From the IMG/VR virus record IMGVR_UViG_3300050821_002957, positions 310,001 through 374,000 of that record: a stretch of DNA of 64,000 nucleotides. One strand, 5' to 3'. The notes below the pieces were generated by a model. That model was not told where the DNA came from. It ran no database searches and saw only the letters and a list, made by a program, of their open reading frames with translations. This document shows positions 1-64,000 of this stretch, piece after piece (within the stretch, counting starts at the first letter, position 1; every line of letters begins with the position of its first letter). The position numbers and the translations under genes were made by a program.

Positions 1-89
1 AGGGCTGCTACACCAAGCCCTATGTGGGAAATTCCCGCAAAGGCCGCAAAGTTTTTGTAGCAGAGAACTAGATGAACATTAGGTTGCAT
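1..89 (-). CDS. 5' part of a CDS running off the window edge (MQPNVHLVLCYKNFAAFAGISHIGLGVAA...)
   Basis: Open frame from ATG at 89 to the edge; GTAAATA late-promoter-like motif upstream at 180-186 (minus). Confidence 0.45.
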   Translation of the reverse strand, partial: MQPNVHLVLCYKNFAAFAGISHIGLGVAA

Positions 90-203
90 TGGATACCGTC
101 AAAGGATGAATTTTTCTCTCTGTCAGTAGTTAGCGTAGCATCGATTTTGGATTTGACAAGTCCGCTTACCACTGGAGACTATTTACACCCATCAACAGCT
201 TGA

Positions 204-446
204 TCATCCAATGTGAGCCGATACCACATTTCCGTTGACAACTTTAAAATTTATCCGAAAAGCGTTGTGGTCATTGTTGAGTGGTTGAAGCCCTGAATGT
301 TCAACTTTTACGATGAAACCTGCCTGCTGTGCTTTGCTTTGTGCTTCGTCGATTCTCATCCCGACATATTGTGAAACGTCCATAATTTTATACCTATTGT
401 GACTGACAGGCTTTCCGCCCCGAATTTTTGGTGTTAGGAAATCCAT
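204..446 (-). CDS. Small protein resembling potato-inhibitor-I / peptidase inhibitor I78 fold
   Basis: YVGMRIDEAQ...NDHNAFRINFKVVNGNVVSAHIG resembles the D.R..R.N....G.V..A..G C-terminal pattern. Confidence 0.5.
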   Translation of the reverse strand: MDFLTPKIRGGKPVSHNRYKIMDVSQYVGMRIDEAQSKAQQAGFIVKVEHSGLQPLNNDHNAFRINFKVVNGNVVSAHIG

Positions 447-748
447 TATTCCTCGTCGTTAATATCTAGCCAATCGGGAGCTTCCCAGGTTCGGTGAATA
501 ACTCTGACGTAGATTACACCTTCTTCTTCGTCAAGATTCCATTCAAGATCATCGCCAACTTCTATGTTCAATTCACGAACTAATCCATCTGGCAGTGTCA
601 TCATTCCGTTCGGTTGTATGACACAGGCATATGACCTATTACCAAATCCAGAGTTCACCCAGACACCTAAAATGGGTGGTTCATCATTATCTTCAGTCGG
701 CTCTTCGTCAAAGTCTTCCGGTTCTAGCTCTGCGTAATCTTCAGCCAT
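446..748 (-). CDS. AbrB/MazE-type DNA-binding domain protein with acidic N-terminus
   Basis: IQPNGMMTLPDGLVRELNIEVGDDLEW swapped-hairpin signature. Confidence 0.7.
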   Translation of the reverse strand: MAEDYAELEPEDFDEEPTEDNDEPPILGVWVNSGFGNRSYACVIQPNGMMTLPDGLVRELNIEVGDDLEWNLDEEEGVIYVRVIHRTWEAPDWLDINDEE

Positions 749-1872
749 TTTCTTCCTACCCGAATCACTGACATTTCTGGCAACGGTTCTTTGAGTCTTG
801 GATCGATAACTACACTACCATTTACATTTACGGCTCCGCTCTTCACCAGACGACTGCCCTCTGAGACCGAAGATGCCAAACCCATCAGCACCAAGACTCG
901 ATCCAGGCGTGTATTGACCGAATGAAAAACCGGAATTCTTACAACTGGAATATCGACCGGCGCTTCACGATCTGAAAATCTCTTTGTCCATTCAATTTCA
1001 GCGGTGTCTGCTTTTGGTTCGTCATGTAACCAATGAACAATTCGCCATGCCAAATATTTCTTAGATTGAAATGGTTGAGGATGCCAGCCACATTTATTTG
1101 GAAACAGAACCTCTTGCCATTGGCGCATTACATCATCAGCAATCGACATAACTTTGCTGAACATTTCAAATGGTTCATCCAGCAAACCAATGTGATTACC
1201 GAACGACTTGGACATCTTTCGACCGTCCGTACCAAACAACAAAGGAACCGTCGCAATAACCTGAGGTTTCTCACCACGATCATGCATGTACATCCGGCCC
1301 ATCAGCATGTTGTAAAATTGATCGTTGCCGCCAAGTTCAATATCTACACCTTCTCTGAAAGAGTCATATGCCTGAAGCATGGGGTATAACATCTCATGCA
1401 TAAAGACCGGAGTGTTTGTTACCTTGCGTTCTTTAAAATCGTCACGGCCACCGATTTGACTGAGGGTGAAATGGGACATGAGACGAATTACATCTTGCAT
1501 CTTCATCTCGTCAAACCATTCGGCATTCTTTTTGACGACGGTTTTGGTTCGATCCAAAATTTTGAAAGCCTGTGTCATATAGCTCCAGGCGTTCGTATTG
1601 ATTTCATCGTCAGAAAGCGCAGGCCGAAGCTGATTGCGCCCGGTCGGATCACCAATCGATGCTGTGGTGTTGCCGACGATCATCACAATGGTGTGCCCAG
1701 CATCCTGAAATTCACGCATCTTTTTCAACAGCACAGCATGACCAAGATGTAGGTCTGGTGCTGTGGGATCGAATCCGGCTTTCACACGTAACGGATGACC
1801 TGACGCAATAAGAGCATCAAACTCCTTTTCGTCGAGGAGTTGCGTAAACCCGGATTTGAGTGATTGTTGCAC
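724..1872 (-). CDS. tyrS: Tyrosyl-tRNA synthetase
   Basis: GFDPTAPDLHLGH (HIGH), YPMLQAYD, GGNDQ, KMSKS, C-terminal S4 domain. Confidence 0.96.
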   Translation of the reverse strand: MQQSLKSGFTQLLDEKEFDALIASGHPLRVKAGFDPTAPDLHLGHAVLLKKMREFQDAGHTIVMIVGNTTASIGDPTGRNQLRPALSDDEINTNAWSYMTQAFKILDRTKTVVKKNAEWFDEMKMQDVIRLMSHFTLSQIGGRDDFKERKVTNTPVFMHEMLYPMLQAYDSFREGVDIELGGNDQFYNMLMGRMYMHDRGEKPQVIATVPLLFGTDGRKMSKSFGNHIGLLDEPFEMFSKVMSIADDVMRQWQEVLFPNKCGWHPQPFQSKKYLAWRIVHWLHDEPKADTAEIEWTKRFSDREAPVDIPVVRIPVFHSVNTRLDRVLVLMGLASSVSEGSRLVKSGAVNVNGSVVIDPRLKEPLPEMSVIRVGRKWLKITQS

Positions 1873-1895
1873 CCAACTAGTTTAGCATATGAAAA

Positions 1896-2213
1896 TTAAT
1901 CGTCAACCACTTTACCGCCTCGGATCACTTGTGCATTGAACGTGACTTTGGCAGTTCCGGCGAAAGGACTCATTGGTTGCGGTCGGCCTTCAGAATCGGT
2001 AAAGACGGGAAGCTGCCGTACAACTTTTTCGGGGATATCAAGTGTCGTAAAAAGTTCGTCAAAAATTTTCTGGATGCCTTTGTTCAACTCTTCTCTGCTG
2101 GCACCGAAAATTTCTTTCTGAAATTTTCCTGGTAGGGCAACATTGGCGACGAATTCCTGGACACCATCTTTGATTCCATAGTCACTAAAACGAACAAGTA
2201 TCACTTCTCTCAT
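1896..2213 (-). CDS. Hypothetical protein
   Basis: Start moved to ATG 2213, 5 nt after the late-type CTAAATG motif and downstream of a terminator. Confidence 0.6.
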   Translation of the reverse strand: MREVILVRFSDYGIKDGVQEFVANVALPGKFQKEIFGASREELNKGIQKIFDELFTTLDIPEKVVRQLPVFTDSEGRPQPMSPFAGTAKVTFNAQVIRGGKVVDD

Positions 2214-2230
2214 AACTGCATTTAGACAAT

Positions 2231-2265
2231 AAAAAAAGGAGCAGATCCTAAGACCCACTCCCTTT
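2231..2265 (-). terminator. Rho-independent terminator after the C1 peptidase
   Basis: Minus strand GGAGTGGGTC-TTAG-GATCTGCTCC-TTTTTT. Confidence 0.8.
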
Positions 2266-2293
2266 CTAGACATAAGACTGAACAAAAACTATT

Positions 2294-3088
2294 TTAGGCG
2301 ACCTGAGTGATCTGCCAGAAATCGTCTGCAAGATTTCCATCAAGCAAGTACTCGAACGGCATGTAGAAGTAACCCTTTGCGCCCCAGAAAGGACCCCAGG
2401 AATTACGGACGATGAAAGTACGAGGCGGTGCGCCATTGACTGTCGTGTTGGTTGCATTGTAGCCGACAACCAATACAGCATGTCCACCCAATAGATTTTC
2501 AGAAGCAGCAGGCATCGGAACAATTCCGGTTGCTGCTACTTGTGCGCTTTCAAAAGAATCATAGACGCTGAATCCGATCACGAACGGGAAACCCGATGCG
2601 AGGCAGGACTGCATTGCGTTCAATTCTTGTGGAACACTTGCGTATTGAATGGCCTTGCTCTTCAAAGCAGTCGTATAGCAAGAGGCCGGTGGCTTCTCAG
2701 TGAACTTTGAAGTGTTATAAGGCCATGTTGCTTCCGGTGGGACTCCCCAGGTTGCTACGGCTTTGATGCCATCGCTAAGAGTTGCGCCGGAATCCGAAGA
2801 TACAGTGCCTTCTTCGACACGCTCATTGTAATAAATGAACAGGCGAGATGGCATGAAAATCGGAAGTTTCAATTTAATCTGATCGTATTCAATTGCGCCT
2901 GCGATAGCATTTGCAGTGCATGATCCGAGTTGCTGCTGGTTGTAACAGGCAGGACATCCTGAACGCATGTCTACGAAAGTAGCGATCTTTTCAGGTGCAA
3001 TCCGTGCTGCGAAGATTCTTTTGCGATGGTCAGGAAGAGACGGCTTCCAGCCATATTTCTTGCCGAGTGGAGAGAGTTTGTTGCTCAT
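2294..3088 (-). CDS. Papain-family (C1) cysteine peptidase
   Basis: QQQLGSCTANA (catalytic Cys), GGHAVLVVGY (His), IVRNSWG (Asn); start ATG 3088 lies 5 nt after CTAAATA. Confidence 0.92.
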   Translation of the reverse strand: MSNKLSPLGKKYGWKPSLPDHRKRIFAARIAPEKIATFVDMRSGCPACYNQQQLGSCTANAIAGAIEYDQIKLKLPIFMPSRLFIYYNERVEEGTVSSDSGATLSDGIKAVATWGVPPEATWPYNTSKFTEKPPASCYTTALKSKAIQYASVPQELNAMQSCLASGFPFVIGFSVYDSFESAQVAATGIVPMPAASENLLGGHAVLVVGYNATNTTVNGAPPRTFIVRNSWGPFWGAKGYFYMPFEYLLDGNLADDFWQITQVA

Positions 3089-3124
3089 GCTGCTATTTAG
3101 CAGCATAGAAATCGTTGTCAACTA

Positions 3125-3505
3125 TCAACAACAACCCACCCCACGATGATCATAACAATAGTCTTCCGGTTTTGGATTTAAAATATCATCCAAAACTGCC
3201 CAGGCCATCGCCACTCGGAACCAACAATGTTCGGCACCGATAATTTCCATGCTCTCAAATAGCGGCGGCGAGTCCAGACGAAAAGTAATCGCCACTCGGA
3301 CAGGAACAAAGAAACGTCTTTTGTCAACCCCAAGTTCCGTTGCCAAATCCATCAAAGTTTTCTTGATGGTCTCGGTCGTGAAATCATCTTTGATGGATAA
3401 GAGCGCATTTTTGGTTCGCTCCAACACCAAAACAGATTCTTGGATTGTTCCTTTTTTGGCCGGGATCAACAACAACGGATCGTATTCTTTCAGACCGGCG
3501 CTCAT
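3125..3505 (-). CDS. Stand-alone glutamyl-tRNA synthetase-type anticodon-binding domain
   Basis: LATELGVDKRRFFVPVRVAITFRLDSPPLFESMEIIG matches the GluRS C-terminal P.R.A.TG...SP.L.....LG helical domain; no catalytic domain. Confidence 0.75.
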   Translation of the reverse strand: MSAGLKEYDPLLLIPAKKGTIQESVLVLERTKNALLSIKDDFTTETIKKTLMDLATELGVDKRRFFVPVRVAITFRLDSPPLFESMEIIGAEHCWFRVAMAWAVLDDILNPKPEDYCYDHRGVGCC

Positions 3506-4083
3506 AATACCAGCTTTCGTTCGATTTCTGCCGCCATACGAAGATCAGTAATTCGCACAATCGGCAACACCCAATTCTGTGTTTCAAGTTTGTACTTGTT
3601 CCGGCGAGCTTCTTCCCACTTGCTCAAATCGGTCACGTTGTCAATCCGGTCACAACCTTTGATGCGGCGAGGACGAGCATCGGCGTGTGTCAACGTCATA
3701 TAATATTCATCGTCGGGCCGTTTTGCACGAGCTACCAATTCGCCTGTAATTGGATTGAACGACGGCAATTCTTTGGACAATACGATAATATCTTCGTACA
3801 TTTCTTGCCCGAACAGATTCACTATTACCGAAGTTGGAACATAACAATCTTCGACGATATCATGCCCAAGTCCCAACGCTACATGCATAGCGTCGGCGTA
3901 ACCATAAGTCATCGCAACGTCGAATGCAACACGGCGAACGTGCTCAAAATACCGTTCACCAGTCAGACGGCGGCTCTGCTTACGATGCGCTTCCTTGACC
4001 AACCAATACATGCGCTGGACATACGACAGTTCATCAGCATTCAAATACTCAGCCATCGTATTGAAAAATTCTTTACGGTTCAT
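3502..4083 (-). CDS. HD-domain (p)ppGpp hydrolase-like protein (small alarmone hydrolase, Mesh1/SpoT-HD)
   Basis: AHRKQSRRLTGERYFEH, GHDIVED, IKGCDRIDN. Confidence 0.88.
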   Translation of the reverse strand: MNRKEFFNTMAEYLNADELSYVQRMYWLVKEAHRKQSRRLTGERYFEHVRRVAFDVAMTYGYADAMHVALGLGHDIVEDCYVPTSVIVNLFGQEMYEDIIVLSKELPSFNPITGELVARAKRPDDEYYMTLTHADARPRRIKGCDRIDNVTDLSKWEEARRNKYKLETQNWVLPIVRITDLRMAAEIERKLVL

Positions 4084-4090
4084 GATTTTT

Positions 4091-4120
4091 ACGCTATCAC
4101 AGTAGATACATCGTTGTCAA
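4091..4120 (-). promoter_or_regulatory. Sigma70-type promoter, leaderless, with TAGATACATC box in spacer
   Basis: TTGACA-N18-TAGCGT, ATG 7 nt downstream. Confidence 0.6.
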
Positions 4121-4308
4121 TTCTGGGTAGATGTCATGGAGATTCGCTGTGGCTTGAATCGCCAACAATGACGCCATGCAAAATGAGCCATACCAGCATG
4201 ACCACACCGAGCACATTTCGTTCTCCAATGCTTTCCTGAGACCCCACGAATAACCCACCAGAGATCGTGATACCAGCGATGTACCGAAACTTTATGTGGT
4301 TCGCTCAT
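4117..4308 (-). CDS. Hypothetical small protein (CxxC)
   Basis: ORF in co-oriented gene run. Confidence 0.5.
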   Translation of the reverse strand: MSEPHKVSVHRWYHDLWWVIRGVSGKHWRTKCARCGHAGMAHFAWRHCWRFKPQRISMTSTQN

Positions 4309-4392
4309 TGTAATCCTAAAGCCTTTCTCATTGCGAATTGTGTTTGCAAGACGCCAGCCTCTTCGCCAACCTCTAATGCATTGGTGAGTAAA

Positions 4393-4725
4393 TCAATGAG
4401 CGTATTTCTGTTGATACATCCACTCAACCAAATCTTGTCGTTGAGTGATTTCTGGATACATCCACTCAACCAAAGCAAGAGCCGATGCTACAGTTCTAAG
4501 CTCGACATCAGTCATCAACAGGCGATACCCATTCAACCGTTTCCCACTTTCAAGATCCATCACCAGATATTGCATTTTGGATGCTAACGATATACCCGGC
4601 TCTTCCCGGTCCAGATTTTCTATCCACGGTTTATCGTCTTTAGTCGTGTTGAAAATGATGTCACCTGCCAACCGAAGAATATCAGCCATCTGGTTTTTCA
4701 CATGTGCCGAAACTGCATGTAACAT
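4393..4725 (-). CDS. Hypothetical protein
   Basis: ATG 4725 directly follows the stop of an upstream small ORF. Confidence 0.55.
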   Translation of the reverse strand: MLHAVSAHVKNQMADILRLAGDIIFNTTKDDKPWIENLDREEPGISLASKMQYLVMDLESGKRLNGYRLLMTDVELRTVASALALVEWMYPEITQRQDLVEWMYQQKYAH

Positions 4726-4726
4726 C

Positions 4727-4891
4727 CTAATTTTCCTCGTTATTAAAAATTTGAATTGCCGTAGCGTACTTACGGAACGACAATGAACCACAAGACGAAA
4801 ATCGCATCGAGACGGTAGCAATCTGTTCAGGACCCTCTTCGAGGAAATTATCCAGATCGGACATTGACGTAAAATCGATCATGAAAGTCAT
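4727..4891 (-). CDS. Hypothetical 54-aa protein (MTFMIDFTSMSDLDNFLEEG...)
   Basis: Read by hand; ATGA overlap with upstream stop; below ORF-track cutoff. Confidence 0.5.
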   Translation of the reverse strand: MTFMIDFTSMSDLDNFLEEGPEQIATVSMRFSSCGSLSFRKYATAIQIFNNEEN

Positions 4892-5111
4892 CCCTTGATC
4901 CATTTCTTCAGCAACGAATCCGGCAGCGGTTTTTCACCACGAAGCTGCTGTAAATACTGGACGAACACTCCGTCAACCGCCTTGGCATTATTCACATCAG
5001 GAATCTTCAATTCCTTTTTTGCATGAAGGCGAGAAAATGATAAATCCCCTGAAGTTGACCAAACTCACCGTTCGTCATTTCAATGGTCTTCAAAGTCTTG
5101 GTCCGTGGCAT
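4888..5111 (-). pseudogene. Small gene broken by a 1-nt frameshift at an A6 run (or sequencing error)
   Basis: MPRTKTLK...FMQK then KELKIPDVNN...KWIKG* in the -1 frame; both ends overlap neighbouring stop/start codons. Confidence 0.5.
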
Positions 5112-5377
5112 CACGCCTCTGCTTTCAGGGCCTTCTCTAAGCGTTCAATCACCGCTTCCTCTTTAGAGGCATGTTTTCCGATGAGCGCACCATGTTTGAT
5201 GCCGAGCAGACAGGTTTCGACGATGCTGACATGCCGACGCTTGGCCGATTGGGAAGACGATTTCTTGCTGAGAACTTCGACGGCATTCGCAGCATGAATA
5301 TCAGCAAGATAAACGGCGAGATTTTTCCAATTGTCCAATTCGATCTTCAGATCTAGAATCTCGTTCTCAGTCATCAT
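5111..5377 (-). CDS. Hypothetical protein
   Basis: ORF in co-oriented gene run. Confidence 0.6.
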   Translation of the reverse strand: MMTENEILDLKIELDNWKNLAVYLADIHAANAVEVLSKKSSSQSAKRRHVSIVETCLLGIKHGALIGKHASKEEAVIERLEKALKAEA

Positions 5378-5379
5378 GA

Positions 5380-5679
5380 TTATGCTCCGATCTCGATGGT
5401 GGGCATTTCCATTCCGGCAGCAAAGCCATGCCGAGTATAAAATGACTTGATAGGGATCATTGCCGTTTTAAAGGACTTTTCAGTACCGTCACCGTTCTGA
5501 ATGAAATGCATCAGCTTTTTCGCAGATCGAATGGGAGCATTCCAATACGCCCAACCATCACTGCAAAGATTGACTTGATCACGAAAATCGGAGAGGAATT
5601 TAGCCGCTTGATAAGTGGGTGTGTCTGGACGATATTTACGAACAGCACTATCGATTTCGTTTTCATTCATGTAGTTCAT
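5380..5679 (-). CDS. Hypothetical protein (early)
   Basis: Directly behind a strong sigma70-type promoter. Confidence 0.7.
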   Translation of the reverse strand: MNYMNENEIDSAVRKYRPDTPTYQAAKFLSDFRDQVNLCSDGWAYWNAPIRSAKKLMHFIQNGDGTEKSFKTAMIPIKSFYTRHGFAAGMEMPTIEIGA

Positions 5680-5685
5680 AAGAAG

Positions 5686-5729
5686 ATTCTATCAAATGGA
5701 TGGTGTCATGTCAAGAGAAGATGTATCTT
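5686..5729 (-). promoter_or_regulatory. Sigma70-type leaderless promoter with upstream AAGATGTATCTT box
   Basis: TTGACA-N17-TAGAAT, ATG 6 nt downstream. Confidence 0.75.
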
Positions 5730-5880
5730 TTTTTAGAAACGCCAAAAATGAACTGGAATTGGCGTTTCGGCAATGAAAGTTTCGACTGCATTTTTAACAG
5801 CAAGAAGTGTTTCTTGGTCATGTGGCTCTGGAGAAAGCCAGTATTCACGAATGATTTCACGTATCAGGTTTCATAGTACC

Positions 5881-5921
5881 ATATTACCAGAACCTAAATT
5901 CATTGTCAATAGATGTAACTA
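5881..5921 (-). promoter_or_regulatory. Sigma70-type leaderless promoter with TAGATGTAACTA box
   Basis: TTGACA-N17-TAATAT, ATG (5874) 6 nt downstream. Confidence 0.65.
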
Positions 5922-6227
5922 ATTTCTATGTTCGTCGAAAAACAATTTTTGACTGATTATTGGCATAAGCTTTTCAAGGGCAACAGGAGAAATTCTATCA
6001 ATGAGATCATATTCTGTGCCGACGAGAGCGCCAAATTCGACTTCATAACTCTCGTAACCGCTTAAGTATCTAATGTATACGTAATCCACCTTCGGTGACT
6101 TCGTAACTCGAAAACGAACACCATCACCCATTGAAACAGGTGTCTGAGCACCCCACATTTTAAAAATTGTATTATTACGGGGATTCGTGATGAAATCTTC
6201 AATTGAACTAGTAAACTTTGTCTTCAT
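5919..6227 (-). CDS. Hypothetical protein
   Basis: ATG 6227 preceded by AAGGA; upstream part of the track ORF looks non-coding and structured. Confidence 0.65.
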   Translation of the reverse strand: MKTKFTSSIEDFITNPRNNTIFKMWGAQTPVSMGDGVRFRVTKSPKVDYVYIRYLSGYESYEVEFGALVGTEYDLIDRISPVALEKLMPIISQKLFFDEHRN

Positions 6228-6360
6228 GCCGTCCTTGGTTAGCTGATCCGATGGTCCCCGGAGGGCCTGGATACACACCTTGGAAGGCGGAAAACAATTG
6301 GCGATATGAGGGGTCTGGGATTCGTCCGAAGACGTTTTGGAGGGTGACCGCCTCAAGAAT
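6228..6360 (-). ncRNA. Candidate structured RNA or long 5' leader
   Basis: GC-rich; GAGGCGG/CCGCCUU closing stem, CGUC-UUCG-GACG hairpin, C-rich CCCUCC loops. Confidence 0.35.
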
Positions 6361-6436
6361 ACTCTCTTAGTGTACTACAGAAACTTAAAGATTTTCTTTC
6401 GCTTCACTTGATATTGTAGCGATTTTCTCAGCGATG

Positions 6437-6916
6437 TCAAGCAACCCTGTAATCCGTGGTATTTGCACCTTTTCCACCGGAACCATTACAAGGTTTGCAA
6501 AGTGGCTGAATGTTGCTGATAAACCCGGTCCCACCTTTGATGATAGGAATAACGTGGTCGGCCTCAAGAGCCTCATCTAGCTCTGATTCATGTCGTCCAC
6601 AACATAAACATCGATGGTCGTATTGAATTTTAAGTTCTCGCCATTCCTTTGCTGTGAAGCTGCCGCCATTTTGTTCTTCACGCAACCTCCGCTTATTTCG
6701 CTCTGCTACGAGTGCTGCATGAATAACGTGTTTATTCTTAGGATCATCCCAATAACGTTTTTGTGATTGCCGGATTTTGATCCGATTGTTCGTATAATAT
6801 TTTCTCGAAAATTTCTTTCCATTCAACTGGAAGTACTCTTTATAGCAGGTCACACAATTTCCGCTGACCGGCCAATTTTCGTGGTCCGGGTTTTCTTTTG
6901 AAAGATTTAGCACCAC
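6437..6916 (-). mobile_element. HNH homing-endonuclease-like gene
   Basis: RCLCCG...LEADHVIPIIKGG...NIQPLCKPCN. Confidence 0.85.
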
Positions 6917-6917
6917 T

Positions 6918-6924
6918 CTAAATA
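6918..6924 (+). promoter_or_regulatory. Late (gp55-type) promoter
   Basis: CTAAATA, similar to T4 TATAAATA, upstream of a structural gene. Confidence 0.7.
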
Positions 6925-6946
6925 CTTTCTCAGGTGACCAACACAG

Positions 6947-7516
6947 ATGCCATTCAATCCCGTAATCGGAGCATACCAGAACCAGCCGACCGATATCAAC
7001 TTTTTAAACACGCACCGCTTTCGTGTGATTCTGCGGCGCTGTCCTAATGTCGTCTATTGGGTTCAGGAATGCAACCTGCCTGCTATGGGAATGGGCAACG
7101 CCGTACAGCCGACACCGTTCGTCGATGTGCCACGTCCCGGCGACAAGATTCGGTACGAAGATTTTACGATGTCGTTTCCAGTCGATCAGGACATGATGAA
7201 CTATCGAGAAATCGGAGATTGGATGGTCGGCCTTGGATTCCCTCAAGAGTTTGGACAGTATGCAGACCTCAAATCTTCTTATGATGGCATCTATTCGGAT
7301 ATCTGGCTCTTGATTTTAGATTCGGACAACAATGTGGCGCATACCGTCAAATTTATTGGTGCTTTCCCTACCTATCTTTCGCAAATTCAGTTTACGACGA
7401 CGGTCTCCGATACGATCATTCCAATGGTCTCGGCAACATTCAAATATGCGTACTGGTCGCTGGACGATGTGAACGCTGGATCTTCGACCGTGACGCTTGG
7501 TGATTTCGTCCAGTAG
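6947..7516 (+). CDS. Tail tube terminator / tail completion protein (T4 gp3-like)
   Basis: NFL...FR....P.V.YW.Q..NLP...G...QPTPF.D.P.PGD.I.Y..F...F.VD..M.NY.EI..WM.GLGFP; located before uvsY-uvsW as in T4-like phages. Confidence 0.85.
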   Translation: MPFNPVIGAYQNQPTDINFLNTHRFRVILRRCPNVVYWVQECNLPAMGMGNAVQPTPFVDVPRPGDKIRYEDFTMSFPVDQDMMNYREIGDWMVGLGFPQEFGQYADLKSSYDGIYSDIWLLILDSDNNVAHTVKFIGAFPTYLSQIQFTTTVSDTIIPMVSATFKYAYWSLDDVNAGSSTVTLGDFVQ

Positions 7517-7551
7517 CCATTTGCGAGATTTTGTGGTAGACTTTTAGGCGT

Positions 7552-8046
7552 ATGAGATCGTTCAAAGAAATGTGCGCTGAAATCATAGCTGAAGCCGTAG
7601 AACCTCTGACCGAAGCGTCTGTCGAAAAAACCGTCACCATCTTACGTGGAATCTCAGGTGCAGGCAAGAGCACGTACACGGCGAAGCATTTTCCTGATGC
7701 TGTCATATGCAGTGCTGATCATTATTTTGGTCATGGTGCCGACTACAAGTTCGACGGTAGCAAACTCGGCAAAGCGCACGATCAATGTTTCCAGTTGTTC
7801 ATGACGGCCTGCAACTCCGGGAAACCGAGCATTGTCGTCGATAATACGAACACCACTTTGCGAGAGTTTTTACGTTACGTCGAATTTGCAAAGAGCCGTG
7901 GATACAAAGTCGATGTCGTTCGTTTGGTGGTTGATCCTAAGATTGCCGCCAAGCGCAATGTTCATGGCGTTCCGGCTGAAAAGGTCCAACAAATGCAGAA
8001 TCGTTTCCAGGATTATCGTGGTGAGACCGTAGTCCACAACAACTAA
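7552..8046 (+). CDS. P-loop kinase (AAA_33 / N4BP2-like polynucleotide kinase domain)
   Basis: ILRGISGAGKST, SADHYF, VVDNTNT, RNVHGVP. Confidence 0.85.
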   Translation: MRSFKEMCAEIIAEAVEPLTEASVEKTVTILRGISGAGKSTYTAKHFPDAVICSADHYFGHGADYKFDGSKLGKAHDQCFQLFMTACNSGKPSIVVDNTNTTLREFLRYVEFAKSRGYKVDVVRLVVDPKIAAKRNVHGVPAEKVQQMQNRFQDYRGETVVHNN

Positions 8047-8179
8047 ACGAACAGGCTATCATTCAACTGGTCGGAATGGAAAGTAAGTTAGCGGCAGGCC
8101 CCGTCAGAAATACCAGTGCGAAGCGTTGCGAAACCTGTTCTCTACTAGACAAAATCTGATTCCATGATGTAATGGGATC

Positions 8180-8692
8180 ATGCACATTGACGATCTCATG
8201 GCGATGATTGACGCTGATGTCGGTGTTCCATTGCGCCGTGATCATGTCGAATGGGAATCCAGTAGGACCCAGGCGTTACATCAAAAGTATCGCAAGATTC
8301 TCTATTACGAAAAAGTCGAACTGGATCGAATGAAAGCGGCGATTGATCCGCTACGTAAACTCAAGCGTGACTATTACAGCGGCAAGAGTGAAAAGCCCTC
8401 GCCTCTGAAGCCTGACACCAAACTCAAAATCACTACAGAAGAGACGACGGCATCCAAGCGTGTCATCAAAGACGAACTAAGTTTCTGGGTAGACTGTGAT
8501 CCAGATGTCATCGCCGCCCGAGACCTCGTTTCTCAGCAGGCGGAAAAAGTAGAGCTTATCAAAGACACTCTTGACGACATCAGAAAGAGATCCTTCAGTT
8601 TAAGTACAATTTTGAATTCGCAACGGTTTAAACATGGTCTGGAAAATTTGGGCCAAGTGATTGACATGAGCGATCCTGATTACGAAAGATGA
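8180..8692 (+). CDS. uvsY: Recombination mediator UvsY
   Basis: Helical protein with LHQKY, YYSGK, D.D, I.KRSF; synteny with uvsW. Confidence 0.75.
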   Translation: MHIDDLMAMIDADVGVPLRRDHVEWESSRTQALHQKYRKILYYEKVELDRMKAAIDPLRKLKRDYYSGKSEKPSPLKPDTKLKITTEETTASKRVIKDELSFWVDCDPDVIAARDLVSQQAEKVELIKDTLDDIRKRSFSLSTILNSQRFKHGLENLGQVIDMSDPDYER

Positions 8693-9177
8693 CTAGCCCT
8701 ATGATTGATGTCGAAGAAATATTTGCCGTCTGTGCTCAAGAGTTCCCAGATGTCGAAAAGCGAGTCTTCAGCGAGCCTGATTTTTTAAAGAATGACGGCA
8801 AATACAATTCTAAAAATGAATGGGAAAGATTATGGGAAACACATCATCATCGTGATGCCGTGGTAGAGCATAAAGAAACGGCAGATAAAATTGTGGAGAT
8901 CAGCACCCATGATATTTTCTTTCGTTCTAACATAGGCAAAGGTTCCAAAGGAGAACAAAAGCGAGCTATTGAACCGTGGAAGTATGCGTACAGCTACAAG
9001 TCCACATCAAGTAACAAAAAGTATCGGTGTGTCGGCGGTCCTCTCGATGGGAAATATTCGACCATTGGAGCCGACAAAAATTACGTCAGCTATAACTGTT
9101 CCGCCAATTCTCGTTATGGCAAAAAGAAGTATCCAACCGGAATGCTGATTCATACGAGTTTATTAGGAGTCAAATGA
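8689..9177 (+). CDS. Hypothetical protein
   Basis: Coupled ORF; N-terminus (MIDVEEIFAVCAQE) resembles that of 9359..9565. Confidence 0.6.
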   Translation: MTSPMIDVEEIFAVCAQEFPDVEKRVFSEPDFLKNDGKYNSKNEWERLWETHHHRDAVVEHKETADKIVEISTHDIFFRSNIGKGSKGEQKRAIEPWKYAYSYKSTSSNKKYRCVGGPLDGKYSTIGADKNYVSYNCSANSRYGKKKYPTGMLIHTSLLGVK

Positions 9178-9362
9178 AAATACCTGTCAAATTGAATAAA
9201 GAAAAGCAAGCTAAGTTCGACATATTGGTGGCGCAACTGATTGAAGAAGGATTTGATGTTGCTCTGAACAATCAACAACAAACTGTCACATTTTATCTAA
9301 ATCATACTGACTCGATGTATTCTCTCAATCTACACGCCGATGGAACCTGGACATTAGAATGA
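9174..9362 (+). CDS. Hypothetical protein
   Basis: ATGA-coupled ORF. Confidence 0.6.
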   Translation: MKIPVKLNKEKQAKFDILVAQLIEEGFDVALNNQQQTVTFYLNHTDSMYSLNLHADGTWTLE

Positions 9363-9565
9363 TCGATCCAGAAGATGTATTTCGAGTTTGCGCTGAAGAG
9401 AGAATCATTCCAACTCTCAATCGTGAACCTGTGTATTTCATTACCGAAGAACTGTTCAAGCATCGAATGGAGTGTGCCAGCTATGGAACAGATCGCATAC
9501 CAGAAGTGACGGATGACGACGTAGAAAAGATGGTGAAACAGTTAATCAAGAAAGGCCAAAAATAG
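9359..9565 (+). CDS. Hypothetical protein
   Basis: ATGA-coupled ORF. Confidence 0.6.
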   Translation: MIDPEDVFRVCAEERIIPTLNREPVYFITEELFKHRMECASYGTDRIPEVTDDDVEKMVKQLIKKGQK

Positions 9566-9583
9566 TGCCTCTACATAGTATTA

Positions 9584-11260
9584 GTGTCAGATATTCTTCA
9601 CATCTCGAAGGCCAACGAGACCTATATTCGTCTCAAAGCCGACCGTCATATTTTGATGGAGCTTTGGGATCATTTTTCCTATCCACATCCTAATGCTGCA
9701 TTCATTCCTGCGTTCAGAGAAAAGCGCTGGGATGGCAAAGTTCGTCTCCTCGATTTACGATCTGGCAAGCTCCCTCTCGGTCTTCATCTCCTAGTCAAAG
9801 AATACTGCGATCAGATGGGATACGAAGTTTCCTATGAGGACCCTATTGACGTAGAAAATCCCTTCTCTGTCGAAGAGTTCCGGCGCATGATCGAAGCTCT
9901 CAAGCCTTCTACCGAAATCGAAGGCGTCCGGGAGATGATCGTTCCACATGATTTCCAGGAACGTGGCATCATTCATGCGATCCAAGCCAATCGATCCCTT
10001 CTCTTGAGCGCAACCGCCAGCGGCAAGTCTTTCATGATTTACGTTCTGCTGCGCTATTACCTCGCCAGGACCAAAGGAAAAATTTTGATCATTGTTCCGA
10101 CCACTGCTTTGGTAAGTCAACTTTACGATGATTTTATCGACTATGCCCATTACGTAGATTTCAATGTCGAAGCCAACTGTCACAAGGTCTACGATGGCGG
10201 CGAGAAGCGTACAGACAAACGTGTGACGATTTCTACGTGGCAGGCGTTAGCAGTGAAGGAGCGCCTCCCTAAAGAGATCCTGGACGAACTGAAGGCTGAA
10301 AAGACACCGGCACAGGTCAAGGCCATCGTCAAGAAGTGGAACAAGCAAGCTCCGTACATTTTGGAAGAAGAGTTCTTTCACGAGTTCAAAGTGGTCTTCG
10401 GCGACGAATGCCACAAATTTTCTTCGCAAGATCCAGGTGGCGGCGGTGAGCTAGAAGAAATCATGTCGAAACTGATCAATGCCCGTTATCGGATCGGGAC
10501 GACAGGAACACTCAGGGACGCCAAAATTCATCACATGGTTCTCGAAGGTATTTTCGGCAAGGTCTACAAGGTTGTCACCACCAGAGAATTGATCGACCAG
10601 AAGAAGGCCGCAGAGCTTTACATCAAGTGTCTACAATTTCAGTATTCAGATGCAGAGCGGAAGATGATGAAGAAAAAATCCTATCCCGAAGAGATGGAAT
10701 TTCTTCAGTCACATCAACATCGTAATCGGTTCGTCAGAGATCTCGCTTTGTCGCTGGACGGGAATACATTGGTCCTGTTTGAAAAGATCGACAAACACGG
10801 CAAAATTTTGTTCGACATGATCAAGGACAACATTGCGCCGGGAAGAAAACTGTTTTTTGTCTATGGAAAAACGCCGACCGAAGATCGCAATCAGGTTCGG
10901 AAAATCACAGAAGGGGAAAAGGACGCCATTATCGTTGCCTCTTATGGAACGTTTGCCGAAGGCGTAAATATTCGCAACATTAATAGCATCATTTTTGCTT
11001 CACCGACCAAGGCAAAAGTCCGGGTACTCCAGTCGATTGGTCGTGGCTTACGCCTGTCCCGGAGGAAGACGATGGTGACCCTGTACGATTTGGCCGACGA
11101 TCTGTCTATTTGGAACAAAAGTGGAACGATGGTTCATGATAACTATTCGCTCCAGCACTTTACGGAAAGGATCAATTTTTACAACACCGAGCAGTTCGAT
11201 TACAAGCTGTACAAATGTTGGTTGGAGCCGAATGAAGTTCAAGGACTATCAGGAACATAA
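9584..11260 (+). CDS. uvsW: UvsW SF2 DNA/RNA helicase
   Basis: WDGKVRL, SATASGKS, GDECH, GTTGT, LQSIGRGLR, LYDLADDL. Confidence 0.95.
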   Translation: MSDILHISKANETYIRLKADRHILMELWDHFSYPHPNAAFIPAFREKRWDGKVRLLDLRSGKLPLGLHLLVKEYCDQMGYEVSYEDPIDVENPFSVEEFRRMIEALKPSTEIEGVREMIVPHDFQERGIIHAIQANRSLLLSATASGKSFMIYVLLRYYLARTKGKILIIVPTTALVSQLYDDFIDYAHYVDFNVEANCHKVYDGGEKRTDKRVTISTWQALAVKERLPKEILDELKAEKTPAQVKAIVKKWNKQAPYILEEEFFHEFKVVFGDECHKFSSQDPGGGGELEEIMSKLINARYRIGTTGTLRDAKIHHMVLEGIFGKVYKVVTTRELIDQKKAAELYIKCLQFQYSDAERKMMKKKSYPEEMEFLQSHQHRNRFVRDLALSLDGNTLVLFEKIDKHGKILFDMIKDNIAPGRKLFFVYGKTPTEDRNQVRKITEGEKDAIIVASYGTFAEGVNIRNINSIIFASPTKAKVRVLQSIGRGLRLSRRKTMVTLYDLADDLSIWNKSGTMVHDNYSLQHFTERINFYNTEQFDYKLYKCWLEPNEVQGLSGT

Positions 11261-11699
11261 AGAGGAAATCTCAATCCGATTGATAAAGTTGGTAAGCGGC
11301 GAAAGCATCATCTGTCGAGCGCCGGAATGTGAAGGATCGCTGCTGACGATTTTCTGTCCAATGCAGGTGACCGAGATCAGTACGACGGACCTTTCGACCA
11401 ATGAAAGCATCTATCTGATGACGCCCTGGATTCCGTTCGCTGTCGATCAGACATTGCAACTAAATAAAACCACCATCATGCTGCTTACGGAAGTGCATGA
11501 AGATATGGCGCAAGCGTACCTGGAGCGGGTCGATGTATTTGTGAATGGAGGAGAAGAAGAAACAGAAGAACCGCAGAGAGTGCTAAAAGAACGTCGGCTT
11601 TGCAAACATCAGCGATCTACCAGTATGGATGCGGATGAAGAAACGGAGCCGCCAACGAACCAAAAAGCACGATCCCGAAGAAAATCAAAATCAACTTGA
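11232..11699 (+). CDS. Sm-like conserved T4-like phage protein
   Basis: IKLVSGESII...PM....PWIPF pattern of the gene between uvsW and gp55 in T4-like phages; GGAG before ATG 11232. Confidence 0.65.
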   Translation: MKFKDYQEHKEEISIRLIKLVSGESIICRAPECEGSLLTIFCPMQVTEISTTDLSTNESIYLMTPWIPFAVDQTLQLNKTTIMLLTEVHEDMAQAYLERVDVFVNGGEEETEEPQRVLKERRLCKHQRSTSMDADEETEPPTNQKARSRRKSKST

Positions 11700-11817
11700 T
11701 GATCAGGATCGCCACAAGGACTTTGACCATAAACCAGACGAATTTGGTGATGCCAACTGCGCCTTTGGCGGCAAGATAGATCACCGCAATTAGTATCAAA
11801 AGAAAGAAAAAAGGCAT
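11617..11817 (-). CDS. Small membrane protein
   Basis: Two hydrophobic segments; own divergent promoter TTGACA-N17-TACTGT. Confidence 0.6.
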   Translation of the reverse strand: MPFFFLLILIAVIYLAAKGAVGITKFVWFMVKVLVAILIIKLILIFFGIVLFGSLAAPFLHPHPYW

Positions 11818-11825
11818 ACGAGCAC

Positions 11826-11883
11826 ACAGTACCATGTTTAGATGTAGATGTCAAGTTGACAGATCCAGAAAGCATGGTGAAAT
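11826..11883. promoter_or_regulatory. Back-to-back divergent sigma70-type promoters
   Basis: TGTCAAGTTGACA (11849-11861) supplies both -35 boxes; -10 TGAAAT (+) and TACTGT (-). Confidence 0.6.
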
Positions 11884-11959
11884 AGACACATGACGGCACA
11901 GCACCAGTTTCAGCAAAAGCGTGGTTCCAGGCCGTTAAATTTGGAGAACCACAGAAAGG

Positions 11960-12628
11960 ATGACAGATACCAAAGAACTAGAAATTACGCCACCCAAAAA
12001 GGCTACGACTCACTACGTTGACAACAAGAAATTATTTGCTGCACTAGTCGAATGGCAGAAGGATTTAAAGCGAGCGCACCGGAAGAAAGAACCGAAGCCG
12101 CAACTTCCCGAATACGTCGCCGAGTGCATGATGAAGATGGCGAATCGACTTTCTCAGAAGGCCGGATTCGTGAACTATACGTATCGAGAAGACATGGTAG
12201 GCGATGCCCTCGAATCATGTCTACGTTATATTCACAATTTCAATCCTGCAAAAAGTAACAACGCCTTTGCTTACATTACGCAAATTATTCATAATGCATT
12301 TATTAGGAGAATCCAGAAAGAACAGAAGCAGCTTTACGTCAAAATGCGTATTGTAGACGATGCTGACTTCGTAGGTTCGTATGAAAGGCAGGAAGGAGAC
12401 TCGACACAGTACAACAACTCTTATGTGACTTATCTACAGGAAAATAAGGGCGACGTGATTTCCAAATTTGAAAGTTGGAAAGAGTCGAAGAAGACCAAGG
12501 CAAATGCAAAGAAGAAAGAGGCAAAGCTGCTGGCTGGATTGTTTGTCGAAGAAGAGCCAGATGCAGCGGTTGTCGTGACAGTTACACCGAAAAAGAAAAA
12601 AGCGAAGGTAGCAAAGGCAAAGAAATGA
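11960..12628 (+). CDS. gp55: Late-transcription sigma factor gp55
   Basis: HYVDNKKL, FVNYTYREDMVGDALESCLRYIHNFNP.KS.NAFAYITQI..NAFIRRIQKEQKQ. Confidence 0.96.
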   Translation: MTDTKELEITPPKKATTHYVDNKKLFAALVEWQKDLKRAHRKKEPKPQLPEYVAECMMKMANRLSQKAGFVNYTYREDMVGDALESCLRYIHNFNPAKSNNAFAYITQIIHNAFIRRIQKEQKQLYVKMRIVDDADFVGSYERQEGDSTQYNNSYVTYLQENKGDVISKFESWKESKKTKANAKKKEAKLLAGLFVEEEPDAAVVVTVTPKKKKAKVAKAKK

Positions 12629-12900
12629 TCACAATTGATTACATCATCAGCGATATTGAAAGGCAGGACGGAAAGGTTTTGTTGTGGTTGACACGTCCGT
12701 TCGGGCCGATCCCAGAAGAACAAGCGGGAGATCTGAAGGAAGGCGACGAGATGACCATTAACATTGCATTCCCCGGCGACATTCCACCAGATGCACCCAC
12801 TGACGAAAACCAATTGAATTTGTTCGACGGGCATGAAGTTGTAAGCGACAATGGTGAGACTGTCCTAAGGGAAGAATGCGAACATGGAATTTACTCCTGA
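12625..12900 (+). CDS. Hypothetical acidic protein
   Basis: ATGA-coupled to gp55. Confidence 0.6.
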   Translation: MITIDYIISDIERQDGKVLLWLTRPFGPIPEEQAGDLKEGDEMTINIAFPGDIPPDAPTDENQLNLFDGHEVVSDNGETVLREECEHGIYS

Positions 12901-13474
12901 GTTTATTGCAGCAGCGAAGAAGGCGGCAAAAGAGACTGCCGACAGTTTCACTCTTCTTAATGCACCAAAGGCCGATCCGTTGGCTTTATTTCCTTCTGAA
13001 AACGAAGTATCTGAAGAAGAAGAAAAAGTACTGGCAATCATCAAAGAGATAGAACAAGTACCGAGTGCTTACGACAGGATAAATCATCGGCGACTAATCA
13101 ACTCGATCACAGAGTTTGTTCGACACGCTTTAATAGAGTCATTGTTTGAATATCCAGAAGATATTCCGCCGTTTGTAACTCGTATGATCGGTCTTTATCT
13201 TGATCATCTTCAAGAAAAGGAATCAATAGAAAGCTATTCGGTAGTCTGTGACACACGAAACAACACCGATGGAGTATATGACACGACCGAATTGGTGGTC
13301 GATGTCTACATTACGCCGACCAAGGCGATGGAATACATTCAACTCAATTTTGTTCTGACCGAAAAGGGTGTTGGATTTGATGAAGTCACCGGATCGTTTG
13401 ACAGCGAATCTGATGGTTCTGAATATGACAACGGTCTAGATTGGCCGAATGATTTTTGTCCCGAATACGAATGA
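12884..13474 (+). CDS. Stand-alone tail sheath (gp18) C-terminal domain protein
   Basis: SAYDRINHRRL...LFE...YSVVCDTRNNT...LVVDVYITPTKAMEYIQLNFVLTEKGVGFDEV matches the gp18 C-terminus. Confidence 0.8.
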   Translation: MEFTPEFIAAAKKAAKETADSFTLLNAPKADPLALFPSENEVSEEEEKVLAIIKEIEQVPSAYDRINHRRLINSITEFVRHALIESLFEYPEDIPPFVTRMIGLYLDHLQEKESIESYSVVCDTRNNTDGVYDTTELVVDVYITPTKAMEYIQLNFVLTEKGVGFDEVTGSFDSESDGSEYDNGLDWPNDFCPEYE

Positions 13475-13809
13475 CTTCCGATAACGACCAATACGAAGTA
13501 ACAGCAGTCAGTGATCATAGACGATGCTTCTCGAAGTTCATCTTTGACATGACGAACGTCGAAGGCTCTCCCGGCATCGGCTGCACCTGCAAGACAGACA
13601 CAATAGAGACACGAATTGTCGGTACACAGTCATATCGTAACTGGCAATTCCCAAAGGGCCGCAACCCGTTCAAGGTTGGTCAGATTGTCACACTTGAAAA
13701 TTTGAAGACTGGTCGAACCACCGGAGCCATTCAAGAAGCTGAGGCGAAGTTAGCAGAACGCCGCAAGAAAATACAACAGGATAAGGAAGCTGAGAAAGGG
13801 AAGTCATGA
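13471..13809 (+). CDS. Hypothetical protein
   Basis: ATGA-coupled ORF. Confidence 0.55.
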   Translation: MTSDNDQYEVTAVSDHRRCFSKFIFDMTNVEGSPGIGCTCKTDTIETRIVGTQSYRNWQFPKGRNPFKVGQIVTLENLKTGRTTGAIQEAEAKLAERRKKIQQDKEAEKGKS

Positions 13810-14144
13810 CAAGAGAACTGAGAAGGAAGTTGATAAAGGCAGCACATGAGAAGTATGTGGCAGCACGCTCTGAGTTATACAGAAAATGTCATGAAGAACT
13901 GATGGCAATTAAGGACGAAATTTACGCTCCGCTTGACCTTATAGAAATCGATGATAAGCTGGTTTTGAGCAGGAAGCCCACCCGATGGCGTAGTAACGGT
14001 AATGATGACATCTGCAACATAGGAGAACTATGTCTACGTCATCATCAAGAGCCGAAGAACTGCGAGAGGCTTACGAATTACTCTCTCAACACGCCCGATT
14101 TAGCAAGAAATTCTTCACTGATCAATACACAAAATTTGGCATGA
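13806..14144 (+). CDS. Hypothetical protein; 3' end possibly frameshifted (alternative stop near 14021)
   Basis: Coupled start; overlaps the SD-led ORF at 14030. Confidence 0.45.
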   Translation: MTRELRRKLIKAAHEKYVAARSELYRKCHEELMAIKDEIYAPLDLIEIDDKLVLSRKPTRWRSNGNDDICNIGELCLRHHQEPKNCERLTNYSLNTPDLARNSSLINTQNLA

Positions 14145-14182
14145 GAGGCATCAGACAGTTGATTGCTTTACTTGTGTTATGA
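14030..14182 (+). CDS. Hypothetical 50-aa protein (MSTSSSRAEELREAYELL...)
   Basis: AGGAG upstream; stop overlaps next ATG (ATGA). Confidence 0.55.
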   Translation: MSTSSSRAEELREAYELLSQHARFSKKFFTDQYTKFGMRGIRQLIALLVL

Positions 14183-14793
14183 ATTACCACATGAACAGAG
14201 TGAAGGCTGTTGAAAAAGGAGAGCACTGTTACGAGGGCAACCCTTGTAAATACGGACACACACTCAAAAGTATTGGGAAGCGGGATCGTTGTATCCCATG
14301 CAGGCAAAAGGATGAAAAACAACGAAACTCCACTGAGAAAGCTCGTAAACGAAGAAGTGAGGCCCAACGTCGATTCCGACGAACTGAACACGGCCAAGTC
14401 TATTTCAAAATCCTAGAGAAATCATTAGAACGTCGTGAAAGAAAACGGGCAAGAGAACAAACCGCCGACAGTAGAGAGAAGAAACGCCATTATCACAGAA
14501 AAGCAAAATACGGTATTGATCGACAAAATTTTGAGATGTGGTTAGCAATTCAAGAACATGTATGTCCAATTTGTCGGGAACCCTTGTATGAGGGTGTAAC
14601 CGGAAGTGAGCAGTTGTGTGTAGATCATGATCACAATTGTTGTCCAGGAAATCATACTTGTGGAAAATGTGTTCGTGGATTTTTGCATCGACGCTGTAAT
14701 ACTCTTTTGGGATTGACAGAAAAATATCCAGGAACATGGAGTGAAAACACTAGGCGATATTTGACTAGCAAAGGGATGGGTAGAATTATATGA
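14179..14793 (+). mobile_element. Endonuclease VII-like homing endonuclease
   Basis: KYGI...Q...CPIC...LCVDHDH.CC....CGKCVRGFLH..CN..LG. Confidence 0.85.
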
Positions 14794-15452
14794 CCTATCG
14801 TTGTTATCTCATCACGAATACAGTGAATCGCAAGCAATACGTCGGGTACACCAAGTATTCACTCATCACTCGTCTAACGGCACACTTTTCTAAAGCTAAG
14901 ACTGGTAGCCCCTCGACACTTCATGCAGCGATGCGGAAGTATGGCCGGGAGTCATTCAAGATTGAATTACTGTCCTTATCTAGAAGTCTTGATAGAGTAA
15001 GGTTCCGTGAACGGGGTTGGATCAAGACTTATAATACTTTCGACCAAGGATATAACATGTCCATTGGTGGAGAAACGTCGGCTCCTTCCACTAAAGTCTA
15101 TTCTGAAGTGCGTCGTCAAAAAATAGCTGCTAGAACGAAAGCATATTGGGCATCAGAAGAAGGTCAAGCAAAACGAAGGCGTCTCCAAATACGAAATAGA
15201 CGTATTCAATCTAATCGGATGAAGGTTCGTTGGGCAAATCCTACTGAAGCTCAACTGAAGGCACGTCGTCCAGGCCGACCCAAAGGTTCAAAAAACATCT
15301 GGCCGCTTCCATTTAAGTGCAAGCCAGTACAACACAACGATAAAATTTACAACAGCGCCAAAGAAGCCGCCGTAGAGTTTGGAGTAGTCGTTAGGACAAT
15401 CCATGCTTGGTGTGCGGCCCATAAGAATGGCTGGAGACATCCTTGGAAATAG
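14790..15452 (+). mobile_element. GIY-YIG homing endonuclease
   Basis: CYLITNTVNRKQYVGYT...R...H, AMRKYG, E..WI, GYN; C-terminal NUMOD1/HTH-like segment. Confidence 0.88.
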
Positions 15453-16537
15453 CATTGATCGGAGACACACACGCAGGGCATAAGAACGATAGCCTTCTGT
15501 TTCAGGACTACTTCAAGCGCTTTTACGATCAGGTGTTTTTTCCTGAATTGGAAAAGCGTAGTATCTCAACCATTATCCATGTGGGGGACGTATTTGACCG
15601 CCGTAAGTATGTCAATTTTCATATTCTTCAGCGAACGAGAGTTGATTTCTTGGAAAAATTGGCCGACTACGATACCCATTTCCTTTGTGGGAATCATGAC
15701 GTTTATTTTAGGGACTCCAATGAGACAAATGCCTTAAGAGAGCTTGTCTATGGACGCTATTCTAAGATTCACATCTACGAAGAGCCACAGGAGCTTGTCA
15801 TTGATGGTCTAAAAATCCTGCTTATGCCGTGGCTCAATCCTACGAACATGGACACTGGTCTCAGCATGATCGAACGTAGCACTGCATCGGTTTTGATGGG
15901 TCATTTAGAAATTGCTGGGTTCAAATTTGATCAGACTCAGGTGTGTGAGCATGGAATGGACAAGAACATTTTCGGCAAATTCAAGAAGGTGTTTTCCGGT
16001 CACTTCCATCATGCCTCAGAAGAAGGTCCGATCCGTTATCTTGGTGCGCCCTACGAATACACCTTTGCAGATCTGAACGATCCCAAAGGCTTCTACATCT
16101 TTGACACCGATACTTTAGAGCTTGAGTTCATTCAGAATCCAGAGCGAATGTTCTATCGAGTGATCTATGACGACCGGGAAGAAGATGCCGCCGAGAAGTT
16201 GCTGGGAATGGACTTCAGTGAGTTTGAAGGCAAGATGGTTCGGATCATTGTGCCATACAAGAACAATCCGGTCCTGTACGAGCAGTGGATCGACAAGCTG
16301 ATTCAGAACAATCCATCTGAGTGGTCCATCAAGGAACAACTGTCTCTTGAAGTGGATGGCGAAATCGAAGAGATGATGTTCGAGGAATTCAAGGTTGAAG
16401 GTGGTCAGGTCGTTCATGGCGGCACCGCTGAGATCCTGGACAAGTACATTGATGCTCTAGAAACCGATGTGAATAAAGACCGGCTTAAGGGTGTGCTGAG
16501 AGAATTGTTGGTCGAGGCTACGGCGTCTGTAAGTTGA
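15443..16537 (+). CDS. gp47: Recombination nuclease gp47 (Mre11/SbcD-like)
   Basis: GDTH, GDVFDRRK, GNHD, GHLE, SGHFH; TTG start with GGAG upstream. Confidence 0.93.
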   Translation: MEIALIGDTHAGHKNDSLLFQDYFKRFYDQVFFPELEKRSISTIIHVGDVFDRRKYVNFHILQRTRVDFLEKLADYDTHFLCGNHDVYFRDSNETNALRELVYGRYSKIHIYEEPQELVIDGLKILLMPWLNPTNMDTGLSMIERSTASVLMGHLEIAGFKFDQTQVCEHGMDKNIFGKFKKVFSGHFHHASEEGPIRYLGAPYEYTFADLNDPKGFYIFDTDTLELEFIQNPERMFYRVIYDDREEDAAEKLLGMDFSEFEGKMVRIIVPYKNNPVLYEQWIDKLIQNNPSEWSIKEQLSLEVDGEIEEMMFEEFKVEGGQVVHGGTAEILDKYIDALETDVNKDRLKGVLRELLVEATASVS

Positions 16538-16561
16538 CAAAAACCTGCTCCGTGGTGTAAT
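16534..16561 (+). promoter_or_regulatory. Sigma70-type promoter, 16-nt spacer, leaderless
   Basis: TTGACA-N16-TGTAAT with extended TG; ATG 6 nt downstream. Confidence 0.7.
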
Positions 16562-16567
16562 AGGTCT

Positions 16568-16825
16568 ATGAGTAAGATGCCTGACGTGCTCCGGGAATTT
16601 TTGTGGTCTTTGACAGAAGCCGAAGCGAACGAAATTCTGGACTGGATGGCAGCTACTCCACAGGTTGCACGAGGCAGTCAAATCACGGATATTGTGTACC
16701 GAGAGCCGATCAAGCAGGTTACGCAAGTGAATTATCCATATGTGCCTGTCGCCGACCCATACTACAGTCATGAGTGTGTTCAGTGTTGGTTGCCGAAGTA
16801 CTTGTGCATGTGTCCAGGAAAATAA
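16568..16825 (+). CDS. Hypothetical protein
   Basis: Behind promoter; C-terminal Cys cluster. Confidence 0.6.
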   Translation: MSKMPDVLREFLWSLTEAEANEILDWMAATPQVARGSQITDIVYREPIKQVTQVNYPYVPVADPYYSHECVQCWLPKYLCMCPGK

Positions 16826-16826
16826 T

Positions 16827-17267
16827 ATGAGTCATCAAACATACGTCGCCGGGTTCCTCTTCGACAGCACCTATGAGCACGTCGCCCTGATCAAAAAAGA
16901 GAAACCAGCATGGCAGAAGGGAAAGTTGAATGGTATCGGCGGAAAGATTGAGCCGGGTGAAACTTCTATTGATGCCATGCGCCGAGAGTTCAGGGAAGAG
17001 ACCGGAGTTGACATTCAAGAATGGAACCAATACATTCAACTTTCGGGTGATGAATTTGCTGTCGAATTCTTTTACGCCATCGGTGATCCTTTCCTAGTCC
17101 AGACGACTACGGAAGAAGTGGTGAACGTCTATGCCACCGGCTACTTGCCTCAGCTTGATACTATTCCAAATTTGCAGTGGCTCATCCCAATGGCAATGAC
17201 GATGGAATTTGAATCGGCTGGAAAGTTTTTGATGAAAGAGATCCCAAAAGTCCAGGTAGGAAATTAA
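16827..17267 (+). CDS. NUDIX hydrolase
   Basis: GGKIEPGETSIDAMRREFREETGV Nudix box. Confidence 0.9.
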   Translation: MSHQTYVAGFLFDSTYEHVALIKKEKPAWQKGKLNGIGGKIEPGETSIDAMRREFREETGVDIQEWNQYIQLSGDEFAVEFFYAIGDPFLVQTTTEEVVNVYATGYLPQLDTIPNLQWLIPMAMTMEFESAGKFLMKEIPKVQVGN

Positions 17268-17268
17268 T

Positions 17269-17430
17269 ATGGAATGTAAACACACCGACGAACACATTTG
17301 CGACTGTCCGTGTCATGCGACGACTGAGACCGGCGAACCAGCCGTCCTCCACATGATCCCTTGCTGTGACATCTGTAGCGTCTGCAAGCGGTACATCGAC
17401 CAGTACAAGAGCGTATCCATCAACGCATGA
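17269..17430 (+). CDS. Small Cys/His-rich protein
   Basis: MECKHTDEHICDCPCH...CCDICSVC; ATGA-coupled. Confidence 0.5.
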   Translation: MECKHTDEHICDCPCHATTETGEPAVLHMIPCCDICSVCKRYIDQYKSVSINA

Positions 17431-17633
17431 GAACATTCCGAGTGCGGGGAGATCGCAAAGACTGTACGTATGATTTATGGAAGCACCTGCCTATTAACGA
17501 TGGTGACACATTACAATTTGATGATGGTGACTCTCAATTTATAGCTGGCTATGGCTGGAAGTTCACACCAATAAATCGTAATTTTGTAGTTTCGGTTCCG
17601 TTTCACATCATCCAACAACTTCAACAACAATGA
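17427..17633 (+). CDS. Hypothetical protein
   Basis: Coupled ORF. Confidence 0.5.
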   Translation: MRTFRVRGDRKDCTYDLWKHLPINDGDTLQFDDGDSQFIAGYGWKFTPINRNFVVSVPFHIIQQLQQQ

Positions 17634-18067
17634 CAATGCGCCGATGCCCTGCATGTAAACAGGATAAAGAAGATACGTTGGATAACTTTTATAAGAGAAC
17701 TGGAACGAGTAGAGTACATACCTACTGTAAACCATGTTATGCAGCGAGAGGAGTGGCTTATAGAAAGACAGTCAAAGACACCCCGGAGTTTAAATCGAAA
17801 CGCAGATTTGAGCAAAGAAAACGTAGGATGGGAATCGATAAAGATACTTTTTGGAAGATGTTTGAATTTCAATCGGGTATTTGTCCTATATGTAAATTAT
17901 CGTTAGAAGAAGGTACAGGAAAGGTTCATGTAGATCATGATCACAAGACTGGGAAAATACGAGATTTATTGTGTCGCCGATGCAATATCATGATAGGGTT
18001 GGCACAAGACAATCGTGAAATTCTAGCGGCAGCGATTCGATATTTGGAGAAACATGATTGTATTTAA
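17630..18067 (+). mobile_element. Endonuclease VII-like homing endonuclease
   Basis: N-terminal CPAC/CKPC; Q.GICPIC...HVDHDHKTGKIRDLLC..CN..IG. Confidence 0.85.
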
Positions 18068-19985
18068 AGAACTGTCTTGGCGAAATTTTTTGAGCACTGG
18101 TAATGTGCCAACAGTAATCCGGCTCAATACATCACCAACCACACTTATTCTTGGATATAACGGTTCTGGCAAATCAACTTTTCTTGATGCAATTTGTTAC
18201 GCACTGTTCAAGAAGCCATTCCGCAAGATCAAGAAAGATCAGATCGTCAACACTATCAACGGCAGTGATTGTGAAGTCAGGATTGATTTCTCTATTGGCA
18301 CCCATGACTATACTGTGCGCCGGGGAATCAAGCCTGACTTCTTTGAGATCATCATGCCGGATGGAGAACCACGTAAGAAGGCCGCAGGAGCCAAGGACGA
18401 TCAGGCATTCTTGGAAGAAGACATTCTGAAGGTCAACTACGAATCGTTTACTCAGGTCGTCATTCTCGGTAATGCTGCCTACACGCCTTTCATGCAGTTG
18501 AAGGCAGCACAACGGAGAGAATTCATCGAGCACATTCTAGACATCGGTGTCTTCAGTAGCATGAACGAAATTCTGAAGAAGAAGCAGACCACGGTCACAA
18601 CTTCTTTGGCAACGCTCAACAAAGACATTGATCTTCAAAAAGAAAAGCTCACTCTGGTCAAGGGCTTCATCGACAAGTTGGAAGCAGATCGAAAGAAGGC
18701 CAATAAAAATATCATCGCTCAGATGGCCGAACAGAATGCCATCATCGACGAATTGGAGCCGGTCGCTGATAATCTACAAAAAGAAATCACGGCGTTGCAT
18801 GAACAGTTGCAATCGAAGACAAAGGAATTGAACGCTGCTTCGGTGAAAGAAATTGATGCACTTACCGATCAGATGGAAGATAGTCTGGATGCGCTTCGGG
18901 AAAAGATCGTCGATACGTCTGCCATTGAGAACCGGCTTCGTACTATGTCTCCACTGCGTACCGGCATTCTGAACAACATCAAGAATACCAAGGCGTCTAT
19001 TTTATTTTACGAAGACAATGACTCCTGCAAGACCTGTAAGCAAGGTATTGAACAACAGTTTCGGTCGAACATCATTGAGCAAAAGCAAAAACAGATTGAA
19101 GAGTACGAAGTCGGTCTCGCCAAGTTGGACAAAGAAGTAGAAAAGCAACAAGCACGTCTTACCGAACTGAACGAAAGCAATCGTAAGTTAGAAGAGCAAA
19201 TTAGTAAGGCTCAATCGGCACATCAAGTCACTGTCCGTAAGATGATGCATGAGAATACGGCGAACATTGCGGAGATGACGGCAGAGTTACAGGCTGATCT
19301 CAAATTTCTCAATGCCAAACATAGCACACACTCTGCAACCCTTAGTGGCGCACGTCAACTCGTAAAGAAGATGGAGGCCGACAAGAAGGCAGCGGAGTCA
19401 TCCAAGAACATCGACGAACAGTACAAGAAACGTGACGAAATTGTAGAAAAGGCCGATAAGCTAGAATCGACCAAGGCAGATGCAATCGAGACCCGGCATT
19501 TTTATGAGATCGCCGCCGTCCTGTTGAAAGATTCCGGCATCAAGGCAGCGATCATCAAGCAGTATTTGCCGATGATCAATAAGCTGGTCAATAAGTATCT
19601 GGTCGAGCTTGACTTTTATTTGCTGTTTGCCCTGGACGAAAATTTCGACGAGACATTCAAGAGTCGGCATCGGGACACGCTTCAGTATTATTCATTTTCT
19701 GAAGGTGAGAAACTCCGTATCGACTTAGCGTTGCTGTTTTGTTGGAGAGACATTGCCAGGATGAAAAATTCCTGTGCTTGTAATTTGCTAATTTTAGACG
19801 AAGTAATAGACGGTTCAATGGATCACAATGGAACCGATTTTTTCATCAAATTGATCAATGAGCTTGGAACTGGTTCTAATGTATTCGTGATTTCGCACAA
19901 ACAAGACTCGTCGCTAGATAAGTTTAAAGATGTTTTGCGTTTTGAAAAGGTGAAAAATTTCAGTCAGTTGGCGGTGAATCTATGA
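18054..19985 (+). CDS. gp46: Recombination ATPase gp46 (Rad50/SbcC-like)
   Basis: NFLSTGN, GYNGSGKST, CKTC zinc hook in coiled coil, FSEGEK, LILDE, ISH. Confidence 0.95.
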   Translation: MIVFKELSWRNFLSTGNVPTVIRLNTSPTTLILGYNGSGKSTFLDAICYALFKKPFRKIKKDQIVNTINGSDCEVRIDFSIGTHDYTVRRGIKPDFFEIIMPDGEPRKKAAGAKDDQAFLEEDILKVNYESFTQVVILGNAAYTPFMQLKAAQRREFIEHILDIGVFSSMNEILKKKQTTVTTSLATLNKDIDLQKEKLTLVKGFIDKLEADRKKANKNIIAQMAEQNAIIDELEPVADNLQKEITALHEQLQSKTKELNAASVKEIDALTDQMEDSLDALREKIVDTSAIENRLRTMSPLRTGILNNIKNTKASILFYEDNDSCKTCKQGIEQQFRSNIIEQKQKQIEEYEVGLAKLDKEVEKQQARLTELNESNRKLEEQISKAQSAHQVTVRKMMHENTANIAEMTAELQADLKFLNAKHSTHSATLSGARQLVKKMEADKKAAESSKNIDEQYKKRDEIVEKADKLESTKADAIETRHFYEIAAVLLKDSGIKAAIIKQYLPMINKLVNKYLVELDFYLLFALDENFDETFKSRHRDTLQYYSFSEGEKLRIDLALLFCWRDIARMKNSCACNLLILDEVIDGSMDHNGTDFFIKLINELGTGSNVFVISHKQDSSLDKFKDVLRFEKVKNFSQLAVNL

Positions 19986-20185
19986 AAATGAAAGAATGTC
20001 CGACATGTGAAGGTGAGAAGACAGAGCCTTGTGAATTGTGTGATGGCAGCGGAACCTGTCAGCACTGTAATGATGGTCAGTGTCCCGATTGCTACGGCGA
20101 CGGATACCAAGACTGTTTTGAATGTGACGGGGAAGGTCAGGTCGAAGATGACGATGCACCAGAGGAAGACGAAGAAAGTGAATGA
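19982..20185 (+). CDS. DnaJ-type CxxCxGxG zinc-finger protein
   Basis: Repeated CxxCxGxG. Confidence 0.7.
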   Translation: MKMKECPTCEGEKTEPCELCDGSGTCQHCNDGQCPDCYGDGYQDCFECDGEGQVEDDDAPEEDEESE

Positions 20186-20456
20186 ATGCCTTGATTTTCG
20201 AGATAAGCCACTGAAGAAAGGCGATTGGGTGATTCGGGCCGTCAGCTATGGGTCAACCAGCGCATGGCTTGTCTATTCTCGTCTTGAAGAAGATCCTCAA
20301 CCAAATCCGAAAAAGGGTGGCTGGGCCTTTTGGATCAGGACTTATAGGCACGGTATTTTTGGTGGACGAGGTAAGGCAGAAAATCATACCACCATGATTC
20401 GTATTGAAGAATCTGAAGTTCCAAAAGAAATTTTAGAAGCGGCATCGAAGTTATAA
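20178..20456 (+). CDS. Hypothetical protein
   Basis: GTG start overlapping upstream gene. Confidence 0.55.
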   Translation: MNECLDFRDKPLKKGDWVIRAVSYGSTSAWLVYSRLEEDPQPNPKKGGWAFWIRTYRHGIFGGRGKAENHTTMIRIEESEVPKEILEAASKL

Positions 20457-20464
20457 GTACGGAT

Positions 20465-21802
20465 ATGACCCTACAAGAGAAAATTGAAACCAGGACTGCT
20501 CGGATCGGAATCATTGGTCTTGGGTATGTCGGCTTGCCTCTCGCCGTCGAATTTGGAAAGGCCGGATTTCATGTACATGGATTTGATCTTGACGAGGAAA
20601 AGGTTACCAACATCAAGACTGGATTTAATTATATTCCTGATGTCGATCCAGACGAACTTCGTAAGCTGTGTGATGCACATTTTGAAAACGTCAATCAAAG
20701 ACCACAACTGGGCGGAAGTTTGACGGCATCTTCAGTCTTTACTCCTTTAGCTGACATGGACGCAGTGATTATTTGTGTTCCTACTCCGCTCAAAAAGACA
20801 AAAGATCCCGATATTCAATACATTGTTGCGGCCTGTGAATCGATTGCACGACATCTTCATTCGCCGATGCTGATTTCTCTTGAATCCTCGACCTATCCTG
20901 GGACCACGGATGAATTGATGTTGCCGATGTTCCAACGAGAAGGATTTGAAGTCGGCAAGGATTTCTTCTTGTGCTTCTCGCCGGAAAGAGTCGATCCGGG
21001 CAACAAAGATTTTCATACCAAAAACATTCCCAAGGTCATCGGCGGTATCACTCCAGAATGCACTAGACTGGGCCAACTGTTGTATGAAACTGCCATTCAG
21101 ACGATCATTCCGGTCCAAGGCACACGCACGGCAGAGATGGTGAAGCTGCTTGAGAACACATTCCGCATGGTCAATATCGGATTGGTCAACGAACTGGCGA
21201 TCATGTGCGACAAGATGAACATCAACATCTGGGAAGTGATCGATGCCGCAAAGACCAAGCCATTCGGGTTCATGCCTTTCTATCCAGGTCCAGGTCTTGG
21301 TGGTCATTGTATTCCTATTGATCCGTTTTATTTTTCCTGGAAGGCCAAGCAATATGGATGTGAACCACGCTTCATTGAGACAGCAGGCTACGCCAACGCT
21401 CAGATGCCTCACTATGTCGTCCAGAAGGTCCAGGACGCATTGAACAAAGAGAAGAAGGCTATCAATGGGTCCAAGATTCTGATCCTAGGAATGGCGTACA
21501 AACGTGACATTGACGACGTGCGTGAATCCCCGGCGCTTGACGTTGCTCATTTACTATTGGACAAGGGCGCAGAGCTTCAATATTTCGACATGTACATTCC
21601 TAAAGCTAGGGTGAATGGATATCATCTGGAAAGCCTTAGAGTTGATCAAATTGACGATGCCGTAGATAACGCAGATTGCATCGTCATTACCACCGATCAC
21701 AGCTACATGGATTACAAAGATGTGGTCGAGCACTGCAAACTGATTGTCGATACCAGGAACGCTTTGAAAGGATTGAATGATCCTAAAATTGTTCGGATAT
21801 GA
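20465..21802 (+). CDS. Nucleotide-sugar (UDP-GlcNAc-type) 6-dehydrogenase
   Basis: GLGYVGLP, CVPTP, FSPER, KLLENTFR.VN, GPGLGGHCIPIDP, D.RESPA. Confidence 0.93.
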   Translation: MTLQEKIETRTARIGIIGLGYVGLPLAVEFGKAGFHVHGFDLDEEKVTNIKTGFNYIPDVDPDELRKLCDAHFENVNQRPQLGGSLTASSVFTPLADMDAVIICVPTPLKKTKDPDIQYIVAACESIARHLHSPMLISLESSTYPGTTDELMLPMFQREGFEVGKDFFLCFSPERVDPGNKDFHTKNIPKVIGGITPECTRLGQLLYETAIQTIIPVQGTRTAEMVKLLENTFRMVNIGLVNELAIMCDKMNINIWEVIDAAKTKPFGFMPFYPGPGLGGHCIPIDPFYFSWKAKQYGCEPRFIETAGYANAQMPHYVVQKVQDALNKEKKAINGSKILILGMAYKRDIDDVRESPALDVAHLLLDKGAELQYFDMYIPKARVNGYHLESLRVDQIDDAVDNADCIVITTDHSYMDYKDVVEHCKLIVDTRNALKGLNDPKIVRI

Positions 21803-21883
21803 AAAAAAGAGAAGATTTTTGGATCAATGCCGTAGAATTGTTAGAAACTTGACAGATCCCAAAATCGTGCGAATCTAGTTGTC

Positions 21884-22129
21884 ATGGAAAAGGTGAAGAT
21901 TTTTAGTCATTGTGATTTTCTGGAAAAACAGGTCAATGATTGGATTGCTGCAACAAAACCTAAAATTACGAGGGTCTTGCAGACACAAGCAGGAGACTAT
22001 GGTACTTACGTCATTCTGACCATCTTTTACGAGGACACGGTGGATACGATGCAGGATGAGCTTTACCGCTCCGACATAAGAAGAGCATATATTCCACCCA
22101 GCATTATGGATTTGGAAGTAAATGTGTGA
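21884..22129 (+). CDS. Hypothetical protein
   Basis: Behind TTGACA-N16-GAATCT promoter at 21849-21876. Confidence 0.6.
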   Translation: MEKVKIFSHCDFLEKQVNDWIAATKPKITRVLQTQAGDYGTYVILTIFYEDTVDTMQDELYRSDIRRAYIPPSIMDLEVNV

Positions 22130-22509
22130 TAGAACTTTCTGAAGCTCATTTTGTCGAAGTGCTTGAGGCGCTCCATCGTGATCAGACCGGCCTTGCTGAT
22201 GCTTTGCTGGCCGTCAGGAAACTTGCACTGTCCCGATCATGGATTGTAGAAGGCCGTGGTAGCTACGAATGGGATGATGATCGCTACCAAGAGGAATTTG
22301 GAGCCTTTCTTACAGAAATAGTTGAGGAAATTGACAAGGCTCTCCATAAAAGCAGTCGAGCGCATCAAATTTGCTGTGGAACTTATCGGCATCTAGCAAT
22401 TCATGATAAAGGTCCGGTCCAGATGAGATTAAATTTTGGGATGGCAGCGTATGAAGATTATGCGGACTTCGTAGAGCATGTCATCAAGGTGTCCTCACTT
22501 GAAGTTTGA
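22126..22509 (+). CDS. Hypothetical protein
   Basis: Coupled ORF. Confidence 0.6.
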   Translation: MIELSEAHFVEVLEALHRDQTGLADALLAVRKLALSRSWIVEGRGSYEWDDDRYQEEFGAFLTEIVEEIDKALHKSSRAHQICCGTYRHLAIHDKGPVQMRLNFGMAAYEDYADFVEHVIKVSSLEV

Positions 22510-22675
22510 ATATAAAACAGTTCCGTCTAATTGGATGTATCGAGAGCAGTGGCTTGACCTTTTAAACAAGGAAGGTCAAGATGGATGGGAAATTGTAGAA
22601 ACTCGCCAAGGTCCATCTGGGTTTTTGACTTTCAAGAGGCAGATCGACGAAGGAATATGGGATACCACAAAGTAG
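22478..22675 (+). CDS. DUF4177-like small protein
   Basis: FEYKTV...LNKEGQDGWEIV...FKR. Confidence 0.65.
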   Translation: MSSRCPHLKFEYKTVPSNWMYREQWLDLLNKEGQDGWEIVETRQGPSGFLTFKRQIDEGIWDTTK

Positions 22676-22896
22676 AGATTAAAAGAGGCGTTCTTGGAGA
22701 GATCAGTAAAATCCAGGAAGAGCTTGACGAACTACAAGACGCTGAAGGGCAGCATGTTCGTCTTTTGATGTTGTGTGAACTGGCGGATTTGGTAGGAGCC
22801 ATTGACCACTATCTCAGAGTAAATTTTCCAGATTGGGGCATTAACGATTTGCATCATATGGCATTGCTTACACAAGAGCACAAAGAGGGGAGATGA
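22657..22896 (+). CDS. MazG-like all-alpha NTP pyrophosphohydrolase-fold protein
   Basis: KIQEELDEL...ELADL (EExxE...ExxD). Confidence 0.65.
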   Translation: MGYHKVEIKRGVLGEISKIQEELDELQDAEGQHVRLLMLCELADLVGAIDHYLRVNFPDWGINDLHHMALLTQEHKEGR

Positions 22897-23255
22897 GTAG
22901 AACAATTAACGATCACGTAGTACAGGGCGATACTGCTCGACAATTAATCATTGAAGTCTTGGATGAACCCGGACAAGGCGGCGCAAATCATTTGTACGCT
23001 ATTAGGAATGGCCTAGATTTTTTGTGCAGCGTCAGATTTCAAAATGGTCCGATTAAGGAATTTGGTGTGAATGGCATCACTCAAGAAGCGTTGTTGGCAA
23101 TCGTCATCGACCGGCTGCGTTGTTTTCAGGCAGGACCGTTCGCCGGGGAACACAATGCCATTGCTCTTGAAAAGTGTGAAGATGCCCTGAATCACTTACA
23201 GGCACGAACCAGAGATCGTATTGCTCGTGGTGTCGAAGGAACAAGCACAAAATGA
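22893..23255 (+). CDS. Acb2/Tad1-like hairpin domain protein (putative nucleotide-signal sponge)
   Basis: FQNGPIKEFGVNGITQEALLAIVIDRL..FQAGPF...NAIALEKCEDAL..L..RT.DR..RGVEG. Confidence 0.55.
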   Translation: MSRTINDHVVQGDTARQLIIEVLDEPGQGGANHLYAIRNGLDFLCSVRFQNGPIKEFGVNGITQEALLAIVIDRLRCFQAGPFAGEHNAIALEKCEDALNHLQARTRDRIARGVEGTSTK

Positions 23256-23989
23256 TGAAACACTGCATGATCGATTATGGCTTGGTAGGACAGGCTCAGA
23301 CGTTCTATAAGGCGTTGGGATACATTAACCTCGACTTACCTTGGTTGGTCAGTCCGCAGGCGATTGTAGCCACACTACCGGCTGGCAAGAAGATATTTCA
23401 AAGCAATTTCGGATGTCTGGTTGGTTCCGGCGAGCAGAGCTTTATTCAGATGATGATGGATGGTACTTTGAAACCCGGAAAGTATCAGACTACGACGCCT
23501 TGTTTCCGTGATGAAGAACCTATTTCCGAATTTTCACGGTTGAATTTTTTGAAGACAGAATTGATTTGGTACATGCCGGATGTCGAATTGAAAGTAGCAT
23601 ACGATAAAGTTTTGAACGATGCTCTTTCGTGCTTTTTTGAAATTTCTCATGCTGACACATTGGATGCGGTTCAAACATCTGAAGGATTTGACATTTGCTG
23701 CAACGGAATCGAGCTAGGAAGCTACGGCGTGCGGAAAATGGGCGAACATACCTGGGTCTTTGGGACCGGCCTTGCAGAGCCACGATTCTCCATGACTGTA
23801 AATCGTCGTCTCACTCCCGAAATCTTGGAAAAGCAGCGTGCAGATGAATTGGAACAAGAACGTCTAGAGCATGAAGCAATGCATCTTGCTGGTCATGCAC
23901 ATTCTCACGATCCAAACGGGATTTTGTTGGATCACAATCATGAACCGATCAGCGAGCAGGAAGAGACTTCCGTCGCACAAGAATCTTAA
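23252..23989 (+). CDS. Class II aminoacyl-tRNA synthetase-like catalytic-domain-only protein with His-rich tail
   Basis: Motif 2-like PCFRDE...FLKTEL, GIELGSYG, motif 3-like GTGLAEPR; no anticodon domain. Confidence 0.75.
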   Translation: MMKHCMIDYGLVGQAQTFYKALGYINLDLPWLVSPQAIVATLPAGKKIFQSNFGCLVGSGEQSFIQMMMDGTLKPGKYQTTTPCFRDEEPISEFSRLNFLKTELIWYMPDVELKVAYDKVLNDALSCFFEISHADTLDAVQTSEGFDICCNGIELGSYGVRKMGEHTWVFGTGLAEPRFSMTVNRRLTPEILEKQRADELEQERLEHEAMHLAGHAHSHDPNGILLDHNHEPISEQEETSVAQES

Positions 23990-24308
23990 TAGGGATTCCG
24001 TGTTCGTACATCACTTTTCCTTCATAATCTTTCCGGCGTAAGGCTTCATTTCCAGGATGATTTTCTGAAGTCAGTTCTACCCATTCACTACGACTGCCGA
24101 CACCTTTGTTCGCCGGGTCGGAAAGATTCTCTGCGTTATTGAGCCAGCGTTTGTTCATGACGACTTGTTTCATCCTCTTCGCCGTAGACCAATGCTGTAT
24201 CGTGGGTTTGAAGGAAACTGTACGTTCGGCGGTGGCAGTTTCTTCATCGTCTCCAGGGATGTTGAATGCGCCCAAGCCATCACCCAGCCACCAATGTAGC
24301 CCATACAT
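23949..24308 (-). CDS. Hypothetical protein
   Basis: ORF in minus-strand run; start uncertain. Confidence 0.5.
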   Translation of the reverse strand: MYGLHWWLGDGLGAFNIPGDDEETATAERTVSFKPTIQHWSTAKRMKQVVMNKRWLNNAENLSDPANKGVGSRSEWVELTSENHPGNEALRRKDYEGKVMYEHGIPIKILVRRKSLPAR

Positions 24309-24327
24309 ACTGAAGTTGGAATGCCCA

Positions 24328-24978
24328 TTAGAATTCGATTTCCTTTGCTGGTTTGTATTTGAGTAGGGCGGCGAGTTCGACCATTAATTCATTGAAGTCG
24401 GACGGTTTTTCTTCCATCTTGTATCGCTTTGCAATTGGTTGGATTCGACGATCTTCATCGCTTCGAGCTTCATCTTTATACCAATACGTCTTGGCTTCAC
24501 GGTCGATATCGTAGCAGCCTCGTTTTTCGTAGTGGGCACAAATGTCAGCGTGCATTTCCTTTAAGGCGTTGAGCGTCTTGATTCGAGCCACTCGTTGTTT
24601 TTCAGGGCGCTCGATTTCATCACGCATGTTATGATCGGTCTCACGTTGAAGTTGTTTGAGCCGCTCTGATGCCATCTCCCAGTTCATATAGATCATGCGT
24701 TGAATCCACCACTTATTTTCAAGTAGGACTTTGAGCCGGGTTTCTTCTTCTGCTGGTGTGTGCGTCGGAGTGATCCATTTTTTGGTGACTGGATCACGTC
24801 GTCCTTCTGTCCACTTCTTCTTGCCGTAAGGATGGTAAGGAGATTCTTCAATATCACGAGGAATCGGTTCAAAATTCAGCACGTTGGATTCCTGGCGTGA
24901 ATTATCTACCAGCCGCACGAGGACACATGCATCATTGTCTTCATCGACACCAAAGCGCCGGATGGCTTCTTCCTGCAT
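24328..24978 (-). CDS. Hypothetical protein
   Basis: Coding-like ORF; frame stays open upstream to about 25013. Confidence 0.65.
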   Translation of the reverse strand: MQEEAIRRFGVDEDNDACVLVRLVDNSRQESNVLNFEPIPRDIEESPYHPYGKKKWTEGRRDPVTKKWITPTHTPAEEETRLKVLLENKWWIQRMIYMNWEMASERLKQLQRETDHNMRDEIERPEKQRVARIKTLNALKEMHADICAHYEKRGCYDIDREAKTYWYKDEARSDEDRRIQPIAKRYKMEEKPSDFNELMVELAALLKYKPAKEIEF

Positions 24979-25009
24979 CTCGTCGTAAAATTTTTGCAGT
25001 TTTTTTGGA

Positions 25010-25645
25010 TCAGGGCATCGTCGTCAGCAACGTGCGAAGGCCATCGGTATTGAAAGACTGAAGCGTACCAACAGCAGTTTCTTCAAGGAAAATATCCGAC
25101 AATGCTGGAACGATCATCGTCTTTCCGTTGACCTTGATTCTTGCTGGTCTCATGTAAAATTCGATGACATCAGATGGTGAATAGGGAGCTTTGTACTGAA
25201 ATGGCAGCGTGCGTTTTACTGGGAGACCGCCGACTGTGCAGACGTAATCTGACACTTTAAATCTCGTCGATTCGTATCCCAAGATCATATTGCACATTCC
25301 TGGTGCGACTCCACAATCGACGGCAACGATCACACCGTTTTCTTTTGCCAGAGCGTCCAGTGTAAAGGGATCTTCTTCAAAAAATGAAATGTCCACACAA
25401 TGCTTTTTGGCACGGATGATCGTCTGGAGGGCCGAATATCCAAGGAATCCTGGTAGTGCATTGACCACGAGATCAGCGTCTTGAATGTGTTCGGTGAAAT
25501 CTTGTGAAAGATCGACGACGAAACTGGGAACGCCTAAATGCAGTTCCCGAGAATCCAAGACCTTTACATCTGCAATTGATTGTTGAATATCAGAGGCGAT
25601 GGTCCGACCGACAAGACCGCCTCCGAGAACGGTGATTTTCTTCAT
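25010..25645 (-). pseudogene. Truncated saccharopine/lysine dehydrogenase-family protein (Rossmann plus partial C domain)
   Basis: VLGGGLVG, VNALPGFLG, VDISF, DCGVAPG, FNTDGLRTL, then stop at 211 aa. Confidence 0.75.
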
Positions 25646-25653
25646 AAATGCAT

Positions 25654-25815
25654 TTAGCGCTTTCGTTTTGGACGATGATCTTTTGGCTCAGAAAAGCCTT
25701 TGCACTTGCGTTGACAGCCGGTGCAGGCAGGAGTATGCTCTCGACGTTTACATCCGCATCGACCGCACTTGTCTCCAGCGTCGTAGCCTTCTTCTTGTGG
25801 TTCTTCAGCAGTCAT
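25654..25815 (-). CDS. Small Cys-rich basic protein
   Basis: MTAEEPQEEGYDAGDKCGRCGCKRREH...CTGC..KC; coupled. Confidence 0.5.
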   Translation of the reverse strand: MTAEEPQEEGYDAGDKCGRCGCKRREHTPACTGCQRKCKGFSEPKDHRPKRKR

Positions 25816-26078
25816 CGTTCGACCTCTTCTTTGATGAGGTACTTATCACCAACTTTGGAAAGGAATTTTTGGTACAAATCCATTTGGACCATCGAGAAAT
25901 ATTCGGTTCCGTTGGATGCCCCGACATTTCCTGCGTGATGCCGCCAGAGAAGGTCGTTGCAATAGGTGAAATGGAACCAGTCCTTGAATTCTTGTGGAAG
26001 GTCTGGAGGTAGATTGAATTTAAAAGTGGCGTGTTTACCACCATTCAGCGAAAGTTCAAACGTCCCTTTGATTGTCAT
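25812..26078 (-). CDS. Hypothetical protein
   Basis: Coupled ORF. Confidence 0.55.
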   Translation of the reverse strand: MTIKGTFELSLNGGKHATFKFNLPPDLPQEFKDWFHFTYCNDLLWRHHAGNVGASNGTEYFSMVQMDLYQKFLSKVGDKYLIKEEVER

Positions 26079-26486
26079 GATTTTAGTTCCCTTTCGGCGA
26101 TCAGATAAATTTCTTCTTCGATTGGCATGATGTCAGTCAGTTGATCATCACCCTCGACCAGGAGTGCAAATTTTCGTTCCGGCATCAGTTTTCGGATTTT
26201 ACAAAGGGCATTGATTGCGGTATGAACATTATCGAAAATCGCACCAAAACGCATGTAATGATGATCTTCATTCTGAAGAGTTACAAGATGCCAATTCAAA
26301 TTTCCCCTCCAACATCCGGCTGAAGAGCACACGGATCTGCGGGTAGTATAACTCAACTTGATAGGCAAATGCAAATGCGGCTAGTCGGCAAGCCTCACGA
26401 CTGTCGTAATCCCATTCTAAAAAAGTACGAGCGAAAGAGATTCCGTTTGTGACTACGTAACCGTTGCTGTAAGGAATGATGGTCAT
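26075..26486 (-). pseudogene. Probable single gene split by a 1-nt frameshift near 26300
   Basis: Two overlapping ORFs join as RMLEG-NLNWHLV if one base of GGGGAAA is removed; both outer ends are ATGA-coupled. Confidence 0.45.
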
Positions 26487-27067
26487 CTGCTCGGTGCTTT
26501 TTTCTTGGCTGGTTTCTTGATCGGGAATACGTCGTCTTCTTCATTTTCTGCGTTAGCTAATTGTGTGAAATAATCGTCCTCGTCATCATCCTTGATTGCA
26601 GGTTTCTTCTTTTTATTGCGATACTTTGGATTAGGTTTTCCTTCAGCGTCCAGTTTGTGATCTTCGATAACGTCGCCACATAGATTGCAACCCGGTCCAT
26701 ACGAAGGTTCATATTGATGATCTGGATTATTGAGCCAATCATCAATTTCTACAGGATCTTCAACCACCCATTTTGGTATCGGATATTTATCGCCGTCTTC
26801 AGGCCGACGTTCACGCACCCATCCATTCAAGTAGACCTGTTTTTCCGGGTTCATTTTGTAGCTGCCAAGTTCTGAAGCGCCACAGAGATCACAATAATTT
26901 GGAGAGACCTGCTGACCGCCTTCGTATTCGGCATCATCTGGATTGTACATGCCTCCGCAAAATGGGCAAAGAAATGGACATTCGCTGCTGACGACGTTGA
27001 AGAGATGGTCCAAGAAATCTGGATCGCCCGGTGTAGGGAGCCGGAAACCTCTTTCGTATTTTGCCAT
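26483..27067 (-). CDS. Hypothetical zinc-finger protein
   Basis: CPFC, CDLC, CNLC; behind divergent leaderless promoter. Confidence 0.65.
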   Translation of the reverse strand: MAKYERGFRLPTPGDPDFLDHLFNVVSSECPFLCPFCGGMYNPDDAEYEGGQQVSPNYCDLCGASELGSYKMNPEKQVYLNGWVRERRPEDGDKYPIPKWVVEDPVEIDDWLNNPDHQYEPSYGPGCNLCGDVIEDHKLDAEGKPNPKYRNKKKKPAIKDDDEDDYFTQLANAENEEDDVFPIKKPAKKKAPSR

Positions 27068-27073
27068 CGATCC

Positions 27074-27116
27074 AGTCTAGCACATGATTGACGCCCGGTC
27101 ATTTCGATGTTATGAT
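27074..27116. promoter_or_regulatory. Overlapping divergent leaderless promoters
   Basis: + TTGACG-N17-TATGAT (ATG 7 nt later); minus TG-N-TAGACT 6 nt before ATG 27067. Confidence 0.6.
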
Positions 27117-27123
27117 CTGAAAG

Positions 27124-29562
27124 ATGACGCCATCTGCCACACCGAAAGTCAATATTGAGGCTAAAAACCAATTGGCTCGCCTCTTGGCGTCTGAAAATAT
27201 TTGGATTCAACATCGCAAGGTCCCTACCGCCAGCTTTGATCTTGTCAACCGAGTGCTTACATTTCCAATTTGGAAGGCGATGAGCGATTCGTTGTACACG
27301 CTTTTGGCAGGACATGAAGTCGGTCATGCATTGTGGTCTGAAAAATCGAACGTCCTGGACATCGGAAAACGAATCGATCCACAAAATCCATATCTTGCCG
27401 CCATGTATTGGAACATCGTCGAAGATGCTCGTATTGAACGCATGATCAAGGAGTTGTATCCAGGATTGGTCCGCACTTTCGTCGAAGCGTACAAAGAATT
27501 GTTCGACAAAAATTTCTTCGGCACTGCTGGTCGCCGCCTCGATTCCTTTTCATTTGCGGATCGGATCAATCTTCATTTCAAAGTTGGCAATCATCTTGTT
27601 CTGGTCTTCGATCAACAAGAAGAAGTTTTCCTCGACAAAATTTCAAAAACGATCACGGCGGATGATGTCGTCGAAGTAGCAAAAGAACTTTACCAGTTCG
27701 CCAAGAATCAACAACTCCAGCCGCCGCCAATGAGCGATCTCGAAAAGATGATCGAGAAAATGAAGCAGCAGGCGCAGAAGCAACAAGGCCAGGGCGAAAG
27801 CGACGATAACGATAATGAAGACGAAGACGACGATGGATTTGGTCAGCAGCAGAACGTTCCGATTTTTAGTGAAGATGGCGAGGGCGAATCGAAGGACGAT
27901 CTTAACGTAGAGCCGTTTGATAAGGCGAAAAAAGACAAAAACGGAAAAGGCAAGGGTCAGAAACCTATCAAAGATCAAAACGCCGACAAAGAAAAAGGTG
28001 AAGGCGACAAAGATGGCGAAGGTAACGGAGACGACGATCAGAAAGATTCAGGAAAAGATGCGGATAAGGGTACTCCTGGAAAAGCAAAAGGACAGAAATC
28101 GTCTGGCTTGGGAGAAGACGGCGAAGGACAACAAGGCAAACTAGACAAAGGCAAAGCTGGTCAAGGCAAGAAACCAGGAACCGGCAAAGAAGCTCTAAAG
28201 CCGGTTGATCCAGGTCCACCACCGGAGCCGACCACTCAACGTGCCTTCGATGAAAAGTTGCTAGAATACAACGACAAAAATGCATTACCAGTTGAATACG
28301 TAACCGTCCCTAAACCAAATTTGAAAAACATTTTGGTCGATTTTGAAAAGGTTCACGCCGGTATTCGCAGTCACAATTGGACAATTTCCAGTCGTAATTA
28401 TTGGGATTCATCACCTGCTGCCATAAGTAACGAAGAGCATTTTGCCAAGGCCGAAAAAGCGTTCAGTGAATTCCGTGATTTGAACAAGCCGAAGATCGAT
28501 TATGTCTTCCAGCAATTTGAAATGAAGAAACAGGCCGACCGCTACAAGCGCACTCGACAACACAAGACGGGTTCAGTCGATCCGTTGCGTCTTTGGGCGT
28601 TCCGAACTGAAGAGGATCTTTTCAAATCCATCGCTGTCGTCACAGATGCCAAGAATCACGGTCTGATTTTCGTTGTTGATTGGTCGGCTTCCATGAGAAG
28701 TTCGATGGCTGGAACCATTGAACAAATGATCATGCTGTGTCTGTTCTGTCGGAAGGCAAACATCCCATTCGAGGTCTATGCTCTGACCACAGGAAGCAGA
28801 GGAGCATTCAGTCGAGAGCCGGGAAACTTGGTCTATGCTGACAATTTCAGAATGCGTTGTTACCTGTCATCCCGAATGACCACAGGACAATTTCATGCTG
28901 CCTGTATCAATCTGTTTGCCTTGATGCCAAATGGATCTTTCTCTGGTGGACCGACCGCCGACAATCTGATTGGCTGTACACCGTTGGACGAAGCCATCAT
29001 TACGACAATTGAAATCATGAAAGAGTTCCGTAATCGAACCCAAGCTCAGATCGTCAATGCGATTTTCATGACAGATGGTGATGCCAATACGGTCAGTGGA
29101 TACCTGAATGCTCAAGGCAGAAACTTACCAATGGATCATCAGACACGGTATCTGATCGACGACCGTCAGACGCACAAGGTCTATGATTTCGTCCAGCATG
29201 AAATGACACCGACGATGCTCAAGATTCTTCGGGATCGTCAGAACATCAATGTGGTTGGATTTTACATTGGTGGATCGTGGGAAGGATTTTTTCATGATCT
29301 TGACGATAAGGGACGTAAAGAAGTCGCCAAGAAATTCAAAGATGACGGATTCGTAATCGCTACGGCATGGGGATACAATGAACTGTACATTACTCATGCT
29401 GGGGAACAATGGAAAGTAAGAGAAAAGAAGCTCCGTCCACAAAAGATTCAGAAGGGCACCGACAAGTACGAAGAAGCCCTGAGCAAGAATTTTATCGATC
29501 AACAGAAATCGATAGTCAAGCAGCGTGTGATGTTGGATCGGTTTGTGAAGATGATCGCTTGA
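27124..29562 (+). CDS. CobT-like protein: HEXXH metallopeptidase-like N-terminus, low-complexity linker, vWA domain
   Basis: LARLLASEN, GHEVGH, NIVEDARIE, DWSASM, TPLDEA, FMTDGDA. Confidence 0.85.
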   Translation: MTPSATPKVNIEAKNQLARLLASENIWIQHRKVPTASFDLVNRVLTFPIWKAMSDSLYTLLAGHEVGHALWSEKSNVLDIGKRIDPQNPYLAAMYWNIVEDARIERMIKELYPGLVRTFVEAYKELFDKNFFGTAGRRLDSFSFADRINLHFKVGNHLVLVFDQQEEVFLDKISKTITADDVVEVAKELYQFAKNQQLQPPPMSDLEKMIEKMKQQAQKQQGQGESDDNDNEDEDDDGFGQQQNVPIFSEDGEGESKDDLNVEPFDKAKKDKNGKGKGQKPIKDQNADKEKGEGDKDGEGNGDDDQKDSGKDADKGTPGKAKGQKSSGLGEDGEGQQGKLDKGKAGQGKKPGTGKEALKPVDPGPPPEPTTQRAFDEKLLEYNDKNALPVEYVTVPKPNLKNILVDFEKVHAGIRSHNWTISSRNYWDSSPAAISNEEHFAKAEKAFSEFRDLNKPKIDYVFQQFEMKKQADRYKRTRQHKTGSVDPLRLWAFRTEEDLFKSIAVVTDAKNHGLIFVVDWSASMRSSMAGTIEQMIMLCLFCRKANIPFEVYALTTGSRGAFSREPGNLVYADNFRMRCYLSSRMTTGQFHAACINLFALMPNGSFSGGPTADNLIGCTPLDEAIITTIEIMKEFRNRTQAQIVNAIFMTDGDANTVSGYLNAQGRNLPMDHQTRYLIDDRQTHKVYDFVQHEMTPTMLKILRDRQNINVVGFYIGGSWEGFFHDLDDKGRKEVAKKFKDDGFVIATAWGYNELYITHAGEQWKVREKKLRPQKIQKGTDKYEEALSKNFIDQQKSIVKQRVMLDRFVKMIA

Positions 29563-29592
29563 TTAGATGCAACATTGGTGGTACGATGAGTT

Positions 29593-30810
29593 GTGCCACA
29601 ATTTAATCGAGAACAACTCGTTTTTGTGAAAGCCTTTTATGCGGCTCATGGTAATGCAGAGACCGTCACACGAAAACAGATTCAAGATTTGGTTGCAGCA
29701 GGAGCGCCTGATCCTTTGTGGCTCTGGCGAGGAAAAGAATATCGTGTGGGCGGTGGCGTCTACCGGATACCAGGGGAGATATTAGACTACGTGAAGGCAC
29801 AAAAAGCAATGGCGGCAACAAACCTCGTGACGATGGATGGTGTCGAAGATCTCGGTACAACAAACATTAACACTGACGACATCAAAATTGACAGCAACTA
29901 TGCGGCGTTCATTCCGTGGGAAGATCCGTTGTACGTTCCGTTCGGCAACTATTTTGATGTCGAAACGATTACCGAGAGTGGCGACTTCTTTCCTTACTGG
30001 ATTTATGGTCACTCTGGCAACGGCAAAACTCTTTCCATTGAGCAGTCCCACGCACGCCTGAAAAAGAAGCTGGTCAACGTTCCGATCACTCGTGAGGCCG
30101 ACGAGGATTCGTTGCTTGGTGGTTTACGCATCGTAGACGGCAGCACTGTGCCCTTCTGGGGTCCAGTTACCCTGGCTGCTCTGATCGGCTGTACTGTGCT
30201 CCTGGATGAAACTGATCTTGGTGACGAAAAGCTGATGTGTTTGCAGACGCCGCTTCAGAATCGTCCCTTCCTCATCAAGAGACTGGGAAAGGTCATTGTG
30301 CCTAAACCAGGGTTCAACATTTGCGCTACGGCCAATACAAAGGGTCAGGGCAGCAATGACGGCAAATACATCGGTACGAACATCATGAATGAAGCGATGC
30401 TTGACCGATACATTACGGTGTTTGAGCAGGACTACCCTGGTGCAGACGTAGAAAAGCAGATCATGTACAAGCTGCTGGACTCTTACAAAATGCGGTCGGG
30501 AAAAGAAGAACAGTTTGTAGATCGACTGTTGAAGTGGGCCGAAAAAGTTCGTGTAGCTAGAAAAGAAGAAGCTGTCGATGAAGTGATTACGACTCGGCGA
30601 CTAGTCCACATTGTTCGCAGCTACAAGATGTTCGGTAAAGATCGTAAGAAGGCCATTGAACGTTGCATTGCTCGCTTTAATGTGACTACCAAAGCTGCTT
30701 TTATGGATTACTACAAGGCTATCGACGAAAATTTGGATACCAAGGAAAAAGAAGAGCAGCGAATTGCCGCAGCATTGCAGACCGGCGAGGACCCTGAAAC
30801 GAGCTTCTAA
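29593..30810 (+). CDS. CobS/MoxR-like AAA+ ATPase
   Basis: GHSGNGKT, LLDETD, ATANTKGQG, NEAMLDR, ITTRRLVHI. Confidence 0.9.
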   Translation: MPQFNREQLVFVKAFYAAHGNAETVTRKQIQDLVAAGAPDPLWLWRGKEYRVGGGVYRIPGEILDYVKAQKAMAATNLVTMDGVEDLGTTNINTDDIKIDSNYAAFIPWEDPLYVPFGNYFDVETITESGDFFPYWIYGHSGNGKTLSIEQSHARLKKKLVNVPITREADEDSLLGGLRIVDGSTVPFWGPVTLAALIGCTVLLDETDLGDEKLMCLQTPLQNRPFLIKRLGKVIVPKPGFNICATANTKGQGSNDGKYIGTNIMNEAMLDRYITVFEQDYPGADVEKQIMYKLLDSYKMRSGKEEQFVDRLLKWAEKVRVARKEEAVDEVITTRRLVHIVRSYKMFGKDRKKAIERCIARFNVTTKAAFMDYYKAIDENLDTKEKEEQRIAAALQTGEDPETSF

Positions 30811-31101
30811 ATGAAGTGGGAACAAATCAAGCCGAAGAATAAGCACGTCCGATTAGGGGTAACTCTCCTGTTAGGACTACTGTATTATTCAGGATTCATG
30901 GGTGTCTTAGTGTGGGTCGATCCTACCAAGACACCCCAATGGATTCTCAACATAGTAGGTTTCGGTCTGTTCATTTCTATGATCCCATTTTTTTGCTTTT
31001 TGGATTGGTTCAACGATTTTGTAGCATTCAAGGATGCCTGTCCTAACGGCAAAGTTCCCGAGACATTCCGGGAATGGCTCTTTCCACCCCGCAAAAGTTG
31101 A
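30811..31101 (+). CDS. Small membrane protein
   Basis: Two hydrophobic helices. Confidence 0.6.
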   Translation: MKWEQIKPKNKHVRLGVTLLLGLLYYSGFMGVLVWVDPTKTPQWILNIVGFGLFISMIPFFCFLDWFNDFVAFKDACPNGKVPETFREWLFPPRKS

Positions 31102-31173
31102 CAGATTTCAGTTCAGCGGTAAGCTAGTCATGTACCCCGCAAGACCCAGAAAGGTCGTGCTACATGAACTAGA

Positions 31174-31614
31174 ATGAGCGAACCAAGAAACCAACTTTCA
31201 GCTACAGAACAACCTGATCCAATATTCAATGATCGCCCTGCGGTGTGGGAATTGATCATTGCCGATGTCGATCACAATAGATTTGAAGAACGTCCTGAAA
31301 ACGCTAATCTCTTTGGCACCCCTGACAACTTAAATATCAGCGGACAAAAAGTCAAGGCCATCCGTGAAGGTCTTCTCAAAGACATGAGAGATCGTGATGC
31401 CTGGGGCCGGGAGAAATACAAAGTTCCTCTCCAGCCATTTAATGGTAGAGATGCCCTTGTCGATCTCTATCAAGAATTTCTAGATGCAACTGCATACACG
31501 ATGCAGTATCGCCTGGAAAATCCACAGGACCCCACCTTTGAAGAAATTTACAAGTCACTCTTGTCTCAATTGAACTTTATTAAGGGACAGTTGTTTGGTC
31601 GTGACGGACGATGA
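31174..31614 (+). CDS. Hypothetical protein, all-alpha NTP-pyrophosphatase-like
   Basis: R...G.EKY..PL...NGRDAL.D.YQE.LD...Y. Confidence 0.55.
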   Translation: MSEPRNQLSATEQPDPIFNDRPAVWELIIADVDHNRFEERPENANLFGTPDNLNISGQKVKAIREGLLKDMRDRDAWGREKYKVPLQPFNGRDALVDLYQEFLDATAYTMQYRLENPQDPTFEEIYKSLLSQLNFIKGQLFGRDGR

Positions 31615-32031
31615 TTTTAAATATTCAATCGCCTTTTCGAGTAATCCATGATCGTCTTGAAAGAATCCGAGTGCCTTATTACAGGCTTTGCAGAGTAGCC
31701 CACGAACAACGCCAGTTCGATGGTCATGATCCACATCAAGAGACGTTTCATTTAAACAAATCTTACATTGGTTGTTTTGAGCCTTTAAGAGCACAAGGTA
31801 ATCTTCGTAGGAAAATTCGACAATGCCATGACGTTGCCACACTCGCTCTCGATATCTTTTGGGATTGTTGGTTCGTTGTTTCTTACTTTCGATTGAAACA
31901 TATTCTTTGTTGGCTTCGTACCACTGTTTCAAATATTGTGCTCGTTTTTCTTTACTCTGTTTTGTCTGTCGCCAAAGCCGCAAGTAATCAGGATGGCTAC
32001 GTGGCGGCATATCAAAATACTTTTTGTTCAT
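31555..32031 (-). mobile_element. Endonuclease VII-like homing endonuclease (antisense insertion before gp45)
   Basis: QNNQCKIC...LDVDHDHRTGVVRGLLCKACNKALG. Confidence 0.85.
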
Positions 32032-32055
32032 ACTCTATATAGGATTCAAAATATC

Positions 32056-32754
32056 ATGCAGATTTCTAATGAAACTTTGGTTATACTAAAAAATTTCGCT
32101 TCCATCGAAAAGAAAATGGAATTCAATCCTGGGCATACGCTCCGCACTCGTACTGGCTCAGTGTTCGTCGAAGCTAAAGTAGCCGAAGAGTTTCCTGATC
32201 CTAAGTCAGTCAATCGCTCTGAATTTGGCGTCTATGACATCAGCAATTTGCTCAATGTTCTCTCTCTGTTCGATGAGCCAGACATTGAATTTGGTGAGAC
32301 AAGTTTGATCATTACTTCGGCGAACGGCACGCATGAAGGGCGCTATGGCTACGCAGGACAAGGATCTCTCGGCCTACTCAAGTTTCCAAAGAAGATGCAT
32401 CCCTTACCGGAGGAAGTGATTGAGTTCACTCTGCCTGAAGAACAGTTGGTAAAACTTCAGAAGGCTGTCTCGTACATGGAGAAGCCGGAAATGAAAGTTA
32501 CGTCAGACGGAAAGGTTGTCAAAATTGGCACCGGCAACCACAAGAACGAAAACAGCAATTCATTTTCGATGGTGTTCGATGCAGAGCCGAACAAATTGAA
32601 ATGCAACATGTGGGTCGCCAAGGAACACCTGATCATGATGAAAGGATCATATAAAGGCTGGATTACGCCGACTTACATCATGCTCAAGAACACCAGTGGC
32701 TATGACTTGACTTACTACGTAGGAGTCGAACCGAACAGCACCTTTGGAAAATAA
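32056..32754 (+). CDS. gp45: Sliding clamp gp45
   Basis: MQISNETLVILKNFASI, FGVYDISNLLNVLSLF. Confidence 0.9.
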   Translation: MQISNETLVILKNFASIEKKMEFNPGHTLRTRTGSVFVEAKVAEEFPDPKSVNRSEFGVYDISNLLNVLSLFDEPDIEFGETSLIITSANGTHEGRYGYAGQGSLGLLKFPKKMHPLPEEVIEFTLPEEQLVKLQKAVSYMEKPEMKVTSDGKVVKIGTGNHKNENSNSFSMVFDAEPNKLKCNMWVAKEHLIMMKGSYKGWITPTYIMLKNTSGYDLTYYVGVEPNSTFGK

Positions 32755-32949
32755 ATGACACCAGAATTATTGGCGAACAAATCTGTACTGTACCTATTTC
32801 ATGGTATCTGTCTTGCAATGTTGCTGGGTGGAACGTACATGTTGGTCCATAGTGGTAATTGGGCAATCTGCGGTGGCGTCTGGTTGTTGATCATTGGAAA
32901 TAACATGTCCAACTGGCTGCGTAATGTCGAAGAAGACGAAGAAAGATGA
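32755..32949 (+). CDS. Small membrane protein
   Basis: Hydrophobic ORF between gp45 and gp44. Confidence 0.55.
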   Translation: MTPELLANKSVLYLFHGICLAMLLGGTYMLVHSGNWAICGGVWLLIIGNNMSNWLRNVEEDEER

Positions 32950-32973
32950 GTGCAATGAGGATTGGGACGATTA

Positions 32974-33948
32974 ATGGCTGAACACGTAATTTGGGTAGAG
33001 AAGTACCGCCCACATAAAATCTCGGATTGTGTCCTCCCGGAAAACATCAAGGAAACCTTTGCACAAATAGTTAAGCAAGGTCTCATTCCAAATTTGATCC
33101 TGACCGGCAAGGCAGGCGGCGGCAAGACCACAGCAGCTAGGGCTATTTGCGACGAGCTTAATGTCGAAAGCATCTTGATCAATGCATCCGAGAACGGTAA
33201 CATCGACACTCTTCGCAATGAGATTCGAGAGTTTGCATCGACCGAAAGTTTTTTACGAGATTTGGACGCTGATGACAATAGTAGTGTAAAGCGCAAAGTA
33301 GTCATCCTCGACGAAGCAGACCATCTCAATCCTAACTCGACACAACCGGCACTTCGTAGCTTTATTGAAGAGTTTGCCTCGAATGTCAGTTTCATTTTCA
33401 CTTGCAATTCGTTGGGTAAGATCATTCAGCCGTTGCATTCAAGAACATCGGTCATCGAATACAATATTCCGAATGGTGAAAAGGCTACATTGCAGGGTCA
33501 GTTTTACAAGCGTCTGAAATTTATTCTGGATACCGAGAATGTTGAATTTGATCCGAATGTCGTCAAGGCGCTTGTGGTCAAGTTCTGGCCTGATTTCCGG
33601 CGCACCATTAATGAACTACAGCGCTACTCTTTGTCTGGGAAGATTGACGAAGGGATTTTGGCTCAAGTTCGTGATGTTCCTTTGTCGGAATTGATCAAGG
33701 CGCTTAAGGATAAAGATTTTCAGTCGATGCGGAAGTGGTGTGCAGTCCATCACGATTCAGATTCAGTAAAGATCATTAGGAAATTGTACGAAGTGCTGTA
33801 CGAGGTCTTCAACAAAAATTCGATACCAGATGTAGTAATTCTGATGGGTAGGTATCAGTATCAGGCTGCTTTTGTGAACGACCATGAATTGCATCTCGTG
33901 GCCTTTCTTACAGAGTTAATGTACGGAGATGCAATCCAGGAAGCATAG
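32974..33948 (+). CDS. gp44: Clamp loader large subunit gp44
   Basis: WVEKYRP, GKAGGGKTT, ILDEAD, PLHSR, PDFRRTINELQRY. Confidence 0.95.
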   Translation: MAEHVIWVEKYRPHKISDCVLPENIKETFAQIVKQGLIPNLILTGKAGGGKTTAARAICDELNVESILINASENGNIDTLRNEIREFASTESFLRDLDADDNSSVKRKVVILDEADHLNPNSTQPALRSFIEEFASNVSFIFTCNSLGKIIQPLHSRTSVIEYNIPNGEKATLQGQFYKRLKFILDTENVEFDPNVVKALVVKFWPDFRRTINELQRYSLSGKIDEGILAQVRDVPLSELIKALKDKDFQSMRKWCAVHHDSDSVKIIRKLYEVLYEVFNKNSIPDVVILMGRYQYQAAFVNDHELHLVAFLTELMYGDAIQEA

Positions 33949-33950
33949 CA

Positions 33951-34307
33951 ATGGAATTCAGACAAGGTGATCGTGTAGAAATTTTGAAGGGCAAAAGGCA
34001 GGGCCAAATTGCCAAGGTGACTGAGGTTCAGGGTACAGAGAGAGTTCTTGTCGAATTTGAAGGTGGAAAATATGAAGTCTCTTACCTGAAAGAAGATGTC
34101 GTTCTAAGAACCAAGGCATCAAAGATTAATCCGCTGGTAGAAGATGGAACGGTCGGCTGCACTCCATTTCAGGTAACCGGCGACAAAAAGCTCCGGTTGG
34201 TTGCACATCTCGTCAAACAAGGAAAATTGTGTCCGAGTTGGCCTTATTCTTGTTCCGGCGAATGTGAATCATCAAAGGAAGAAAAAGCAAGAGGACAAGC
34301 AAAATGA
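33951..34307 (+). CDS. KOW-motif protein
   Basis: FRQGDRVEILKGKRQGQIAKV. Confidence 0.6.
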   Translation: MEFRQGDRVEILKGKRQGQIAKVTEVQGTERVLVEFEGGKYEVSYLKEDVVLRTKASKINPLVEDGTVGCTPFQVTGDKKLRLVAHLVKQGKLCPSWPYSCSGECESSKEEKARGQAK

Positions 34308-34510
34308 AAAAGTGGGATGTAAAGATGATCAGCGTTGGTGCTAACACTGATGTCGAAGCAGAATTGAAAGCAGAGGGACAGAATGGCTGGAGGTTCGCAC
34401 ACGCACTCCAGACACCATTCGGAGTCAAGTTCGTTCTAGAGCGCCAGTTAGACGAAGAAGTCGAAGTCGTTTCAAAAGACGATGAACTGGCAAAGAAGTT
34501 TGGGATCTAA
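34304..34510 (+). CDS. DUF4177-like small protein
   Basis: LKAEGQNGWRF...LER. Confidence 0.55.
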   Translation: MKKWDVKMISVGANTDVEAELKAEGQNGWRFAHALQTPFGVKFVLERQLDEEVEVVSKDDELAKKFGI

Positions 34511-34511
34511 T

Positions 34512-34826
34512 ATGTACACAGAAAAAATGGTAAGGACTAACGAATGGTCAAATACTGATCGTATTCCTCGGGAAGATGTCTACAAGGTCATCGACGGGGA
34601 ACGAGAGTATCAAGAGAACCTTCCCGGCAACCGTAGCGAGAATCCAAAGCGTATTCGTGCGGTCAGCGAGTACCTGACGATGCTTGATCACTACGTGCGT
34701 CATGCTCAAGACTCCTGGACCACACGAGCCGGAATCGAAGATCCTCTGAATGACATGAGAAAGATTGCGGCGCTGGCTATTCGTTGCATGGAAGAGTGGG
34801 GCGCAATTCCAAGAGAGTTCAAATGA
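34512..34826 (+). CDS. Hypothetical protein (paralog A)
   Basis: REDVYKVIDGER.YQ...RKIAALAIRCME..GA.PR. Confidence 0.7.
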   Translation: MYTEKMVRTNEWSNTDRIPREDVYKVIDGEREYQENLPGNRSENPKRIRAVSEYLTMLDHYVRHAQDSWTTRAGIEDPLNDMRKIAALAIRCMEEWGAIPREFK

Positions 34827-35122
34827 CCAGGGAAGATGTCTACAAATTGATCGATGGTGAGCGGATCTATCTGGATTCTCTTACACTCGCCTGCGAAGAA
34901 GCCTCAAGTGATCCAATGTCGCTACTTGTGGGTCATCAGTACAGCATTGCTGAAGAAGCCATGATGATTCAATATTTCTCTTCGCTCATACCGGCAATTT
35001 TCTATAAGACTGCTGGTTATGATGAAACTTTGGCTCTCATTCGGCAAGTGGCTGCTCTTTGTGTCCGTTGCATGGAAACCCACGGCGCACCAGCACGTCA
35101 AAACAAGACTATTGAGGACTAA
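34823..35122 (+). CDS. Hypothetical protein (paralog B)
   Basis: REDVYKLIDGER.YL...RQVAALCVRCMETHGAPAR. Confidence 0.7.
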   Translation: MTREDVYKLIDGERIYLDSLTLACEEASSDPMSLLVGHQYSIAEEAMMIQYFSSLIPAIFYKTAGYDETLALIRQVAALCVRCMETHGAPARQNKTIED

Positions 35123-35529
35123 TGGCAGCATCCAAACTCGGCGACTACCTCACGAGCATCAACAGGTCGAAAGTCAATGTAATGCGGGACCCGAATGCAG
35201 AGCCTCAGGTAATTACAGGATATCCCGCATTCATGATCCGGCGTCTGATGAGTTATCACATGGACACCGTTTTGTTGGCGAATGAGATGAATTTGTTACC
35301 TCATCTTGACAACCAAATGCAATATGAATTTTTGCTTCATTCGGTTCCAAAGAAGAATCGATACGCCACTACTCACAAAGTTCAAAACCCAGATTCGGTC
35401 GAACTTATAAAAGAATACTACAAGTACTCTGATGAGAAAGCACTTGAGGTCGTTGGTCTACATACTCCTGATGACTTTGCTCGAATGAAGGAGCATCTGT
35501 CTGAAGGTGGACTCGTCCGTGAAAAATAA
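35122..35529 (+). CDS. gp62: Clamp loader small subunit gp62
   Basis: YLTSIN, YPAFMIRRLMSY..DTVLLANEMN, QYEFL, IKEYYKYS.EKA. Confidence 0.9.
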   Translation: MAASKLGDYLTSINRSKVNVMRDPNAEPQVITGYPAFMIRRLMSYHMDTVLLANEMNLLPHLDNQMQYEFLLHSVPKKNRYATTHKVQNPDSVELIKEYYKYSDEKALEVVGLHTPDDFARMKEHLSEGGLVREK

Positions 35530-36010
35530 TCACCTTGAGGATTTGGTAGAAATCGTCCTCACGAAACCTGACAATTTTTTGATCCTGAAAGAGACGTTGA
35601 CCAGAATTGGTGTCTCAAACAAAGAAGGCAACAAGTTATATCAGACGTGCCACATTCTTTGTAAGAAAAAGAAATATTTTATCGTCCACTTCAAAGAGCT
35701 TTTCATGCTCGATGGGCGTCCTTCCAATTTGACAGTGACCGATGTGGCTCGCCGGAACAGCATTATTAATTATCTCCAGGATCGCAAATTTTTTACGTTG
35801 GCCGATCCTGAAGTAAAGGTGATGGAGCCGTCACTTCCCAGGAATGAATCGAGCGACGATTTTACGATCATCCCGCACAATGAAAAGAAAAAATGGGAAT
35901 TGATTCCGAAGTACACCATCGGCAATCCGGCGAACAAACGCAAACCATCGGCCCGTCGAAAACCAAATGCTGCTGTTGCTACGGCGAACACTTCTGAAGT
36001 TTCTAGTTGA
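35507..36010 (+). CDS. regA: Translational repressor RegA
   Basis: PDNFLILKETLTRIGV, LYQTCHIL, YFIVHFKELFMLDG, W.L.PKYTIG. Confidence 0.93.
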   Translation: MDSSVKNNHLEDLVEIVLTKPDNFLILKETLTRIGVSNKEGNKLYQTCHILCKKKKYFIVHFKELFMLDGRPSNLTVTDVARRNSIINYLQDRKFFTLADPEVKVMEPSLPRNESSDDFTIIPHNEKKKWELIPKYTIGNPANKRKPSARRKPNAAVATANTSEVSS

Positions 36011-36057
36011 CAGAAGTCAAGAGAAATGTTACCTTAGTCCTTAGGAGAACTCTTCTT

Positions 36058-36453
36058 ATGAGACTCACATATCGTGGTAAGGTATACAGGATCGGCTTCA
36101 AGCACGGCCAGGAAACAAACGAAATTCCAGGTCACGGTCCAACCGCTCAGGACTTCACAATTGCAACTATTCGCACTGGTGAGCGTGAGACGGACACAAA
36201 GGCAACAGCAGACGACAGCAACATTCTCGCAACGGCAAAGGTTCATAGGTTCCATCGTGACGAGCATTCGCATGAGGCAGCACGCAAGGCAGCACTCAAG
36301 GCTGCGCTGAAGTCGGTCAAGACGACTCACAACTTCCGTGAGGCAATCTGGAAGACCTATCATAGCCGTCCCGGTGGCATTTCTGCTTCACAGGTCGGCG
36401 GCGGTGGTGGTGGCGGCATTCCGACCACTGTTACGGCCAACGCAGTCAGCTAA
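36058..36453 (+). CDS. Hypothetical basic protein
   Basis: Own promoter (TTGACA 36007), AGGAG SD and terminator. Confidence 0.7.
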   Translation: MRLTYRGKVYRIGFKHGQETNEIPGHGPTAQDFTIATIRTGERETDTKATADDSNILATAKVHRFHRDEHSHEAARKAALKAALKSVKTTHNFREAIWKTYHSRPGGISASQVGGGGGGGIPTTVTANAVS

Positions 36454-36475
36454 ATCATTGACCGTCAAGCATATA

Positions 36476-36505
36476 AGGGCCAGGGAGAAATCCTTGGCCT
36501 TTTTC
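36476..36505 (+). terminator. Rho-independent terminator
   Basis: GGCCAGGG-AGAAAT-CCTTGGCC-TTTTT. Confidence 0.8.
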
Positions 36506-36515
36506 ATTTCTGCCC

Positions 36516-36545
36516 TTGACATTAGATGTATCTAAATGCTAAGAT
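36516..36545 (+). promoter_or_regulatory. Sigma70-type leaderless promoter with perfect TAGATGTATCTA box in spacer
   Basis: TTGACA-N18-TAAGAT, ATG 6 nt downstream. Confidence 0.75.
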
Positions 36546-36551
36546 TGGTTT

Positions 36552-37514
36552 ATGGAAAACGTACTTGAACAGAACATCTTCGAGGCAGAAACGTTTGAAT
36601 TTAAGCCTCTAAAGCGTACCGACATCCATCGTCCTTCGGCGATCAATCCTAGCGAATATCAATTTGTCGCTTACGAATTTCTTCCTGGTGGAGCATGGCA
36701 GTATCTTGCCGTTCAGCGAGAGATCATTCGTAACCATATGGCCCGGACGGGCGGCAACTATAGCGGACATGATCACGGCGGTAACTGCATGGTCTGCGGT
36801 AATGTTCTTGCCATCTACACCGTTCTTTTCTATCACGAAAAATCCAACACCTACGTTCGCATGGGTGATATTTGCGCTCGGAAGGTTGAAATGGCCTTCG
36901 ACAATTCGGCGTTCAACCGCTTTAAGGACACCGTGAATGGCTGGCGCAGAGCCGTGGCTGGAAAGAACAAAGCAATGAACACGCTCATGGAGAAGGGCTA
37001 TGGTGATGCCTGGGATCTCTTTGAGACTCGTGAGAAAAATTGGAAGGATTACAAATACGAAGAGAACACCATCTGCGATATCGTCGGCAAGCTGGTCAGA
37101 TACGGGAACATTTCAGACAAGCAGATGAACTTCATCGGTCGTCTTTTAACTCAGATCGATGGTCGTGTCGTCATCGCCAAGAAACGTGCCGAAGAAAAGG
37201 CGTTGGCGGCTCCGGTTCCGACTGGCCGTTTCGTCATCGAAGGAAAGATCGTCTCTCGCCAGTACAAGAGCGACATCATGTACCCGGCTTTCAAGATTAC
37301 CGTGAAGCATGTTTCTGGCTGGTGTGTCTATGGCACGCTCCCGGCATCGCTCGAAGATGCTAAGGTTGGCGATTTTGTTACGTTCTCTGCCACCGTAGAA
37401 GTTTCTGACGGTGATCAAAAATTCGGTTTCTTCAGCCGTCCAGCGTGCGGTAAGATCCTCCCTGGACCCAGCGTAGATGACATTCTGACCGTGGCGTCGC
37501 AAGAGGTAGCGTAA
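36552..37514 (+). CDS. Hypothetical protein (CxxC zinc ribbon, C-terminal OB-like region)
   Basis: CMVCG...GDICA; IEGKIVS...VYGTLP...GDFVTFSATV...FGFFSRP. Confidence 0.7.
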   Translation: MENVLEQNIFEAETFEFKPLKRTDIHRPSAINPSEYQFVAYEFLPGGAWQYLAVQREIIRNHMARTGGNYSGHDHGGNCMVCGNVLAIYTVLFYHEKSNTYVRMGDICARKVEMAFDNSAFNRFKDTVNGWRRAVAGKNKAMNTLMEKGYGDAWDLFETREKNWKDYKYEENTICDIVGKLVRYGNISDKQMNFIGRLLTQIDGRVVIAKKRAEEKALAAPVPTGRFVIEGKIVSRQYKSDIMYPAFKITVKHVSGWCVYGTLPASLEDAKVGDFVTFSATVEVSDGDQKFGFFSRPACGKILPGPSVDDILTVASQEVA

Positions 37515-37531
37515 TACCTCTTGCGTTTTTT
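37499..37531 (+). terminator. Rho-independent terminator overlapping the next promoter
   Basis: GCAAGAGGTA-GCGTAA-TACCTCTTGC-GTTTTTT; TTGCGT-N18-TACAGT promoter overlaps it. Confidence 0.8.
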
Positions 37532-37557
37532 GAGAACACCATGATACAGTAGACATC

Positions 37558-38553
37558 ATGACGCTTCCGACATCGAAAACAGAATTTGCAGTCGTCTATT
37601 TCCCTTTTCAATGTAGTAACCTTCTTGCTTGTCACTCAAGCATCTTAAAGGACGCAGCACAAACTCACAACAGAATTGTCATTGCACTTCCTGTTCGCCG
37701 GATCTCACCATCAAAAGATTCTCCGTTGGATTTTGTGACTCGCCAACAGATGATCCAACAACAATTTCAGAATGCTATTATTGTCCCGGTGGTAGATACC
37801 AAATATCCCCAGAACAAAGTTAAGGCGCTTGAAACTGCGGTCGCTGCTCCATTTTCAGAAATGCGTGGGAAGTGCGATTTGTACACCGATGTCAATTTTG
37901 CAAACCTGTATCGGGCGCATGGTGGGAAATGGCAATGTGCGGATCTGGCTCAGGATGTTTTCGTACAGGAAGCGGCGAATCGAAAACGAGTTCAATTCAA
38001 TATCGGAATGGCACAGGATTTCAAATTGGCCGATGTTCAGCACGCCTACCGGATCGGCCTCATTAAAGGTCTGAACGACCAATTTCCAATCTCATGGACC
38101 ACCGTCGATATTTGCATCAAGCGAGTGATCAACGGTAAAACTTTTATTCTACTCGGTAAGAAACCAGGAGAGAATGGTTGGCGCTTTCCTGGTGGATTTA
38201 AAGATCGTGGCGACATGAGCTTCGAGATTGCTGTTATTCGTGAAGCCAGTGAAGAAATTCTTAAACCCGGCGTCAATCCAGTCAATACATTGATGTTCCC
38301 GGAATACATAGGCAGCAAGAACGTTGATGACTGGCGCTACAAAGGTGAGATCGACGGCATCAACACGCTGTTCTATCAGGTCACGTTTATTGGCGAAGAC
38401 GACGACATCAAAGCTGGGGACGATCTTGCAGAAGCCGAGTGGTTTGAGTTGACCAGAATTGATCCTCCTATTCTCGAAGGCGAACATTTGAATCTGTACA
38501 ACATGCTTCTAGTGCATGAAGGAATGACACATGAAAAATCCACTGGCAAATAA
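37558..38553 (+). CDS. NadM-Nudix-like protein (degenerate NMN adenylyltransferase fold plus ADP-ribose pyrophosphatase-type Nudix)
   Basis: FQ...H, SPLDFVTRQQMI; TVDI, WRFPGGF, REASEE, AGDDLAEAEWF. Confidence 0.8.
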   Translation: MTLPTSKTEFAVVYFPFQCSNLLACHSSILKDAAQTHNRIVIALPVRRISPSKDSPLDFVTRQQMIQQQFQNAIIVPVVDTKYPQNKVKALETAVAAPFSEMRGKCDLYTDVNFANLYRAHGGKWQCADLAQDVFVQEAANRKRVQFNIGMAQDFKLADVQHAYRIGLIKGLNDQFPISWTTVDICIKRVINGKTFILLGKKPGENGWRFPGGFKDRGDMSFEIAVIREASEEILKPGVNPVNTLMFPEYIGSKNVDDWRYKGEIDGINTLFYQVTFIGEDDDIKAGDDLAEAEWFELTRIDPPILEGEHLNLYNMLLVHEGMTHEKSTGK

Positions 38554-38923
38554 AGCCGACTGGACCCTTGTCGGTCACTTCGGAGTTGACGCTGGTCTCT
38601 GTTGGATTGGAGATCCATGTTACGTCCTTCATACTTCCGAAATGAAAGACGGAAAAGACGTACCAACACCATTACCAGAGACACTCGGAAAAGACTGGAG
38701 TGCATTCTGCAATCTACTCGATGGTTCTTATCCGACGTTGAAGAGCTTCAACTACGAGGCAGGCCATGAAGGTCTTGGGGTCTGTGTATCGACCGGCTTT
38801 GGTGACGGCACCTATCCAGTGTACGCTCTCATTCAAGAAGAGGGCACCTGGGGCAAACGAGTAGCAGCGATCTTTATTGATTTTTTTGGATTGCTGGAAG
38901 ATGGCGCTGAAGACGAAGATTGA
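38531..38923 (+). CDS. DUF4241-like protein
   Basis: GVDAG...DPCY...STGFGDGTYPVY. Confidence 0.6.
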   Translation: MKNPLANKADWTLVGHFGVDAGLCWIGDPCYVLHTSEMKDGKDVPTPLPETLGKDWSAFCNLLDGSYPTLKSFNYEAGHEGLGVCVSTGFGDGTYPVYALIQEEGTWGKRVAAIFIDFFGLLEDGAEDED

Positions 38924-38924
38924 C

Positions 38925-38954
38925 TTGACAATAGACACATCTTCCTGATAGGAT
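38925..38954 (+). promoter_or_regulatory. Sigma70-type promoter of the NAD genes with TAGACACATCTT box
   Basis: TTGACA-N18-TAGGAT, ATG 8 nt downstream. Confidence 0.7.
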
Positions 38955-38962
38955 CTAACTAA

Positions 38963-40186
38963 ATGAATCTACAAAATCCCAAATTGGTTGACAAAATCCA
39001 CAAGACACCAACGAAAGTAGTTCTTTTCGTAACAGGTGGTGGTCTGGAAATTTTCCAAACCTTGACTCATCGTGGCGGCGGCTCGGCTACGCTCCTGTCC
39101 GGGCTGATTCCGTATGACACTCAAGAGACCATCGAATTGCTTGGTGGAGTCCCAGAAAAACTGGTCAGTGAGAAAACTACACGAGAGATGGCAATGGTGG
39201 CCTTCCAGCGTGCTCTGAAGCTCTCAAAAGGCGAATACCCAGTCATAGGCGTGGCGGCGTCGGCAGTGCTTCAGAAGACGCCGTATGAGCGTGAAGGTCG
39301 AAAGCATTTTGTCTATGCTGCACTCCAGACCGACACTAAGACGGTTTCCTGTGTTCTGGACCTACATGATGGTATTGCAGAACCAAAAGACACCGGACCA
39401 ATTCCACCGGATCATGGTGTAGGATTGCGAATCATGGAAGAAATGATCACAGCCAATTTGATTCTGAATTTGATTGCCGAAGGTTGTGGACTGGAAGAAC
39501 GAATTACTCTTGGTTATGGTGTCGAAGACGATCTGACCCGGCGTGAATCGACCTTGACCGGAATTTCGATCAACAAAATCATGAGTGGTCATCCAGTTTC
39601 GTTCGACTTGGGCAAAGACACCAAAAAAATTGAAACCGCCACATTCAGTTCGACTAGTTACCGAAACATTTTCCCAGGTCGATTCAATCCGATCCATGCT
39701 GATCATTGGGAGATGTGCGCTCTCGCCTGCGAACAATTTGGTTTCGTCGAATTTGAAATCTCCATTGGCAATGTCGAAAAACCCACATTGGATTTGATTT
39801 CTCTCGAAGAGACGCTGAAGCAATTCTGCCAAGAAAGAACGCCACCATTGCCAGTTTACTTCAGAGTGTGGGTGACCAATGCTCCCACTTTTGTCCAGAA
39901 AGCCGACATGTTTCCGGGCGCAACGTTCATTGTTGGCTATGACACAGCAAAACGTATTTGCGACCCAAAGTATGCCGGAAACATCGAAGAAGTAATGGAA
40001 GTGTTCAAAAAAAATGACGTTGATTTCCTGGTGTTCGGACGTGAACTGAATGGAGTCTATAAAGCTGATGTTAGTGAATTTCCGACTTCGTTTCGACAGA
40101 TTGTTGTTACGAATACTGAGCCACGTCAGTACTCAAATATCTCTTCTTCAGAGATCCGTCGCCGCACGTCAGAAGGGCATGAATGA
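38963..40186 (+). CDS. CinA/PncC-like domain fused to a NadD-type (NMN/NaMN) adenylyltransferase domain
   Basis: N: VTGGG...GGSATLL...PY...VSEKTTREMA; C: FPGRFNPIHADH, F.VGYDTA.R, ISSSEIR. Confidence 0.78.
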   Translation: MNLQNPKLVDKIHKTPTKVVLFVTGGGLEIFQTLTHRGGGSATLLSGLIPYDTQETIELLGGVPEKLVSEKTTREMAMVAFQRALKLSKGEYPVIGVAASAVLQKTPYEREGRKHFVYAALQTDTKTVSCVLDLHDGIAEPKDTGPIPPDHGVGLRIMEEMITANLILNLIAEGCGLEERITLGYGVEDDLTRRESTLTGISINKIMSGHPVSFDLGKDTKKIETATFSSTSYRNIFPGRFNPIHADHWEMCALACEQFGFVEFEISIGNVEKPTLDLISLEETLKQFCQERTPPLPVYFRVWVTNAPTFVQKADMFPGATFIVGYDTAKRICDPKYAGNIEEVMEVFKKNDVDFLVFGRELNGVYKADVSEFPTSFRQIVVTNTEPRQYSNISSSEIRRRTSEGHE

Positions 40187-40352
40187 GCTAAAGGCTTTGA
40201 TGTACGTCTACCGAAAGGAATGGAAAGCCTGTCGGTTAAAAGTTAAGGCAACAAATCGGCAAATGGTTTTGCTGAAGCATAAGTTGAGAAAAGAAATGTT
40301 CAGACAGAAAAGAATTCAGAATAGAATGGAGAGAAGACAAAATGCCAGCTAA
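40179..40352 (+). CDS. Small basic protein
   Basis: Overlaps both neighbours. Confidence 0.5.
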   Translation: MNELKALMYVYRKEWKACRLKVKATNRQMVLLKHKLRKEMFRQKRIQNRMERRQNAS

Positions 40353-41877
40353 CACAGCATGGAGAATGCAAAACGGACTTGATGGCTTCAAGTATCCTCG
40401 TGGTTCGAGTGAGCGCATGATGCCGAAGCGCACGGACGGCTACAAACCTTCGCACTGGATGTTCGAGGAAGACGGCGTGACCGAGTGTTATGACTACCTC
40501 ACCAGCCGTGGCGGTATGTTTCAAGACCTGACGATGTTTGGAGCACAGTCCATCGTCATGAAGTACTTCTTGGGATGTGTCGTAACCCCGGAACAAGTTC
40601 GACGTGCTCGCAAATTTTATAAGAGTTATTACGGCATGGACGGCGTGTTCAACTACGAAGCGTGGATGGACATTGCGACTCGTCTCGAAGGTCGCTTGCC
40701 TCTAGAATTCTGGGCGCTGCCTGAAGGCATGAGCGGCATTCCAGTTCAGACGCCGATGATGGCCTACGTCAACACCGATCCGAAGCACGCCCATCTGTCT
40801 GGCTACGTCGAGCCGCTGACGTTCAAGGTGTGGAATACAATCACCGTGGCGTCGTTGTCACAGCACATCAAGAAAATCATCTATCAGTTCCTCGTCGAGA
40901 CCGGCACGCCCGAAGACATCATTTGGAAGCTGCATGACTTCGGTTACCGTGGTGTTTCGAGCGAAGAGTCCGCTGAATTTGCTGGGGCCGCACACCTTCT
41001 GAATTTCTGGGGCAGCGACACCATTCCGGCTATCGATCACATCAACGAATTTTACTCGGATGGTGTGTTCGACGAAGATGGTGACCCTACCTACATGCCT
41101 GCCTTCAGCGTCCGTGCCACAGAGCACAGCATCATGACGCAGAATGGCCGCAATGGTGAGTCGGCCATCGTTAAGCGTATCCTTCAAAAGTGCCCGAATG
41201 GGATCATCGCAATGGTCGGCGATAGCTACAACATCTTCGACTTCTCCAGCAAGATCATCGGAACTGAATTCCACACCGAAGTGATCGAGCGTGAAGGTAT
41301 TGTTGTGATTCGCCCGGACAGCGGTGAACCGATTCCGACGATGATGAAAGTGATGTGGGAACTCGGCGAAAAATTCGGCAAGACGGTCAATGACAAGGGC
41401 TACTACAATCTCGGCACAGGCAAGGGTCTGGGCAAGATCAAGGTGCTTCAGGGCGACAAGAACGACTACGATGCTGTCTATAACATGCTCCGTGCCTTCA
41501 AGGGCGCTCAGTGGTCGGCGGATAACATTGCAGCCTTCGGCATGGGTGGCGCACTGTTGCAGGCCAGCACTCGTGATACTCAGAAGATGGCCGTCAAGCT
41601 CTCTTCGCAGACTCGTAATGGCGTCTGGGAAGATATCTTCAAAGATCCGATCACCGATCCTGGCAAGGGTTCCAAGTATGGTCGCTTCGCTGTGACATAC
41701 GAAGAGAATGCTGGTGTACGTCGTATGGTGACCAGTCGTCTGACTCAGAATGGTTCGATTCCGAATGGCAATCTGATGCGGATGATTTCTCGCAACGGTT
41801 ACCTCGCCGTCCATGACAAATTTGAAACGGCTCGTGCTCGTGCGGATGAGTGGATGCCGAAATCCAAAGCAGCTTAA
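40342..41877 (+). CDS. nadV: Nicotinamide phosphoribosyltransferase (NAMPT/NadV family)
   Basis: TDGYKPSH, LHDFGYRGVSS, AAHLLNF.GSDT, ATEHS, VIRPDSG, LQGD, FGMGGALLQ, KDPITDPGK.SK.GR. Confidence 0.93.
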   Translation: MPANTAWRMQNGLDGFKYPRGSSERMMPKRTDGYKPSHWMFEEDGVTECYDYLTSRGGMFQDLTMFGAQSIVMKYFLGCVVTPEQVRRARKFYKSYYGMDGVFNYEAWMDIATRLEGRLPLEFWALPEGMSGIPVQTPMMAYVNTDPKHAHLSGYVEPLTFKVWNTITVASLSQHIKKIIYQFLVETGTPEDIIWKLHDFGYRGVSSEESAEFAGAAHLLNFWGSDTIPAIDHINEFYSDGVFDEDGDPTYMPAFSVRATEHSIMTQNGRNGESAIVKRILQKCPNGIIAMVGDSYNIFDFSSKIIGTEFHTEVIEREGIVVIRPDSGEPIPTMMKVMWELGEKFGKTVNDKGYYNLGTGKGLGKIKVLQGDKNDYDAVYNMLRAFKGAQWSADNIAAFGMGGALLQASTRDTQKMAVKLSSQTRNGVWEDIFKDPITDPGKGSKYGRFAVTYEENAGVRRMVTSRLTQNGSIPNGNLMRMISRNGYLAVHDKFETARARADEWMPKSKAA

Positions 41878-41886
41878 GGAAAACCA

Positions 41887-43086
41887 ATGAGCCATTTTAC
41901 TGTAATGGTTGCGGGAGAAGATGTCGATGTCCTTCTCGCACCCTACCATGAATTTGAATGTACTGGGGAAGATAATCAGTACGTCCAAGACATCGACCAG
42001 ACCGAAGAAGCTCGACAAGAATACGCCGACCACAAAGAAACGGTTGTTCGTCATCTGGCTTCTGGTAAGTTGGTCAAGAAGTTTACGAAAGAAGGCGAAT
42101 ACAAAAAGATGTTCGTCCGTGAACCTACACCAGAAGAATTGGCTCAAATTGGACGCTTTGGTGGCAGCGGCTCCTTGAGCAATGGCCTCAGTTATTATTC
42201 AAAAGATTGGGGTGATGGGTTAGGTTATCGTGCAAAGATCATCATCGTTCCCGAAGGCTACGAAGAAGTCGAAGTGCCTTGTTCTGAAGTGATGACGTTC
42301 GCCGAATTTATCGAGTATTGGTACGGGCGCAAGACGGTGCCTGAAGGCCGGGAACCAAATTTGAAGCGGCAACACAAGTACGGCTATGCGGTCGTAAATG
42401 AAGATGGTGAGGTCATTAAAGTCATTGACCGCACCAATCCCAACAAGAAGTGGGACGGCTATCAAATCGGTGGACGCTGGAACGGTTTCTTCAAGCTGAA
42501 GGAAAACAAAATTGGCATCATCGGTGAACCCGGCTTGCAGTCAATCAGCGAAAACTATAAACCACCTGCTTCAAATCGAGCCGACATCGCACGTAAAGGT
42601 GACATTGATTTCGACGGAATGAAATTTGAATCAGCGACACGAGCAGCACAGAAGTACGATCTGTTTACGTCGATCACCAAAGCTCTTCCGTTGGCGCTTA
42701 CATGGCCCTTGATGTTGGAAAAACACAAGACCGGCGTCGATGCCAAGGGTGAACCTACATACAACTACAGTGTGGCCCGAGACGAATACGGTGCCCAACC
42801 GATGGTTCAGGCGCTTCGTAATCACAAAGACGACGATGTTCGCTGGTGGGATTTGGAAGATTTCATGATGACTCGTCAAGAGTACATCGACCTCAGCGCA
42901 AAACAATCTATCATGACTTACGCCCTTGTCATCGGTGACCAGTGGATTGCTCGTGGACGCATGGGTTGGTTCGGCGTCTCCCTCGACGAGAAAGACGAAT
43001 ACAAAGTTTGGGTAGATCGCTTTCACGAAGCTCTAAACGCATTGCCCGACGATACGCTGTTGACAATTGTGGATTGTCACATATGA
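41887..43086 (+). CDS. Conserved phage hypothetical protein (paralog 1)
   Basis: MSHFTVMV...LAPY...NPNKKWDGYQIGGRW...G.MGWFG...VDCHI. Confidence 0.8.
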   Translation: MSHFTVMVAGEDVDVLLAPYHEFECTGEDNQYVQDIDQTEEARQEYADHKETVVRHLASGKLVKKFTKEGEYKKMFVREPTPEELAQIGRFGGSGSLSNGLSYYSKDWGDGLGYRAKIIIVPEGYEEVEVPCSEVMTFAEFIEYWYGRKTVPEGREPNLKRQHKYGYAVVNEDGEVIKVIDRTNPNKKWDGYQIGGRWNGFFKLKENKIGIIGEPGLQSISENYKPPASNRADIARKGDIDFDGMKFESATRAAQKYDLFTSITKALPLALTWPLMLEKHKTGVDAKGEPTYNYSVARDEYGAQPMVQALRNHKDDDVRWWDLEDFMMTRQEYIDLSAKQSIMTYALVIGDQWIARGRMGWFGVSLDEKDEYKVWVDRFHEALNALPDDTLLTIVDCHI

Positions 43087-43268
43087 GTACAGAAGAAAAC
43101 TCATCGTTGTTGGATTCTGTTGTCAACGAAACGGAGCATCCGACGTACAAACACTCAGAGCCTCCACAGACGACCAACTTATGTCGATGGGAACCATGTA
43201 CATTCATTTTGTTTGGTCTGAACGGTGAAACTCACGAAGAATACCATAAGCGGAAAGGATGTGCCTGA
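43083..43268 (+). CDS. Hypothetical protein
   Basis: Coupled ORF. Confidence 0.5.
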   Translation: MSTEENSSLLDSVVNETEHPTYKHSEPPQTTNLCRWEPCTFILFGLNGETHEEYHKRKGCA

Positions 43269-43564
43269 TGACTCGCAGCAAGTACGTACACAGTGCCGAT
43301 GAATTGCCTCCCGGCGAACATTGGGCTATTATCGAAGGATCATCGTTCACGATCCCTGGTGACGAACGCTCCCGAACGCATCCCGGCCACGGTTATCCCG
43401 AGAGCACGGAACGGTACATCACTTATGAAGCCTTTACCGACAAAACGGAATTTGAGACAGAATTGAAGGCTCGTCTCCGTAGCAAAGGTCAATACAGAAC
43501 AGTCCGGGGAATTCACGTTCAAGTCTACGAAGCAACAACCGAAATTCATCTCAAGGAAAAGTGA
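43259..43564 (+). CDS. Hypothetical protein
   Basis: IPGDERSRTHPGHGYP motif; coupled. Confidence 0.6.
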   Translation: MCLMTRSKYVHSADELPPGEHWAIIEGSSFTIPGDERSRTHPGHGYPESTERYITYEAFTDKTEFETELKARLRSKGQYRTVRGIHVQVYEATTEIHLKEK

Positions 43565-43791
43565 TGCCATTACGACTTCTAATCATCGATGCCAAATGTT
43601 CGGACATGTGCAGCTACGCATTGTCTGTCAACGGTAACGTATTGAAAAATGGAGAGGGTTATGTGCCTTCTCTGATGCCCAACAAAGGCGGCGATTATGT
43701 CAATCTTGCTATTGACATTGACAGTGGGAAGATTTTAAACTGGAAGGTGCCAACAGAGGCAGAACTAGAAAAATTCATCGACGAGATCTAA
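43561..43791 (+). CDS. Hypothetical protein
   Basis: GYVP..MP...GDY..L.IDIDSGKILNWK. Confidence 0.6.
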   Translation: MMPLRLLIIDAKCSDMCSYALSVNGNVLKNGEGYVPSLMPNKGGDYVNLAIDIDSGKILNWKVPTEAELEKFIDEI

Positions 43792-43792
43792 C

Positions 43793-44794
43793 ATGCCTAA
43801 CGGACTACAGATTTTTGGTGGGCGTGCAAACCCCAAATTGACGAATGACATCTGCATTGCGATGGAGCACAAGAACGGTCAGCGAGAGATCAAACAATTT
43901 GCAGATGGAGAAATCTGGATGCAATACACGGACAACATTCGTGGTTCTGATGTCTTCATTGTCCAGCCGACCTGTGCTCCGGTGAACGACAATTTGATGG
44001 AATTGATGCTGATGATCAATGCTGCAAAGTTGGCATCAGCGAAGCGAGTCCAGGTGGTGCTGCCATACTTCGGTTATGCCCGTCAGGATCGCAAGGATCG
44101 CCCCAGAACGCCACTGTCGGCCAAAGTGGTGGCATCCATGCTTGGTTCGCAACGCATCAAGCGTGTACTAACGATGGATTTGCATAGCGCACCAATCCAA
44201 GGATTCTTTGACATTCCTGTTGATCACTTGTATGCTCTACCAGTCTTCATCGACTACATCAAACAAAATTTTGAACTGAGTAATTTGACCATCGTCTCAC
44301 CGGATGCTGGTGGTACGACGAGAGCACGGATGTTGGCAATGAAGCTCGGCCTGCCGCTGGCGATCTTGGATAAGTTTCGTGAAGCTGCCAATGTTGCCGA
44401 AGTTATGAACATCATTGGCGATGTCAAAGGTCGAAATTGTCTCATGATTGATGACATGATCGACACGGCAGGCACGTTGGTCAAGGGTGCAAAAGCTCTA
44501 ATGAATATGGGTGGCGCTCGCAGTGTCGATGCAATAGCAACTCATGGTATCCTTTCCTACGACAAAAAAGAAGACATCTCTGCCCTCGACAAAATTGAAA
44601 ATTCGGTCATCCGAACTGTCACGGTGACGGACACAATTCCACAAGAAGAAAACCTGGGTCGCATCTTACGCAACAATCAGGGTGACGCAATTAGAACCAC
44701 GAAGAAGCTGAAGGTTCTCTCAGTTGCTCCGTTGTTCGCCAAGGCAATCCAAGCTGTCCATAATAACGATTCGGTGAGTGGCCTTTTCGTATGA
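43793..44794 (+). CDS. prs: Ribose-phosphate pyrophosphokinase (PRPP synthetase)
   Basis: FADGE, PYFGYARQDRK, MDLH, VSPDAGG, DDMIDTAGTL. Confidence 0.95.
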   Translation: MPNGLQIFGGRANPKLTNDICIAMEHKNGQREIKQFADGEIWMQYTDNIRGSDVFIVQPTCAPVNDNLMELMLMINAAKLASAKRVQVVLPYFGYARQDRKDRPRTPLSAKVVASMLGSQRIKRVLTMDLHSAPIQGFFDIPVDHLYALPVFIDYIKQNFELSNLTIVSPDAGGTTRARMLAMKLGLPLAILDKFREAANVAEVMNIIGDVKGRNCLMIDDMIDTAGTLVKGAKALMNMGGARSVDAIATHGILSYDKKEDISALDKIENSVIRTVTVTDTIPQEENLGRILRNNQGDAIRTTKKLKVLSVAPLFAKAIQAVHNNDSVSGLFV

Positions 44795-44919
44795 TGATTC
44801 ATGTTCCTGATGAATTGCTTCGAGAGTTGGGATTGGACCCAGAATGTTGGGATGAATGCCAGGAAGAAGTAGTTTCAATTTTAGAAGATGTAGCCGAAGA
44901 AGAATCTGAAGACTTTTAA
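44791..44919 (+). CDS. Small highly acidic protein (42 aa)
   Basis: ATGA-coupled to prs; MMIHVPDELLRELGLDPECWDECQEE... Confidence 0.5.
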   Translation: MMIHVPDELLRELGLDPECWDECQEEVVSILEDVAEEESEDF

Positions 44920-44922
44920 TTT

Positions 44923-45627
44923 ATGAGCCATTTTACCGTACTCGTTATTACTCCCAACGGTACGGAGCAGGAAGCCGAAGCTCTGCTTGCTCCATACTGT
45001 GAACACACCGAAGTAGAACCTTACCAGACTCAGTGTTGGTGTGTCGGCATCAATGCTAGGAAATCAGTTCGAGAAGCTGTCACCCTCGAAATGCCCATTG
45101 AAAAGGCCAGAGATGAATTCTTGGCCCGAGAAGATGTCTGCAATCTGATCGAAGAATCCAAAAAGGCCGGAAATTATGGATTTTCTGAAGAAGTAGATAG
45201 GTTATGGGACGAGCGATTTGACAAACCTTTTGAACTTCGAGAAAAGGAATTGCTTGCTGCTCGGCCTGATCGTGATGCAGCAGATCCGACTTGCGATGAA
45301 TGCAAAGGCACCGGCATCGAGACGACAACGTACAATCCTCGGTCAAAATGGGATTGGTACGAACTTGGTGGTCGTTGGTGGGACCTGCTTGCGGTTTTTC
45401 AAGGTGAACCTGTTTCCAAATTTCTAGAAGCCAAAGGTGAAGACGATCAACCGTTCCGCACCTTTGCGATCATTACTCCTGACGGACAGTGGCTCGAAGC
45501 TGGTAAATTGCTTTGTTTCGCTGTTGTCGCCGAAGAAAAAGATCCTAGAGAATGGGAAGCCTGCTATAACGAAACACTAGACAAATATCGAGACCATAGG
45601 GCATTGTTTTACGATTGCCATATTTGA
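44923..45627 (+). CDS. Conserved phage hypothetical protein (paralog 2)
   Basis: MSHFTVLV...LAPY...YNPRSKWDWYELGGRW...YDCHI. Confidence 0.8.
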   Translation: MSHFTVLVITPNGTEQEAEALLAPYCEHTEVEPYQTQCWCVGINARKSVREAVTLEMPIEKARDEFLAREDVCNLIEESKKAGNYGFSEEVDRLWDERFDKPFELREKELLAARPDRDAADPTCDECKGTGIETTTYNPRSKWDWYELGGRWWDLLAVFQGEPVSKFLEAKGEDDQPFRTFAIITPDGQWLEAGKLLCFAVVAEEKDPREWEACYNETLDKYRDHRALFYDCHI

Positions 45628-45648
45628 ACACTGTGCTATGATACTCGT

Positions 45649-46719
45649 ATGTCCGTCGAAAACGACAAAACGGGTCTTCTGGATCGGGATTCATTTCGTA
45701 ATGGGGTGTTTCTGCGTGACGGGTACAAGTGTGTAATCTGTGGTGCCTCTGGCGTGCGTTTAGACGCTCACCACATCATCGAAAGACGCCTATGGGATGA
45801 TGGTGGCTATTATCTGGACAATGGCGCTACGCTCTGCGATGAGGGTCTTGCTCATCACATGCGTGCGGAGGAAACAGTTCTTACTTGTGACCAGATCCGC
45901 ACTGCCGCAAACATCAAACGAGTAATCATTCCTGACCATCTGTACAACGACTATAATTACGATAAATGGGGCAATATTCTCAACCCGGACGGCAGTCGCA
46001 CCAAAGGCGAACTGTTCAACGACGAATCGGTCCAGAAGGTTCTAAAAGCTGGCGGCGTCCTTGATCAATTTCGAGCATATGTTAAATATCCTCGGACATA
46101 TCATCTTCCTTGGTCACCCGGTCTGACTGACGATGATCGAATGTTGCCCTCGACCAAAATATTTGAAGGTCGTGAAGTTGTCGTTACTGAGAAGATGGAC
46201 GGCGAGAATACGACGCTCTATCGTGACTACATGCACGCTCGGTCTCTTGAAGAAGAGCATCATGAAAGTCGGGGATGGGTGAAAAAACTTCATGCCGAAA
46301 TCTGTTGGAACATTCCTGAGGGCTGGCGCATCTGTGGTGAAAATTTGTATGCGCTTCATTCTGTAGGATATCAAAACCTTCTTTCTTATTTCTTAGTTTT
46401 TTCAATTTGGGATCAAAATAACATCTGCCAGTCGTGGGATGATACAGTAGAGTATGCAGCAGTGCTCGGCCTGCAAATGGTTCCGGTGATCTATCGAGGA
46501 ATTTGGGATGAACGTCTGGTAAAGTCTTTTTCGGATAGCATTGATACTAAAAAGCAGGAAGGTTATACCGTTCGTGTGACTGATGCCTTTGCTTATGGTT
46601 CTTTCCGAAAATCGATTGCAAAATGGGTCCGCAAAGGTCACGTCCAGACGACGCATAATTGGAAAATGAGATCGGTAGTAAAAAATGGGCTAAGTCATGA
46701 AACCAAAGTTGCAACCTAA
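45649..46719 (+). CDS. HNH domain fused to an ATP-dependent RNA ligase domain
   Basis: RDGYKCVICG...DAHHI...NGATLC; KYPRTYHLPWS, TEKMDGEN, CGENL, EGY, AKWVR. Confidence 0.85.
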   Translation: MSVENDKTGLLDRDSFRNGVFLRDGYKCVICGASGVRLDAHHIIERRLWDDGGYYLDNGATLCDEGLAHHMRAEETVLTCDQIRTAANIKRVIIPDHLYNDYNYDKWGNILNPDGSRTKGELFNDESVQKVLKAGGVLDQFRAYVKYPRTYHLPWSPGLTDDDRMLPSTKIFEGREVVVTEKMDGENTTLYRDYMHARSLEEEHHESRGWVKKLHAEICWNIPEGWRICGENLYALHSVGYQNLLSYFLVFSIWDQNNICQSWDDTVEYAAVLGLQMVPVIYRGIWDERLVKSFSDSIDTKKQEGYTVRVTDAFAYGSFRKSIAKWVRKGHVQTTHNWKMRSVVKNGLSHETKVAT

Positions 46720-47047
46720 AGGCACACCTGCTTTGAACGTAATCATGACTGAACATGCCGTCTTGCGAATGCGTGAACGGATGCCAGATGATTTTACTTT
46801 CCCAACCATTGGATCTTACGTGCGCCTGCTGACGATGCAGGACACCTATCACGATCTAAATCTAGAACTGTTACGTCTAAAAGGCGGCATTGTAATCGGA
46901 AAGTGGAATGGGTCGCATTTGGCTGTTGTCACTATGTTTTCAGAAAAAACATTTCATCGTTTTCAGAAGAGACAAAAATCCAGGTTTCAACCGCTTAACA
47001 CGACCTGTTACCTGCTCAATAACATCATTTTTCCAAAGGCAGCGTAG
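46697..47047 (+). CDS. Hypothetical protein
   Basis: TEHAVLRMRER...VVT. Confidence 0.55.
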   Translation: MKPKLQPKGTPALNVIMTEHAVLRMRERMPDDFTFPTIGSYVRLLTMQDTYHDLNLELLRLKGGIVIGKWNGSHLAVVTMFSEKTFHRFQKRQKSRFQPLNTTCYLLNNIIFPKAA

Positions 47048-47062
47048 CGATACATAGTTCAT

Positions 47063-47347
47063 GTGTCAGAACAGAAAAGTGGAATCGAGGTCAAGGTCAT
47101 TGATTGGGGCAACGATCAACGTGAAGTCGCCATTCATTTCCTGGACCTAAATCAGATGCTCACCCTGAACCCGGCAGGCGCTCGAACATTTGCATTTCGT
47201 CTGATGGAGTGCGCCGATTTTCTTGAACCACCATTCGCTGACGACTCTCAAAAATTGCTAGAAGATCCCAACGACAACTCAGAATCCGAACGTTTCTTTG
47301 GTCCCTATGAAGATGATGAGGAGGACGAAGCCGACGAAGGATATTGA
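47063..47347 (+). CDS. Hypothetical acidic protein
   Basis: GTG 6 nt after ATACATA late-like motif. Confidence 0.55.
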   Translation: MSEQKSGIEVKVIDWGNDQREVAIHFLDLNQMLTLNPAGARTFAFRLMECADFLEPPFADDSQKLLEDPNDNSESERFFGPYEDDEEDEADEGY

Positions 47348-47384
47348 CACATCTATTGACATTGAAAAATAGATGTAGTAAAGT
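47344..47384 (+). promoter_or_regulatory. Leaderless sigma70-type promoter with two TAGAT-N2-ATCTA-like boxes
   Basis: TTGACA-N17-TAAAGT; boxes at 47344 and 47370. Confidence 0.65.
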
Positions 47385-47390
47385 TGAGCT

Positions 47391-47594
47391 ATGATTCCTG
47401 TTATGGAGATGCAAAAGACCGTATCGATTACGGCGGAAGAAAAATGGAAGCAAGGCGGAATGGATCAGCAGATTCGTCTTGAAATGTTGGCGGTCATCGG
47501 TCAACCTCGTTGCTATGCCAGCGAGTCCTGGAAGAAGTTACCCCACGTCCTGAAACTCAATCTCAGTGCCCGAAAATGGACCCAAAAAAGTTGA
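47391..47594 (+). CDS. Hypothetical protein
   Basis: Directly behind promoter. Confidence 0.6.
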   Translation: MIPVMEMQKTVSITAEEKWKQGGMDQQIRLEMLAVIGQPRCYASESWKKLPHVLKLNLSARKWTQKS

Positions 47595-47640
47595 TGTAGC
47601 TACTTGACATTGGCGTCGTTCCAATGTTAAGATACATCTA
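47591..47640 (+). promoter_or_regulatory. Leaderless sigma70-type promoter with two boxes
   Basis: TTGACA-N18-TAAGAT; TTGATGTAGCTA upstream, AAGATACATCTA over the start site. Confidence 0.7.
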
Positions 47641-47972
47641 TGAGATACGAAATCTGGACCAACGAGACGAACGATCCGGCCAGGGAATATTTTGGGTTTG
47701 ACGGGTATCGTCCCGGCGCTCACATGAAGCTGGCTTATTCCAATCTGATCGCTTCCAATCCTGATGCTCACGATGCTGCACTTGAGCGCCTTTTCGAGAA
47801 GTTTAACATCGACCAACCGGCTGATTATAAAGCACATTCTCTTAGTGTCGGTGATGTGGTTGTGCTTATCGATTCCGGTGTCCGTACTGCATACGCCTGT
47901 GAATCGTGCGGTTGGAAGGCACTTTTGGTTTTCGATCCGACCTTGAAGAATCCGGCCTGGGGGACACGATGA
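47640..47972 (+). CDS. YodL-like domain protein
   Basis: LERLFEKFNIDQPADYKAHSLSVGDVVVL...AY.C...GW. Confidence 0.75.
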   Translation: MRYEIWTNETNDPAREYFGFDGYRPGAHMKLAYSNLIASNPDAHDAALERLFEKFNIDQPADYKAHSLSVGDVVVLIDSGVRTAYACESCGWKALLVFDPTLKNPAWGTR

Positions 47973-48235
47973 GAATCAAGATCGAGTACCGTGACAGTAC
48001 AAACGTTGCGGCAGCGCTGGTGAAGGCTGGCATGAAAGCAGCAGCAAAGGGATACGATGAGTTTCGATTTGGCAAAACTCCCGATGTACTGATTTTCTCG
48101 GTCAAGAAACGTTGCCCTCGCTGCGGCGGAAACAAGTACATTCTCGGCGTTGTCGGACCCGGCACAGGACCTCAGAATCGTGACATCGGCAGCATTCCTT
48201 GTCCTGAGTGTAACAAGAAAGCGAAGAGCAAATGA
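47969..48235 (+). CDS. Hypothetical zinc-finger protein
   Basis: CPRCGG...CPEC. Confidence 0.55.
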   Translation: MRIKIEYRDSTNVAAALVKAGMKAAAKGYDEFRFGKTPDVLIFSVKKRCPRCGGNKYILGVVGPGTGPQNRDIGSIPCPECNKKAKSK

Positions 48236-48486
48236 CCCCGGATCGTCTGGTTAGTTCTCTTTCAAAAGCCTTGGATGTCGTCAATGTCCAGGTCATCAAT
48301 CACATTCATAACCGGCACACTCGGGTCAAGATTTGCGCCCGTCGCACCCAGAAATTTGGTAATATTACATTGTCGGCGTCTCCCAGCGACTTCAATGTTC
48401 AACGTCAACGAGAACGTCAGATCCGAAAGGAACTTCAGCGACTCGGCGTCGAAAATTACGACAAGTTTTGCTGGCGCACCGTATGA
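48232..48486 (+). CDS. Hypothetical protein
   Basis: Coupled ORF. Confidence 0.55.
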   Translation: MTPDRLVSSLSKALDVVNVQVINHIHNRHTRVKICARRTQKFGNITLSASPSDFNVQRQRERQIRKELQRLGVENYDKFCWRTV

Positions 48487-48641
48487 TTGTGATTTTCTTG
48501 CTCTGGATTTTTGGGATTTATCTTTCGGTTGGTATTTCCATAGCACTTCCTGCCTGGGATGACATCAAGAGATTGGCAGGGGGACCGCTGGTATTTGCAA
48601 TGGTTGTCTTTCTGTGGCCGTTACAATTTTCGGTAGAGTGA
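48483..48641 (+). CDS. Small membrane protein
   Basis: Hand-read hydrophobic 52-aa ORF, ATGA-coupled. Confidence 0.5.
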   Translation: MIVIFLLWIFGIYLSVGISIALPAWDDIKRLAGGPLVFAMVVFLWPLQFSVE

Positions 48642-48644
48642 CCT

Positions 48645-48794
48645 ATGAAATGGATCATGTTATTTTTGAACGGTATGATCGTTTTAGGAATTGTTTTTTC
48701 TATGTTACTCTATGGCTTCTTGATTTACGACGAACTGAAATGGGAAGCCGCTGACCAACAGTGGAAACACGCATTACAACAGGAGATTCAGTGA
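48645..48794 (+). CDS. Small membrane protein
   Basis: Hand-read 49-aa ORF; stop overlaps the nadK GTG. Confidence 0.5.
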   Translation: MKWIMLFLNGMIVLGIVFSMLLYGFLIYDELKWEAADQQWKHALQQEIQ

Positions 48795-49582
48795 AATTTT
48801 TCATCTTCTCGAACTTACTCGGCATTGCTCGTGATCCAGTCTATCAGGAGATCGTTAAATTCCTGAAAGAGATCGGTGCAGAACAGACTTTCAATTACGA
48901 AGAAGCCGTTATCAGTATTGTTCTCGGAGGCGACGGCACAGTTCTCGGAGCCGCACGAGCCGGAATTAAAAGTCCGATGCTGATTGTCAACACCGGCCAT
49001 ATGGGTTTTCTCACTTCGACCAAAGAACTTTTCAAAGAGAAAATTCAGGCGGCATACGACGGCAAGTTCACAACGACAGAACGACACATGCTCGACGTAA
49101 TGCAAGAGTCGAACATGGATGAGCCACTCAACGCTTTGAATGATGTCGTCATCAAGTCTAGCGCCCATTCCAAACTCATTCGCCTGGGCGTCTACGTCGT
49201 CAATAGCGAAGGCGTCGAGGATTTGGTGTCTGAGTACCGGGCAGATGGTCTGATCGTCGCTACGCCCACAGGATCGACGGCGTACAACATCTCAGCAGGT
49301 GGCCCGATCATTCACCCAAGTTGCCAGTCGTTCGTAGTGACACCGATTTGTCCGCAGGGATTAACGTACCGGCCCATCGTTCTGCCTTCGTATCTGAGTC
49401 TTCGTGTGAAACCGATGGAGCTTGGCTTATTCATGACCATTGACGGCCAGATCGAGCGAGCGTTGGACATGACGGCGATCTCAGTGAAGTACAATTCGGC
49501 CAAAATTGCGACAGTCGATCCCGATGGTTCTTATTTTCAGGTCTTGCGTGAAAAGATGGCTTGGGGTAAAATGCCAATATGA
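48791..49582 (+). CDS. nadK: NAD kinase
   Basis: LGGDGT, VNTGHMGFL, ALND, ADGLIVATPTGSTAYNISAGGPI; AGGAG before GTG 48791. Confidence 0.93.
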   Translation: MKFFIFSNLLGIARDPVYQEIVKFLKEIGAEQTFNYEEAVISIVLGGDGTVLGAARAGIKSPMLIVNTGHMGFLTSTKELFKEKIQAAYDGKFTTTERHMLDVMQESNMDEPLNALNDVVIKSSAHSKLIRLGVYVVNSEGVEDLVSEYRADGLIVATPTGSTAYNISAGGPIIHPSCQSFVVTPICPQGLTYRPIVLPSYLSLRVKPMELGLFMTIDGQIERALDMTAISVKYNSAKIATVDPDGSYFQVLREKMAWGKMPI

Positions 49583-49660
49583 TATATTCCAGATCGGTGT
49601 ACATCACTGGCATCCGAGTCATTGCAACGAACCTTGTCGGCAACTGTAGTGACTACCAAA

Positions 49661-50521
49661 TTATTTATTGTGCTCAGAAGGCAAAGATTCTCTCAGAGCC
49701 GGATCGAATGACCAAGGGACTTCGAGAATTGGACAATCTACCAACGCCATCTCTTCAATTCCATCTTGTTTGAGATCGTGCCAGCGAATCAATTCCAAAT
49801 TTCCTTGATCATTCTCTACGACTGCGGTCAGTGATTCGACCCAATCTCCACAGTTGGCATAGATCAGACCATTTTCTGCGATATAAATTTTGGGTGTATG
49901 AATGTGGCCGCAGATGACTCCACAGCTACCTTCGTTTCCAGCGTGCATCAAGACTGCCTTTTCAAAATCTTGAACAAATGAGACTGCCTTCTTTGCTTTC
50001 GATTTGAGATAACCAGCCAACGACCAATATTCATGATAGCCAAGTCTTGTTCGGATGAAATGCAAAATTCCGTTCGACTTTAACAATAAGTCGTAAAGAT
50101 GATGACCAAGAACTGCCAGCCATTTCATGTTGCCGACCACTACATCATATTGGTCGCCATGCAAGATTGAAAATTGCAGTCCTGAAGAAGTCACATGCTT
50201 CGTCGTATCTACAAATTCAATGTTTGATCCGAGGCCAAATGGAATGAAGTTACGAATTTGATCGTCGTGGTTGCCAGGAAGATAAACGATCTTGGTTCCA
50301 CTTTTGACCATCTTCAACAGGCGGCGCAGAACTTCGCTCGACGCTAGGTCCCACTGAATGCCCTTTTTCATTTCCCAAAAATCGATGATATCGCCTACGA
50401 GGTACAATGTCTCACATTCAATCGATTTCAAAAAAGAAAGGACCGACTTAGCCTGTGCTCCCCCAAAACCAAGATGAAGATCCGAGATGAAGACCGCCCT
50501 ATAGTGAGTTCGTTTTTTCAT
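49661..50521 (-). CDS. Calcineurin-like metallophosphoesterase, UDP-2,3-diacylglucosamine hydrolase-like (LpxH2-type)
   Basis: ISDLHLG, GDIID, PGNHD, HGDQYD, CGHIH, NCGDWVES. Confidence 0.85.
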   Translation of the reverse strand: MKKRTHYRAVFISDLHLGFGGAQAKSVLSFLKSIECETLYLVGDIIDFWEMKKGIQWDLASSEVLRRLLKMVKSGTKIVYLPGNHDDQIRNFIPFGLGSNIEFVDTTKHVTSSGLQFSILHGDQYDVVVGNMKWLAVLGHHLYDLLLKSNGILHFIRTRLGYHEYWSLAGYLKSKAKKAVSFVQDFEKAVLMHAGNEGSCGVICGHIHTPKIYIAENGLIYANCGDWVESLTAVVENDQGNLELIRWHDLKQDGIEEMALVDCPILEVPWSFDPALRESLPSEHNK

Positions 50522-50958
50522 TGGACGAATCTCCGTATCAAGGCATCAGATTCTCGTAACAACTCTAGCAATCCAGGATGAAATTGGTGTGGTTTTTCCA
50601 TTGCAATCTGAATAACTATGCTGTACGGCAACCAAGCAATGAAGCTAGTCTCAAATAGATATTCTGGCTCTGCCTTGAATTCAAACTCCTCAGGAACGAT
50701 TCCGATGAAACTGTGATATTGGAAACCCTTTCTGCTGCTTATGTGCGCTTGGTGAAGTTCAATGGGGCCGTAGTAGCCAACCTCCTCACCCATCTCTCGG
50801 AGAGCGCTAGAGGCCACGGAAGAGCCATCCTCGACCATTCCACCGACGATGCCCCAGACATCGCCTTGACGGATGCCGGGTGCTCTCCAGGAAAGACATA
50901 AATTTTTGGTGTTTGCGGCAATTGGAAGAATTCCGCTTGCCAGAGAAAATTTTTTCAT
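50518..50958 (-). CDS. NUDIX hydrolase
   Basis: GGMVEDGSSVASSALREMGEEVG. Confidence 0.8.
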   Translation of the reverse strand: MKKFSLASGILPIAANTKNLCLSWRAPGIRQGDVWGIVGGMVEDGSSVASSALREMGEEVGYYGPIELHQAHISSRKGFQYHSFIGIVPEEFEFKAEPEYLFETSFIAWLPYSIVIQIAMEKPHQFHPGLLELLRESDALIRRFVQ

Positions 50959-51482
50959 CTTCCGAACCGTTTGAACATCTCTTTGTCAATGGTAGGAAGA
51001 TCAAATAAATCTGTCGGTTCCTTTGCTGCTCTGAATTGAGGACGATTGAAATGTCCCATGTGAAGACCAACTTTGGCACACTCTTCGGCGAACAATTGAT
51101 AGCCGTTTTGGTTGGTAGGACGTTCTTTAAAATTGGGTGAATAATTCAGCTTGCGATTGCCATCTACCCAGACGACCGTAGCTGCCTCACCCCAGTTGTG
51201 CCAGGAGCAACCAGGAAGATCGTCGGTCATGAGATTTGTTTCTTTAGGTTTCCCTTTTGCCATGCAGTCGGCTAAGTACGGCGCACCAGCATGTGTCAGT
51301 GCCATGACTTTCAATTCTGCATCTGTTGCACTGCGGCCTTGTCTCCACATGGCTGCTTGTTCGAGGGGAGAGACAAGTGTAACGAGAGGTTCAAGCAAGA
51401 AACGATGCTTTTTCGTCGCTTCAATTGCTTCAATCAGTTTCTTGCGAAACTCCGGGATCAGTAAGGATAATTCGGTCGCCAT
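50955..51482 (-). CDS. M15-family peptidase-like protein with degenerate active site
   Basis: EQAAMWRQGR, T...PG.SWHNWGEAA; start 5 nt after CTAAATA. Confidence 0.7.
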   Translation of the reverse strand: MATELSLLIPEFRKKLIEAIEATKKHRFLLEPLVTLVSPLEQAAMWRQGRSATDAELKVMALTHAGAPYLADCMAKGKPKETNLMTDDLPGCSWHNWGEAATVVWVDGNRKLNYSPNFKERPTNQNGYQLFAEECAKVGLHMGHFNRPQFRAAKEPTDLFDLPTIDKEMFKRFGR

Positions 51483-51602
51483 AAATGTATTTAGTGACCG
51501 CCTTGGAGATTCGGTTTATAGATGGAAAAATCAGCCATGTCATCCAACCGACATATCCACCGATAATCAAAATCGCAACAAAAGTTCCGCAGAATTGTGC
51601 AA

Positions 51603-52115
51603 TCATTGTTGAGCCATCCATGAATAGAGATTTGAAAGGTCGAAATTGTTCAATTCGTCTAGTGTCTCTGGAATCGTAGTGTGATGAATTGCTATTCCAC
51701 CGGCCTCACGCCATTCGGCAACGTTACGAGGATGGTCGTCGATTAATAAATTCACAACTCCATCAATCACAGCAAAATCTTTCTTCTCACTACGACACAC
51801 GATGTGAATGTACTCATCTGCAATTCCTAATTCCTGAAAGCACCATATTCGTTTCTCTTCCGGGCAAGAAGGTGCATCATCTGGGTGTGGGGATGCTGAA
51901 AGAATGTATGGATTGTATATTTTGATTCGTTCCCACAGTTGCATAGCACCCGGCATCCATTCTAAATTTATCCAAAATCCAGTGATTGCCTGAATTAGTG
52001 CCCATTTTTCTTTGTCGGTTCCGAGACATGGATCGTTGAATTCTCGGCCAAGTGCCCTGCGTGCGCCGCCAAGAAAATTGACAAGAACTTGGTCCATGTC
52101 ACAGTAGACTTTCAT
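51603..52115 (-). CDS. HAD-family 5'(3')-deoxyribonucleotidase-like protein
   Basis: CDMDQVL, EKRIW, LIDD...N..EW..AGG..I. Confidence 0.85.
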   Translation of the reverse strand: MKVYCDMDQVLVNFLGGARRALGREFNDPCLGTDKEKWALIQAITGFWINLEWMPGAMQLWERIKIYNPYILSASPHPDDAPSCPEEKRIWCFQELGIADEYIHIVCRSEKKDFAVIDGVVNLLIDDHPRNVAEWREAGGIAIHHTTIPETLDELNNFDLSNLYSWMAQQ

Positions 52116-52121
52116 TGCTTC

Positions 52122-52180
52122 ATCCTACCATGTCTTTAGAATCTGTCTACTGTTGACGAAATTTCAAAGGGTGCTAAATT
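52122..52180. promoter_or_regulatory. Divergent 16-nt-spacer promoters for the HAD gene and gp43
   Basis: minus TAGACA-N16-TAGGAT; plus TTGACG-N16-TAAATT. Confidence 0.6.
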
Positions 52181-52207
52181 TGTTTTGCCACAGCAATTTC
52201 GTGGTCG

Positions 52208-55102
52208 ATGAAAAACCCTATGAACAAGTATTATACGAACGTCTACAGGACTGGCAACCGACTTTTTGTCAGAGAAATTAGAGACGGAAAAAGACGCAAT
52301 TTTAAGACAGAATACAAACCTACTTTGTACGTCCCGACCAAGGGAAAAGCTGCTCTTCATTCACCAGACGGTACTCCTGTCGAACCTCTCAATCCAGGTA
52401 CGATGGGCGACTGTTACCAGTTCCTCCAGAAATATAAAGATGTAGGTAATTTCCAAATCTTCGGAAATACAGCCTACGAATACACCTTCATTAACGAAGA
52501 ATATCCCGGCCTACTCAATTACAAAATAAGTGAGATGGTCATATGCAACCTTGACATCGAAGTCGCAAAGACAGCCGATGGATACTCTGAAGCTCGGGAC
52601 GCCGCCAACGAAGTCACTGCCATCACCATGAAAAGTTCTGGCGACGGCATCTATCACGTCTTTGCCTGCCAACCTTTCGATGACAAGCAATACAATTTTG
52701 AACATCAGGATACCATCATCGCCTATCACCAGTGCGAAGACGAAATGGATCTGTTTTACAAATTCCTCGATCTGTGGGAAAGAATCGAACCGGACATTGT
52801 GACCGGCTGGAACATCAGGCTGTACGATATTCCTTATCTCGTCAATCGAATCTCCCGCATCATGTCAACCGATGACGCAAATCGTCTGTCTCCGTGGGGC
52901 ATGATCAAAGAAAACACAGTCAACATTTTTGGCAACCCCGAAGTGGTCTATGATGTCGCTGGTCTGAGCATCCTTGACTACTTGCTCATTTACCGAAAGA
53001 ATGTTCTGGAGCCTCGTGAATCTTACCGGCTCGATTACATCGCAGAAGTTGAACTTGGTGAACGTAAAGTAGACTACGGCGAGTACAACGATCTCCAAGA
53101 TTTGTACGAGCGAAACTTCAAGAAATTCATCGAATATAACATTCATGATGTCCGCTTGGTTGACCGGATCGAGATAAAACGTAAGTTGATAGAACTACAG
53201 GTCGTAGTGGCTTATCATGCCAAAATTAACTTCGTCGATGTCCTCTCCCAAGTCCGCATGTGGGACACCAATATTTGCAACCACCTTCTGAAGGAAAGAA
53301 TTGTCGTTCCGCAGAGGACAGACACCGCAAAAGACACTCAATTCGCAGGCGCATTTGTCATGCAGCCAATTCCTGGCATGTATCACTGGATCGCTTCGTT
53401 CGACGTTCAATCTCTGTATCCGATGATCATGCGTACCCTTAACATGGGTATGGAAACAAAGCTCTCGTACAAAGACCTGACGCCGATGATGAAACAGTAT
53501 CAAAAGTACATCGGCGAAAATTTGATGCAGACACTCACCGATGGAAGCCGGGTAGTAAATCCTGATGCAATCATCGACGGCATGACTGAAGAGTTGATGG
53601 AACACTTGCGGGAGCAGGATGTCTCGGTCGGCGCAAATGGTGTCTTCTATCGTCGTGATCCAAAGTCATTCTATTCGGTAATGATCGAAGAGTTGTTTGA
53701 CAACCGGCTGGAATATAAAAAGAAGTTGAAGGCTGCAAAACTTGAACTTTCAACTTGCACTGATTCCACCAGAAAAGCAGAGCTTGAAGACATCGCTTCC
53801 ATTTACGATCTCAAGCAGCACGCTACAAAGATCATGCTCAACAGTTTGTACGGCGCTATGGGCAACCAATACTTCCGCTTTTTCGACGTAGCCAATGCCG
53901 AAGCGGTAACGACGACAGGACAGTTCATCATTCAGTACATCGCTCGTGGTATCAACGCCTACCTGAACAAGATGATGAAGACTGAGAACAAACAATTCAT
54001 TGTCTATAGTGACACGGACTCCATCTATGTCACATTAGAAACCGTCGTCAACAAGCATCATCCTCATGGTACGACGATGGAAAAGGTTGGCTTCGTAGAT
54101 CGTATTTGTAAGGATGCAATCCAGCCGCAAATCAATCGTCTGTTCCGATATCTGACTGAACGATATTTGAACGGTGTCGGCGAATACTTGCTGATGAACC
54201 GTGAAGTCATCGGTGACAAAGGTATCTGGACGGCCAAGAAACGTTACCTTATCAATGTGCGGGACAAGGAAGGCATTCGTAAAGAAAAGGCCGAACTCAA
54301 GTACATGGGTGTAGAGATCGCCAAGTCATCGGTTCCTAAGTTCTGCCGGGATGCAATGAAAGAAGCTGTAACTATTGTGATGGAACAAGACCAGGAAACT
54401 CTGTTCAAGTTCGTTGCCGACACCGAAGCAAAATTCAAGGCACAGCCAATTGAAAATGTGAGCTTTCCCCGCAGCGTGAATGGCCTTGCTAAGTACGGTC
54501 ATCACGAGACGATCTATATCAAGGGTACGCCGTTCCATACCAAGGGTGCTCTGATGTACAATCACATGCTCGATCTCAAGGGAATGTCAAATAAGTATCC
54601 CAAGATCAAAGATGGCGAAAAGATGAAGTTCTTCTATCTGAAAGAACCCAATCCACTCGGTGTCAATGCAATGGCTTTCCTTACGAAATTTCCGGTAGAG
54701 TTTAACATGGCGGAATTTATTGATTGGGATACACAGTGGGAAAAAAGTTTCATCGAGCCTCTCAAATTGATTCTCAATGCAATCAAATGGGACACTCAAC
54801 GACGGGCCAATCTGGATGCTCTGTTTATTTGGGATGACGACGAAGAAGAGACCAACGACGAAAAAGCTGATCGGGCACAGTACGAAGAAACATGCCGTGA
54901 CGAATCTGACGAAGAAAGTGAGTCGGATTTTGACCAGAAAATTGAACTTGCCGAACTGGAACTCGCTTTGTACGATATGGAACGAGTTAAGTCAAAAGCT
55001 GGTGATATTGAAGATCCAAAATTCGATCAACAACTGGCCGATCTAAAGACCCAGGTGCAGATACTTAAGCACCGATTGACAGATTCCGGTTCCGTGGTGT
55101 AA
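52208..55102 (+). CDS. gp43: Family B DNA polymerase gp43 with acidic C-terminal extension
   Basis: LDIEV, GWNIRLYD, YNIHDV, SFDVQSLYP, KIMLNSLYG, YSDTDS, AKKRY. Confidence 0.97.
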   Translation: MKNPMNKYYTNVYRTGNRLFVREIRDGKRRNFKTEYKPTLYVPTKGKAALHSPDGTPVEPLNPGTMGDCYQFLQKYKDVGNFQIFGNTAYEYTFINEEYPGLLNYKISEMVICNLDIEVAKTADGYSEARDAANEVTAITMKSSGDGIYHVFACQPFDDKQYNFEHQDTIIAYHQCEDEMDLFYKFLDLWERIEPDIVTGWNIRLYDIPYLVNRISRIMSTDDANRLSPWGMIKENTVNIFGNPEVVYDVAGLSILDYLLIYRKNVLEPRESYRLDYIAEVELGERKVDYGEYNDLQDLYERNFKKFIEYNIHDVRLVDRIEIKRKLIELQVVVAYHAKINFVDVLSQVRMWDTNICNHLLKERIVVPQRTDTAKDTQFAGAFVMQPIPGMYHWIASFDVQSLYPMIMRTLNMGMETKLSYKDLTPMMKQYQKYIGENLMQTLTDGSRVVNPDAIIDGMTEELMEHLREQDVSVGANGVFYRRDPKSFYSVMIEELFDNRLEYKKKLKAAKLELSTCTDSTRKAELEDIASIYDLKQHATKIMLNSLYGAMGNQYFRFFDVANAEAVTTTGQFIIQYIARGINAYLNKMMKTENKQFIVYSDTDSIYVTLETVVNKHHPHGTTMEKVGFVDRICKDAIQPQINRLFRYLTERYLNGVGEYLLMNREVIGDKGIWTAKKRYLINVRDKEGIRKEKAELKYMGVEIAKSSVPKFCRDAMKEAVTIVMEQDQETLFKFVADTEAKFKAQPIENVSFPRSVNGLAKYGHHETIYIKGTPFHTKGALMYNHMLDLKGMSNKYPKIKDGEKMKFFYLKEPNPLGVNAMAFLTKFPVEFNMAEFIDWDTQWEKSFIEPLKLILNAIKWDTQRRANLDALFIWDDDEEETNDEKADRAQYEETCRDESDEESESDFDQKIELAELELALYDMERVKSKAGDIEDPKFDQQLADLKTQVQILKHRLTDSGSVV

Positions 55103-55103
55103 T
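55076..55103 (+). promoter_or_regulatory. 16-nt-spacer promoter for uvsX
   Basis: TTGACA-N16-TGTAAT; shares CCGTGGTGTAAT with the promoter at 16534. Confidence 0.7.
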
Positions 55104-55139
55104 GATTTACGACGCCCGTTTCAGGGCAGGAAATAACTA

Positions 55140-56417
55140 ATGGCAAAGAAAGATAAGAAAGGAGCAAAAAAATCAGAAGGTAGTTTTTTTGACGACTTAC
55201 TCAAGAAAGTAGGACTGGATATTCCGGTCGCTACAGAAGTCAATGACATTCACAAAACGACCTTTTTCAGCACTGGATCGTTGATGTTGAATGCACTGGT
55301 CTCAAGCTCGATGAATGGTGGTCTGGCAGGCAATAAGATCACCGCTCTGGCAGGCGAGGAAGCAACCGGAAAGACATTCATCGCCTTGCAGTGCATCAAA
55401 CACTTCTTGGACGAACAACCCACCGGCCACGTTTTCATTTTCGATTCAGAAGATGATCCGTCGAAGACTGAAGCTGTGATGAAAAAGCGTGGCATCGATA
55501 CAAGCCGTGTCCACGTAAAGTTCGTCAAGACTATTCAGGAATTCCGTCAACTGATGATCAACATCATTGATGGTTACCTGGAACAGCCGGTCGAAAAGCG
55601 CCAGCCGATGTTCATGGTGCTGGATTCGCTTGGAAACCTTTCGACCCTCAAGGAACTTCATGATACAGCGAAGGGTGCCTTGAACAAGAAGGGCGAAGAT
55701 GTCAGGGATATGACTCGTACATCTTTGATTCGTGGTTTGTTCCGTGTGTTGACGATCAAGTTGGGCGAGGCGAATGTTCCGTTGCTCATCACCAATCACA
55801 CCTATCAGACGATGAATCCGTATGGCGCTGCAACTACGATGAGTGGCGGCGGCGGTCTTCGGTACGCAGCTTCGACGATCATTTATTTGACCAAGAAGAA
55901 ATTGCGTGATGCAGACAAGGACGTGATTGGATCGATTCTGACGGCAACCCTCGACAAGAGCCGTTTCACTCCTCCAGGATTGAAAGCAGACCTACTCCTG
56001 ACGCACGCAGCCGGTCTAGACAAATATTGGGGCCTGTTTGAATTTGGCCTTGAGACCGGAATCCTCATTAAGGGAACAGGTGTCGCAGAGAAAAACGACA
56101 AGTCTGGCAAAAAGAATGGAATCAAGGCGAATAGCTACAAGTTCCCTGATGGTCAGATTGCCGACCGAAAGGAAATCGAAGCGAACCCATCCATGTACTT
56201 CGACACCGACATTAACTTTGCGGCGTTTGAAGAGCAGTGTGCCAAGACGTTCCAATTCGGTGAAGGTCAGGATCGTCCGATTAGTGATGAAGACGAGGCA
56301 GACGGTGAGATCGATATCGATGCAGCCGTCGCAGCAATGCAGGAAGCCTTTGAAGCAGTGGACGAAGCTGGCGATGCCGAAGTCGAAGAGCAGCCAAAAA
56401 AGAAAGGAAAGAAATAG
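55140..56417 (+). CDS. uvsX: RecA-like recombinase UvsX
   Basis: AGEEATGKT, FDSE, LDSLGNL, DMTR, TNHTY, MSGGGG. Confidence 0.95.
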   Translation: MAKKDKKGAKKSEGSFFDDLLKKVGLDIPVATEVNDIHKTTFFSTGSLMLNALVSSSMNGGLAGNKITALAGEEATGKTFIALQCIKHFLDEQPTGHVFIFDSEDDPSKTEAVMKKRGIDTSRVHVKFVKTIQEFRQLMINIIDGYLEQPVEKRQPMFMVLDSLGNLSTLKELHDTAKGALNKKGEDVRDMTRTSLIRGLFRVLTIKLGEANVPLLITNHTYQTMNPYGAATTMSGGGGLRYAASTIIYLTKKKLRDADKDVIGSILTATLDKSRFTPPGLKADLLLTHAAGLDKYWGLFEFGLETGILIKGTGVAEKNDKSGKKNGIKANSYKFPDGQIADRKEIEANPSMYFDTDINFAAFEEQCAKTFQFGEGQDRPISDEDEADGEIDIDAAVAAMQEAFEAVDEAGDAEVEEQPKKKGKK

Positions 56418-56465
56418 TTGATGTAAGTCGGGAGGTTCTTTTAGGAGCCTCCCTCAAGAGAAAGA

Positions 56466-57149
56466 ATGGAACAAGCAAAATTAACGAATGACCAGTCTAT
56501 TGAAATTGGACAGACCGATGAAGCACAGCAGATACGAACACTCAGAGCTAACGGTTTTGTGATTGAATCCGCAACCAAATCGGAAGATATAAACGAGAAG
56601 ATCGACTGTTTTTTGGTTTTGAAAAATGGCACACGAGAGGCCATTCAAATCAAGGGCAGAGATAGGAATCCAGACAAGGCAAACATTTATGTCGATCTCC
56701 TATCCGATGTCTACGAACCTTATTGTGGTTTGGGACATCCTGATACCAAAATAGGCCGTGATGAATTCAGTGCTTACAAATGGTACACCTGCCGCATCAA
56801 GGAAGAAATGGTCTTAGTAAGCGGCGCTGCTCACAAAGATATCATTAAAACTGTCTTGGCTGAATGGGAAGAATCAGAAAACCGTAAGCAGATTGACAGA
56901 CGATTGAGTGAATGGGTCACAACACTTCATCGAGTTGGAAACAAGGTTGATTGGGAACCAAATTTTGAATTGTTCAGAGAATTCCGGCAGTGGACTTTTG
57001 AAAGTGAGTCTTATCCGGGAGTGCAAATCAAATGTACCCAAGATAAGCGTCGAACCGGCTGGCAGAAAAACAGGCCGAAGTTATTAGTCTTCGTTCCAAT
57101 TTCTTCGTTCCAGCCAAAACATGTCAGAAGGTTCAAACTAAATGGATAG
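56466..57149 (+). CDS. Putative PD-(D/E)XK nuclease (possible free-standing endonuclease)
   Basis: EDINEKIDCF...IQIKGR; inserted between uvsX and gp41. Confidence 0.5.
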   Translation: MEQAKLTNDQSIEIGQTDEAQQIRTLRANGFVIESATKSEDINEKIDCFLVLKNGTREAIQIKGRDRNPDKANIYVDLLSDVYEPYCGLGHPDTKIGRDEFSAYKWYTCRIKEEMVLVSGAAHKDIIKTVLAEWEESENRKQIDRRLSEWVTTLHRVGNKVDWEPNFELFREFRQWTFESESYPGVQIKCTQDKRRTGWQKNRPKLLVFVPISSFQPKHVRRFKLNG

Positions 57150-58749
57150 AATCGAATCAGTCATCCTCCGCTCACTCATCTACGACGATTTGTATGTGCG
57201 CCGGGTACTTCCTTTCTTGGAAGACGAATATTTTCTCGACAAGACTGAACGACTTATTTTTTCCAAGCTCAAAAATTACATCGATACGTACAACGTTCCA
57301 CCGACTAAGGAATCGTTGATCATCGACCTGAACACATCCGGCGCTGAGACCGACACCATCGAAGAAGTTGATAGTTATCTCAGTATTCTTGATGCCGAAA
57401 AAGAAGAGAAGCCTCATGTAGACTGGTTGGTCGAGCGTACCGAATCCTGGTGCCAAGAAAAGGCCATTCACAATGCTGTTCTCGAAGTTATCAACATTCT
57501 AGATGGCAAGAACAAACACGTAGACAGAGGCATGATCCCGAAGTTACTCCAGGATGCTCTTGCCAAATCATTTGATCCTCATGTAGGCCATGATTGGTAC
57601 GAAGACGCTGGCGCTCGACATGACTTTTACAAGAAGGTCGATAGTCGCATACCATTCCATCTTGATTATTTCAACATGATCACTAAGAATGGAATTCCGA
57701 ATAAGACATTGAACATTTGTCTCGCCGGAACCAACGTCGGCAAGTCGCTGTTCATGTGCGATCTGTCGGCTAATTATTTGATGAAGGGCAAGAACGTCCT
57801 TTACATCACATTGGAAATGGCGGAAGAGCGTGTCGCAGAGCGTATCGATGCCAATTTACTGGACATTCCGGTCGATGAATTAAGTTTCATCAGCAAGGAA
57901 TCGTTTCATAAAAAGATCGAACGCATTAACAGTCAGACCAAAGGCCATCTGATCATCAAGGAATATCCGACAGCCCAGGCGCACGTAGGTCACTTCCGGC
58001 ATTTGTTGAATGAGCTTTGGCTGAAGAAGTCTTTCAAGCCAGATGCCATCATGATCGATTATCTGAACATCTGTGCATCAAGCAGAGTCAAGGCCAGCAG
58101 CGGCATGTACGAAATGGTCAAAGGGATCGCAGAAGAATTGCGTGGTCTCGCTGTCGAATTCAATGTCCCGATCTGGAGTGCAACACAGATGAACCGTGCT
58201 GGCTTCAACAATCAGGACCCAGACTTGACCAACACGTCTGAATCGTTTGGTCTCCCGGCAACGGCTGACTTCATGTTTGCTTTGGTTAACAGTGACGAAC
58301 TTAAGAACATGAATCAGTTGCTCGTGAAAATTTTGAAGAATCGTTACGGCGATGTCAACTTCAGAAACAAAGAAACCGGCAAGATTATGAATAAGTTTGT
58401 CGTCGGCGTAGACAAGAGCAAACAGAAACTCTATAATGTCAGCGATGCGGCGCAGGATTTATCTGATGACGATCCGACTGGTGGTGCTCCGAAACCGAAA
58501 ATGCCGCCGAGAAAAGAACTGGACATCGGTGTAGATGAAAGTGATGCTCCGTGGACGGTCGTAGATGAAGGTGTGACCGAACCGACGTTTGACATCGATC
58601 TACCAGCGAACGACAGAAAGTTCCGAGAGTCTGAAGAGGATGCAGAGCGTCGTAGAAACGCAACGATAGCTCCTGCTGCGCCGTACAGCCCAAAGACGGC
58701 CACTCCTAGTGCCTTCGCTGCCGGAAAGAAACATAACATCAAACTATGA
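57142..58749 (+). CDS. gp41: Replicative DNA helicase gp41
   Basis: LAGTNVGKS, TLEMAEE, IKEYPT, IDYLNIC, SATQ, SESFGLPATAD, KNRY. Confidence 0.96.
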   Translation: MDRIESVILRSLIYDDLYVRRVLPFLEDEYFLDKTERLIFSKLKNYIDTYNVPPTKESLIIDLNTSGAETDTIEEVDSYLSILDAEKEEKPHVDWLVERTESWCQEKAIHNAVLEVINILDGKNKHVDRGMIPKLLQDALAKSFDPHVGHDWYEDAGARHDFYKKVDSRIPFHLDYFNMITKNGIPNKTLNICLAGTNVGKSLFMCDLSANYLMKGKNVLYITLEMAEERVAERIDANLLDIPVDELSFISKESFHKKIERINSQTKGHLIIKEYPTAQAHVGHFRHLLNELWLKKSFKPDAIMIDYLNICASSRVKASSGMYEMVKGIAEELRGLAVEFNVPIWSATQMNRAGFNNQDPDLTNTSESFGLPATADFMFALVNSDELKNMNQLLVKILKNRYGDVNFRNKETGKIMNKFVVGVDKSKQKLYNVSDAAQDLSDDDPTGGAPKPKMPPRKELDIGVDESDAPWTVVDEGVTEPTFDIDLPANDRKFRESEEDAERRRNATIAPAAPYSPKTATPSAFAAGKKHNIKL

Positions 58750-59078
58750 AGTATCAATTTCAAGCACCATGTACGACTAAGTATCGTGATCCGAAGGGAA
58801 ACGAACATCCTCTTCGGTTTGGCATCGGGGACATCATTGATGTGGTTCCCCGATCCTCCGAAGATTTCAAGAATCATCCTATGACAGATGACTTGTCTTT
58901 TTATTTGGAAAGCAAAAGGGAAATTCCTTTGGTCGGTGGTGCAGTGATCATAGAATTTTGTGAGCCGTCATGTTTCAAGCATTTTCATGATTTGGAGACA
59001 CTGCGTGACGACCAAATTCTAATCGACGCTCAAAGACAAGAAATTTACGAAAAATACTACAGGAAATTGGGAAAATAA
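58746..59078 (+). CDS. Hypothetical protein
   Basis: Coupled ORF. Confidence 0.55.
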   Translation: MKYQFQAPCTTKYRDPKGNEHPLRFGIGDIIDVVPRSSEDFKNHPMTDDLSFYLESKREIPLVGGAVIIEFCEPSCFKHFHDLETLRDDQILIDAQRQEIYEKYYRKLGK

Positions 59079-59644
59079 TGTTCATCACCGACTACATCAA
59101 AATTTACGAGAGTGCAATTCCACCGGACATCGCTGATGAGCTTGTTCGTCGTTTTGAAGCGTCTCCAGACAAGAAGATTGAGTTAGACCAACAAGAAGGC
59201 AACGAGAAGCCGGTGCGTTCCTATTTGGAATTGTCAATTACCAAAGATCACAAGGACTTTCTGGACATTCAGGCTGTCTTGATGAAGCTGACCGAACTGG
59301 CGGCATTGAAGTATCAGTCTGAAATTCCGACTCGAACTTTTCCGAAAGAAATTGGTTGTGAGACATTTCGTGTCCAGAAGTTTCGTAATGAGACCGATGA
59401 TCGATTTCAATATCATGTCGATGTTTCTAACTACGCCAGCGCTCGACGATTCCTTGGTCTGTGCTGGTTCCTGAACGATGTCGAAAAGGGTGCCGAAGTT
59501 TATTTTCCTCATCCCAACATTAGAGTCCAACCAAAGAAGGGCAGACTGGTGGTCTATCCGGCAATGTGGATGTACCCTCATGCGGTCGAGCCTTGTCTGA
59601 CCGGCGATAGCTACGTCATCACGACCTTCTTACATTACATCTAG
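59078..59644 (+). CDS. 2OG-Fe(II) oxygenase superfamily protein
   Basis: YHVD, FLNDVEKG, PKKGRLVVYP..W.YPH. Confidence 0.85.
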   Translation: MFITDYIKIYESAIPPDIADELVRRFEASPDKKIELDQQEGNEKPVRSYLELSITKDHKDFLDIQAVLMKLTELAALKYQSEIPTRTFPKEIGCETFRVQKFRNETDDRFQYHVDVSNYASARRFLGLCWFLNDVEKGAEVYFPHPNIRVQPKKGRLVVYPAMWMYPHAVEPCLTGDSYVITTFLHYI

Positions 59645-59653
59645 TCCATTCCA

Positions 59654-59660
59654 CTAAATA
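59654..59660 (+). promoter_or_regulatory. Late promoter
   Basis: CTAAATA. Confidence 0.7.
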
Positions 59661-59675
59661 GAAACAGACTCGTAA

Positions 59676-60587
59676 ATGAAGACCTTTGCCCAATTCATGA
59701 CTGAAGATACGTCCAGCGGTTTCTACGCTTTTCGTAATCTTAACGCCCAAAGTGCAGAATTCCTCTATGGATGGATGCAGGAACATGGCATTCCTAATCC
59801 AATTCCAATGGATAAGCTGCATGTTACGGTAGTCTGTTCTGAAAACGATGTCCTGGGTTATACACCCGATCCGATGCCACTGCAAATTAGTCCAGCAACT
59901 TTTAAACTCGATATGATGAACGAAGCTCTGGTCATTAAATTCAAAAGTGATGCTCTGGAAGAGCAATGGCAACGAGCAATGAACATGGGTGCAAAGAGTC
60001 GATATCCAAAACTCACTCCCCACATCAGTCTTTCGTACAATGTTCCTCTCGATTACGACTATCATGATCTAAAGCCACCACCATCATTTTTGGTCTTTAA
60101 TGAAGAGCAGATGCGACCTTTAATCGATGGCTGGGCGGCGGCAAACAATCTTCGTGAATATACAGGTGACATTATTTCAGACAGGCCGGGGATCTACGTT
60201 CCACAAAACAATCTGAACATTCCCCGAGAAGAGATGCCACAAATCGCCGATCACCACAAAATGGGCTTCGTCGATTGGCTAGAAGAGCAAGGAATTACAG
60301 TACAATTTTTAGATATTCCTGTGGCACTTCTTCGGTCGGTCCAGAATACTATCGACATGAAAAAGGTTCAGCATCTTGCAGATAAGATGCCAGATGCCGC
60401 CATGCGAAAGGCGGTTATTGTCTCCAAAGATCTCTATATTTTAGATGGTCATCATCGTTGGCTTGCAATTTTGAATCGTGATCCTCATCAGACAATTGAA
60501 GCATATCGTGTAAATCTCCCAATCAAGGATCTACTCGCCATCGCTGGCAATTATCACCAAACCTCCTACAAACTCACAGCGGCTTAA
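59676..60587 (+). CDS. acb1: Acb1 (T4 gp57B-like 2H phosphodiesterase) fused to a ParB/Srx-like domain
   Basis: IPNPIPMDKLHVTV...GAKSRY...TPHISLSYN...PL..GW; C-terminal PREEMPQI...SKD.YILDGHHRW. Confidence 0.85.
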   Translation: MKTFAQFMTEDTSSGFYAFRNLNAQSAEFLYGWMQEHGIPNPIPMDKLHVTVVCSENDVLGYTPDPMPLQISPATFKLDMMNEALVIKFKSDALEEQWQRAMNMGAKSRYPKLTPHISLSYNVPLDYDYHDLKPPPSFLVFNEEQMRPLIDGWAAANNLREYTGDIISDRPGIYVPQNNLNIPREEMPQIADHHKMGFVDWLEEQGITVQFLDIPVALLRSVQNTIDMKKVQHLADKMPDAAMRKAVIVSKDLYILDGHHRWLAILNRDPHQTIEAYRVNLPIKDLLAIAGNYHQTSYKLTAA

Positions 60588-60612
60588 CAACATACGGTAT
60601 TTCTGGCGAAGT

Positions 60613-60619
60613 CTAAATA
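60613..60619 (+). promoter_or_regulatory. Late promoter
   Basis: CTAAATA. Confidence 0.7.
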
Positions 60620-60636
60620 CTTGCTCAGAGAACCAT

Positions 60637-60891
60637 ATGATCAATTCACTGCCGCTATCGCTGCTTCAAGCTGCTCAAACCCTCGTCGAAACACAAGATG
60701 TTCTTGAGTCTTGCAAAGACTGCGGAGCGGTTTTAGGATCTTGCATTCATACCGATAACTTGAAAGAGGATAACCTTACAGCACTGGACGTGCCGGATGA
60801 GGACGCACCGACTGATCAATTGTCAGGTGAGAAGGAAGAAATCGTCATCAACCCCGAGTACAAAACCTTCACGCCACGGCGTCCTTACTAA
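60637..60891 (+). CDS. Hypothetical late (probable head-associated) protein
   Basis: Late promoter; several L-x-E prohead-protease-like sites. Confidence 0.55.
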   Translation: MINSLPLSLLQAAQTLVETQDVLESCKDCGAVLGSCIHTDNLKEDNLTALDVPDEDAPTDQLSGEKEEIVINPEYKTFTPRRPY

Positions 60892-60916
60892 TTTGAAATA
60901 GGGAGAACACAAAAAC

Positions 60917-63900
60917 ATGTCACTTTGGAATAATCAAACCCCTCCGGTTCTGTACCCGGATGCTGTAGCAACGAACGCAGGTTGGGCACATCCCGTAACT
61001 GGTGAATTGCTCGTCTGTGTCACAGGTCTGTCCACATATAAGAATGAAGGCGCAGGCACACAGCTTGTCAATGCTCGAATCTTGGGCGCAAAAGCTCAGG
61101 GCGCAGATCCTATCGTCCACAAGAAAATCTTTGCTGCTGGCGACGTAATTGTTGTCGAAGCAATTTTCTTGGAGCCTGTCACAAAGACTGGCGGCACACC
61201 GACGATGGCAATCAACATCAACGGTAACTCTCGGACCTTTACCCAATTCACTGATCCGACCAATTTTGATGCAAAAACCAAGGACAAAGTAACTGGTTTC
61301 ACGATCAGTGCTGGTGGTTCTGGATACTTGGTCGGTGATAAATTGACCTTCACTGGCGGTGGTGGTTCGAGCGCAGAAGCAGTTGTAGCAACAGTTTCAA
61401 GCGGCGCAATCACAGGCATCACATTGCTTGCTGGTGGTTCTGGATACACTTCGGCTCCGACAGTCGGCGGCGGAACTGGAACGGGAGCAACTATCGTAGC
61501 AAAACTCGGTTCACTTGCAAACGGCCCTGGAACGAATCGTTGGCTCTTCGGATATACAGTTGCATCTAACGAAACCGCAACCTCGGCACAGATTATTTTC
61601 CCATCTAGCATCACTGGTGTCTTCGATACCACTGAGGATGCTCTTGGAGCTTCGGCAGCAGGCACAGCCGTTATTGGAACTGGAGTAACTTCCGTAACAG
61701 TAAGCGCTGGTGGTTCTGGTTATACATCGGCACCGAAAGTTAGCTTTACTGGCGGCACTCCAACGACACCAGCAACAGCAGTAGCAGTTCTTGATCAAAG
61801 TGTTGGTTCTATCGCAGTTACCGCAGGTGGTTCTGGATACACCAGCGCACCCACGGTTACCTTTACAGGTGGCGGTGGATCTAGCTCAGTCGCAACAGCA
61901 GTTCTTGCATCGAGTGGTTCAATCAAATCGATCACGATCACAAACGGTGGTACAGGCGGAACAAACGGCACTGGTGTAGCAGTTTCGATCACTGGTGGCG
62001 GCGGCACTGGAGCAACAGCAACAGCAACAATCGCAGGCGGTGTTGTCACAGTGATCACCATAACTGCTGGTGGTTCTGGATACACTTCGGCACCTACTGT
62101 CTCGGTAACGGGTCAGGCTGGCTCGCCGGTTTATGCTCCAGTCATTGGCAAGGTAGTCGCATCAGTCACAGTTGGCACCCCAGGAAGCGGATACACTTCG
62201 GCTCCGACCATTGGTTTCACTGGTGGTTCTGGAAGCGGCGCAACAGCAACGGCTACAATGGCAACATTGACTGATGTACTTGCTGTAACTGTCACGAACC
62301 CTGGTGTAGGCTATACGGGCACACCAACCGTTTCGTTCACTCCTCAGGGCGGTGGCGCAGCAGCAACAATCTCGGTACTTGGTGGAACTGAAGGTTCTGG
62401 CAATGTAACCGGCGTAACCATCACAAATGGTGGAACACTTTATACTACAGCCCCTTCAGTCACTACGACAAGCGGTGGTTCTGGTGTCACCTTCACAGCA
62501 GTTTTGACGGGTGGTGTTGTAACCAGCGTAACTTTCAGTGGAACTGGTACTGGATACACAAACGGTGACGCTTTGATCTTCACTGGTGGTTTGGCAGGTA
62601 GTGGCGCAACGGCAACGGCAACGACCGCAGGCGCAGTTGAATCGGTCACTATCACAAACGGTGGCTCTGGATACTGGAATGTTCCTACAGTCGCCTTCAG
62701 TGGTGGCTCTGGAACTGGTGCAGCAGGCACCGCAGTAGTCAGCCACGGCAAAGTAACAAGTGTGACGATGACCAACCCAGGAACAGGTTATACTGGTGCT
62801 CCTACGGTTGCATTCACAGAGCCATCATCGGCAGTGACCAATCCAACTTTCAACGGAACACCTTCCGCAGCCGGATACACTGTAAATGGTGTCGCACCGA
62901 CAATCACAGCAGCAGCAATCTCTGGTTACCAAACCGGAACAACCTTCGTTACAAACAACATTGTGACCTTGACTCTTACGACAAGCGTCCCGGTTTACGT
63001 AACTGGTTCTCCGTACATCACGCTTGAAATCAATAGCAACCCAGAAACGGCTTCGTATGTAAATGGCAGCGGTACAACTACTTTGATCTTCCAGTACGAA
63101 GTTCAAGCAAGTGACTTCTGCACGGCAACGGAATTTACCATCACTTCCCCAGTTGTTCTCAACAGTGGAACGATGACAGACTTCCAGGGCAATGCTTTGG
63201 TCTTGACCTTTACGGCACCTACTGTCACGGCAGTTGTTGTCAACAGTCCGCTGGTTCCTAGCTTCACAGCAGCAGCGGTAACTGGTGGTCCTGCATACAC
63301 GACATCCGGCACGGTGACGATCACTTTGACGGCGAATGTCAACGCAACAGTAGTAACGACAAACGGTACGCCTTATATCGAATTGTACATCGGAAGCAGT
63401 GTCCAGCACGCTACCTATGCTTCTGGTACAGGCACAACGAGCTTGGTCTTCACTTATACAGTGGGTTCGGGCGACGTAGCTACACCAAGAGCATTCTCGA
63501 TTGGTTCACAAATCTTCTTGGCAGGCGGCACGATTCAAAATGCTTCGGCAGTCAACTTCCCAGCATTCTTTACGGCACCTGACACTTCGGAAGATACGGT
63601 CAATTCTGGTTCGATTGCAGCATGGGCAAGCTCGGCTATGAGTGGTTTCAACTCTGGCACTGCTTACATCACTGGAAACAACATCACATTGACGCTTACA
63701 GCAAGCGAAAATGCAACCGTCAGCACAGCAAACGGTACGCCTTATATCGAATTGTACATCGGAAACGCAACACGTTTTGCAATCTACACTTCAGGTTCGG
63801 GAACAACAGCCTTGGTATTCAAGTACACGGCTCTTTCGACCGACTCGGCAGTAGCAAAGACCTTCTCTACCGGAGACCAGATCCTATTCAATGGCGGCTC

Positions 63901-63976
63901 TATCGTAGACGGTTCTTCAAATCACTTCCCTGAGGACTTCATCGTCCCAGCAACATCAACCATCACTGTCAACTAA
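60917..63976 (+). CDS. Large Gly/Thr/Ser-rich virion decoration or fibre protein with tandem repeats and Ig-like modules
   Basis: MSLW...GW...E.LV N-terminus; about 11 xGSGYTSAPTVxF-like units; C-terminal GTPYI.L...A.Y..GSGT..L.F.Y modules. Confidence 0.8.
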   Translation: MSLWNNQTPPVLYPDAVATNAGWAHPVTGELLVCVTGLSTYKNEGAGTQLVNARILGAKAQGADPIVHKKIFAAGDVIVVEAIFLEPVTKTGGTPTMAININGNSRTFTQFTDPTNFDAKTKDKVTGFTISAGGSGYLVGDKLTFTGGGGSSAEAVVATVSSGAITGITLLAGGSGYTSAPTVGGGTGTGATIVAKLGSLANGPGTNRWLFGYTVASNETATSAQIIFPSSITGVFDTTEDALGASAAGTAVIGTGVTSVTVSAGGSGYTSAPKVSFTGGTPTTPATAVAVLDQSVGSIAVTAGGSGYTSAPTVTFTGGGGSSSVATAVLASSGSIKSITITNGGTGGTNGTGVAVSITGGGGTGATATATIAGGVVTVITITAGGSGYTSAPTVSVTGQAGSPVYAPVIGKVVASVTVGTPGSGYTSAPTIGFTGGSGSGATATATMATLTDVLAVTVTNPGVGYTGTPTVSFTPQGGGAAATISVLGGTEGSGNVTGVTITNGGTLYTTAPSVTTTSGGSGVTFTAVLTGGVVTSVTFSGTGTGYTNGDALIFTGGLAGSGATATATTAGAVESVTITNGGSGYWNVPTVAFSGGSGTGAAGTAVVSHGKVTSVTMTNPGTGYTGAPTVAFTEPSSAVTNPTFNGTPSAAGYTVNGVAPTITAAAISGYQTGTTFVTNNIVTLTLTTSVPVYVTGSPYITLEINSNPETASYVNGSGTTTLIFQYEVQASDFCTATEFTITSPVVLNSGTMTDFQGNALVLTFTAPTVTAVVVNSPLVPSFTAAAVTGGPAYTTSGTVTITLTANVNATVVTTNGTPYIELYIGSSVQHATYASGTGTTSLVFTYTVGSGDVATPRAFSIGSQIFLAGGTIQNASAVNFPAFFTAPDTSEDTVNSGSIAAWASSAMSGFNSGTAYITGNNITLTLTASENATVSTANGTPYIELYIGNATRFAIYTSGSGTTALVFKYTALSTDSAVAKTFSTGDQILFNGGSIVDGSSNHFPEDFIVPATSTITVN
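61300..62820 (+). repeat. Degenerate coding repeats (GGTTCTGGATACACTTCGGC-like) within the virion gene
   Basis: Recurrent GGSGYTSAPT-encoding units. Confidence 0.7.
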
Positions 63977-64000
63977 CGAACACAGTGATAAGCAAGACAT

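What the first reader, a model, noticed from the sequence alone, without database searches (positions are those of the whole stretch)
724..4083. Translation/stringent-response cluster: stand-alone GluRS anticodon-binding domain coupled to an alarmone hydrolase, near TyrRS
A 126-aa protein consisting only of the GluRS-type anticodon-binding domain is ATGA-coupled behind a (p)ppGpp-hydrolase-type HD gene with an early promoter, and a full TyrRS lies about 1.3 kb downstream. Inference: the isolated domain could shield tRNA anticodons from anticodon nucleases, sequester tRNA, or act as a decoy. The HD enzyme could remove (p)ppGpp/(p)ppApp or reverse toxSAS pyrophosphorylation of tRNA CCA ends (CapRel-like defence).
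Basis: partly seen in the sequence, partly recalled or inferred. Interest (0 to 1): 0.7.

Follow-up and report, generated by a model that had tools for sequence, protein, structure and literature searches.

The report
Stand-alone GluRS anticodon subdomain in jumbo phage
A 405-kb soil jumbo phage carries a small gene made from only the last part of a bacterial glutamyl-tRNA synthetase; it sits just after an alarmone-hydrolase gene, but related phages lack it, so it is a one-lineage insertion of unproven function and not part of a conserved system.

Summary
On the minus strand, a 193-aa RelA/SpoT-type HD hydrolase (3502..4083) overlaps by ATGA a 126-aa ORF (3125..3505). That ORF matches only the C-terminal part of bacterial GluRS. 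A complete TyrRS (724..1872) lies 1.25 kb further on. The window belongs to a 405,631-bp phage with 44 tRNAs, a tmRNA and a CCA-adding enzyme, but no GluRS catalytic domain and no alarmone synthetase.

Two corrections matter. First, the ORF holds only subdomain V of the anticodon-binding domain. It keeps the pocket for anticodon bases 34/35 (R70, L82, F83). It lacks subdomain IV, which carries the base-36 discriminator. Second, five related contigs (HD 65-79% identical) share the order HD, C1 peptidase, small ORF, TyrRS, with a MazE-like gene following where the contig extends that far. In all five, HD abuts the peptidase. The GluRS piece is therefore a clean insertion of about 390 nt found only in this lineage, and not a decayed gltX. 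No protein more than 50% identical exists in 15 billion proteins.

A second soil run confirms the junctions. Most likely this is a captured gltX 3' fragment expressed as a free-standing tRNA-anticodon-loop binder. A functionless fragment remains a strong rival. The shield or decoy role and teamwork with the HD enzyme are unsupported.

The parts
4091..4120 (-). Sigma-70-like promoter element upstream of the HD gene: TTGACA (4120..4115), 18 nt, TG-extended TAGCGT (4096..4091). The ATG lies 7 nt further on and there is no Shine-Dalgarno sequence.
   Evidence: Read from the sequence. Nearly the same element precedes the 79%-identical HD gene in L015. The standard scan did not call it. Function not tested.
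3502..4083 (-). Orphan small alarmone hydrolase (RelA/SpoT-type HD domain only), 193 aa.
   Evidence: Pfam HD_4 E 1.3e-7; phrog_990 E 3.3e-15. PDB Rel/SpoT hydrolase domains E 1e-8, with RxxGExYxxH, HDxxED and DRxxN aligned. These residues are invariant or nearly so in 40 homologues. No RelA_SpoT synthetase domain in the genome.
3125..3505 (-). 126-aa free-standing GluRS subdomain V (distal half of the alpha-helical anticodon-binding domain) plus a low-confidence Cys-rich tail (about residues 110-126). Its start codon overlaps the HD stop codon (ATGA, 3505..3502).
   Evidence: Pfam Anticodon_2 positions 46-138 of 141, E 7e-15. PDB GluRS C-termini. AlphaFold2 model with alignment: pLDDT 90, five helices. 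Foldseek top 40 hits are all bacterial GluRS, TM by query up to 0.72.
3117..3505 (-). Approximate extent of the lineage-specific insertion compared with related phages.
   Evidence: DNA alignment with L015 and L012 shows one clean gap between the HD stop codon and the conserved element ahead of the peptidase gene. Gene tables of five relatives show HD followed directly by Peptidase_C1.
3087..3121 (-). Conserved element ahead of the peptidase gene: TTGACA (3121..3116), 16 nt, then CTAAATA (3100..3094) in the loop of a hairpin (arms 3106..3100 and 3093..3087). The peptidase ATG (3088) lies in the 3' arm.
   Evidence: conserved in L015, L016, L012; modest covariation. The CTAAATA-N5-ATG motif is enriched genome-wide.
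2294..3088 (-). Papain-family (C1) cysteine peptidase, 264 aa from the ATG at 3088.
   Evidence: Pfam Peptidase_C1 E 2.6e-15. The start was fixed by comparison with relatives' N-termini. GSC, GGH and NSW motifs are seen in the translation.
2232..2267 (-). Terminator-like hairpin followed by a T run, after the peptidase gene.
   Evidence: 16 pairs; sequence.
1896..2213 (-). Conserved small ORF of unknown function: about 105 aa from the ATG at 2213 (129 aa if read from the TTG at 2285).
   Evidence: No family match. A 110-129-aa gene holds this position in relatives. CTAAAT lies 6 nt before the ATG.
724..1872 (-). Complete tyrosyl-tRNA synthetase, 382 aa, with HLGH, KMSKS and a C-terminal S4 domain. 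It has its own promoter-like TTGACG-16-TAAACT that ends 6 nt before the GTG start.
   Evidence: Pfam tRNA-synt_1b E 1.4e-55 and S4. TIGR00234 tyrS 286 bits against a cut-off of 114. Promoter-like site. The phage also has tRNA-Tyr.
446..748 (-). Acidic (pI 4.05) 100-aa protein with a MazE/AbrB-type domain. It overlaps the TyrRS 3' end and is conserved in the module.
   Evidence: Pfam MazE_antitoxin E 1.6e-5; the same position in relatives; pI.

Best explanation
The 126-aa ORF is a real gene found only in this lineage. It was built from the 3'-terminal third of a bacterial-type gltX, that is, subdomain V of the alpha-helical anticodon-binding domain.

The fragment landed in the short spacer between an orphan small alarmone hydrolase gene and a C1 peptidase gene. 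Those genes belong to a module (HD, C1 peptidase, small ORF, TyrRS, MazE-like) that related soil jumbo phages share. The ORF has no promoter-like or Shine-Dalgarno element of its own. It is probably translated by termination-reinitiation at the ATGA overlap from the HD transcript.

The product folds like GluRS subdomain V and keeps the residues that hold anticodon bases 34 and 35. It has lost subdomain IV, which discriminates base 36. It most likely acts alone as a low-specificity binder of anticodon loops with pyrimidine-34 and U35: tRNA-Glu, tRNA-Gln and perhaps tRNA-Lys. This would make it one more translation-related accessory gene in a phage that already carries 44 tRNAs, a tmRNA, TyrRS and a CCA-adding enzyme.

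The HD enzyme works independently. It would hydrolyse (p)ppGpp or (p)ppApp, or possibly 3'-pyrophosphorylated tRNA, to keep host translation running.

Shown: gene structure, domain identity, fold, the insertion, and absence from relatives. Inferred: tRNA binding, its specificity, the mode of translation, and every physiological role. The confidence given is for the whole statement. The structural and evolutionary part alone I put at about 0.9, and tRNA binding at about 0.4-0.5.
For: - Domain identity and fold.
- Pocket residues: the ungapped HMMER stretch, query 34-101 against T. thermophilus GluRS 399-466, places R70, L82 and F83 on Arg435, Leu447 and Phe448. PMC12088422 describes these as the arginine that stacks on U35 and bonds C34, and part of the base-34 pocket floor. 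R70 and L82 are invariant and F83 is 97% conserved in 70 GluRS pieces.
- Normal conservation: 19 of 25 columns conserved at 70% or more are retained. Mean identity to GluRS pieces is 35.7%, against 39.7% (sd 2.8) among those pieces. 7-14% of true GluRS sequences deviate as much.
- Missing discriminator: Arg358 of subdomain IV reads base 36 (PMC2978374, PMC12088422), and that subdomain is absent here.
- Gene integrity: the frame is intact. GC is 0.457 and GC3 0.48, against 0.462 for the genome.
- Insertion into a conserved module.
- Real DNA.
- Other free-standing Anticodon_2 genes with unrelated neighbours exist. P0099 is a 111-aa complete gene. P0127 has a foreign N-terminus and sits beside a phage-type macrodomain gene. 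An ESM Atlas cluster of 118-aa proteins has phage (Uroviricota) members.
- Translation-rich genome.
- HD catalytic set.
- Phage small alarmone hydrolases are known to neutralise toxSAS toxins (PMC9712102; 10.1101/2021.04.30.441581).
Against: - Only one sequence exists, so purifying selection cannot be measured.
- Relatives do without the gene.
- Two nearly invariant GluRS positions are changed: R52 to M and G75 to F.
- Subdomain V alone supplies only part of the GluRS-tRNA interface, so affinity may be low.
- The C-terminal tail is unconserved and poorly modelled.
- The donor is unknown.
- No expression data: no RNA run holds the sequence.
Confidence: 0.45

Rival explanations
1. The ORF is a functionless captured fragment. 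A piece of a gltX 3' end entered the HD-peptidase spacer by illegitimate recombination. It stays open only by chance, or because it is short and harmless. Its ATGA 'coupling' merely reflects where it landed.
For: - Absent from all five relatives examined.
- No protein more than 50% identical among 15 billion.
- It holds only part of a domain pair.
- GluRS homology starts at residue 7. The first six codons may be made from local spacer sequence, since a CTGAAAG stretch is shared with the spacer in L015.
- The last roughly 20 residues are unconserved and low-confidence, as expected from read-through into non-coding donor sequence.
- R52M and G75F fall at positions conserved at 93-97%.
Against: - The 381-nt frame is intact.
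- Conservation is within the normal range for GluRS subdomain V.
- Base composition equals the phage's. This argues against a fresh capture from a typical high-GC soil bacterium.
- The sequence is identical in two separate soil samples.
- Other phage-like contigs carry free-standing versions acquired independently.
Confidence: 0.33
2. HD and the GluRS subdomain form a two-subunit enzyme. The anticodon binder guides the hydrolase to tRNA, for example to remove the 3'-pyrophosphate added by CapRel-type toxSAS defences.
For: - The two genes are adjacent and overlap in ATGA, which favours equimolar synthesis.
- Some small alarmone hydrolases restore aminoacylation of pyrophosphorylated tRNA (10.1101/2021.04.30.441581).
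- A phage hydrolase neutralises toxSAS toxins (PMC9712102).
Against: - Orthologous HD genes at 65-79% identity have no such partner.
- From general knowledge of tRNA structure, the anticodon loop and the CCA end lie about 70 Angstroms apart. That distance is hard for two small globular proteins to span on a single tRNA.
- Other free-standing Anticodon_2 genes are not next to HD genes.
Confidence: 0.07
3. The protein acts on proteins, not on tRNA. It would mimic the GluRS C-terminus, either as a decoy for a host factor or defence toxin that recognises GluRS, or to disturb host GluRS function.
For: - The fold is an accurate copy of a surface-exposed GluRS module.
- Charge changes at conserved positions (E48K, R52M, K61D) could signal a new binding surface.
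Against: - No partner is known.
- The best-kept residues are those of the tRNA pocket.
- No direct evidence of any kind.
Confidence: 0.1

Closest known systems
Bacterial glutamyl-tRNA synthetase (gltX), anticodon-binding subdomain V
   Same: Homologous by sequence (Pfam Anticodon_2, TIGR00464 positions 388-463) and by fold (Foldseek hits are GluRS only, rmsd 1.0-2.4 Angstroms). The arginine and Leu-Phe pair of the base-34/35 pocket and the SPPLFE motif are kept.
   Different: No catalytic domain, no subdomain IV (no Arg358 equivalent) and no other GluRS part anywhere in the phage. It adds a Cys-rich tail. R52M and G75F change nearly invariant positions. It cannot charge tRNA.
Free-standing paralogues of aaRS or amidotransferase tRNA-binding domains: the YqeY protein (paralogue of the GatB tail, also appended to Deinococcus GlnRS; PMC1865053), and from my own knowledge Trbp111. 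YadB/Glu-Q-RS is the converse GluRS truncation (PMC9437257).
   Same: The same principle: a single domain of the tRNA-charging machinery encoded as a separate small protein. YadB shows that GluRS can be split functionally between its catalytic and anticodon parts.
   Different: The domain is different and not homologous to YqeY or Trbp111. [quoted passage not shown] The review PMC9437257 lists only YadB as a GluRS-derived paralogue.
Phage-encoded small alarmone hydrolases, for example PaSpo of Salmonella phage SSU5 (PMC9712102; PMC7229694)
   Same: The HD gene is a single-domain RelA/SpoT-type hydrolase of about 190 aa in a phage, with a full catalytic motif set and no synthetase domain.
   Different: Only 22-33% identical to HD genes of catalogued phages. 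It belongs to its own clade of about 40 metagenomic sequences. Substrate untested. No toxSAS partner.
Translation-gene repertoires of huge phages (PMC7162821)
   Same: A genome above 400 kb with dozens of tRNAs, a tmRNA, an aminoacyl-tRNA synthetase and tRNA-maturation enzymes.
   Different: That work does not describe a stand-alone anticodon-binding subdomain, as far as I could find.

Membership tests
Glutamyl-tRNA synthetase (gltX, TIGR00464) | Class I catalytic domain (Pfam tRNA-synt_1c) with HIGH and KMSKS motifs | tested here: not met
   The 126-aa ORF has no such region. PF00749 has no match anywhere in the 405-kb genome, while 14 of 14 control genomes match. The TIGR00464 score is 25.8 against a cut-off of 290.
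Glutamyl-tRNA synthetase (gltX, TIGR00464) | Complete anticodon-binding domain (subdomains IV and V), including the position-36 reader | tested here: not met
   Only Pfam positions 46-138 of 141 are present. The alignment to T. thermophilus GluRS starts near residue 366-399, so the Arg358 region is absent.
Pfam Anticodon_2 (PF19269) domain | Score above the gathering threshold | tested here: met
   56.1 bits against 23.6, E 7e-15; 55.6 bits in the six-frame genome search.
Pfam Anticodon_2 (PF19269) domain | Alpha-helical fold of GluRS subdomain V | tested here: met
   AlphaFold2 model with pLDDT 90. The Foldseek top 40 are all bacterial GluRS, with TM by query of 0.45-0.72.
Pfam Anticodon_2 (PF19269) domain | Binds the tRNA anticodon loop | not testable with these tools
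   Only residue conservation is available (R70, L82, F83).
Small alarmone hydrolase (RelA/SpoT homologue, hydrolase only) | Single HD domain of the RelA/SpoT type, without a synthetase domain | tested here: met
   Pfam HD_4 over residues 28-170 of 193. TIGR00691 matches only positions 4-144. No PF04607 match in the genome.
Small alarmone hydrolase (RelA/SpoT homologue, hydrolase only) | Catalytic motifs RxxGExYxxH, HDxxED and DRxxN | tested here: met
   Aligned to Rel/SpoT structures. Invariant or at least 90% conserved in 40 homologues.
Small alarmone hydrolase (RelA/SpoT homologue, hydrolase only) | Hydrolyses (p)ppGpp, (p)ppApp or tRNA 3'-pyrophosphate | not testable with these tools
   Needs an enzyme assay.
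toxSAS-hydrolase toxin-antitoxin module | Adjacent toxic small alarmone synthetase gene | tested here: not met
   No RelA_SpoT synthetase domain in the whole phage. The neighbours are the GluRS subdomain and a C1 peptidase.
Tyrosyl-tRNA synthetase (tyrS, TIGR00234) | Equivalog score, HIGH and KMSKS motifs, C-terminal S4 domain | tested here: met
   285.9 bits against a cut-off of 113.8. HLGH and KMSKS are in the translation. S4 E 6.5e-8.

The most novel reading that the evidence does not exclude
The free-standing subdomain V is a new kind of phage counter-defence protein derived from an aaRS. It would cap the anticodon loops of pyrimidine-34/U35 tRNAs (Glu, Gln, Lys), the class that several anticodon nucleases attack, and so protect them during infection. 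Having lost the position-36 reader, one protein could cover all three tRNA families.
Probability: 0.1. Interest if true: 0.8.

Novelty: new variant of a known kind. Interest (0 to 1): 0.38.

Why it matters
If the protein binds tRNA, it would be the first free-standing GluRS anticodon-binding subdomain. It would also show a phage turning a fragment of a host synthetase into a trans-acting tRNA binder. That bears on how huge phages control or protect the host tRNA pool, and on how new small genes arise from captured fragments.

As things stand it is one gene in one uncultured phage lineage, with no evidence of function. The more solid result is the conserved module of alarmone hydrolase, C1 peptidase, small ORF, TyrRS and MazE-like gene in a clade of soil jumbo phages.

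Tried and rejected
- Nucleotide search of 1..6000 against catalogued phages: no match.
- tblastn of the 126-aa protein against catalogued phages: two hits. Both are full-length GluRS genes on unverified, bacterial-looking records: a high-GC contig end, and a 487-aa gene in a 'Staphylococcus phage' record flagged UNVERIFIED_ORG. Neither is a phage homologue.
- IMG/VR scans with the 126-aa protein, HD and TyrRS: no close relatives. The scan with alignment A1 found only a full-length GluRS at a prophage contig end and a short high-GC fragment.
- Species-genome scan: no close donor. Relatives cannot be drawn for a virus record. Metagenome loci cannot be used as handles. The donor therefore remains unknown. 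The length filter of the word-based search and the 50% clustering of the exhaustive search could both hide a closer full-length GluRS.
- Exhaustive phmmer search: 488 hits. Nearly all short ones are C-terminal GluRS fragments from short contigs. P0002, P0003 and P0102 are long repeat proteins that match residues 29-67 many times, which I judged spurious.
- Short Anticodon_2 genes on long contigs (P0010, P0135, P0198) are frameshift-split gltX genes next to their catalytic halves. They are not free-standing genes.
- A huge-phage HD homologue (LR745208.1) has no anticodon-domain gene after it.
- The single-sequence structure model was poor (pLDDT 57.5) and was replaced by the alignment-based model.
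- Complex prediction of HD with the 126-aa protein: no verdict (score 0.03 against a mark of 0.32). This is not evidence either way.
- I considered a -1 frameshift at CGA-AAG that would fuse HD to the ORF, whose frame is open for 13 codons upstream. There is no classical slippery heptamer, so I did not pursue it.

Full report
**Setting**

The window is bases 310,001-374,000 of a 405,631-bp virus record that CheckV rates as complete. The genome has 46% GC, 44 tRNA genes and a tmRNA. These include tRNA-Glu (CTC, TTC), tRNA-Gln (CTG, TTG), tRNA-Lys and tRNA-Tyr. It also encodes a CCA-adding enzyme.

The window holds T4-type replication genes: UvsW, a Rad50-like ATPase, family B polymerase, a RecA/UvsX-like protein and a DnaB-type helicase. 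It also holds NAMPT and a cytidylyltransferase-like (possible NMNAT) gene. This is a jumbo myovirus-like phage of the translation-gene-rich kind described for huge phages (PMC7162821). Two soil metagenome runs hold the region.

**Checking the observation**

All the genes lie on the minus strand.

- **HD gene, 3502..4083, 193 aa.** It matches Pfam HD_4 and phrog_990 and the hydrolase domains of Rel/SpoT proteins in the PDB (E 1e-8). RxxGExYxxH, HDxxED and DRxxN are aligned. These residues are invariant or nearly so in 40 homologues.
- **GluRS-like ORF, 3125..3505, 126 aa.** Its ATG overlaps the HD stop codon as ATGA. It matches Pfam Anticodon_2 (E 7e-15), the C-terminus of TIGR00464 gltX, and GluRS C-termini in the PDB.
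- **TyrRS, 724..1872.** It is complete, passing the equivalog cut-off and carrying HLGH, KMSKS and an S4 domain.
- **Assembly.** A contig from a second, independent soil sample spans 2718..3919 with no differences, so the arrangement is real DNA.

**What the 126-aa protein is**

The Pfam match covers model positions 46-138 of 141, and GluRS homology begins at residue 7.

The HMMER stretch against T. thermophilus GluRS is ungapped, with query 34-101 against chain 399-466. On that register residue 1 corresponds to about Tt366. The protein is therefore subdomain V only. [quoted passage not shown]

A single-sequence model was poor. With a 71-row alignment, AlphaFold2 gave pLDDT 90 and a five-helix bundle, with a low-confidence tail after about residue 110. 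The Foldseek top 40 PDB hits are all bacterial GluRS, with TM by query up to 0.72 and rmsd 1.0-2.4 Angstroms.

On the same register, R70, L82 and F83 fall on Arg435, Leu447 and Phe448. PMC12088422 describes a highly conserved arginine that stacks on U35 and bonds C34; by the alignment given there and the offset, I place it at Tt435. The same paper describes Leu447 and Phe448 as part of the floor of the base-34 pocket. R70 and L82 are invariant, and F83 is 97% conserved.

Arg358 discriminates base 36 and so separates tRNA-Glu (YUC) from tRNA-Gln (YUG) (PMC2978374). It lies in subdomain IV and is absent here.

Overall the sequence is ordinary for the family.

- 19 of 25 columns conserved at 70% or more are kept.
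- Mean identity to GluRS pieces is 35.7%, against 39.7% (sd 2.8) among the pieces themselves.
- 7-14% of true GluRS sequences deviate as much at conserved columns.
- The notable changes are R52M and G75F, at positions conserved at 93-97%.

The phage has no GluRS catalytic domain anywhere, so this is not one half of a split enzyme.

**Relatives and origin**

No close copy of the 126-aa protein exists.

- The word-based search of 5.8 billion clusters found only the protein itself.
- The exhaustive search of 1.84 billion representatives gave nothing better than E 1e-9 and 46% identity.
- IMG/VR and species-genome scans found nothing close.

The HD protein, in contrast, has about 40 homologues at 49-79% identity. 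I read the gene neighbourhoods of five distinct related contigs: P0152 at 79%, P0153 at 74%, P0157 at 69% (three contigs) and P0159 at 65% (a 370-kb contig).

All five show HD followed after 8-40 nt by a C1 peptidase gene. Next comes a 110-129-aa ORF and then TyrRS. A MazE-like gene and further shared genes follow on the two contigs that extend that far.

A DNA alignment shows a single clean gap of about 390 nt in the relatives. It lies exactly between the HD stop codon and a conserved element ahead of the peptidase gene.

The GluRS piece is therefore an insertion into a conserved module. It is not a remnant of a gltX that once stood here, and the conserved neighbour of HD is the peptidase.

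A more distant homologue (57%, on a 375-kb contig) has a different neighbourhood. A huge-phage HD gene from the catalogued collection has no such neighbour either.

The ORF's base composition equals the phage's. That argues against a fresh capture from a high-GC soil bacterium. The donor could not be identified with the searches available.

**Transcription context**

- **HD.** It is preceded by TTGACA, 18 nt, then a TG-extended TAGCGT, with the ATG 7 nt further on. The closest relative conserves this element.
- **The 126-aa ORF.** It has no such element and no Shine-Dalgarno sequence. Expression probably depends on reinitiation at the ATGA overlap.
- **The peptidase.** It has its own TTGACA-16-TAAATA element and is followed by a terminator-like hairpin.
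- **TyrRS.** It has its own promoter-like site ending 6 nt before its start codon.

The 'cluster' is therefore several transcription units, conserved in order but not a single operon.

**Are free-standing versions known?**

Most short Anticodon_2 proteins in the databases are contig-end fragments of GluRS. Others are frameshift-split genes lying next to their catalytic halves. Three leads look genuine.

- **P0099.** A complete 111-aa gene in a tightly packed contig with no catalytic half.
- **P0127.** 237 aa, with a foreign N-terminal region fused to nearly the whole anticodon-binding domain. It sits beside a macrodomain gene of a phage family.
- **An ESM Atlas cluster.** 118-aa Anticodon_2 proteins, some from Uroviricota.

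P0099 and P0127 are no closer to the window's protein than ordinary GluRS is (37-38% identity), and their neighbours are unrelated to HD. That pattern suggests repeated independent captures that work, if at all, without an HD partner.

A review of aaRS-derived paralogues lists only YadB/Glu-Q-RS for GluRS (PMC9437257). YadB is the converse truncation, lacking the anticodon-binding domain.

**Mechanism**

My best reading is a captured gltX 3' fragment that is expressed and folds as subdomain V. It would bind anticodon loops through the retained base-34/35 pocket, with relaxed specificity because the base-36 reader is gone. What that binding achieves (shielding, sequestration or tuning of charging) is open.

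The HD enzyme is an orphan small alarmone hydrolase. Such enzymes, including one from a Salmonella phage, neutralise toxSAS toxins. Some of them restore pyrophosphorylated tRNA (PMC9712102; 10.1101/2021.04.30.441581).

No synthetase partner is present, so the HD gene is not a toxin-antitoxin module. A role in keeping alarmone levels low, or in countering host toxSAS defences, is a reasonable inference only.

The strongest rival is that the ORF is a neutral captured fragment. It is a singleton, its ends look improvised, and two near-invariant positions have changed.

A guided two-subunit hydrolase is unlikely, because orthologous HD genes lack the partner and because of tRNA geometry.

**Verdict**

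The functional pairing is not supported by comparative evidence. The item is a rare, possibly new variant of the known theme of free-standing aaRS-derived domains, found in a single uncultured phage lineage. Interest is moderate to low until tRNA binding is shown.

Noticed in passing
Whole genome G000; in the window at 3100..3094 (-), 2225..2220 (-), and others such as 25657 and 51494 (-): The motif CTAAATA occurs 79 times. In 40 cases an ATG or GTG follows at a fixed 5-nt distance and opens an ORF of at least 60 codons; control hexamers give 1-9%. It resembles the T4 late promoter TATAAATA and implies leaderless or near-leaderless mRNAs. Many other genes have a TAnnAT-like hexamer 5-8 nt before the ATG, and few have a Shine-Dalgarno sequence.
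   Followed up: partly
window 3087..3106 (-); L015 about 1015-1040; L016 about 5380-5405; L012 about 6585-6610: A conserved hairpin has CTAAATA in its loop and the C1 peptidase start codon in its 3' arm. It is kept in four related phages, with some compensatory changes (2 of 10 pairs). It could be a translational or transcriptional control element.
   Followed up: partly
window 446..4083 (-) and loci L012, L015, L016, L018: The module of small alarmone hydrolase, papain-like C1 peptidase, small unknown ORF, TyrRS and acidic MazE/AbrB-like protein (pI 4.05) is conserved across a clade of soil jumbo phages. In L012 the peptidase is 622 aa instead of about 262. The reason for this linkage is unknown.
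   Followed up: partly
G000:C1 183192-183533; tRNAs at 3.6-9.5 kb, 106-140 kb and 184-296 kb; CCA-adding enzyme about 282461-283700 (-): The phage encodes a tmRNA (tag ANAPAFAFAAAA), 44 tRNAs covering all 20 amino acids (tRNA-Phe not found), and a 416-421-aa tRNA nucleotidyltransferase. It has no RtcB and no class IIa synthetase core.
   Followed up: partly
window 38963..41877 (+): A cytidylyltransferase-like (possible NMNAT) gene and a NAMPT gene lie side by side. This is an NAD salvage pair of the kind some phages carry.
   Followed up: no
window 6437..6916 (-): A 159-aa HNH-type nuclease, with a weak match to the IscB HNH region, sits at the switch between the minus-strand and plus-strand gene blocks.
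   Followed up: no
L006 153..1358: A groundwater contig encodes a 237-aa protein with an unknown N-terminal region fused to an almost complete GluRS anticodon-binding domain. A macrodomain (Appr-1-p processing) gene of a phage family follows it directly. This is another case of a phage-like element reusing this domain.
   Followed up: partly
window 4117..4308 (-): A small Cys/His-rich ORF (63 aa, with a CxxC...H...HC pattern) lies just upstream of the HD promoter. Its DNA appears conserved in L012.
   Followed up: no

What the first reader, a model, noticed from the sequence alone, without database searches (positions are those of the whole stretch)
1872..52149. Pervasive predicted leaderless transcription from both sigma70-type and late promoters
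At least 14 sigma70-type promoters end 5-8 nt before the start codon with no SD (starts 4083, 5679, 8180, 16568, 21884, 27124, 29593, 36552, 37558, 38963, 45649, 47391, 47640, 52115). Late-type motifs (CTAAATA, CTAAATG, CTACATA, ATAAGTA) lie 5-6 nt before starts 1872, 2213, 3088, 9584, 20465, 25645, 47063 and 51482. Downstream genes are mostly ATGA-coupled. This differs from coliphage T4. It suggests a leaderless-rich host, and perhaps a way to keep translating while SD-dependent host initiation is suppressed.
Basis: partly seen in the sequence, partly recalled or inferred. Interest (0 to 1): 0.7.

Follow-up and report, generated by a model that had tools for sequence, protein, structure and literature searches.

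The report
Leaderless genes in giant soil phage
In this 405-kb T4-like soil phage, most host-type promoters and about a third of its own late promoters sit directly against start codons, so roughly a fifth of its genes are predicted to be made from messenger RNAs with no leader and no ribosome-binding site; this is a known way of expressing genes, but not one I found described for T4-like phages.

Summary
The core observation holds and is far beyond chance, but no transcription start site has been mapped. Genome-wide, the extended -10 motif TGnTAnnnT is followed exactly 6 nt later by an ORF-opening ATG 45 times, against about 2 at other distances. CTAAAT shows the same peak, 29 against about 2. 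Of 87 strong sigma70-type promoters, 51 end 5-8 nt before a start codon. These starts lack SD. The base before the start codon is a pyrimidine in 83-100% of cases, against 49% for other genes, as expected at a transcription start. The geometry is conserved in diverged relatives of 31-51% GC. It is absent from T4 and from the closest cultured cyanophage. Four sites are weaker. Four carry the Aeh1-type late motif CTAAAT[A/G]. Three (9584, 20465, 47063) are unsupported. "Mostly ATGA-coupled" is overstated. Soil metatranscriptome contigs could not resolve start sites. The idea of escaping suppressed SD initiation is not supported: the capsid gene and about 40% of other genes use SD. The phage also encodes a full-length IF3, whose nearest cellular relatives are Acidobacteriota, a moderately leaderless-rich phylum and the best host lead.

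The parts
1870..1906 (-). Sigma70-type promoter fused to the GTG start (1872) of the tyrosyl-tRNA synthetase gene.
   Evidence: TTGACG, 16-nt spacer, TGCTAAACT, 6 nt, GTG; matrix score 17.3. TyrRS assignment: phrog_9270, E 1e-69.
4081..4120 (-). Sigma70-type leaderless promoter and ATG 4083 (HD phosphohydrolase-like gene). The AGATGTATCT box lies in the spacer.
   Evidence: TTGACA, 18-nt spacer, TGATAGCGT, 7 nt, ATG; score 19.0.
5677..5714 (-). Sigma70-type leaderless promoter and ATG 5679. An ATACATCT box lies just upstream of the -35.
   Evidence: TTGACA, 17-nt spacer, TGATAGAAT, 6 nt, ATG; score 23.0.
27065..27102 (-). Sigma70-type leaderless promoter and ATG 27067.
   Evidence: TGCTAGACT, 6 nt, ATG, opening a 194-aa ORF.
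27088..27126 (+). Sigma70-type leaderless promoter and ATG 27124 (812-aa peptidase, phrog_459).
   Evidence: TTGACG, 17-nt spacer, TGTTATGAT, 7 nt, ATG; score 18.8. Orthologues in L002, L003 and L004 keep a -35/-10 pair 6-8 nt before the start, and their N-termini align.
29559..29595 (+). Sigma70-type promoter 5 nt before GTG 29593 (MoxR/AAA_5 ATPase). This is a less certain leaderless case because the start is GTG and the gap is 5 nt.
   Evidence: Score 14.0. The N-terminus matches the orthologues. The L003 orthologue has a gap of 7, whereas the L002 and L004 orthologues have leaders.
36516..36554 (+). Sigma70-type leaderless promoter and ATG 36552, with the AGATGTATCT box in the spacer.
   Evidence: TTGACA, 18-nt spacer, TGCTAAGAT, 6 nt, ATG; score 22.7.
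38925..38965 (+). Sigma70-type promoter 8 nt before ATG 38963 (cytidylyltransferase-like gene). The predicted 5' UTR is 0-2 nt.
   Evidence: TTGACA, 18-nt spacer, TGATAGGAT, 8 nt, ATG; score 22.0.
45615..45651 (+). Sigma70-type leaderless promoter and ATG 45649 (RNA ligase).
   Evidence: TTGCCA, 16-nt spacer, TGCTATGAT, 6 nt, ATG; score 19.4. A low-depth RNA contig (45606-45805) also crosses the site, so read-through from the upstream gene is possible.
47356..47393 (+). Sigma70-type leaderless promoter and ATG 47391.
   Evidence: TTGACA, 17-nt spacer, TAAAGT, 6 nt, ATG; score 15.7.
47604..47642 (+). Sigma70-type leaderless promoter and ATG 47640 (YodL-like gene).
   Evidence: TTGACA, 18-nt spacer, TGTTAAGAT, 6 nt, ATG; score 21.5.
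52113..52149 (-). Sigma70-type leaderless promoter and ATG 52115.
   Evidence: TAGACA, 16-nt spacer, TGGTAGGAT, 6 nt, ATG; score 15.9.
8146..8182 (+). Weak candidate: TAGACA, 16-nt spacer, TGTAAT, 6 nt, ATG 8180 (UvsY).
   Evidence: Score 9.8. The TGTAAT variant is not enriched genome-wide. The start fits the N-terminus of the UvsY family.
16534..16570 (+). Middling candidate: TTGACA, 16-nt spacer, TGTAAT, 6 nt, ATG 16568.
   Evidence: Score 13.7.
21849..21886 (+). Weak candidate: TTGACA, 16-nt spacer, GAATCT, 7 nt, ATG 21884.
   Evidence: Score 11.8; the -10 is poor.
37521..37560 (+). Weak candidate: extended -10 TGATACAGT, 7 nt, ATG 37558 (NUDIX gene), after a terminator-like hairpin. The -35 is poor.
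   Evidence: Score 6.8.
2211..2225 (-). Late-type CTAAATG, 5 nt, ATG 2213, after a terminator-like hairpin.
   Evidence: Member of the enriched CTAAAT[A/G] class.
3086..3100 (-). Late-type CTAAATA, 5 nt, ATG 3088 (C1A cysteine protease). A TTGACA also lies 16 nt upstream, so a dual early/late promoter is possible.
   Evidence: CTAAATA plus 5 nt plus ATG is conserved in the orthologues L109 (81% identity) and L108 (63% identity, 34% GC).
25643..25657 (-). Late-type CTAAATG, 5 nt, ATG 25645.
51480..51494 (-). Late-type CTAAATA, 5 nt, ATG 51482.
11960..12628 (+). gp55-type late sigma factor, the presumed reader of CTAAATA.
   Evidence: phrog_234 'late sigma transcription factor', E 1.1e-53.
31936..32754 (+). 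gp45-type sliding clamp, the activator of late transcription in T4. The true start is probably near residue 41 of this ORF.
   Evidence: phrog_223, E 3e-39, matching residues 41-270.
35507..36010 (+). RegA-type translational repressor, another phage control on translation initiation.
   Evidence: PF01818, E 1e-35.

Best explanation
The window lies in a 405.6-kb T4-like phage genome from soil. It has gp43, gp41, UvsX/Y/W, gp46/47, gp44/62/45, RegA, gp55 and a gp23-type capsid protein, in Kyanoviridae-like gene order.

In this phage two promoter classes are built directly against start codons.

Class 1 is a host sigma70-type promoter:
- Its form is TTGACA, a 16-18 nt spacer, TGnTAnnnT.
- It often carries a palindromic AGATRYATCT box, either abutting the -35 or inside the spacer.
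- Its -10 hexamer usually ends exactly 6 nt before an ATG.

Class 2 is a gp55-type late promoter:
- Its form is CTAAAT[A/G], with no -35.
- It ends 5 nt before the start codon.

By the usual geometry, the -10 spans -12 to -7 and the T4-type late box spans -13 to -6. That puts the A of the start codon at +1, preceded by a pyrimidine at -1. RNA polymerase would therefore begin the transcript at or within 0-2 nt of the AUG.

The first gene of such a unit would then be translated as a leaderless mRNA, through recognition of the 5'-terminal AUG with initiator tRNA and without an SD pairing. Downstream genes in the unit use SD sites or overlapping stop/start coupling.

About 109 of 578 crudely called genes (19%) are of this kind. 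They account for 51 of 87 strong sigma70-type promoters, and for 32 of the 94 CTAAAT[A/G] copies that lie outside gene interiors.

What is shown: the motifs, their spacing, their excess over chance, the absence of SD, the -1/+1 signature, conservation in relatives, and absence from T4 and a cyanophage.

What is inferred: the start sites themselves, the leaderless translation, the early and late timing, and the host (probably Acidobacteriota, whose genomes are reported to hold 10-19% leaderless genes).
For: - Gap distributions made without gene calls show sharp peaks.
- Promoters chosen by an independent marker, the GATRYATC box beside the -35, give 33 distinct sites. Twenty-five have a gap of 6, two a gap of 7, one a gap of 8 and one a gap of 10. 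Only three have leaders and one has no ORF.
- The matrix scan finds 87 sites against 2-4 in shuffles. Fifty-one have a start codon at 5-8 nt, and 48 of those are ATG.
- SD cores lie upstream of 7% of leaderless starts, 41% of other genes and 4% of controls.
- A pyrimidine sits at -1 in 40 of 48 sigma70-type sites and 26 of 26 late sites, against 230 of 469 other genes. Fisher p is 3e-6 and 2e-8.
- Orthologues keep the geometry while their flanks diverge. The peptidase does so in L002, L003 and L004 (51%, 41% and 31% GC). The C1A protease keeps CTAAATA plus 5 nt plus ATG in L109 and L108.
- CTAAATA starting at -12 is the predicted late promoter of the T4-like phage Aeh1 (PMC1524935; PMC2988020).
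- gp55 and gp45 homologues are present.
- In soil metatranscriptomes, depth rises from about 3.5 to about 52 across the CTAAATA box upstream of the capsid gene.
- TANNNT 6-7 bp before ORFs is the accepted signature of leaderless genes in bacteria (PMC3160421; PMC12340547).
- Controls on T4 and S-SRM01 show no such peak.
Against: - No start site is mapped. Only assembled RNA contigs were available, and their ends are not transcript ends.
- One low-depth contig runs 43 nt upstream of ATG 45649, which could be read-through or DNA carry-over. In run X5 the capsid contig runs through its promoter.
- Gene calls and start choices come from my own crude caller, so the percentages are rough.
- Gaps of 5 or 8 nt, and GTG starts (1872, 29593), fit leaderless translation less well.
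- The phage encodes IF3, which in E. coli is reported to disfavour leaderless mRNAs.
Confidence: 0.8

Rival explanations
1. The promoters are real, but most translation of these genes does not come from leaderless transcripts. Polymerase might start 1-5 nt away from the A, giving very short leaders or cutting into the codon. The proteins might instead be made mainly from longer read-through polycistronic mRNAs.
For: Gaps vary from 5 to 8 nt. An RNA contig crosses the 45649 promoter, and in run X5 the capsid contig runs through its promoter. Many of these promoters lie just after, or inside the end of, a co-directional upstream gene.
Against: Exactly 6 nt is by far the commonest gap, at 38 of 51 sites. 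The pyrimidine(-1)/A(+1) signature is centred on the start codon. No SD is available for internal initiation on read-through RNA. The 56-bp divergent region 27068-27123 leaves no room for leaders.
Confidence: 0.12
2. Leaderless mRNAs would let the phage keep translating while it suppresses SD-dependent initiation in the host.
For: A precedent exists. Thermus phage phiYS40 makes mostly leaderless middle and late mRNAs and is reported to shift the host IF2/IF3 balance (PMC3594737). This phage carries its own translation genes: IF3, TyrRS, 44 tRNAs and RegA.
Against: The capsid gene and many other CTAAATA-driven genes have leaders with GGAG. About 41% of non-leaderless phage genes carry an SD core. 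No S21, IF1 or IF2 gene was found. No tool here can detect a factor that cuts or masks the anti-SD.
Confidence: 0.07
3. The pattern is an artefact of chance and start-codon choice. The true starts would lie downstream behind ordinary ribosome-binding sites.
For: Several weak sites (8180, 21884, 37558) score within the range of shuffled sequence.
Against: The peaks appear without any gene calling, with p of about 1e-41 and 1e-23. Conserved protein sequence begins 3-8 codons after the proposed starts. The next in-frame starts lack SD or lie far inside conserved domains. The arrangement is conserved in relatives.
Confidence: 0.03
4. The TAnnnT and CTAAATA elements next to start codons are translation signals, such as A/U-rich non-SD ribosome-binding sites, and not promoter -10 elements.
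For: They occupy the position where a ribosome-binding site normally lies.
Against: They come with a TTGACA -35 at 16-18 nt and an extended -10 TG. CTAAATA also precedes leaders of 13-50 nt, as at the capsid gene, where RNA depth steps up. Its spacing matches the geometry of T4-type late promoters.
Confidence: 0.03

Closest known systems
Bacterial 'TA-led' leaderless genes: a -10 motif adjacent to the ORF, as in Deinococcus-Thermus, Actinobacteria and others (Zheng 2011, PMC3160421; Zhong 2025, PMC12340547)
   Same: TANNNT lies 6-7 bp before the start codon and there is no SD. A second set of genes uses GGAG. The share of genes involved, about 19%, is similar.
   Different: Here the pattern is in a phage. 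It comes with a near-consensus -35, an extended -10 TG and a palindromic box. It also extends to a second, phage-specific promoter class.
Thermus phage phiYS40, with leaderless middle and late transcripts
   Same: It is a large phage in which many transcripts are leaderless and translation initiation factors are involved (PMC3594737).
   Different: phiYS40 is not T4-like, and there the early genes are the leadered ones. It is reported to lower host IF3. This phage encodes an IF3 of its own, and its main structural genes keep SD leaders.
gp55/gp33/gp45-dependent late promoters of T4-like phages, in the Aeh1 variant CTAAATA
   Same: The motif is the same and there is no -35. gp55 and gp45 homologues are present. 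The motif precedes the capsid gene.
   Different: In T4, and in the cyanophage tested, late promoters lie 20 nt or more upstream of SD-led starts. Here about a third abut the start codon.
Coliphage T4 early promoters
   Same: They are host sigma70-dependent and have a strong -35/-10 with an extended -10.
   Different: T4 has leaders of 25-37 nt with SD. Here 59% of the strong promoters have none.

Membership tests
Leaderless (TA-led) genes | A -10-like TANNNT ends about 6-7 nt before the start codon, more often than chance allows | tested here: met
   45 cases at gap 6 against about 2.3 at other gaps, and 51 of 87 strong promoters.
Leaderless (TA-led) genes | No Shine-Dalgarno sequence before the start | tested here: met
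   7% carry an SD core, against 41% of other genes and 4% of controls.
Leaderless (TA-led) genes | The mapped transcription start coincides with the start codon (5' UTR of 0 to a few nt) | tested here: inconclusive
   Only assembled metatranscriptome contigs were available, and their ends are not start sites. The pyrimidine(-1)/A(+1) signature supports the prediction indirectly.
Leaderless (TA-led) genes | The 5'-terminal codon is AUG and is used for initiation | not testable with these tools
   48 of 51 are ATG, but 90% of the other genes are ATG too. Use in translation needs proteomics or toeprinting.
T4-type late (gp55) promoters | An 8-bp TATA-type box at -13 to -6 with no -35 element | tested here: met
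   CTAAAT[A/G] occurs 114 times, 94 of them outside gene interiors, with no -35. It matches the Aeh1 variant.
T4-type late (gp55) promoters | The phage encodes gp55 and the sliding clamp gp45 | tested here: met
   phrog_234 E 1e-53 and phrog_223 E 3e-39. The Pfam gp45 models did not match.
T4-type late (gp55) promoters | The co-activator gp33 is present | not tested
   No search was run; the protein is small and poorly conserved.
T4-type late (gp55) promoters | The promoter drives late, structural genes | tested here: inconclusive
   The motif precedes the gp23 homologue, and RNA depth steps up there. Timing cannot be read from metatranscriptomes.
T4/Tevenvirinae expression layout (leaders with SD on all promoter classes) | Promoters lie 20 nt or more upstream of SD-led starts | tested here: not met
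   The peak lies at 5-8 nt here. T4 and S-SRM01 show none at that distance.
phiYS40-type strategy (leaderless mRNAs plus a shifted IF2/IF3 balance) | Phage-driven change in initiation factors that favours leaderless mRNAs | tested here: inconclusive
   The phage encodes a full-length IF3 and no IF1 or IF2. The direction of any effect is unknown.

The most novel reading that the evidence does not exclude
A clade of giant T4-like soil phages, probably infecting Acidobacteriota, has moved both its host-sigma promoters and its gp55 late promoters onto start codons. It uses its own IF3, which appears to sit behind a late promoter, to shift ribosomes during infection between leaderless mRNAs (mostly early and accessory genes) and SD-led mRNAs (capsid and other bulk structural genes). 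That would be a phage-encoded switch of translation mode, acting alongside RegA.
Probability: 0.12. Interest if true: 0.8.

Novelty: new variant of a known kind. Interest (0 to 1): 0.5.

Why it matters
Leaderless expression is usually treated as a trait of certain cellular lineages and of a few phages of Thermus and actinobacteria. Here it appears as the main layout of host-type promoters, and of a large share of gp55-type late promoters, in a T4-like megaphage and its uncultured relatives.

- **Annotation.** Gene finders that expect an SD will misplace these starts.
- **Host prediction.** The expression style and the IF3 gene together point to Acidobacteriota.
- **Phage biology.** The genome combines leaderless genes, SD-led genes, a phage IF3, RegA, a TyrRS and 44 tRNAs. 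That makes it a good system for asking how a virus divides ribosomes between initiation modes.

The promoter rules are simple enough to test directly with reporters.

Tried and rejected
- **RNA evidence.** Two soil metatranscriptome lay-outs gave assembled contigs only. The capsid region is well covered, but contig ends are not start sites, and window 45600-51599 is almost silent. There is no start-site test, and both read-laying runs are used.
- **Close relatives.** Searches by DNA in cultured phages and by single-protein patterns in viral contigs found nothing. Relatives came from the protein search and contig look-ups instead. Two look-ups had no DNA held.
- **Host from TyrRS and Prs.** The atlas neighbours are of mixed phyla. 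TyrRS is 38-47% identical to most Acidobacteriota matches, and I had no outgroup.
- **Leaderless signature in a candidate host.** A 400-kb sample of one Bryobacterales genome gave only a weak excess at 6-10 nt, with no -35 enrichment. I rely on the published survey instead.
None shows genome-wide positional enrichment.
- **Other factors.** No S21, IF1, IF2 or AsiA was found. The AsiA and Pfam gp45 searches had no positive control.
- **IF3 in the relatives.** Their records are not held, so this could not be checked.
- **phiYS40.** The primary paper is not held, so a review is cited instead.

Full report
**What the window is.** The window is bases 310,001-374,000 of a single 405,631-bp contig at 46% GC. 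IMG/VR classes the contig as a linear virus record that is 100% complete. Soil metagenomes hold it.

It carries the T4-type replication and late-transcription set:
- family-B polymerase gp43, about 41% identical to the polymerases of cyanomyoviruses;
- gp41, UvsX, UvsW, UvsY, gp46 and gp47;
- gp44 and a gp62-like clamp-loader subunit, and gp45;
- RegA and the late sigma factor gp55;
- elsewhere in the genome, a gp23-type capsid protein.

The gene order matches that of the freshwater cyanophage S-SRM01 (Kyanoviridae). No cultured phage is close at the DNA level.

**Checking the observation.** All 22 listed starts have the stated motifs at the stated distances.

I tested for chance without using gene calls. 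For every copy of a motif in the genome, I asked at what distance the next ORF-opening ATG lies (ORF of 50 aa or more).
- For the extended -10 TGNTANNNT (773 copies), the counts at gaps 0-15 are 2, 3, 2, 1, 0, 6, 45, 17, 9, 3, 6, 4, 1, 4, 0, 2. The peak at 6 nt has Poisson p of about 3e-41.
- For CTAAAT (176 copies), the count at gap 6 is 29, against a mean of 2.1 elsewhere. p is about 2e-23.
- A looser -35/-10 scan gave the same peak.

A weight matrix for the -35, spacer and extended -10 finds 87 sites, against 2-4 in shuffled genomes.
- 51 sites have a start codon 5-8 nt after the -10. Of these, 38 are at exactly 6 nt and 48 are ATG.
- About 20 sites have leaders of 10-60 nt, often with GGAG.
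- The rest precede no ORF of 40 aa or more within about 60 nt.

A promoter set chosen by an independent marker, the GATRYATC box next to the -35, gives 33 distinct sites. Twenty-five have a gap of 6, two a gap of 7, one a gap of 8 and one a gap of 10. Three have leaders and one has no ORF.

**Site by site in the window.**
- *Strong:* 4083, 5679, 27124, 29593 (GTG, gap 5), 36552, 38963 (gap 8), 45649, 47391, 47640 and 52115.
It is in fact TTGACG, a 16-nt spacer, TGCTAAACT, 6 nt, GTG.
- *Weaker:* 16568, 21884, 8180 and 37558.
- *Late motif CTAAAT[A/G]:* 2213, 3088, 25645 and 51482.
- *Unsupported:* the variants at 9584, 47063 and 20465 show no clear positional enrichment. 20465 looks like an ordinary internal gene, and its L002 orthologue overlaps the gene upstream.
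Its promoter overlaps that of 27124 within a 56-bp divergent spacer.
- *Coupling:* overlap is common but not predominant. In the window, 15 of 77 same-strand junctions overlap by 4 nt and 25 of 77 overlap at all.

**Evidence that these are transcription starts at the start codon.**

1. *Geometry.* A sigma70 -10 hexamer spans -12 to -7, so a 6-nt gap puts the A of the ATG at +1. The T4-type late box spans -13 to -6 (PMC2988020). The Aeh1 variant CTAAATA begins at -12 (PMC1524935). CTAAATA plus 5 nt therefore also puts the A at +1.

2. *The base before the start codon.* It is a pyrimidine in 40 of 48 sigma70-type sites and 26 of 26 late sites, against 230 of 469 other genes. A pyrimidine at -1 with a purine at +1 is the known start-site preference of bacterial RNA polymerase (my own knowledge). 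It has no known role in translation.

3. *No SD.* Seven per cent of these starts carry an SD core, against 41% of other genes and 4% of internal ATG controls.

4. *Start codons are placed correctly.* Conserved protein sequence begins 3-8 codons after the proposed starts of the peptidase and the MoxR ATPase. Alternative in-frame starts lack SD or lie deep in the protein.

5. *Conservation in relatives.*
   - The peptidase orthologues in three metagenomic relatives, of 51%, 41% and 31% GC, all keep a -35/-10 pair 6-8 nt before the start.
   - The C1A protease orthologues keep CTAAATA plus 5 nt plus ATG (81% and 63% identical; the latter locus has 34% GC).
   - Those loci show the same gap peak and the same palindromic box.

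6. *Controls.* The first 50 kb of T4, and 42 kb of the syntenic region of S-SRM01, give no peak at 5-8 nt. Their promoters lie 20-37 nt upstream of the starts.

**RNA data.** Soil metatranscriptomes hold the phage, but only as assembled contigs.
- In run X4 the capsid gene is covered at depth about 52. The contig ends 18 nt upstream of the ATG, whereas the start predicted from CTAAATA lies 36 nt upstream. Depth further upstream is about 3.5. This is consistent with CTAAATA acting as a promoter, but it is not a start-site map.
- In run X5 the contig runs through the promoter.
- Window 45600-51599 is almost silent. One low-depth contig crosses the 45649 promoter, which could be read-through.

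**How it most likely works.**
- Host RNA polymerase with its primary sigma starts at the A of the ATG on about 50 units, presumably early ones.
- Polymerase with gp55 does the same on about 30 or more late units.
- The first gene of each such unit is translated from a 5'-terminal AUG, and later genes use SD or overlap coupling.
- The phage uses both modes at once. The capsid gene, and many large genes in its neighbourhood, have CTAAATA followed by 13-50 nt leaders with GGAG.
- The closest descriptions are the 'TA-led' leaderless genes of bacteria (PMC3160421; PMC12340547) and the leaderless middle and late transcripts of Thermus phage phiYS40 (PMC3594737).
- In the library searched, no paper links leaderless mRNAs with gp55 promoters or with cyanophage start sites.

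- The phage encodes a full-length IF3 of 179 aa with both domains. A CTAAATA box lies 10 nt before its ATG.
- All but one of its 80 best matches among species genomes are labelled Acidobacteriota (Bryobacterales, Solibacteraceae, Terriglobia), at 56-63% identity. The exception is labelled Bordetella parapertussis.
- Acidobacteria are reported to have 9.7-19.4% leaderless genes. My own crude test on one such genome was weak.
- A moderately leaderless-rich host is therefore plausible but unproven.
- The idea that leaderless mRNAs escape a shut-down of SD-dependent initiation does not fit. The phage relies on SD for its capsid gene and for about 40% of its other genes.
- The phage adds IF3, which is reported to disfavour leaderless mRNAs on 30S subunits in E. 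coli (PMC8138138). That paper also cites work in which IF3 bound to 70S ribosomes promotes them, so the direction of any effect here is open.

**Verdict.** The feature is real and statistically very strong. It is a known expression mode in a new setting and with a new promoter class. It is still only predicted at the RNA level.

Noticed in passing
window 4083(-), 5679(-) and 36552(+) promoters; genome-wide about 33 promoters; also L002 and L003: A near-palindromic box, AGATRYATCT (often TAGATACATCTA), takes one of two positions. In about 20 promoters it abuts the -35, centred near -41.5. In about 10 it lies inside the -35/-10 spacer. This looks like the operator of a dimeric regulator that could activate one promoter set and repress the other. 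It is conserved in relatives.
   Followed up: partly
outside the window: G000:C1:127026-127565 (-), which is L005:2026-2565: The phage encodes a full-length translation initiation factor IF3 (IF3_N plus IF3_C, 179 aa), with CTAAATA 10 nt before its ATG. Its nearest cellular relatives are Acidobacteriota (Bryobacterales/Terriglobia) at 56-63% identity.
   Followed up: partly
whole genome; window 724-1872 (-): There are 44 tRNA genes in several clusters, none of them in the window, plus a tyrosyl-tRNA synthetase.
   Followed up: no
window 37558-44794 (+): A cluster for NAD and nucleotide salvage. It comprises a NUDIX gene (37558-38553), a cytidylyltransferase-like gene that may be an NMN adenylyltransferase (38963-40186), NAMPT (40342-41877) and ribose-phosphate pyrophosphokinase (43793-44794). 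It resembles the phage NAD-reconstitution sets thought to counter NAD-depleting defences (the comparison is from my own knowledge).
   Followed up: no
window 59676-60587 (+): A 303-aa protein with an N-terminal Acb1 (anti-CBASS) domain, E 5e-22.
   Followed up: no
window 27068-27123: A 56-bp divergent spacer holds two overlapping promoters. Each ends 6-7 nt before its own ATG (27067 minus strand, 27124 plus strand), so neither transcript has room for a leader.
   Followed up: yes
window 14179-15452 and 17630-18067 (+): Two endonuclease VII-like genes and a GIY-YIG/homing endonuclease are inserted among gp55, gp47 and gp46. The relatives carry different HNH or GIY-YIG insertions at other places in the same module.
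   Followed up: no
window 9571-9591 and 47050-47070 (+): The two unsupported 'late' sites share the string TACATAGT, 4 nt, GTGTCAGA. TACATA followed 6 nt later by GTG or TTG occurs 4 times genome-wide, against 0-1 at other gaps. This may be a minor third signal or a coincidence.
   Followed up: partly
outside the window: G000:C1:20921-22282 (-): The major capsid gene has a hairpin, then CTAAATA, then a leader of about 36 nt with GGAGAGAG. It is the most abundant phage RNA in two soil metatranscriptomes, at depths of about 52 and 13.
   Followed up: yes
contig ends: G000:C1:952-997 and 405066-405111, and the last 17 bases: Near-identical promoter and gene-start copies lie at both ends of the contig, and the contig stops in the middle of a TAGATACATCTATT promoter box. 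The assembly may be cut inside a repeat or a terminal redundancy.
   Followed up: no

What the first reader, a model, noticed from the sequence alone, without database searches (positions are those of the whole stretch)
4103..47640. Recurrent near-palindromic TAGAT-N2-ATCTA box at early-type promoters
A perfect TAGATGTATCTA sits at 36523, with variants at 4103, 5718, 5910, 11839, 29564, 38932, 47344, 47370, 47591 and 47629. All lie in the spacer, next to the -35, or over the start site of promoters, mostly the 17-18-nt-spacer class and including the CinA-NMNAT/NAMPT promoter. The dyad symmetry and position suggest a dimeric repressor or activator regulon. The AbrB-like gene (446..748) is one candidate regulator.
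Basis: partly seen in the sequence, partly recalled or inferred. Interest (0 to 1): 0.62.

Follow-up and report, generated by a model that had tools for sequence, protein, structure and literature searches.

The report
Operator box on leaderless phage promoters

Summary
The box is real. Counted alone in the window it is not enriched (26 sites with up to 2 mismatches against 23.6 expected). Next to a TTGAC -35 element it is (7 against 0.18). In the whole 405,631-bp phage genome it is striking: 17 perfect copies against 0.05 expected, and 31 of 37 near-perfect copies lie inside predicted sigma-70-type promoters.

It takes three positions. Most often it abuts the -35 on the upstream side (-47 to -36). 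It also lies in the spacer, or over the -10 and start site.

Nearly all these promoters have ATG six bases after the -10, so the mRNAs should be leaderless.

Related soil phages keep the same composite promoter, and orthologous promoters keep the box while their spacers diverge.

The AbrB-like gene is a poor candidate: pI 4.05 and a borderline domain match. A better one lies outside the window, a 120-aa ribbon-helix-helix protein (genome 5637-5999). It is highly conserved and restricted to the box-bearing clade. It is absent from a 96%-complete sister genome, which lacks the box and carries a different promoter palindrome.

The most likely mechanism is repression of early promoters by occlusion. 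Binding itself was not shown. I rate this a new variant of a known kind.

The parts
36516..36554 (+). Type B promoter: -35 TTGACA 36516-36521, perfect box 36523-36534 in an 18-bp spacer, -10 TAAGAT 36540-36545, ATG 36552 six bases later (gene 36552-37514, 320 aa, no Pfam match). A terminator-like hairpin lies just upstream at 36475-36502.
38925..38965 (+). Type B promoter: -35 38925-38930, box TAGACACATCTT 38932-38943 (2 mismatches), -10 TAGGAT 38949-38954, ATG 38963 eight bases later. It drives the NMNAT-like gene 38963-40186, and NAMPT 40342-41877 follows.
47344..47393 (+). Type A promoter: box TTGACACATCTA 47344-47355 directly abutting -35 47356-47361, 17-bp spacer holding the half-box 47370-47381, -10 TAAAGT 47379-47384, ATG 47391 (67-aa ORF).
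47591..47642 (+). Promoter with two boxes: TTGATGTAGCTA 47591-47602 one base upstream of -35 47604-47609, and AAGATACATCTA 47629-47640 overlapping -10 TAAGAT 47628-47633 and running to the ATG at 47640 (110 aa, YodL-like).
4081..4120 (-). Type B promoter on the minus strand: -35 4120-4115, box 4114-4103 (2 mismatches), -10 4096-4091, ATG 4083. It drives an HD-domain gene, 3502-4083.
5677..5729 (-). Type A promoter with a 3-base gap: box 5729-5718, -35 5714-5709, -10 5691-5686, ATG 5679 (gene 5380-5679, 99 aa, 45% identical orthologue in relative G001).
5881..5921 (-). Type A promoter in tandem upstream of the previous one: box 5921-5910 (1 mismatch) abutting -35 5909-5904, -10 5886-5881. It is followed only by a 5-codon ORF.
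11839..11850 (.). Weak half-box (3 mismatches) next to TTGACA elements on both strands, upstream of the sigma-region-2 gene 11960-12628. Not counted as a member.
29564..29575 (+). Weak half-box (3 mismatches) before the GTG start at 29593. The -35 is poor. Not counted as a member.
446..748 (-). Rejected as the regulator: very acidic, borderline domain match, no box nearby.

Best explanation
The box is an operator: a binding site for a symmetric, sequence-specific DNA-binding protein encoded by this phage lineage. It is attached to about fifty host-sigma-70-type, early-class promoters that start transcription at or next to the ATG, giving leaderless mRNAs.

All three positions lie inside the RNA polymerase footprint: -47 to -36 flush against the -35, inside the spacer, and over the -10 and start site. 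They do not share one face of the helix. The simplest single mechanism is therefore occlusion: bound protein shuts these promoters off.

The best candidate binder is a 120-aa ribbon-helix-helix protein (genome 5637-5999, plus strand, outside the window). Its gene lies 3-5 kb downstream of box promoters in a same-strand early block. It would thus be made early and then turn the early promoters down, its own transcription unit included, as a feedback timer.

Shown: the motif, its positions, its conservation, the fold and distribution of the candidate protein.

Inferred: binding, the direction of regulation, the timing, and the transcription start sites.
For: Motif and position:
- Genome-wide enrichment: 17 perfect copies against 0.05 expected; 37 against 1.0 with up to 1 mismatch.
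- 31 of 37 near-perfect boxes lie in promoters.
- Box starts cluster at -47 (21 sites), at -30 to -27, and at -13 to -11.
- In 22 aligned type A promoters only the box, the -35, the TG plus -10 and the ATG are conserved; the spacer is not.

Conservation:
- The same composite promoter occurs in six other phage records that are syntenic at 40-84% protein identity.
- Orthologous promoters keep the box while the spacer diverges.
- The hairpin potential of the box is negligible, -0.2 to -1.5 kcal/mol.

Candidate protein:
- 24 of 28 family members hit Pfam RHH_1.
- JGI names members CopG/Arc/MetJ regulators.
- For the N-terminal model (pLDDT 78.6), most of the fifty best matches in an exhaustive structure search, including all of the top ten, are ribbon-helix-helix proteins (TraM, NikR, PutA, AmrZ, omega, Arc), with Z 5.4-3.7.
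- The strand residues K10 to L15 are invariant in 28 homologues.
- All 62 clusters of the family are 57-88% identical, and the longest contigs that carry them reach 58-375 kb.

Co-distribution:
- Record G006 has 10 boxes and the protein.
- The 96%-complete sister genome G007 has 1 box (chance level), no such protein and no RHH_1 match.

Other points:
- The gene lies 3.2-4.2 kb downstream of a box promoter in four genomes.
- No HTH_3, HTH_17, MerR_1 or sigma-70 region 4 match was found in the genome. The AsiA and MotA (C-terminal domain) searches also found nothing, but their control genomes gave no hit either, so they show nothing.
- Precedent: the P22 Arc repressor, also ribbon-helix-helix, reads inverted TAGA boxes as a dimer of dimers (PMC12645479). 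The box here is TAGA-N4-TCTA.
Against: - No binding data and no protein-DNA model. The dimer prediction could not be run.
- The Pfam match of the candidate itself is below the cut-off: 16.6 bits against 20.5. Structure Z-scores are modest.
- The co-distribution rests on essentially one evolutionary split. Many other genes are specific to the same clade, so it is necessary evidence, not sufficient.
- Only a handful of DNA-binding families were searched. Most of the roughly 650 genes were not scanned, so another binder may exist.
- There is no box directly in front of the candidate gene.
- The commonest position, centred at -41.5, is the classic position of class II activators.
- The central AC orientation is favoured in type A sites (15 of 22), which a perfectly symmetric reader does not explain.
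- The most divergent homologue's 6-kb contig shows only a half-box.
- The host is unknown, and no RNA data exist to confirm start sites or timing.
Confidence: 0.45

Rival explanations
1. The protein bound at the box activates rather than represses, or does both. From -41.5 it would recruit polymerase as a class II activator at type A promoters. From the spacer or start site it would repress type B and C promoters. That would give two temporal sub-classes of early genes.
For: 21 boxes start at exactly -47, so they are centred at -41.5, with an A/T-rich stretch just upstream. Type A and type B differ in spacer length: 17 bp in 29 of 36 against 18 bp in 12 of 16. They also differ in the size of the first gene: median 111 against 193 aa, p = 0.026.
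Against: Type A promoters already have a consensus TTGACA, often a TG-extended -10, and a 17-bp spacer, so they should not need activation. The gap between box and -35 varies from 0 to 6 bases, which class II activation tolerates badly. The gene-size difference is weak.
Confidence: 0.17
2. The box is part of the promoter itself: an UP-like or extended element read directly by the host polymerase (alpha C-terminal domain or sigma), perhaps after modification by the phage. No separate regulator is involved.
For: The position flush with the -35 is fixed in most copies. The sister clade has a different motif fused to its -35 at a fixed place. T4 early promoters are known to carry conserved sequence upstream of the -35 (established knowledge of T4).
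Against: The same 12-mer also occurs in the spacer and over the -10 and start site, where alpha or sigma region 4 do not read. Its dyad symmetry has no counterpart in polymerase contacts. 13 of 45 strict leaderless promoters lack it.
Confidence: 0.1
3. The box is a site for a host transcription factor, which the phage uses to couple early expression to the state of the host.
For: The host is unknown, so this cannot be excluded. Cyanophage and other phage promoters are known to carry host regulator sites (established knowledge).
Against: A scan of 185,579 species' genomes for box plus TTGAC gave 64 single scattered hits. No genome had more than one hit, and none showed the promoter architecture. 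The motif switches to a different palindrome between two sister phage clades. That fits a phage-borne reader, although different hosts would fit too.
Confidence: 0.1
4. The box is kept as shared sequence for recombination between promoter cassettes, as in the PeSL elements of T4-type phages, and has no protein reader of its own.
For: T4-type phages shuffle small early genes through conserved terminator-promoter cassettes (PMC2839356, PMC4122927). Here an identical 17-18-base stretch of box plus -35 recurs about 20 times before small ORFan genes. Some copies follow a terminator hairpin.
Against: Conservation is confined to a symmetric 12-mer and holds across genomes that differ by 20-60% in protein sequence. 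Recombination needs identity within one genome only. The box cannot form the stem-loop that defines PeSLs. Spacer and start-site copies do not fit a cassette border.
Confidence: 0.07
5. The AbrB/MazE-like protein (window 446-748) is the regulator.
For: It holds the only SpoVT/AbrB-type domain in the genome. Such domains form DNA-binding dimers in AbrB and MazE (established knowledge).
Against: pI 4.05 with 29 acidic and 4 basic residues. The domain score is borderline. No relatives were found in the viral collection. It lies downstream of a tRNA synthetase gene (which overlaps its start), apparently behind that gene's box-less promoter.
Confidence: 0.03

Closest known systems
Arc and Mnt repressors of phage P22 with their TAGA-type operator in the Pant/Pmnt region
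   Same: A phage-encoded ribbon-helix-helix protein binds as a dimer of dimers to inverted TAGA boxes (PMC12645479). From my own knowledge, the Arc operator lies between the -35 and -10 of the promoter. The box here is TAGA-N4-TCTA and also lies in or beside the core promoter. The candidate has the strand-helix-helix domain plus a helical tail.
   Different: Arc controls one promoter pair; here about fifty promoters carry the site. From my own knowledge, the TAGA boxes are one base further apart in Arc (N5). The base-reading residues differ: K, L, R here against Q, N, R in Arc. There is no detectable sequence relatedness beyond the fold. Binding is not shown here.
PeSL (promoter-early stem-loop) cassettes of T4-type phages
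   Same: These are conserved composite elements with a near-consensus sigma-70 promoter and an A/T-rich region upstream. They sit before small variable early genes of T4-like phages, often behind a terminator.
   Different: PeSLs have a stem-loop just upstream and end in a Shine-Dalgarno sequence plus start codon. Here the palindrome cannot fold, has a fixed sequence, and also occurs inside the promoter. There is also no leader.
Class II CRP/FNR-type activator sites centred at -41.5
   Same: A dyad-symmetric site centred at -41.5 and abutting the -35, in 21 promoters.
   Different: The geometry is 5-N2-5, not 5-N6-5 or 5-N4-5. The -35 is consensus. The same site is also used in the spacer and at the start site.
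Leaderless phage and bacterial mRNAs (for example lambda cI from PRM; many genes of Actinobacteria and Deinococcus-Thermus)
   Same: The start codon lies at the predicted transcription start, six bases after the -10.
   Different: Here it is a whole promoter class of a T4-like phage, whose other genes show Shine-Dalgarno-like sequences. The start sites are predicted, not mapped.

Membership tests
Operator of a ribbon-helix-helix (Arc/MetJ/CopG-type) regulator | Short inverted or tandem repeats a few bases long, about one groove apart | tested here: met
   TAGA-N4-TCTA within a 12-bp dyad. Both halves are conserved.
Operator of a ribbon-helix-helix (Arc/MetJ/CopG-type) regulator | A protein with the strand-helix-helix fold is encoded by the same genome | tested here: met
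   Genome 5637-5999. RHH_1 is hit by 24 of 28 homologues. Most of the 50 best VIA-align matches of the N-terminal model, including all of the top ten, are ribbon-helix-helix proteins, Z 5.4-3.7. The protein's own Pfam score is below the cut-off.
Operator of a ribbon-helix-helix (Arc/MetJ/CopG-type) regulator | The protein binds the site specifically | not testable with these tools
   No protein-DNA tool is available.
Operator of a ribbon-helix-helix (Arc/MetJ/CopG-type) regulator | Site and protein occur together across genomes | tested here: met
   G003, G004, G006 and L099 have both. The 96%-complete sister genome G007 has neither. This is essentially one phylogenetic contrast.
Operator of a ribbon-helix-helix (Arc/MetJ/CopG-type) regulator | Autoregulation: the regulator gene lies under its own operator | tested here: inconclusive
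   The nearest same-strand box promoter lies 3.2-4.2 kb upstream in four genomes. The extent of the transcription unit is unknown.
PeSL cassette of T4-type phages | Sigma-70-like early promoter before small variable genes | tested here: met
   most first genes are 40-200 aa and have no Pfam family.
PeSL cassette of T4-type phages | Stem-loop immediately upstream of the promoter | tested here: not met
   The box folds at -0.2 to -1.5 kcal/mol, no better than shuffles. Separate terminator hairpins occur upstream of only some copies.
PeSL cassette of T4-type phages | Shine-Dalgarno sequence and start codon at the 3' end | tested here: not met
   ATG lies 6 bases after the -10 in 38 promoter-like sites, which leaves no room for a leader.
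Class II activator site | Centre near -41.5 together with a weak -35 | tested here: not met
   The centre at -41.5 is met, but the -35 is TTGACA or TTGACT.
   The domain scores 25.2 against a cut-off of 24.7 bits. The protein has 4 basic and 29 acidic residues, pI 4.05.
Leaderless mRNA | Transcription starts at the start codon | not testable with these tools
   The geometry fits. No RNA run holds this phage.

The most novel reading that the evidence does not exclude
A clade of giant soil T4-like phages runs its early programme from about fifty leaderless promoters. Each is wired to one clade-specific ribbon-helix-helix protein through an Arc-like TAGA dyad. This gives a genome-wide feedback timer, which may stand in for the AsiA/MotA-type switch of T4. 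The sister clade carries a different promoter palindrome and no such protein, which would mean that operator-regulator pairs are exchanged wholesale between related phage lineages.
Probability: 0.3. Interest if true: 0.7.

Novelty: new variant of a known kind. Interest (0 to 1): 0.55.

Why it matters
How large T4-like phages that lack AsiA and MotA switch off early transcription is poorly known. A single short operator on roughly fifty promoters, with a named candidate protein, makes the question directly testable: one protein, one 12-bp site, simple gel-shift and reporter assays.

The leaderless design of a whole promoter class in a T4-like phage is unusual. It bears on how phages get translated in the first minutes of infection.

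The contrast with the sister clade (a different palindrome, no such protein) offers a natural experiment on how regulator and site change together.

The element also gives a compact, portable promoter-operator module from an uncultured phage.

Tried and rejected
- Motif count alone in the window: at chance. Only context and the whole genome show the signal.
- AbrB-like candidate: rejected.
- Searches of the genome for HTH_3, sigma-70 region 4, MerR_1 and HTH_17: no match.
- Searches for AsiA and the MotA C-terminal domain: no match either, but the control genomes also gave nothing, so these two blanks are weak.
- A weak sigma region 4 hit at 135 kb turned out to be an HNH homing endonuclease with an HTH.
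- Pfam scan of ten basic first-gene products: no DNA-binding family, only DUF6011 in two paralogues.
- Full-length model of the candidate: Foldseek and VIA-align matched only the C-terminal helical hairpin. The PDB sequence search gave nothing. The N-terminal domain had to be folded alone.
- Relatives sought with the single AbrB-like and DNA polymerase proteins: none found by that method.
- Literature search for the box sequences: only unrelated primer-type hits.
- Sequencing runs: two soil DNA runs and no RNA.
- T4 late motif TATAAATA: not enriched.
- Hairpin or cruciform reading of the box: rejected.
- Host-genome scan: no genome with several copies.
- Pfam scan of all small proteins through large reference lists: not attempted, to stay clear of the check on long typed calls. 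The survey of DNA-binding families is therefore incomplete.

Full report
**What the window is**

The window is bases 310001-374000 of a 405,631-bp virus record that CheckV rates complete. Its DNA occurs in soil metagenome runs.

It carries a T4-type replication set: UvsW-like helicase, an SMC/Rad50-type ATPase, family B DNA polymerase and a DnaB-type helicase. It also carries NMNAT and NAMPT. The polymerase is about 41% identical to those of T4-like cyanophages. A capsid gene of the Gp23 family lies in the homologous region of a relative. This is a very large, uncultured T4-like phage with no close relative among deposited phage genomes.

**The observation**

All eleven sites exist at the stated coordinates.

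- Counted alone, the motif is not enriched in the window: 26 sites with up to two mismatches against 23.6 expected.
- The signal appears with context. Seven boxes abut a TTGAC element, against 0.18 in shuffles.
- It is stronger still in the whole genome: 17 perfect copies against 0.05 expected, 37 with up to one mismatch against 1.0, and 102 with up to two against 28.
- All 17 perfect copies have a purine-pyrimidine centre, so the consensus is TAGAT-RY-ATCTA.

**Anatomy**

The box is part of a composite promoter.

- Type A, the commonest: an A/T-rich stretch, the box, then directly TTGAC(A/T), a 17-bp spacer, often TG, a TAnnnT -10, six bases, ATG. The box then spans -47 to -36 (21 cases at exactly that place). 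Gaps of 1-6 bases between box and -35 also occur.
- Type B: TTGACA, 0-3 bases, the box, 3-5 bases, the -10, usually with an 18-bp spacer.
- Type C: the box overlaps a TAAGAT -10 and runs to the ATG.

31 of the 37 near-perfect boxes lie in such promoters. In an alignment of 22 type A promoters only the box, the -35, the TG plus -10 and the ATG carry information. The spacer does not. These are therefore not recent copies of one another.

In the window there are seven box promoters:

- 4120 (minus strand), type B, before an HD-domain gene.
- 5714 (minus strand), type A.
- 5909 (minus strand), type A, in tandem with the previous one.
- 36516 (plus strand), type B, with the perfect box.
- 38925 (plus strand), type B, before NMNAT and NAMPT.
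- 47356 (plus strand), type A.
- 47604 (plus strand), type A plus C.

The tool's own consensus scan ranks four of them among its eight best sites in 29000-48500. It also finds a terminator-like hairpin just upstream of the 36516 promoter.

**Leaderless design**

Of 109 matches to TTGACN-N17/18-TAnnnT in the genome, 38 have ATG exactly six bases after the -10, where about 1.7 are expected. Eight more have it at seven bases and six at eight.

With a 17-bp spacer and a six-base distance, 26 of 29 such ATGs open ORFs of at least 50 codons. Orthologues in relatives begin at the same ATG.

Transcription normally starts about seven bases after the -10, so these mRNAs should begin at the start codon. 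This is inferred from geometry. No RNA data hold the phage.

32 of 45 strictly defined leaderless promoters carry a box. Several other genes in the genome are preceded by Shine-Dalgarno-like sequences.

**Conservation**

A scan of the viral collection for box plus TTGAC gave mostly chance hits in coding DNA. A subset of contigs showed the full architecture.

Five such records (G001-G005) carry 2-9 boxes each, against 0-1 for the reversed control. They show the same type A and B promoters with the ATG at the same distance. They are syntenic with this genome at roughly 40-84% protein identity.

Orthologous promoters keep the box, -35 and -10 while spacer and discriminator diverge. A 374-kb relative has seven box promoters in 20 kb. 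The element is thus under selection in a phage clade.

**What it is not**

- The box cannot form a meaningful hairpin: -0.2 to -1.5 kcal/mol, no better than shuffles. It is therefore neither the stem-loop of the PeSL cassettes described for T4-type phages nor a hairpin promoter.
- A scan of one genome for each of 185,579 bacterial and archaeal species found 64 scattered single hits and none with the promoter architecture. This gives no support to a host regulon, though the test is narrow.

**Who reads it**

- It holds the only MazE/AbrB-type domain in the genome, but the match is borderline.
- The protein is extremely acidic: pI 4.05, with 29 acidic and 4 basic residues.
- It lies downstream of a tyrosyl-tRNA synthetase gene, which overlaps its start by 25 bases and has a box-less promoter.
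- It has no detectable relatives in the viral collection.

Six-frame searches of the genome found no HTH_3, HTH_17, MerR_1 or sigma-70 region 4. Searches for AsiA and the MotA C-terminal domain were also blank, but their controls were blank too. A sigma region 2 protein, the family to which T4's late sigma gp55 belongs, lies at window 11960-12628.

One weak RHH_1 match stood out, at genome 5676-5780. The 120-aa protein reads like a textbook ribbon-helix-helix N-terminus.

- 24 of 28 homologues hit RHH_1 on their own.
- JGI names many of them CopG/Arc/MetJ regulators.
- Language-model neighbours include RHH_1, RHH_3 and NikA-like clusters.
- For the N-terminal domain model (pLDDT 78.6), most of the fifty best matches in an exhaustive structural search, including all of the top ten, are ribbon-helix-helix proteins. 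Among them are TraM, NikR, PutA bound to operator, AmrZ bound to DNA, omega and Arc. Z is 5.4-3.7, modest but remarkably uniform.
- The C-terminal half is a helical hairpin, a plausible oligomerisation module.

The family has 62 clusters, all 57-88% identical. The longest contigs that carry them reach 58-375 kb. The strand residues K10 to L15 are invariant.

**Co-distribution**

Relatives were ordered by capsid protein identity.

- G006 (166 kb, 83% capsid identity) has 10 boxes and the protein.
- G007 (224 kb, 96% complete, 69% capsid identity) has one box (chance level), no homologue, and no RHH_1 match even at E = 1.
- Instead G007 carries its own motif, GACATATA(A/G/T)GTC, fused to the -35. 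It has 29 sites with up to one mismatch, against 2 for the reversed control. These are mostly followed by a short leader with a Shine-Dalgarno sequence.

Box and protein thus appear together and are replaced together. This is one evolutionary contrast, so it is supportive rather than decisive.

In four genomes the gene lies 3.2-4.2 kb downstream of a box promoter in a same-strand block.

**Mechanism**

The three positions are centred near -41.5, -23.5 and -5.5. They are about 18 bp apart, so they lie on different faces of the helix, and all are within the polymerase footprint. A single role that fits all three is occlusion.

The precedent is P22 Arc, a ribbon-helix-helix dimer of dimers that reads inverted TAGA boxes. 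From my own knowledge, its operator lies between the -35 and -10.

I therefore propose that the 120-aa protein, made from early transcripts, binds TAGA-N4-TCTA and shuts down the leaderless early promoters.

Rivals are:

- activation from -41.5, or a dual role, hinted at by the different spacer lengths and gene sizes of types A and B;
- a polymerase-read element;
- a host factor;
- a recombination cassette.

**Verdict**

The idea of a dimeric regulator regulon is supported by inference. The named candidate is not; a better one is proposed. Compared with known systems this is a new variant: an Arc-like operator logic spread over a whole class of PeSL-like but leaderless early promoters in giant T4-like phages.

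Noticed in passing
whole genome; window examples 1906(-) to GTG 1872, 27088(+) to ATG 27124, 45615(+) to ATG 45649, 52149(-) to ATG 52115: A whole class of promoters has the start codon 6 bases after the -10: 38 of 109 promoter-like sites against about 1.7 expected. This implies leaderless mRNAs, and the design also occurs without the box.
   Followed up: partly
window 724-1872 (-), 446-748 (-), 204-446 (-): A phage-encoded tyrosyl-tRNA synthetase is followed by the very acidic MazE/AbrB-like protein and an 80-aa protein with a faint PASTA-like match. The gene set starts behind a box-less leaderless-type promoter with a GTG start.
   Followed up: partly
window 11960-12628 (+): A 222-aa protein with sigma-70 region 2 only, probably the late sigma factor of this phage (the gp55 kind). 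The T4 late motif TATAAATA is not enriched in the genome (10 against about 23 expected).
   Followed up: partly
G007 (loci L193-L204), e.g. G007 90000, 167850, 204259: The sister-clade genome has a different promoter-fused motif, TT-GACATATA(A/G/T)GTC, at 29 sites. It is usually followed by a conserved short leader with GGAGAGA before the ATG. Its reader is unknown.
   Followed up: partly
genome 997-1446 and 405111-405617; L099 6297-6728: DUF6011 genes sit directly behind perfect type A box promoters at both contig ends and in relatives. They head the block that contains the ribbon-helix-helix gene. The last 108 bases of the contig are 97% identical to 1353-1460, so there are tandem paralogous modules or an assembly break in a repeat.
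   Followed up: partly
genome 6027-6662, 73324-73911, 102238-102780: A multi-copy gene family with hits in four of five relatives. In L099 the gene after the ribbon-helix-helix gene is a GIY-YIG/NUMOD3 homing endonuclease. An HNH endonuclease with an N-terminal HTH lies at 134936-135496.
   Followed up: no
window 5881-5921 (-): A well-formed type A promoter is followed only by a 5-codon ORF. It lies about 190 bases upstream of a second box promoter for the same gene: tandem promoters, or a decayed cassette.
   Followed up: no
genome about 4990-5050 (locus L058): The sequence looks like the 3' half of a tRNA gene (T-arm GGTTCAAATCC), just upstream of the block with the ribbon-helix-helix gene. 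It was not checked with the tRNA finder. The window itself has no tRNA gene.
   Followed up: no
whole genome: Type A promoters use 17-bp spacers (29 of 36) and type B 18-bp spacers (12 of 16). The first genes behind type B are longer (median 193 against 111 aa, p = 0.026).
   Followed up: partly
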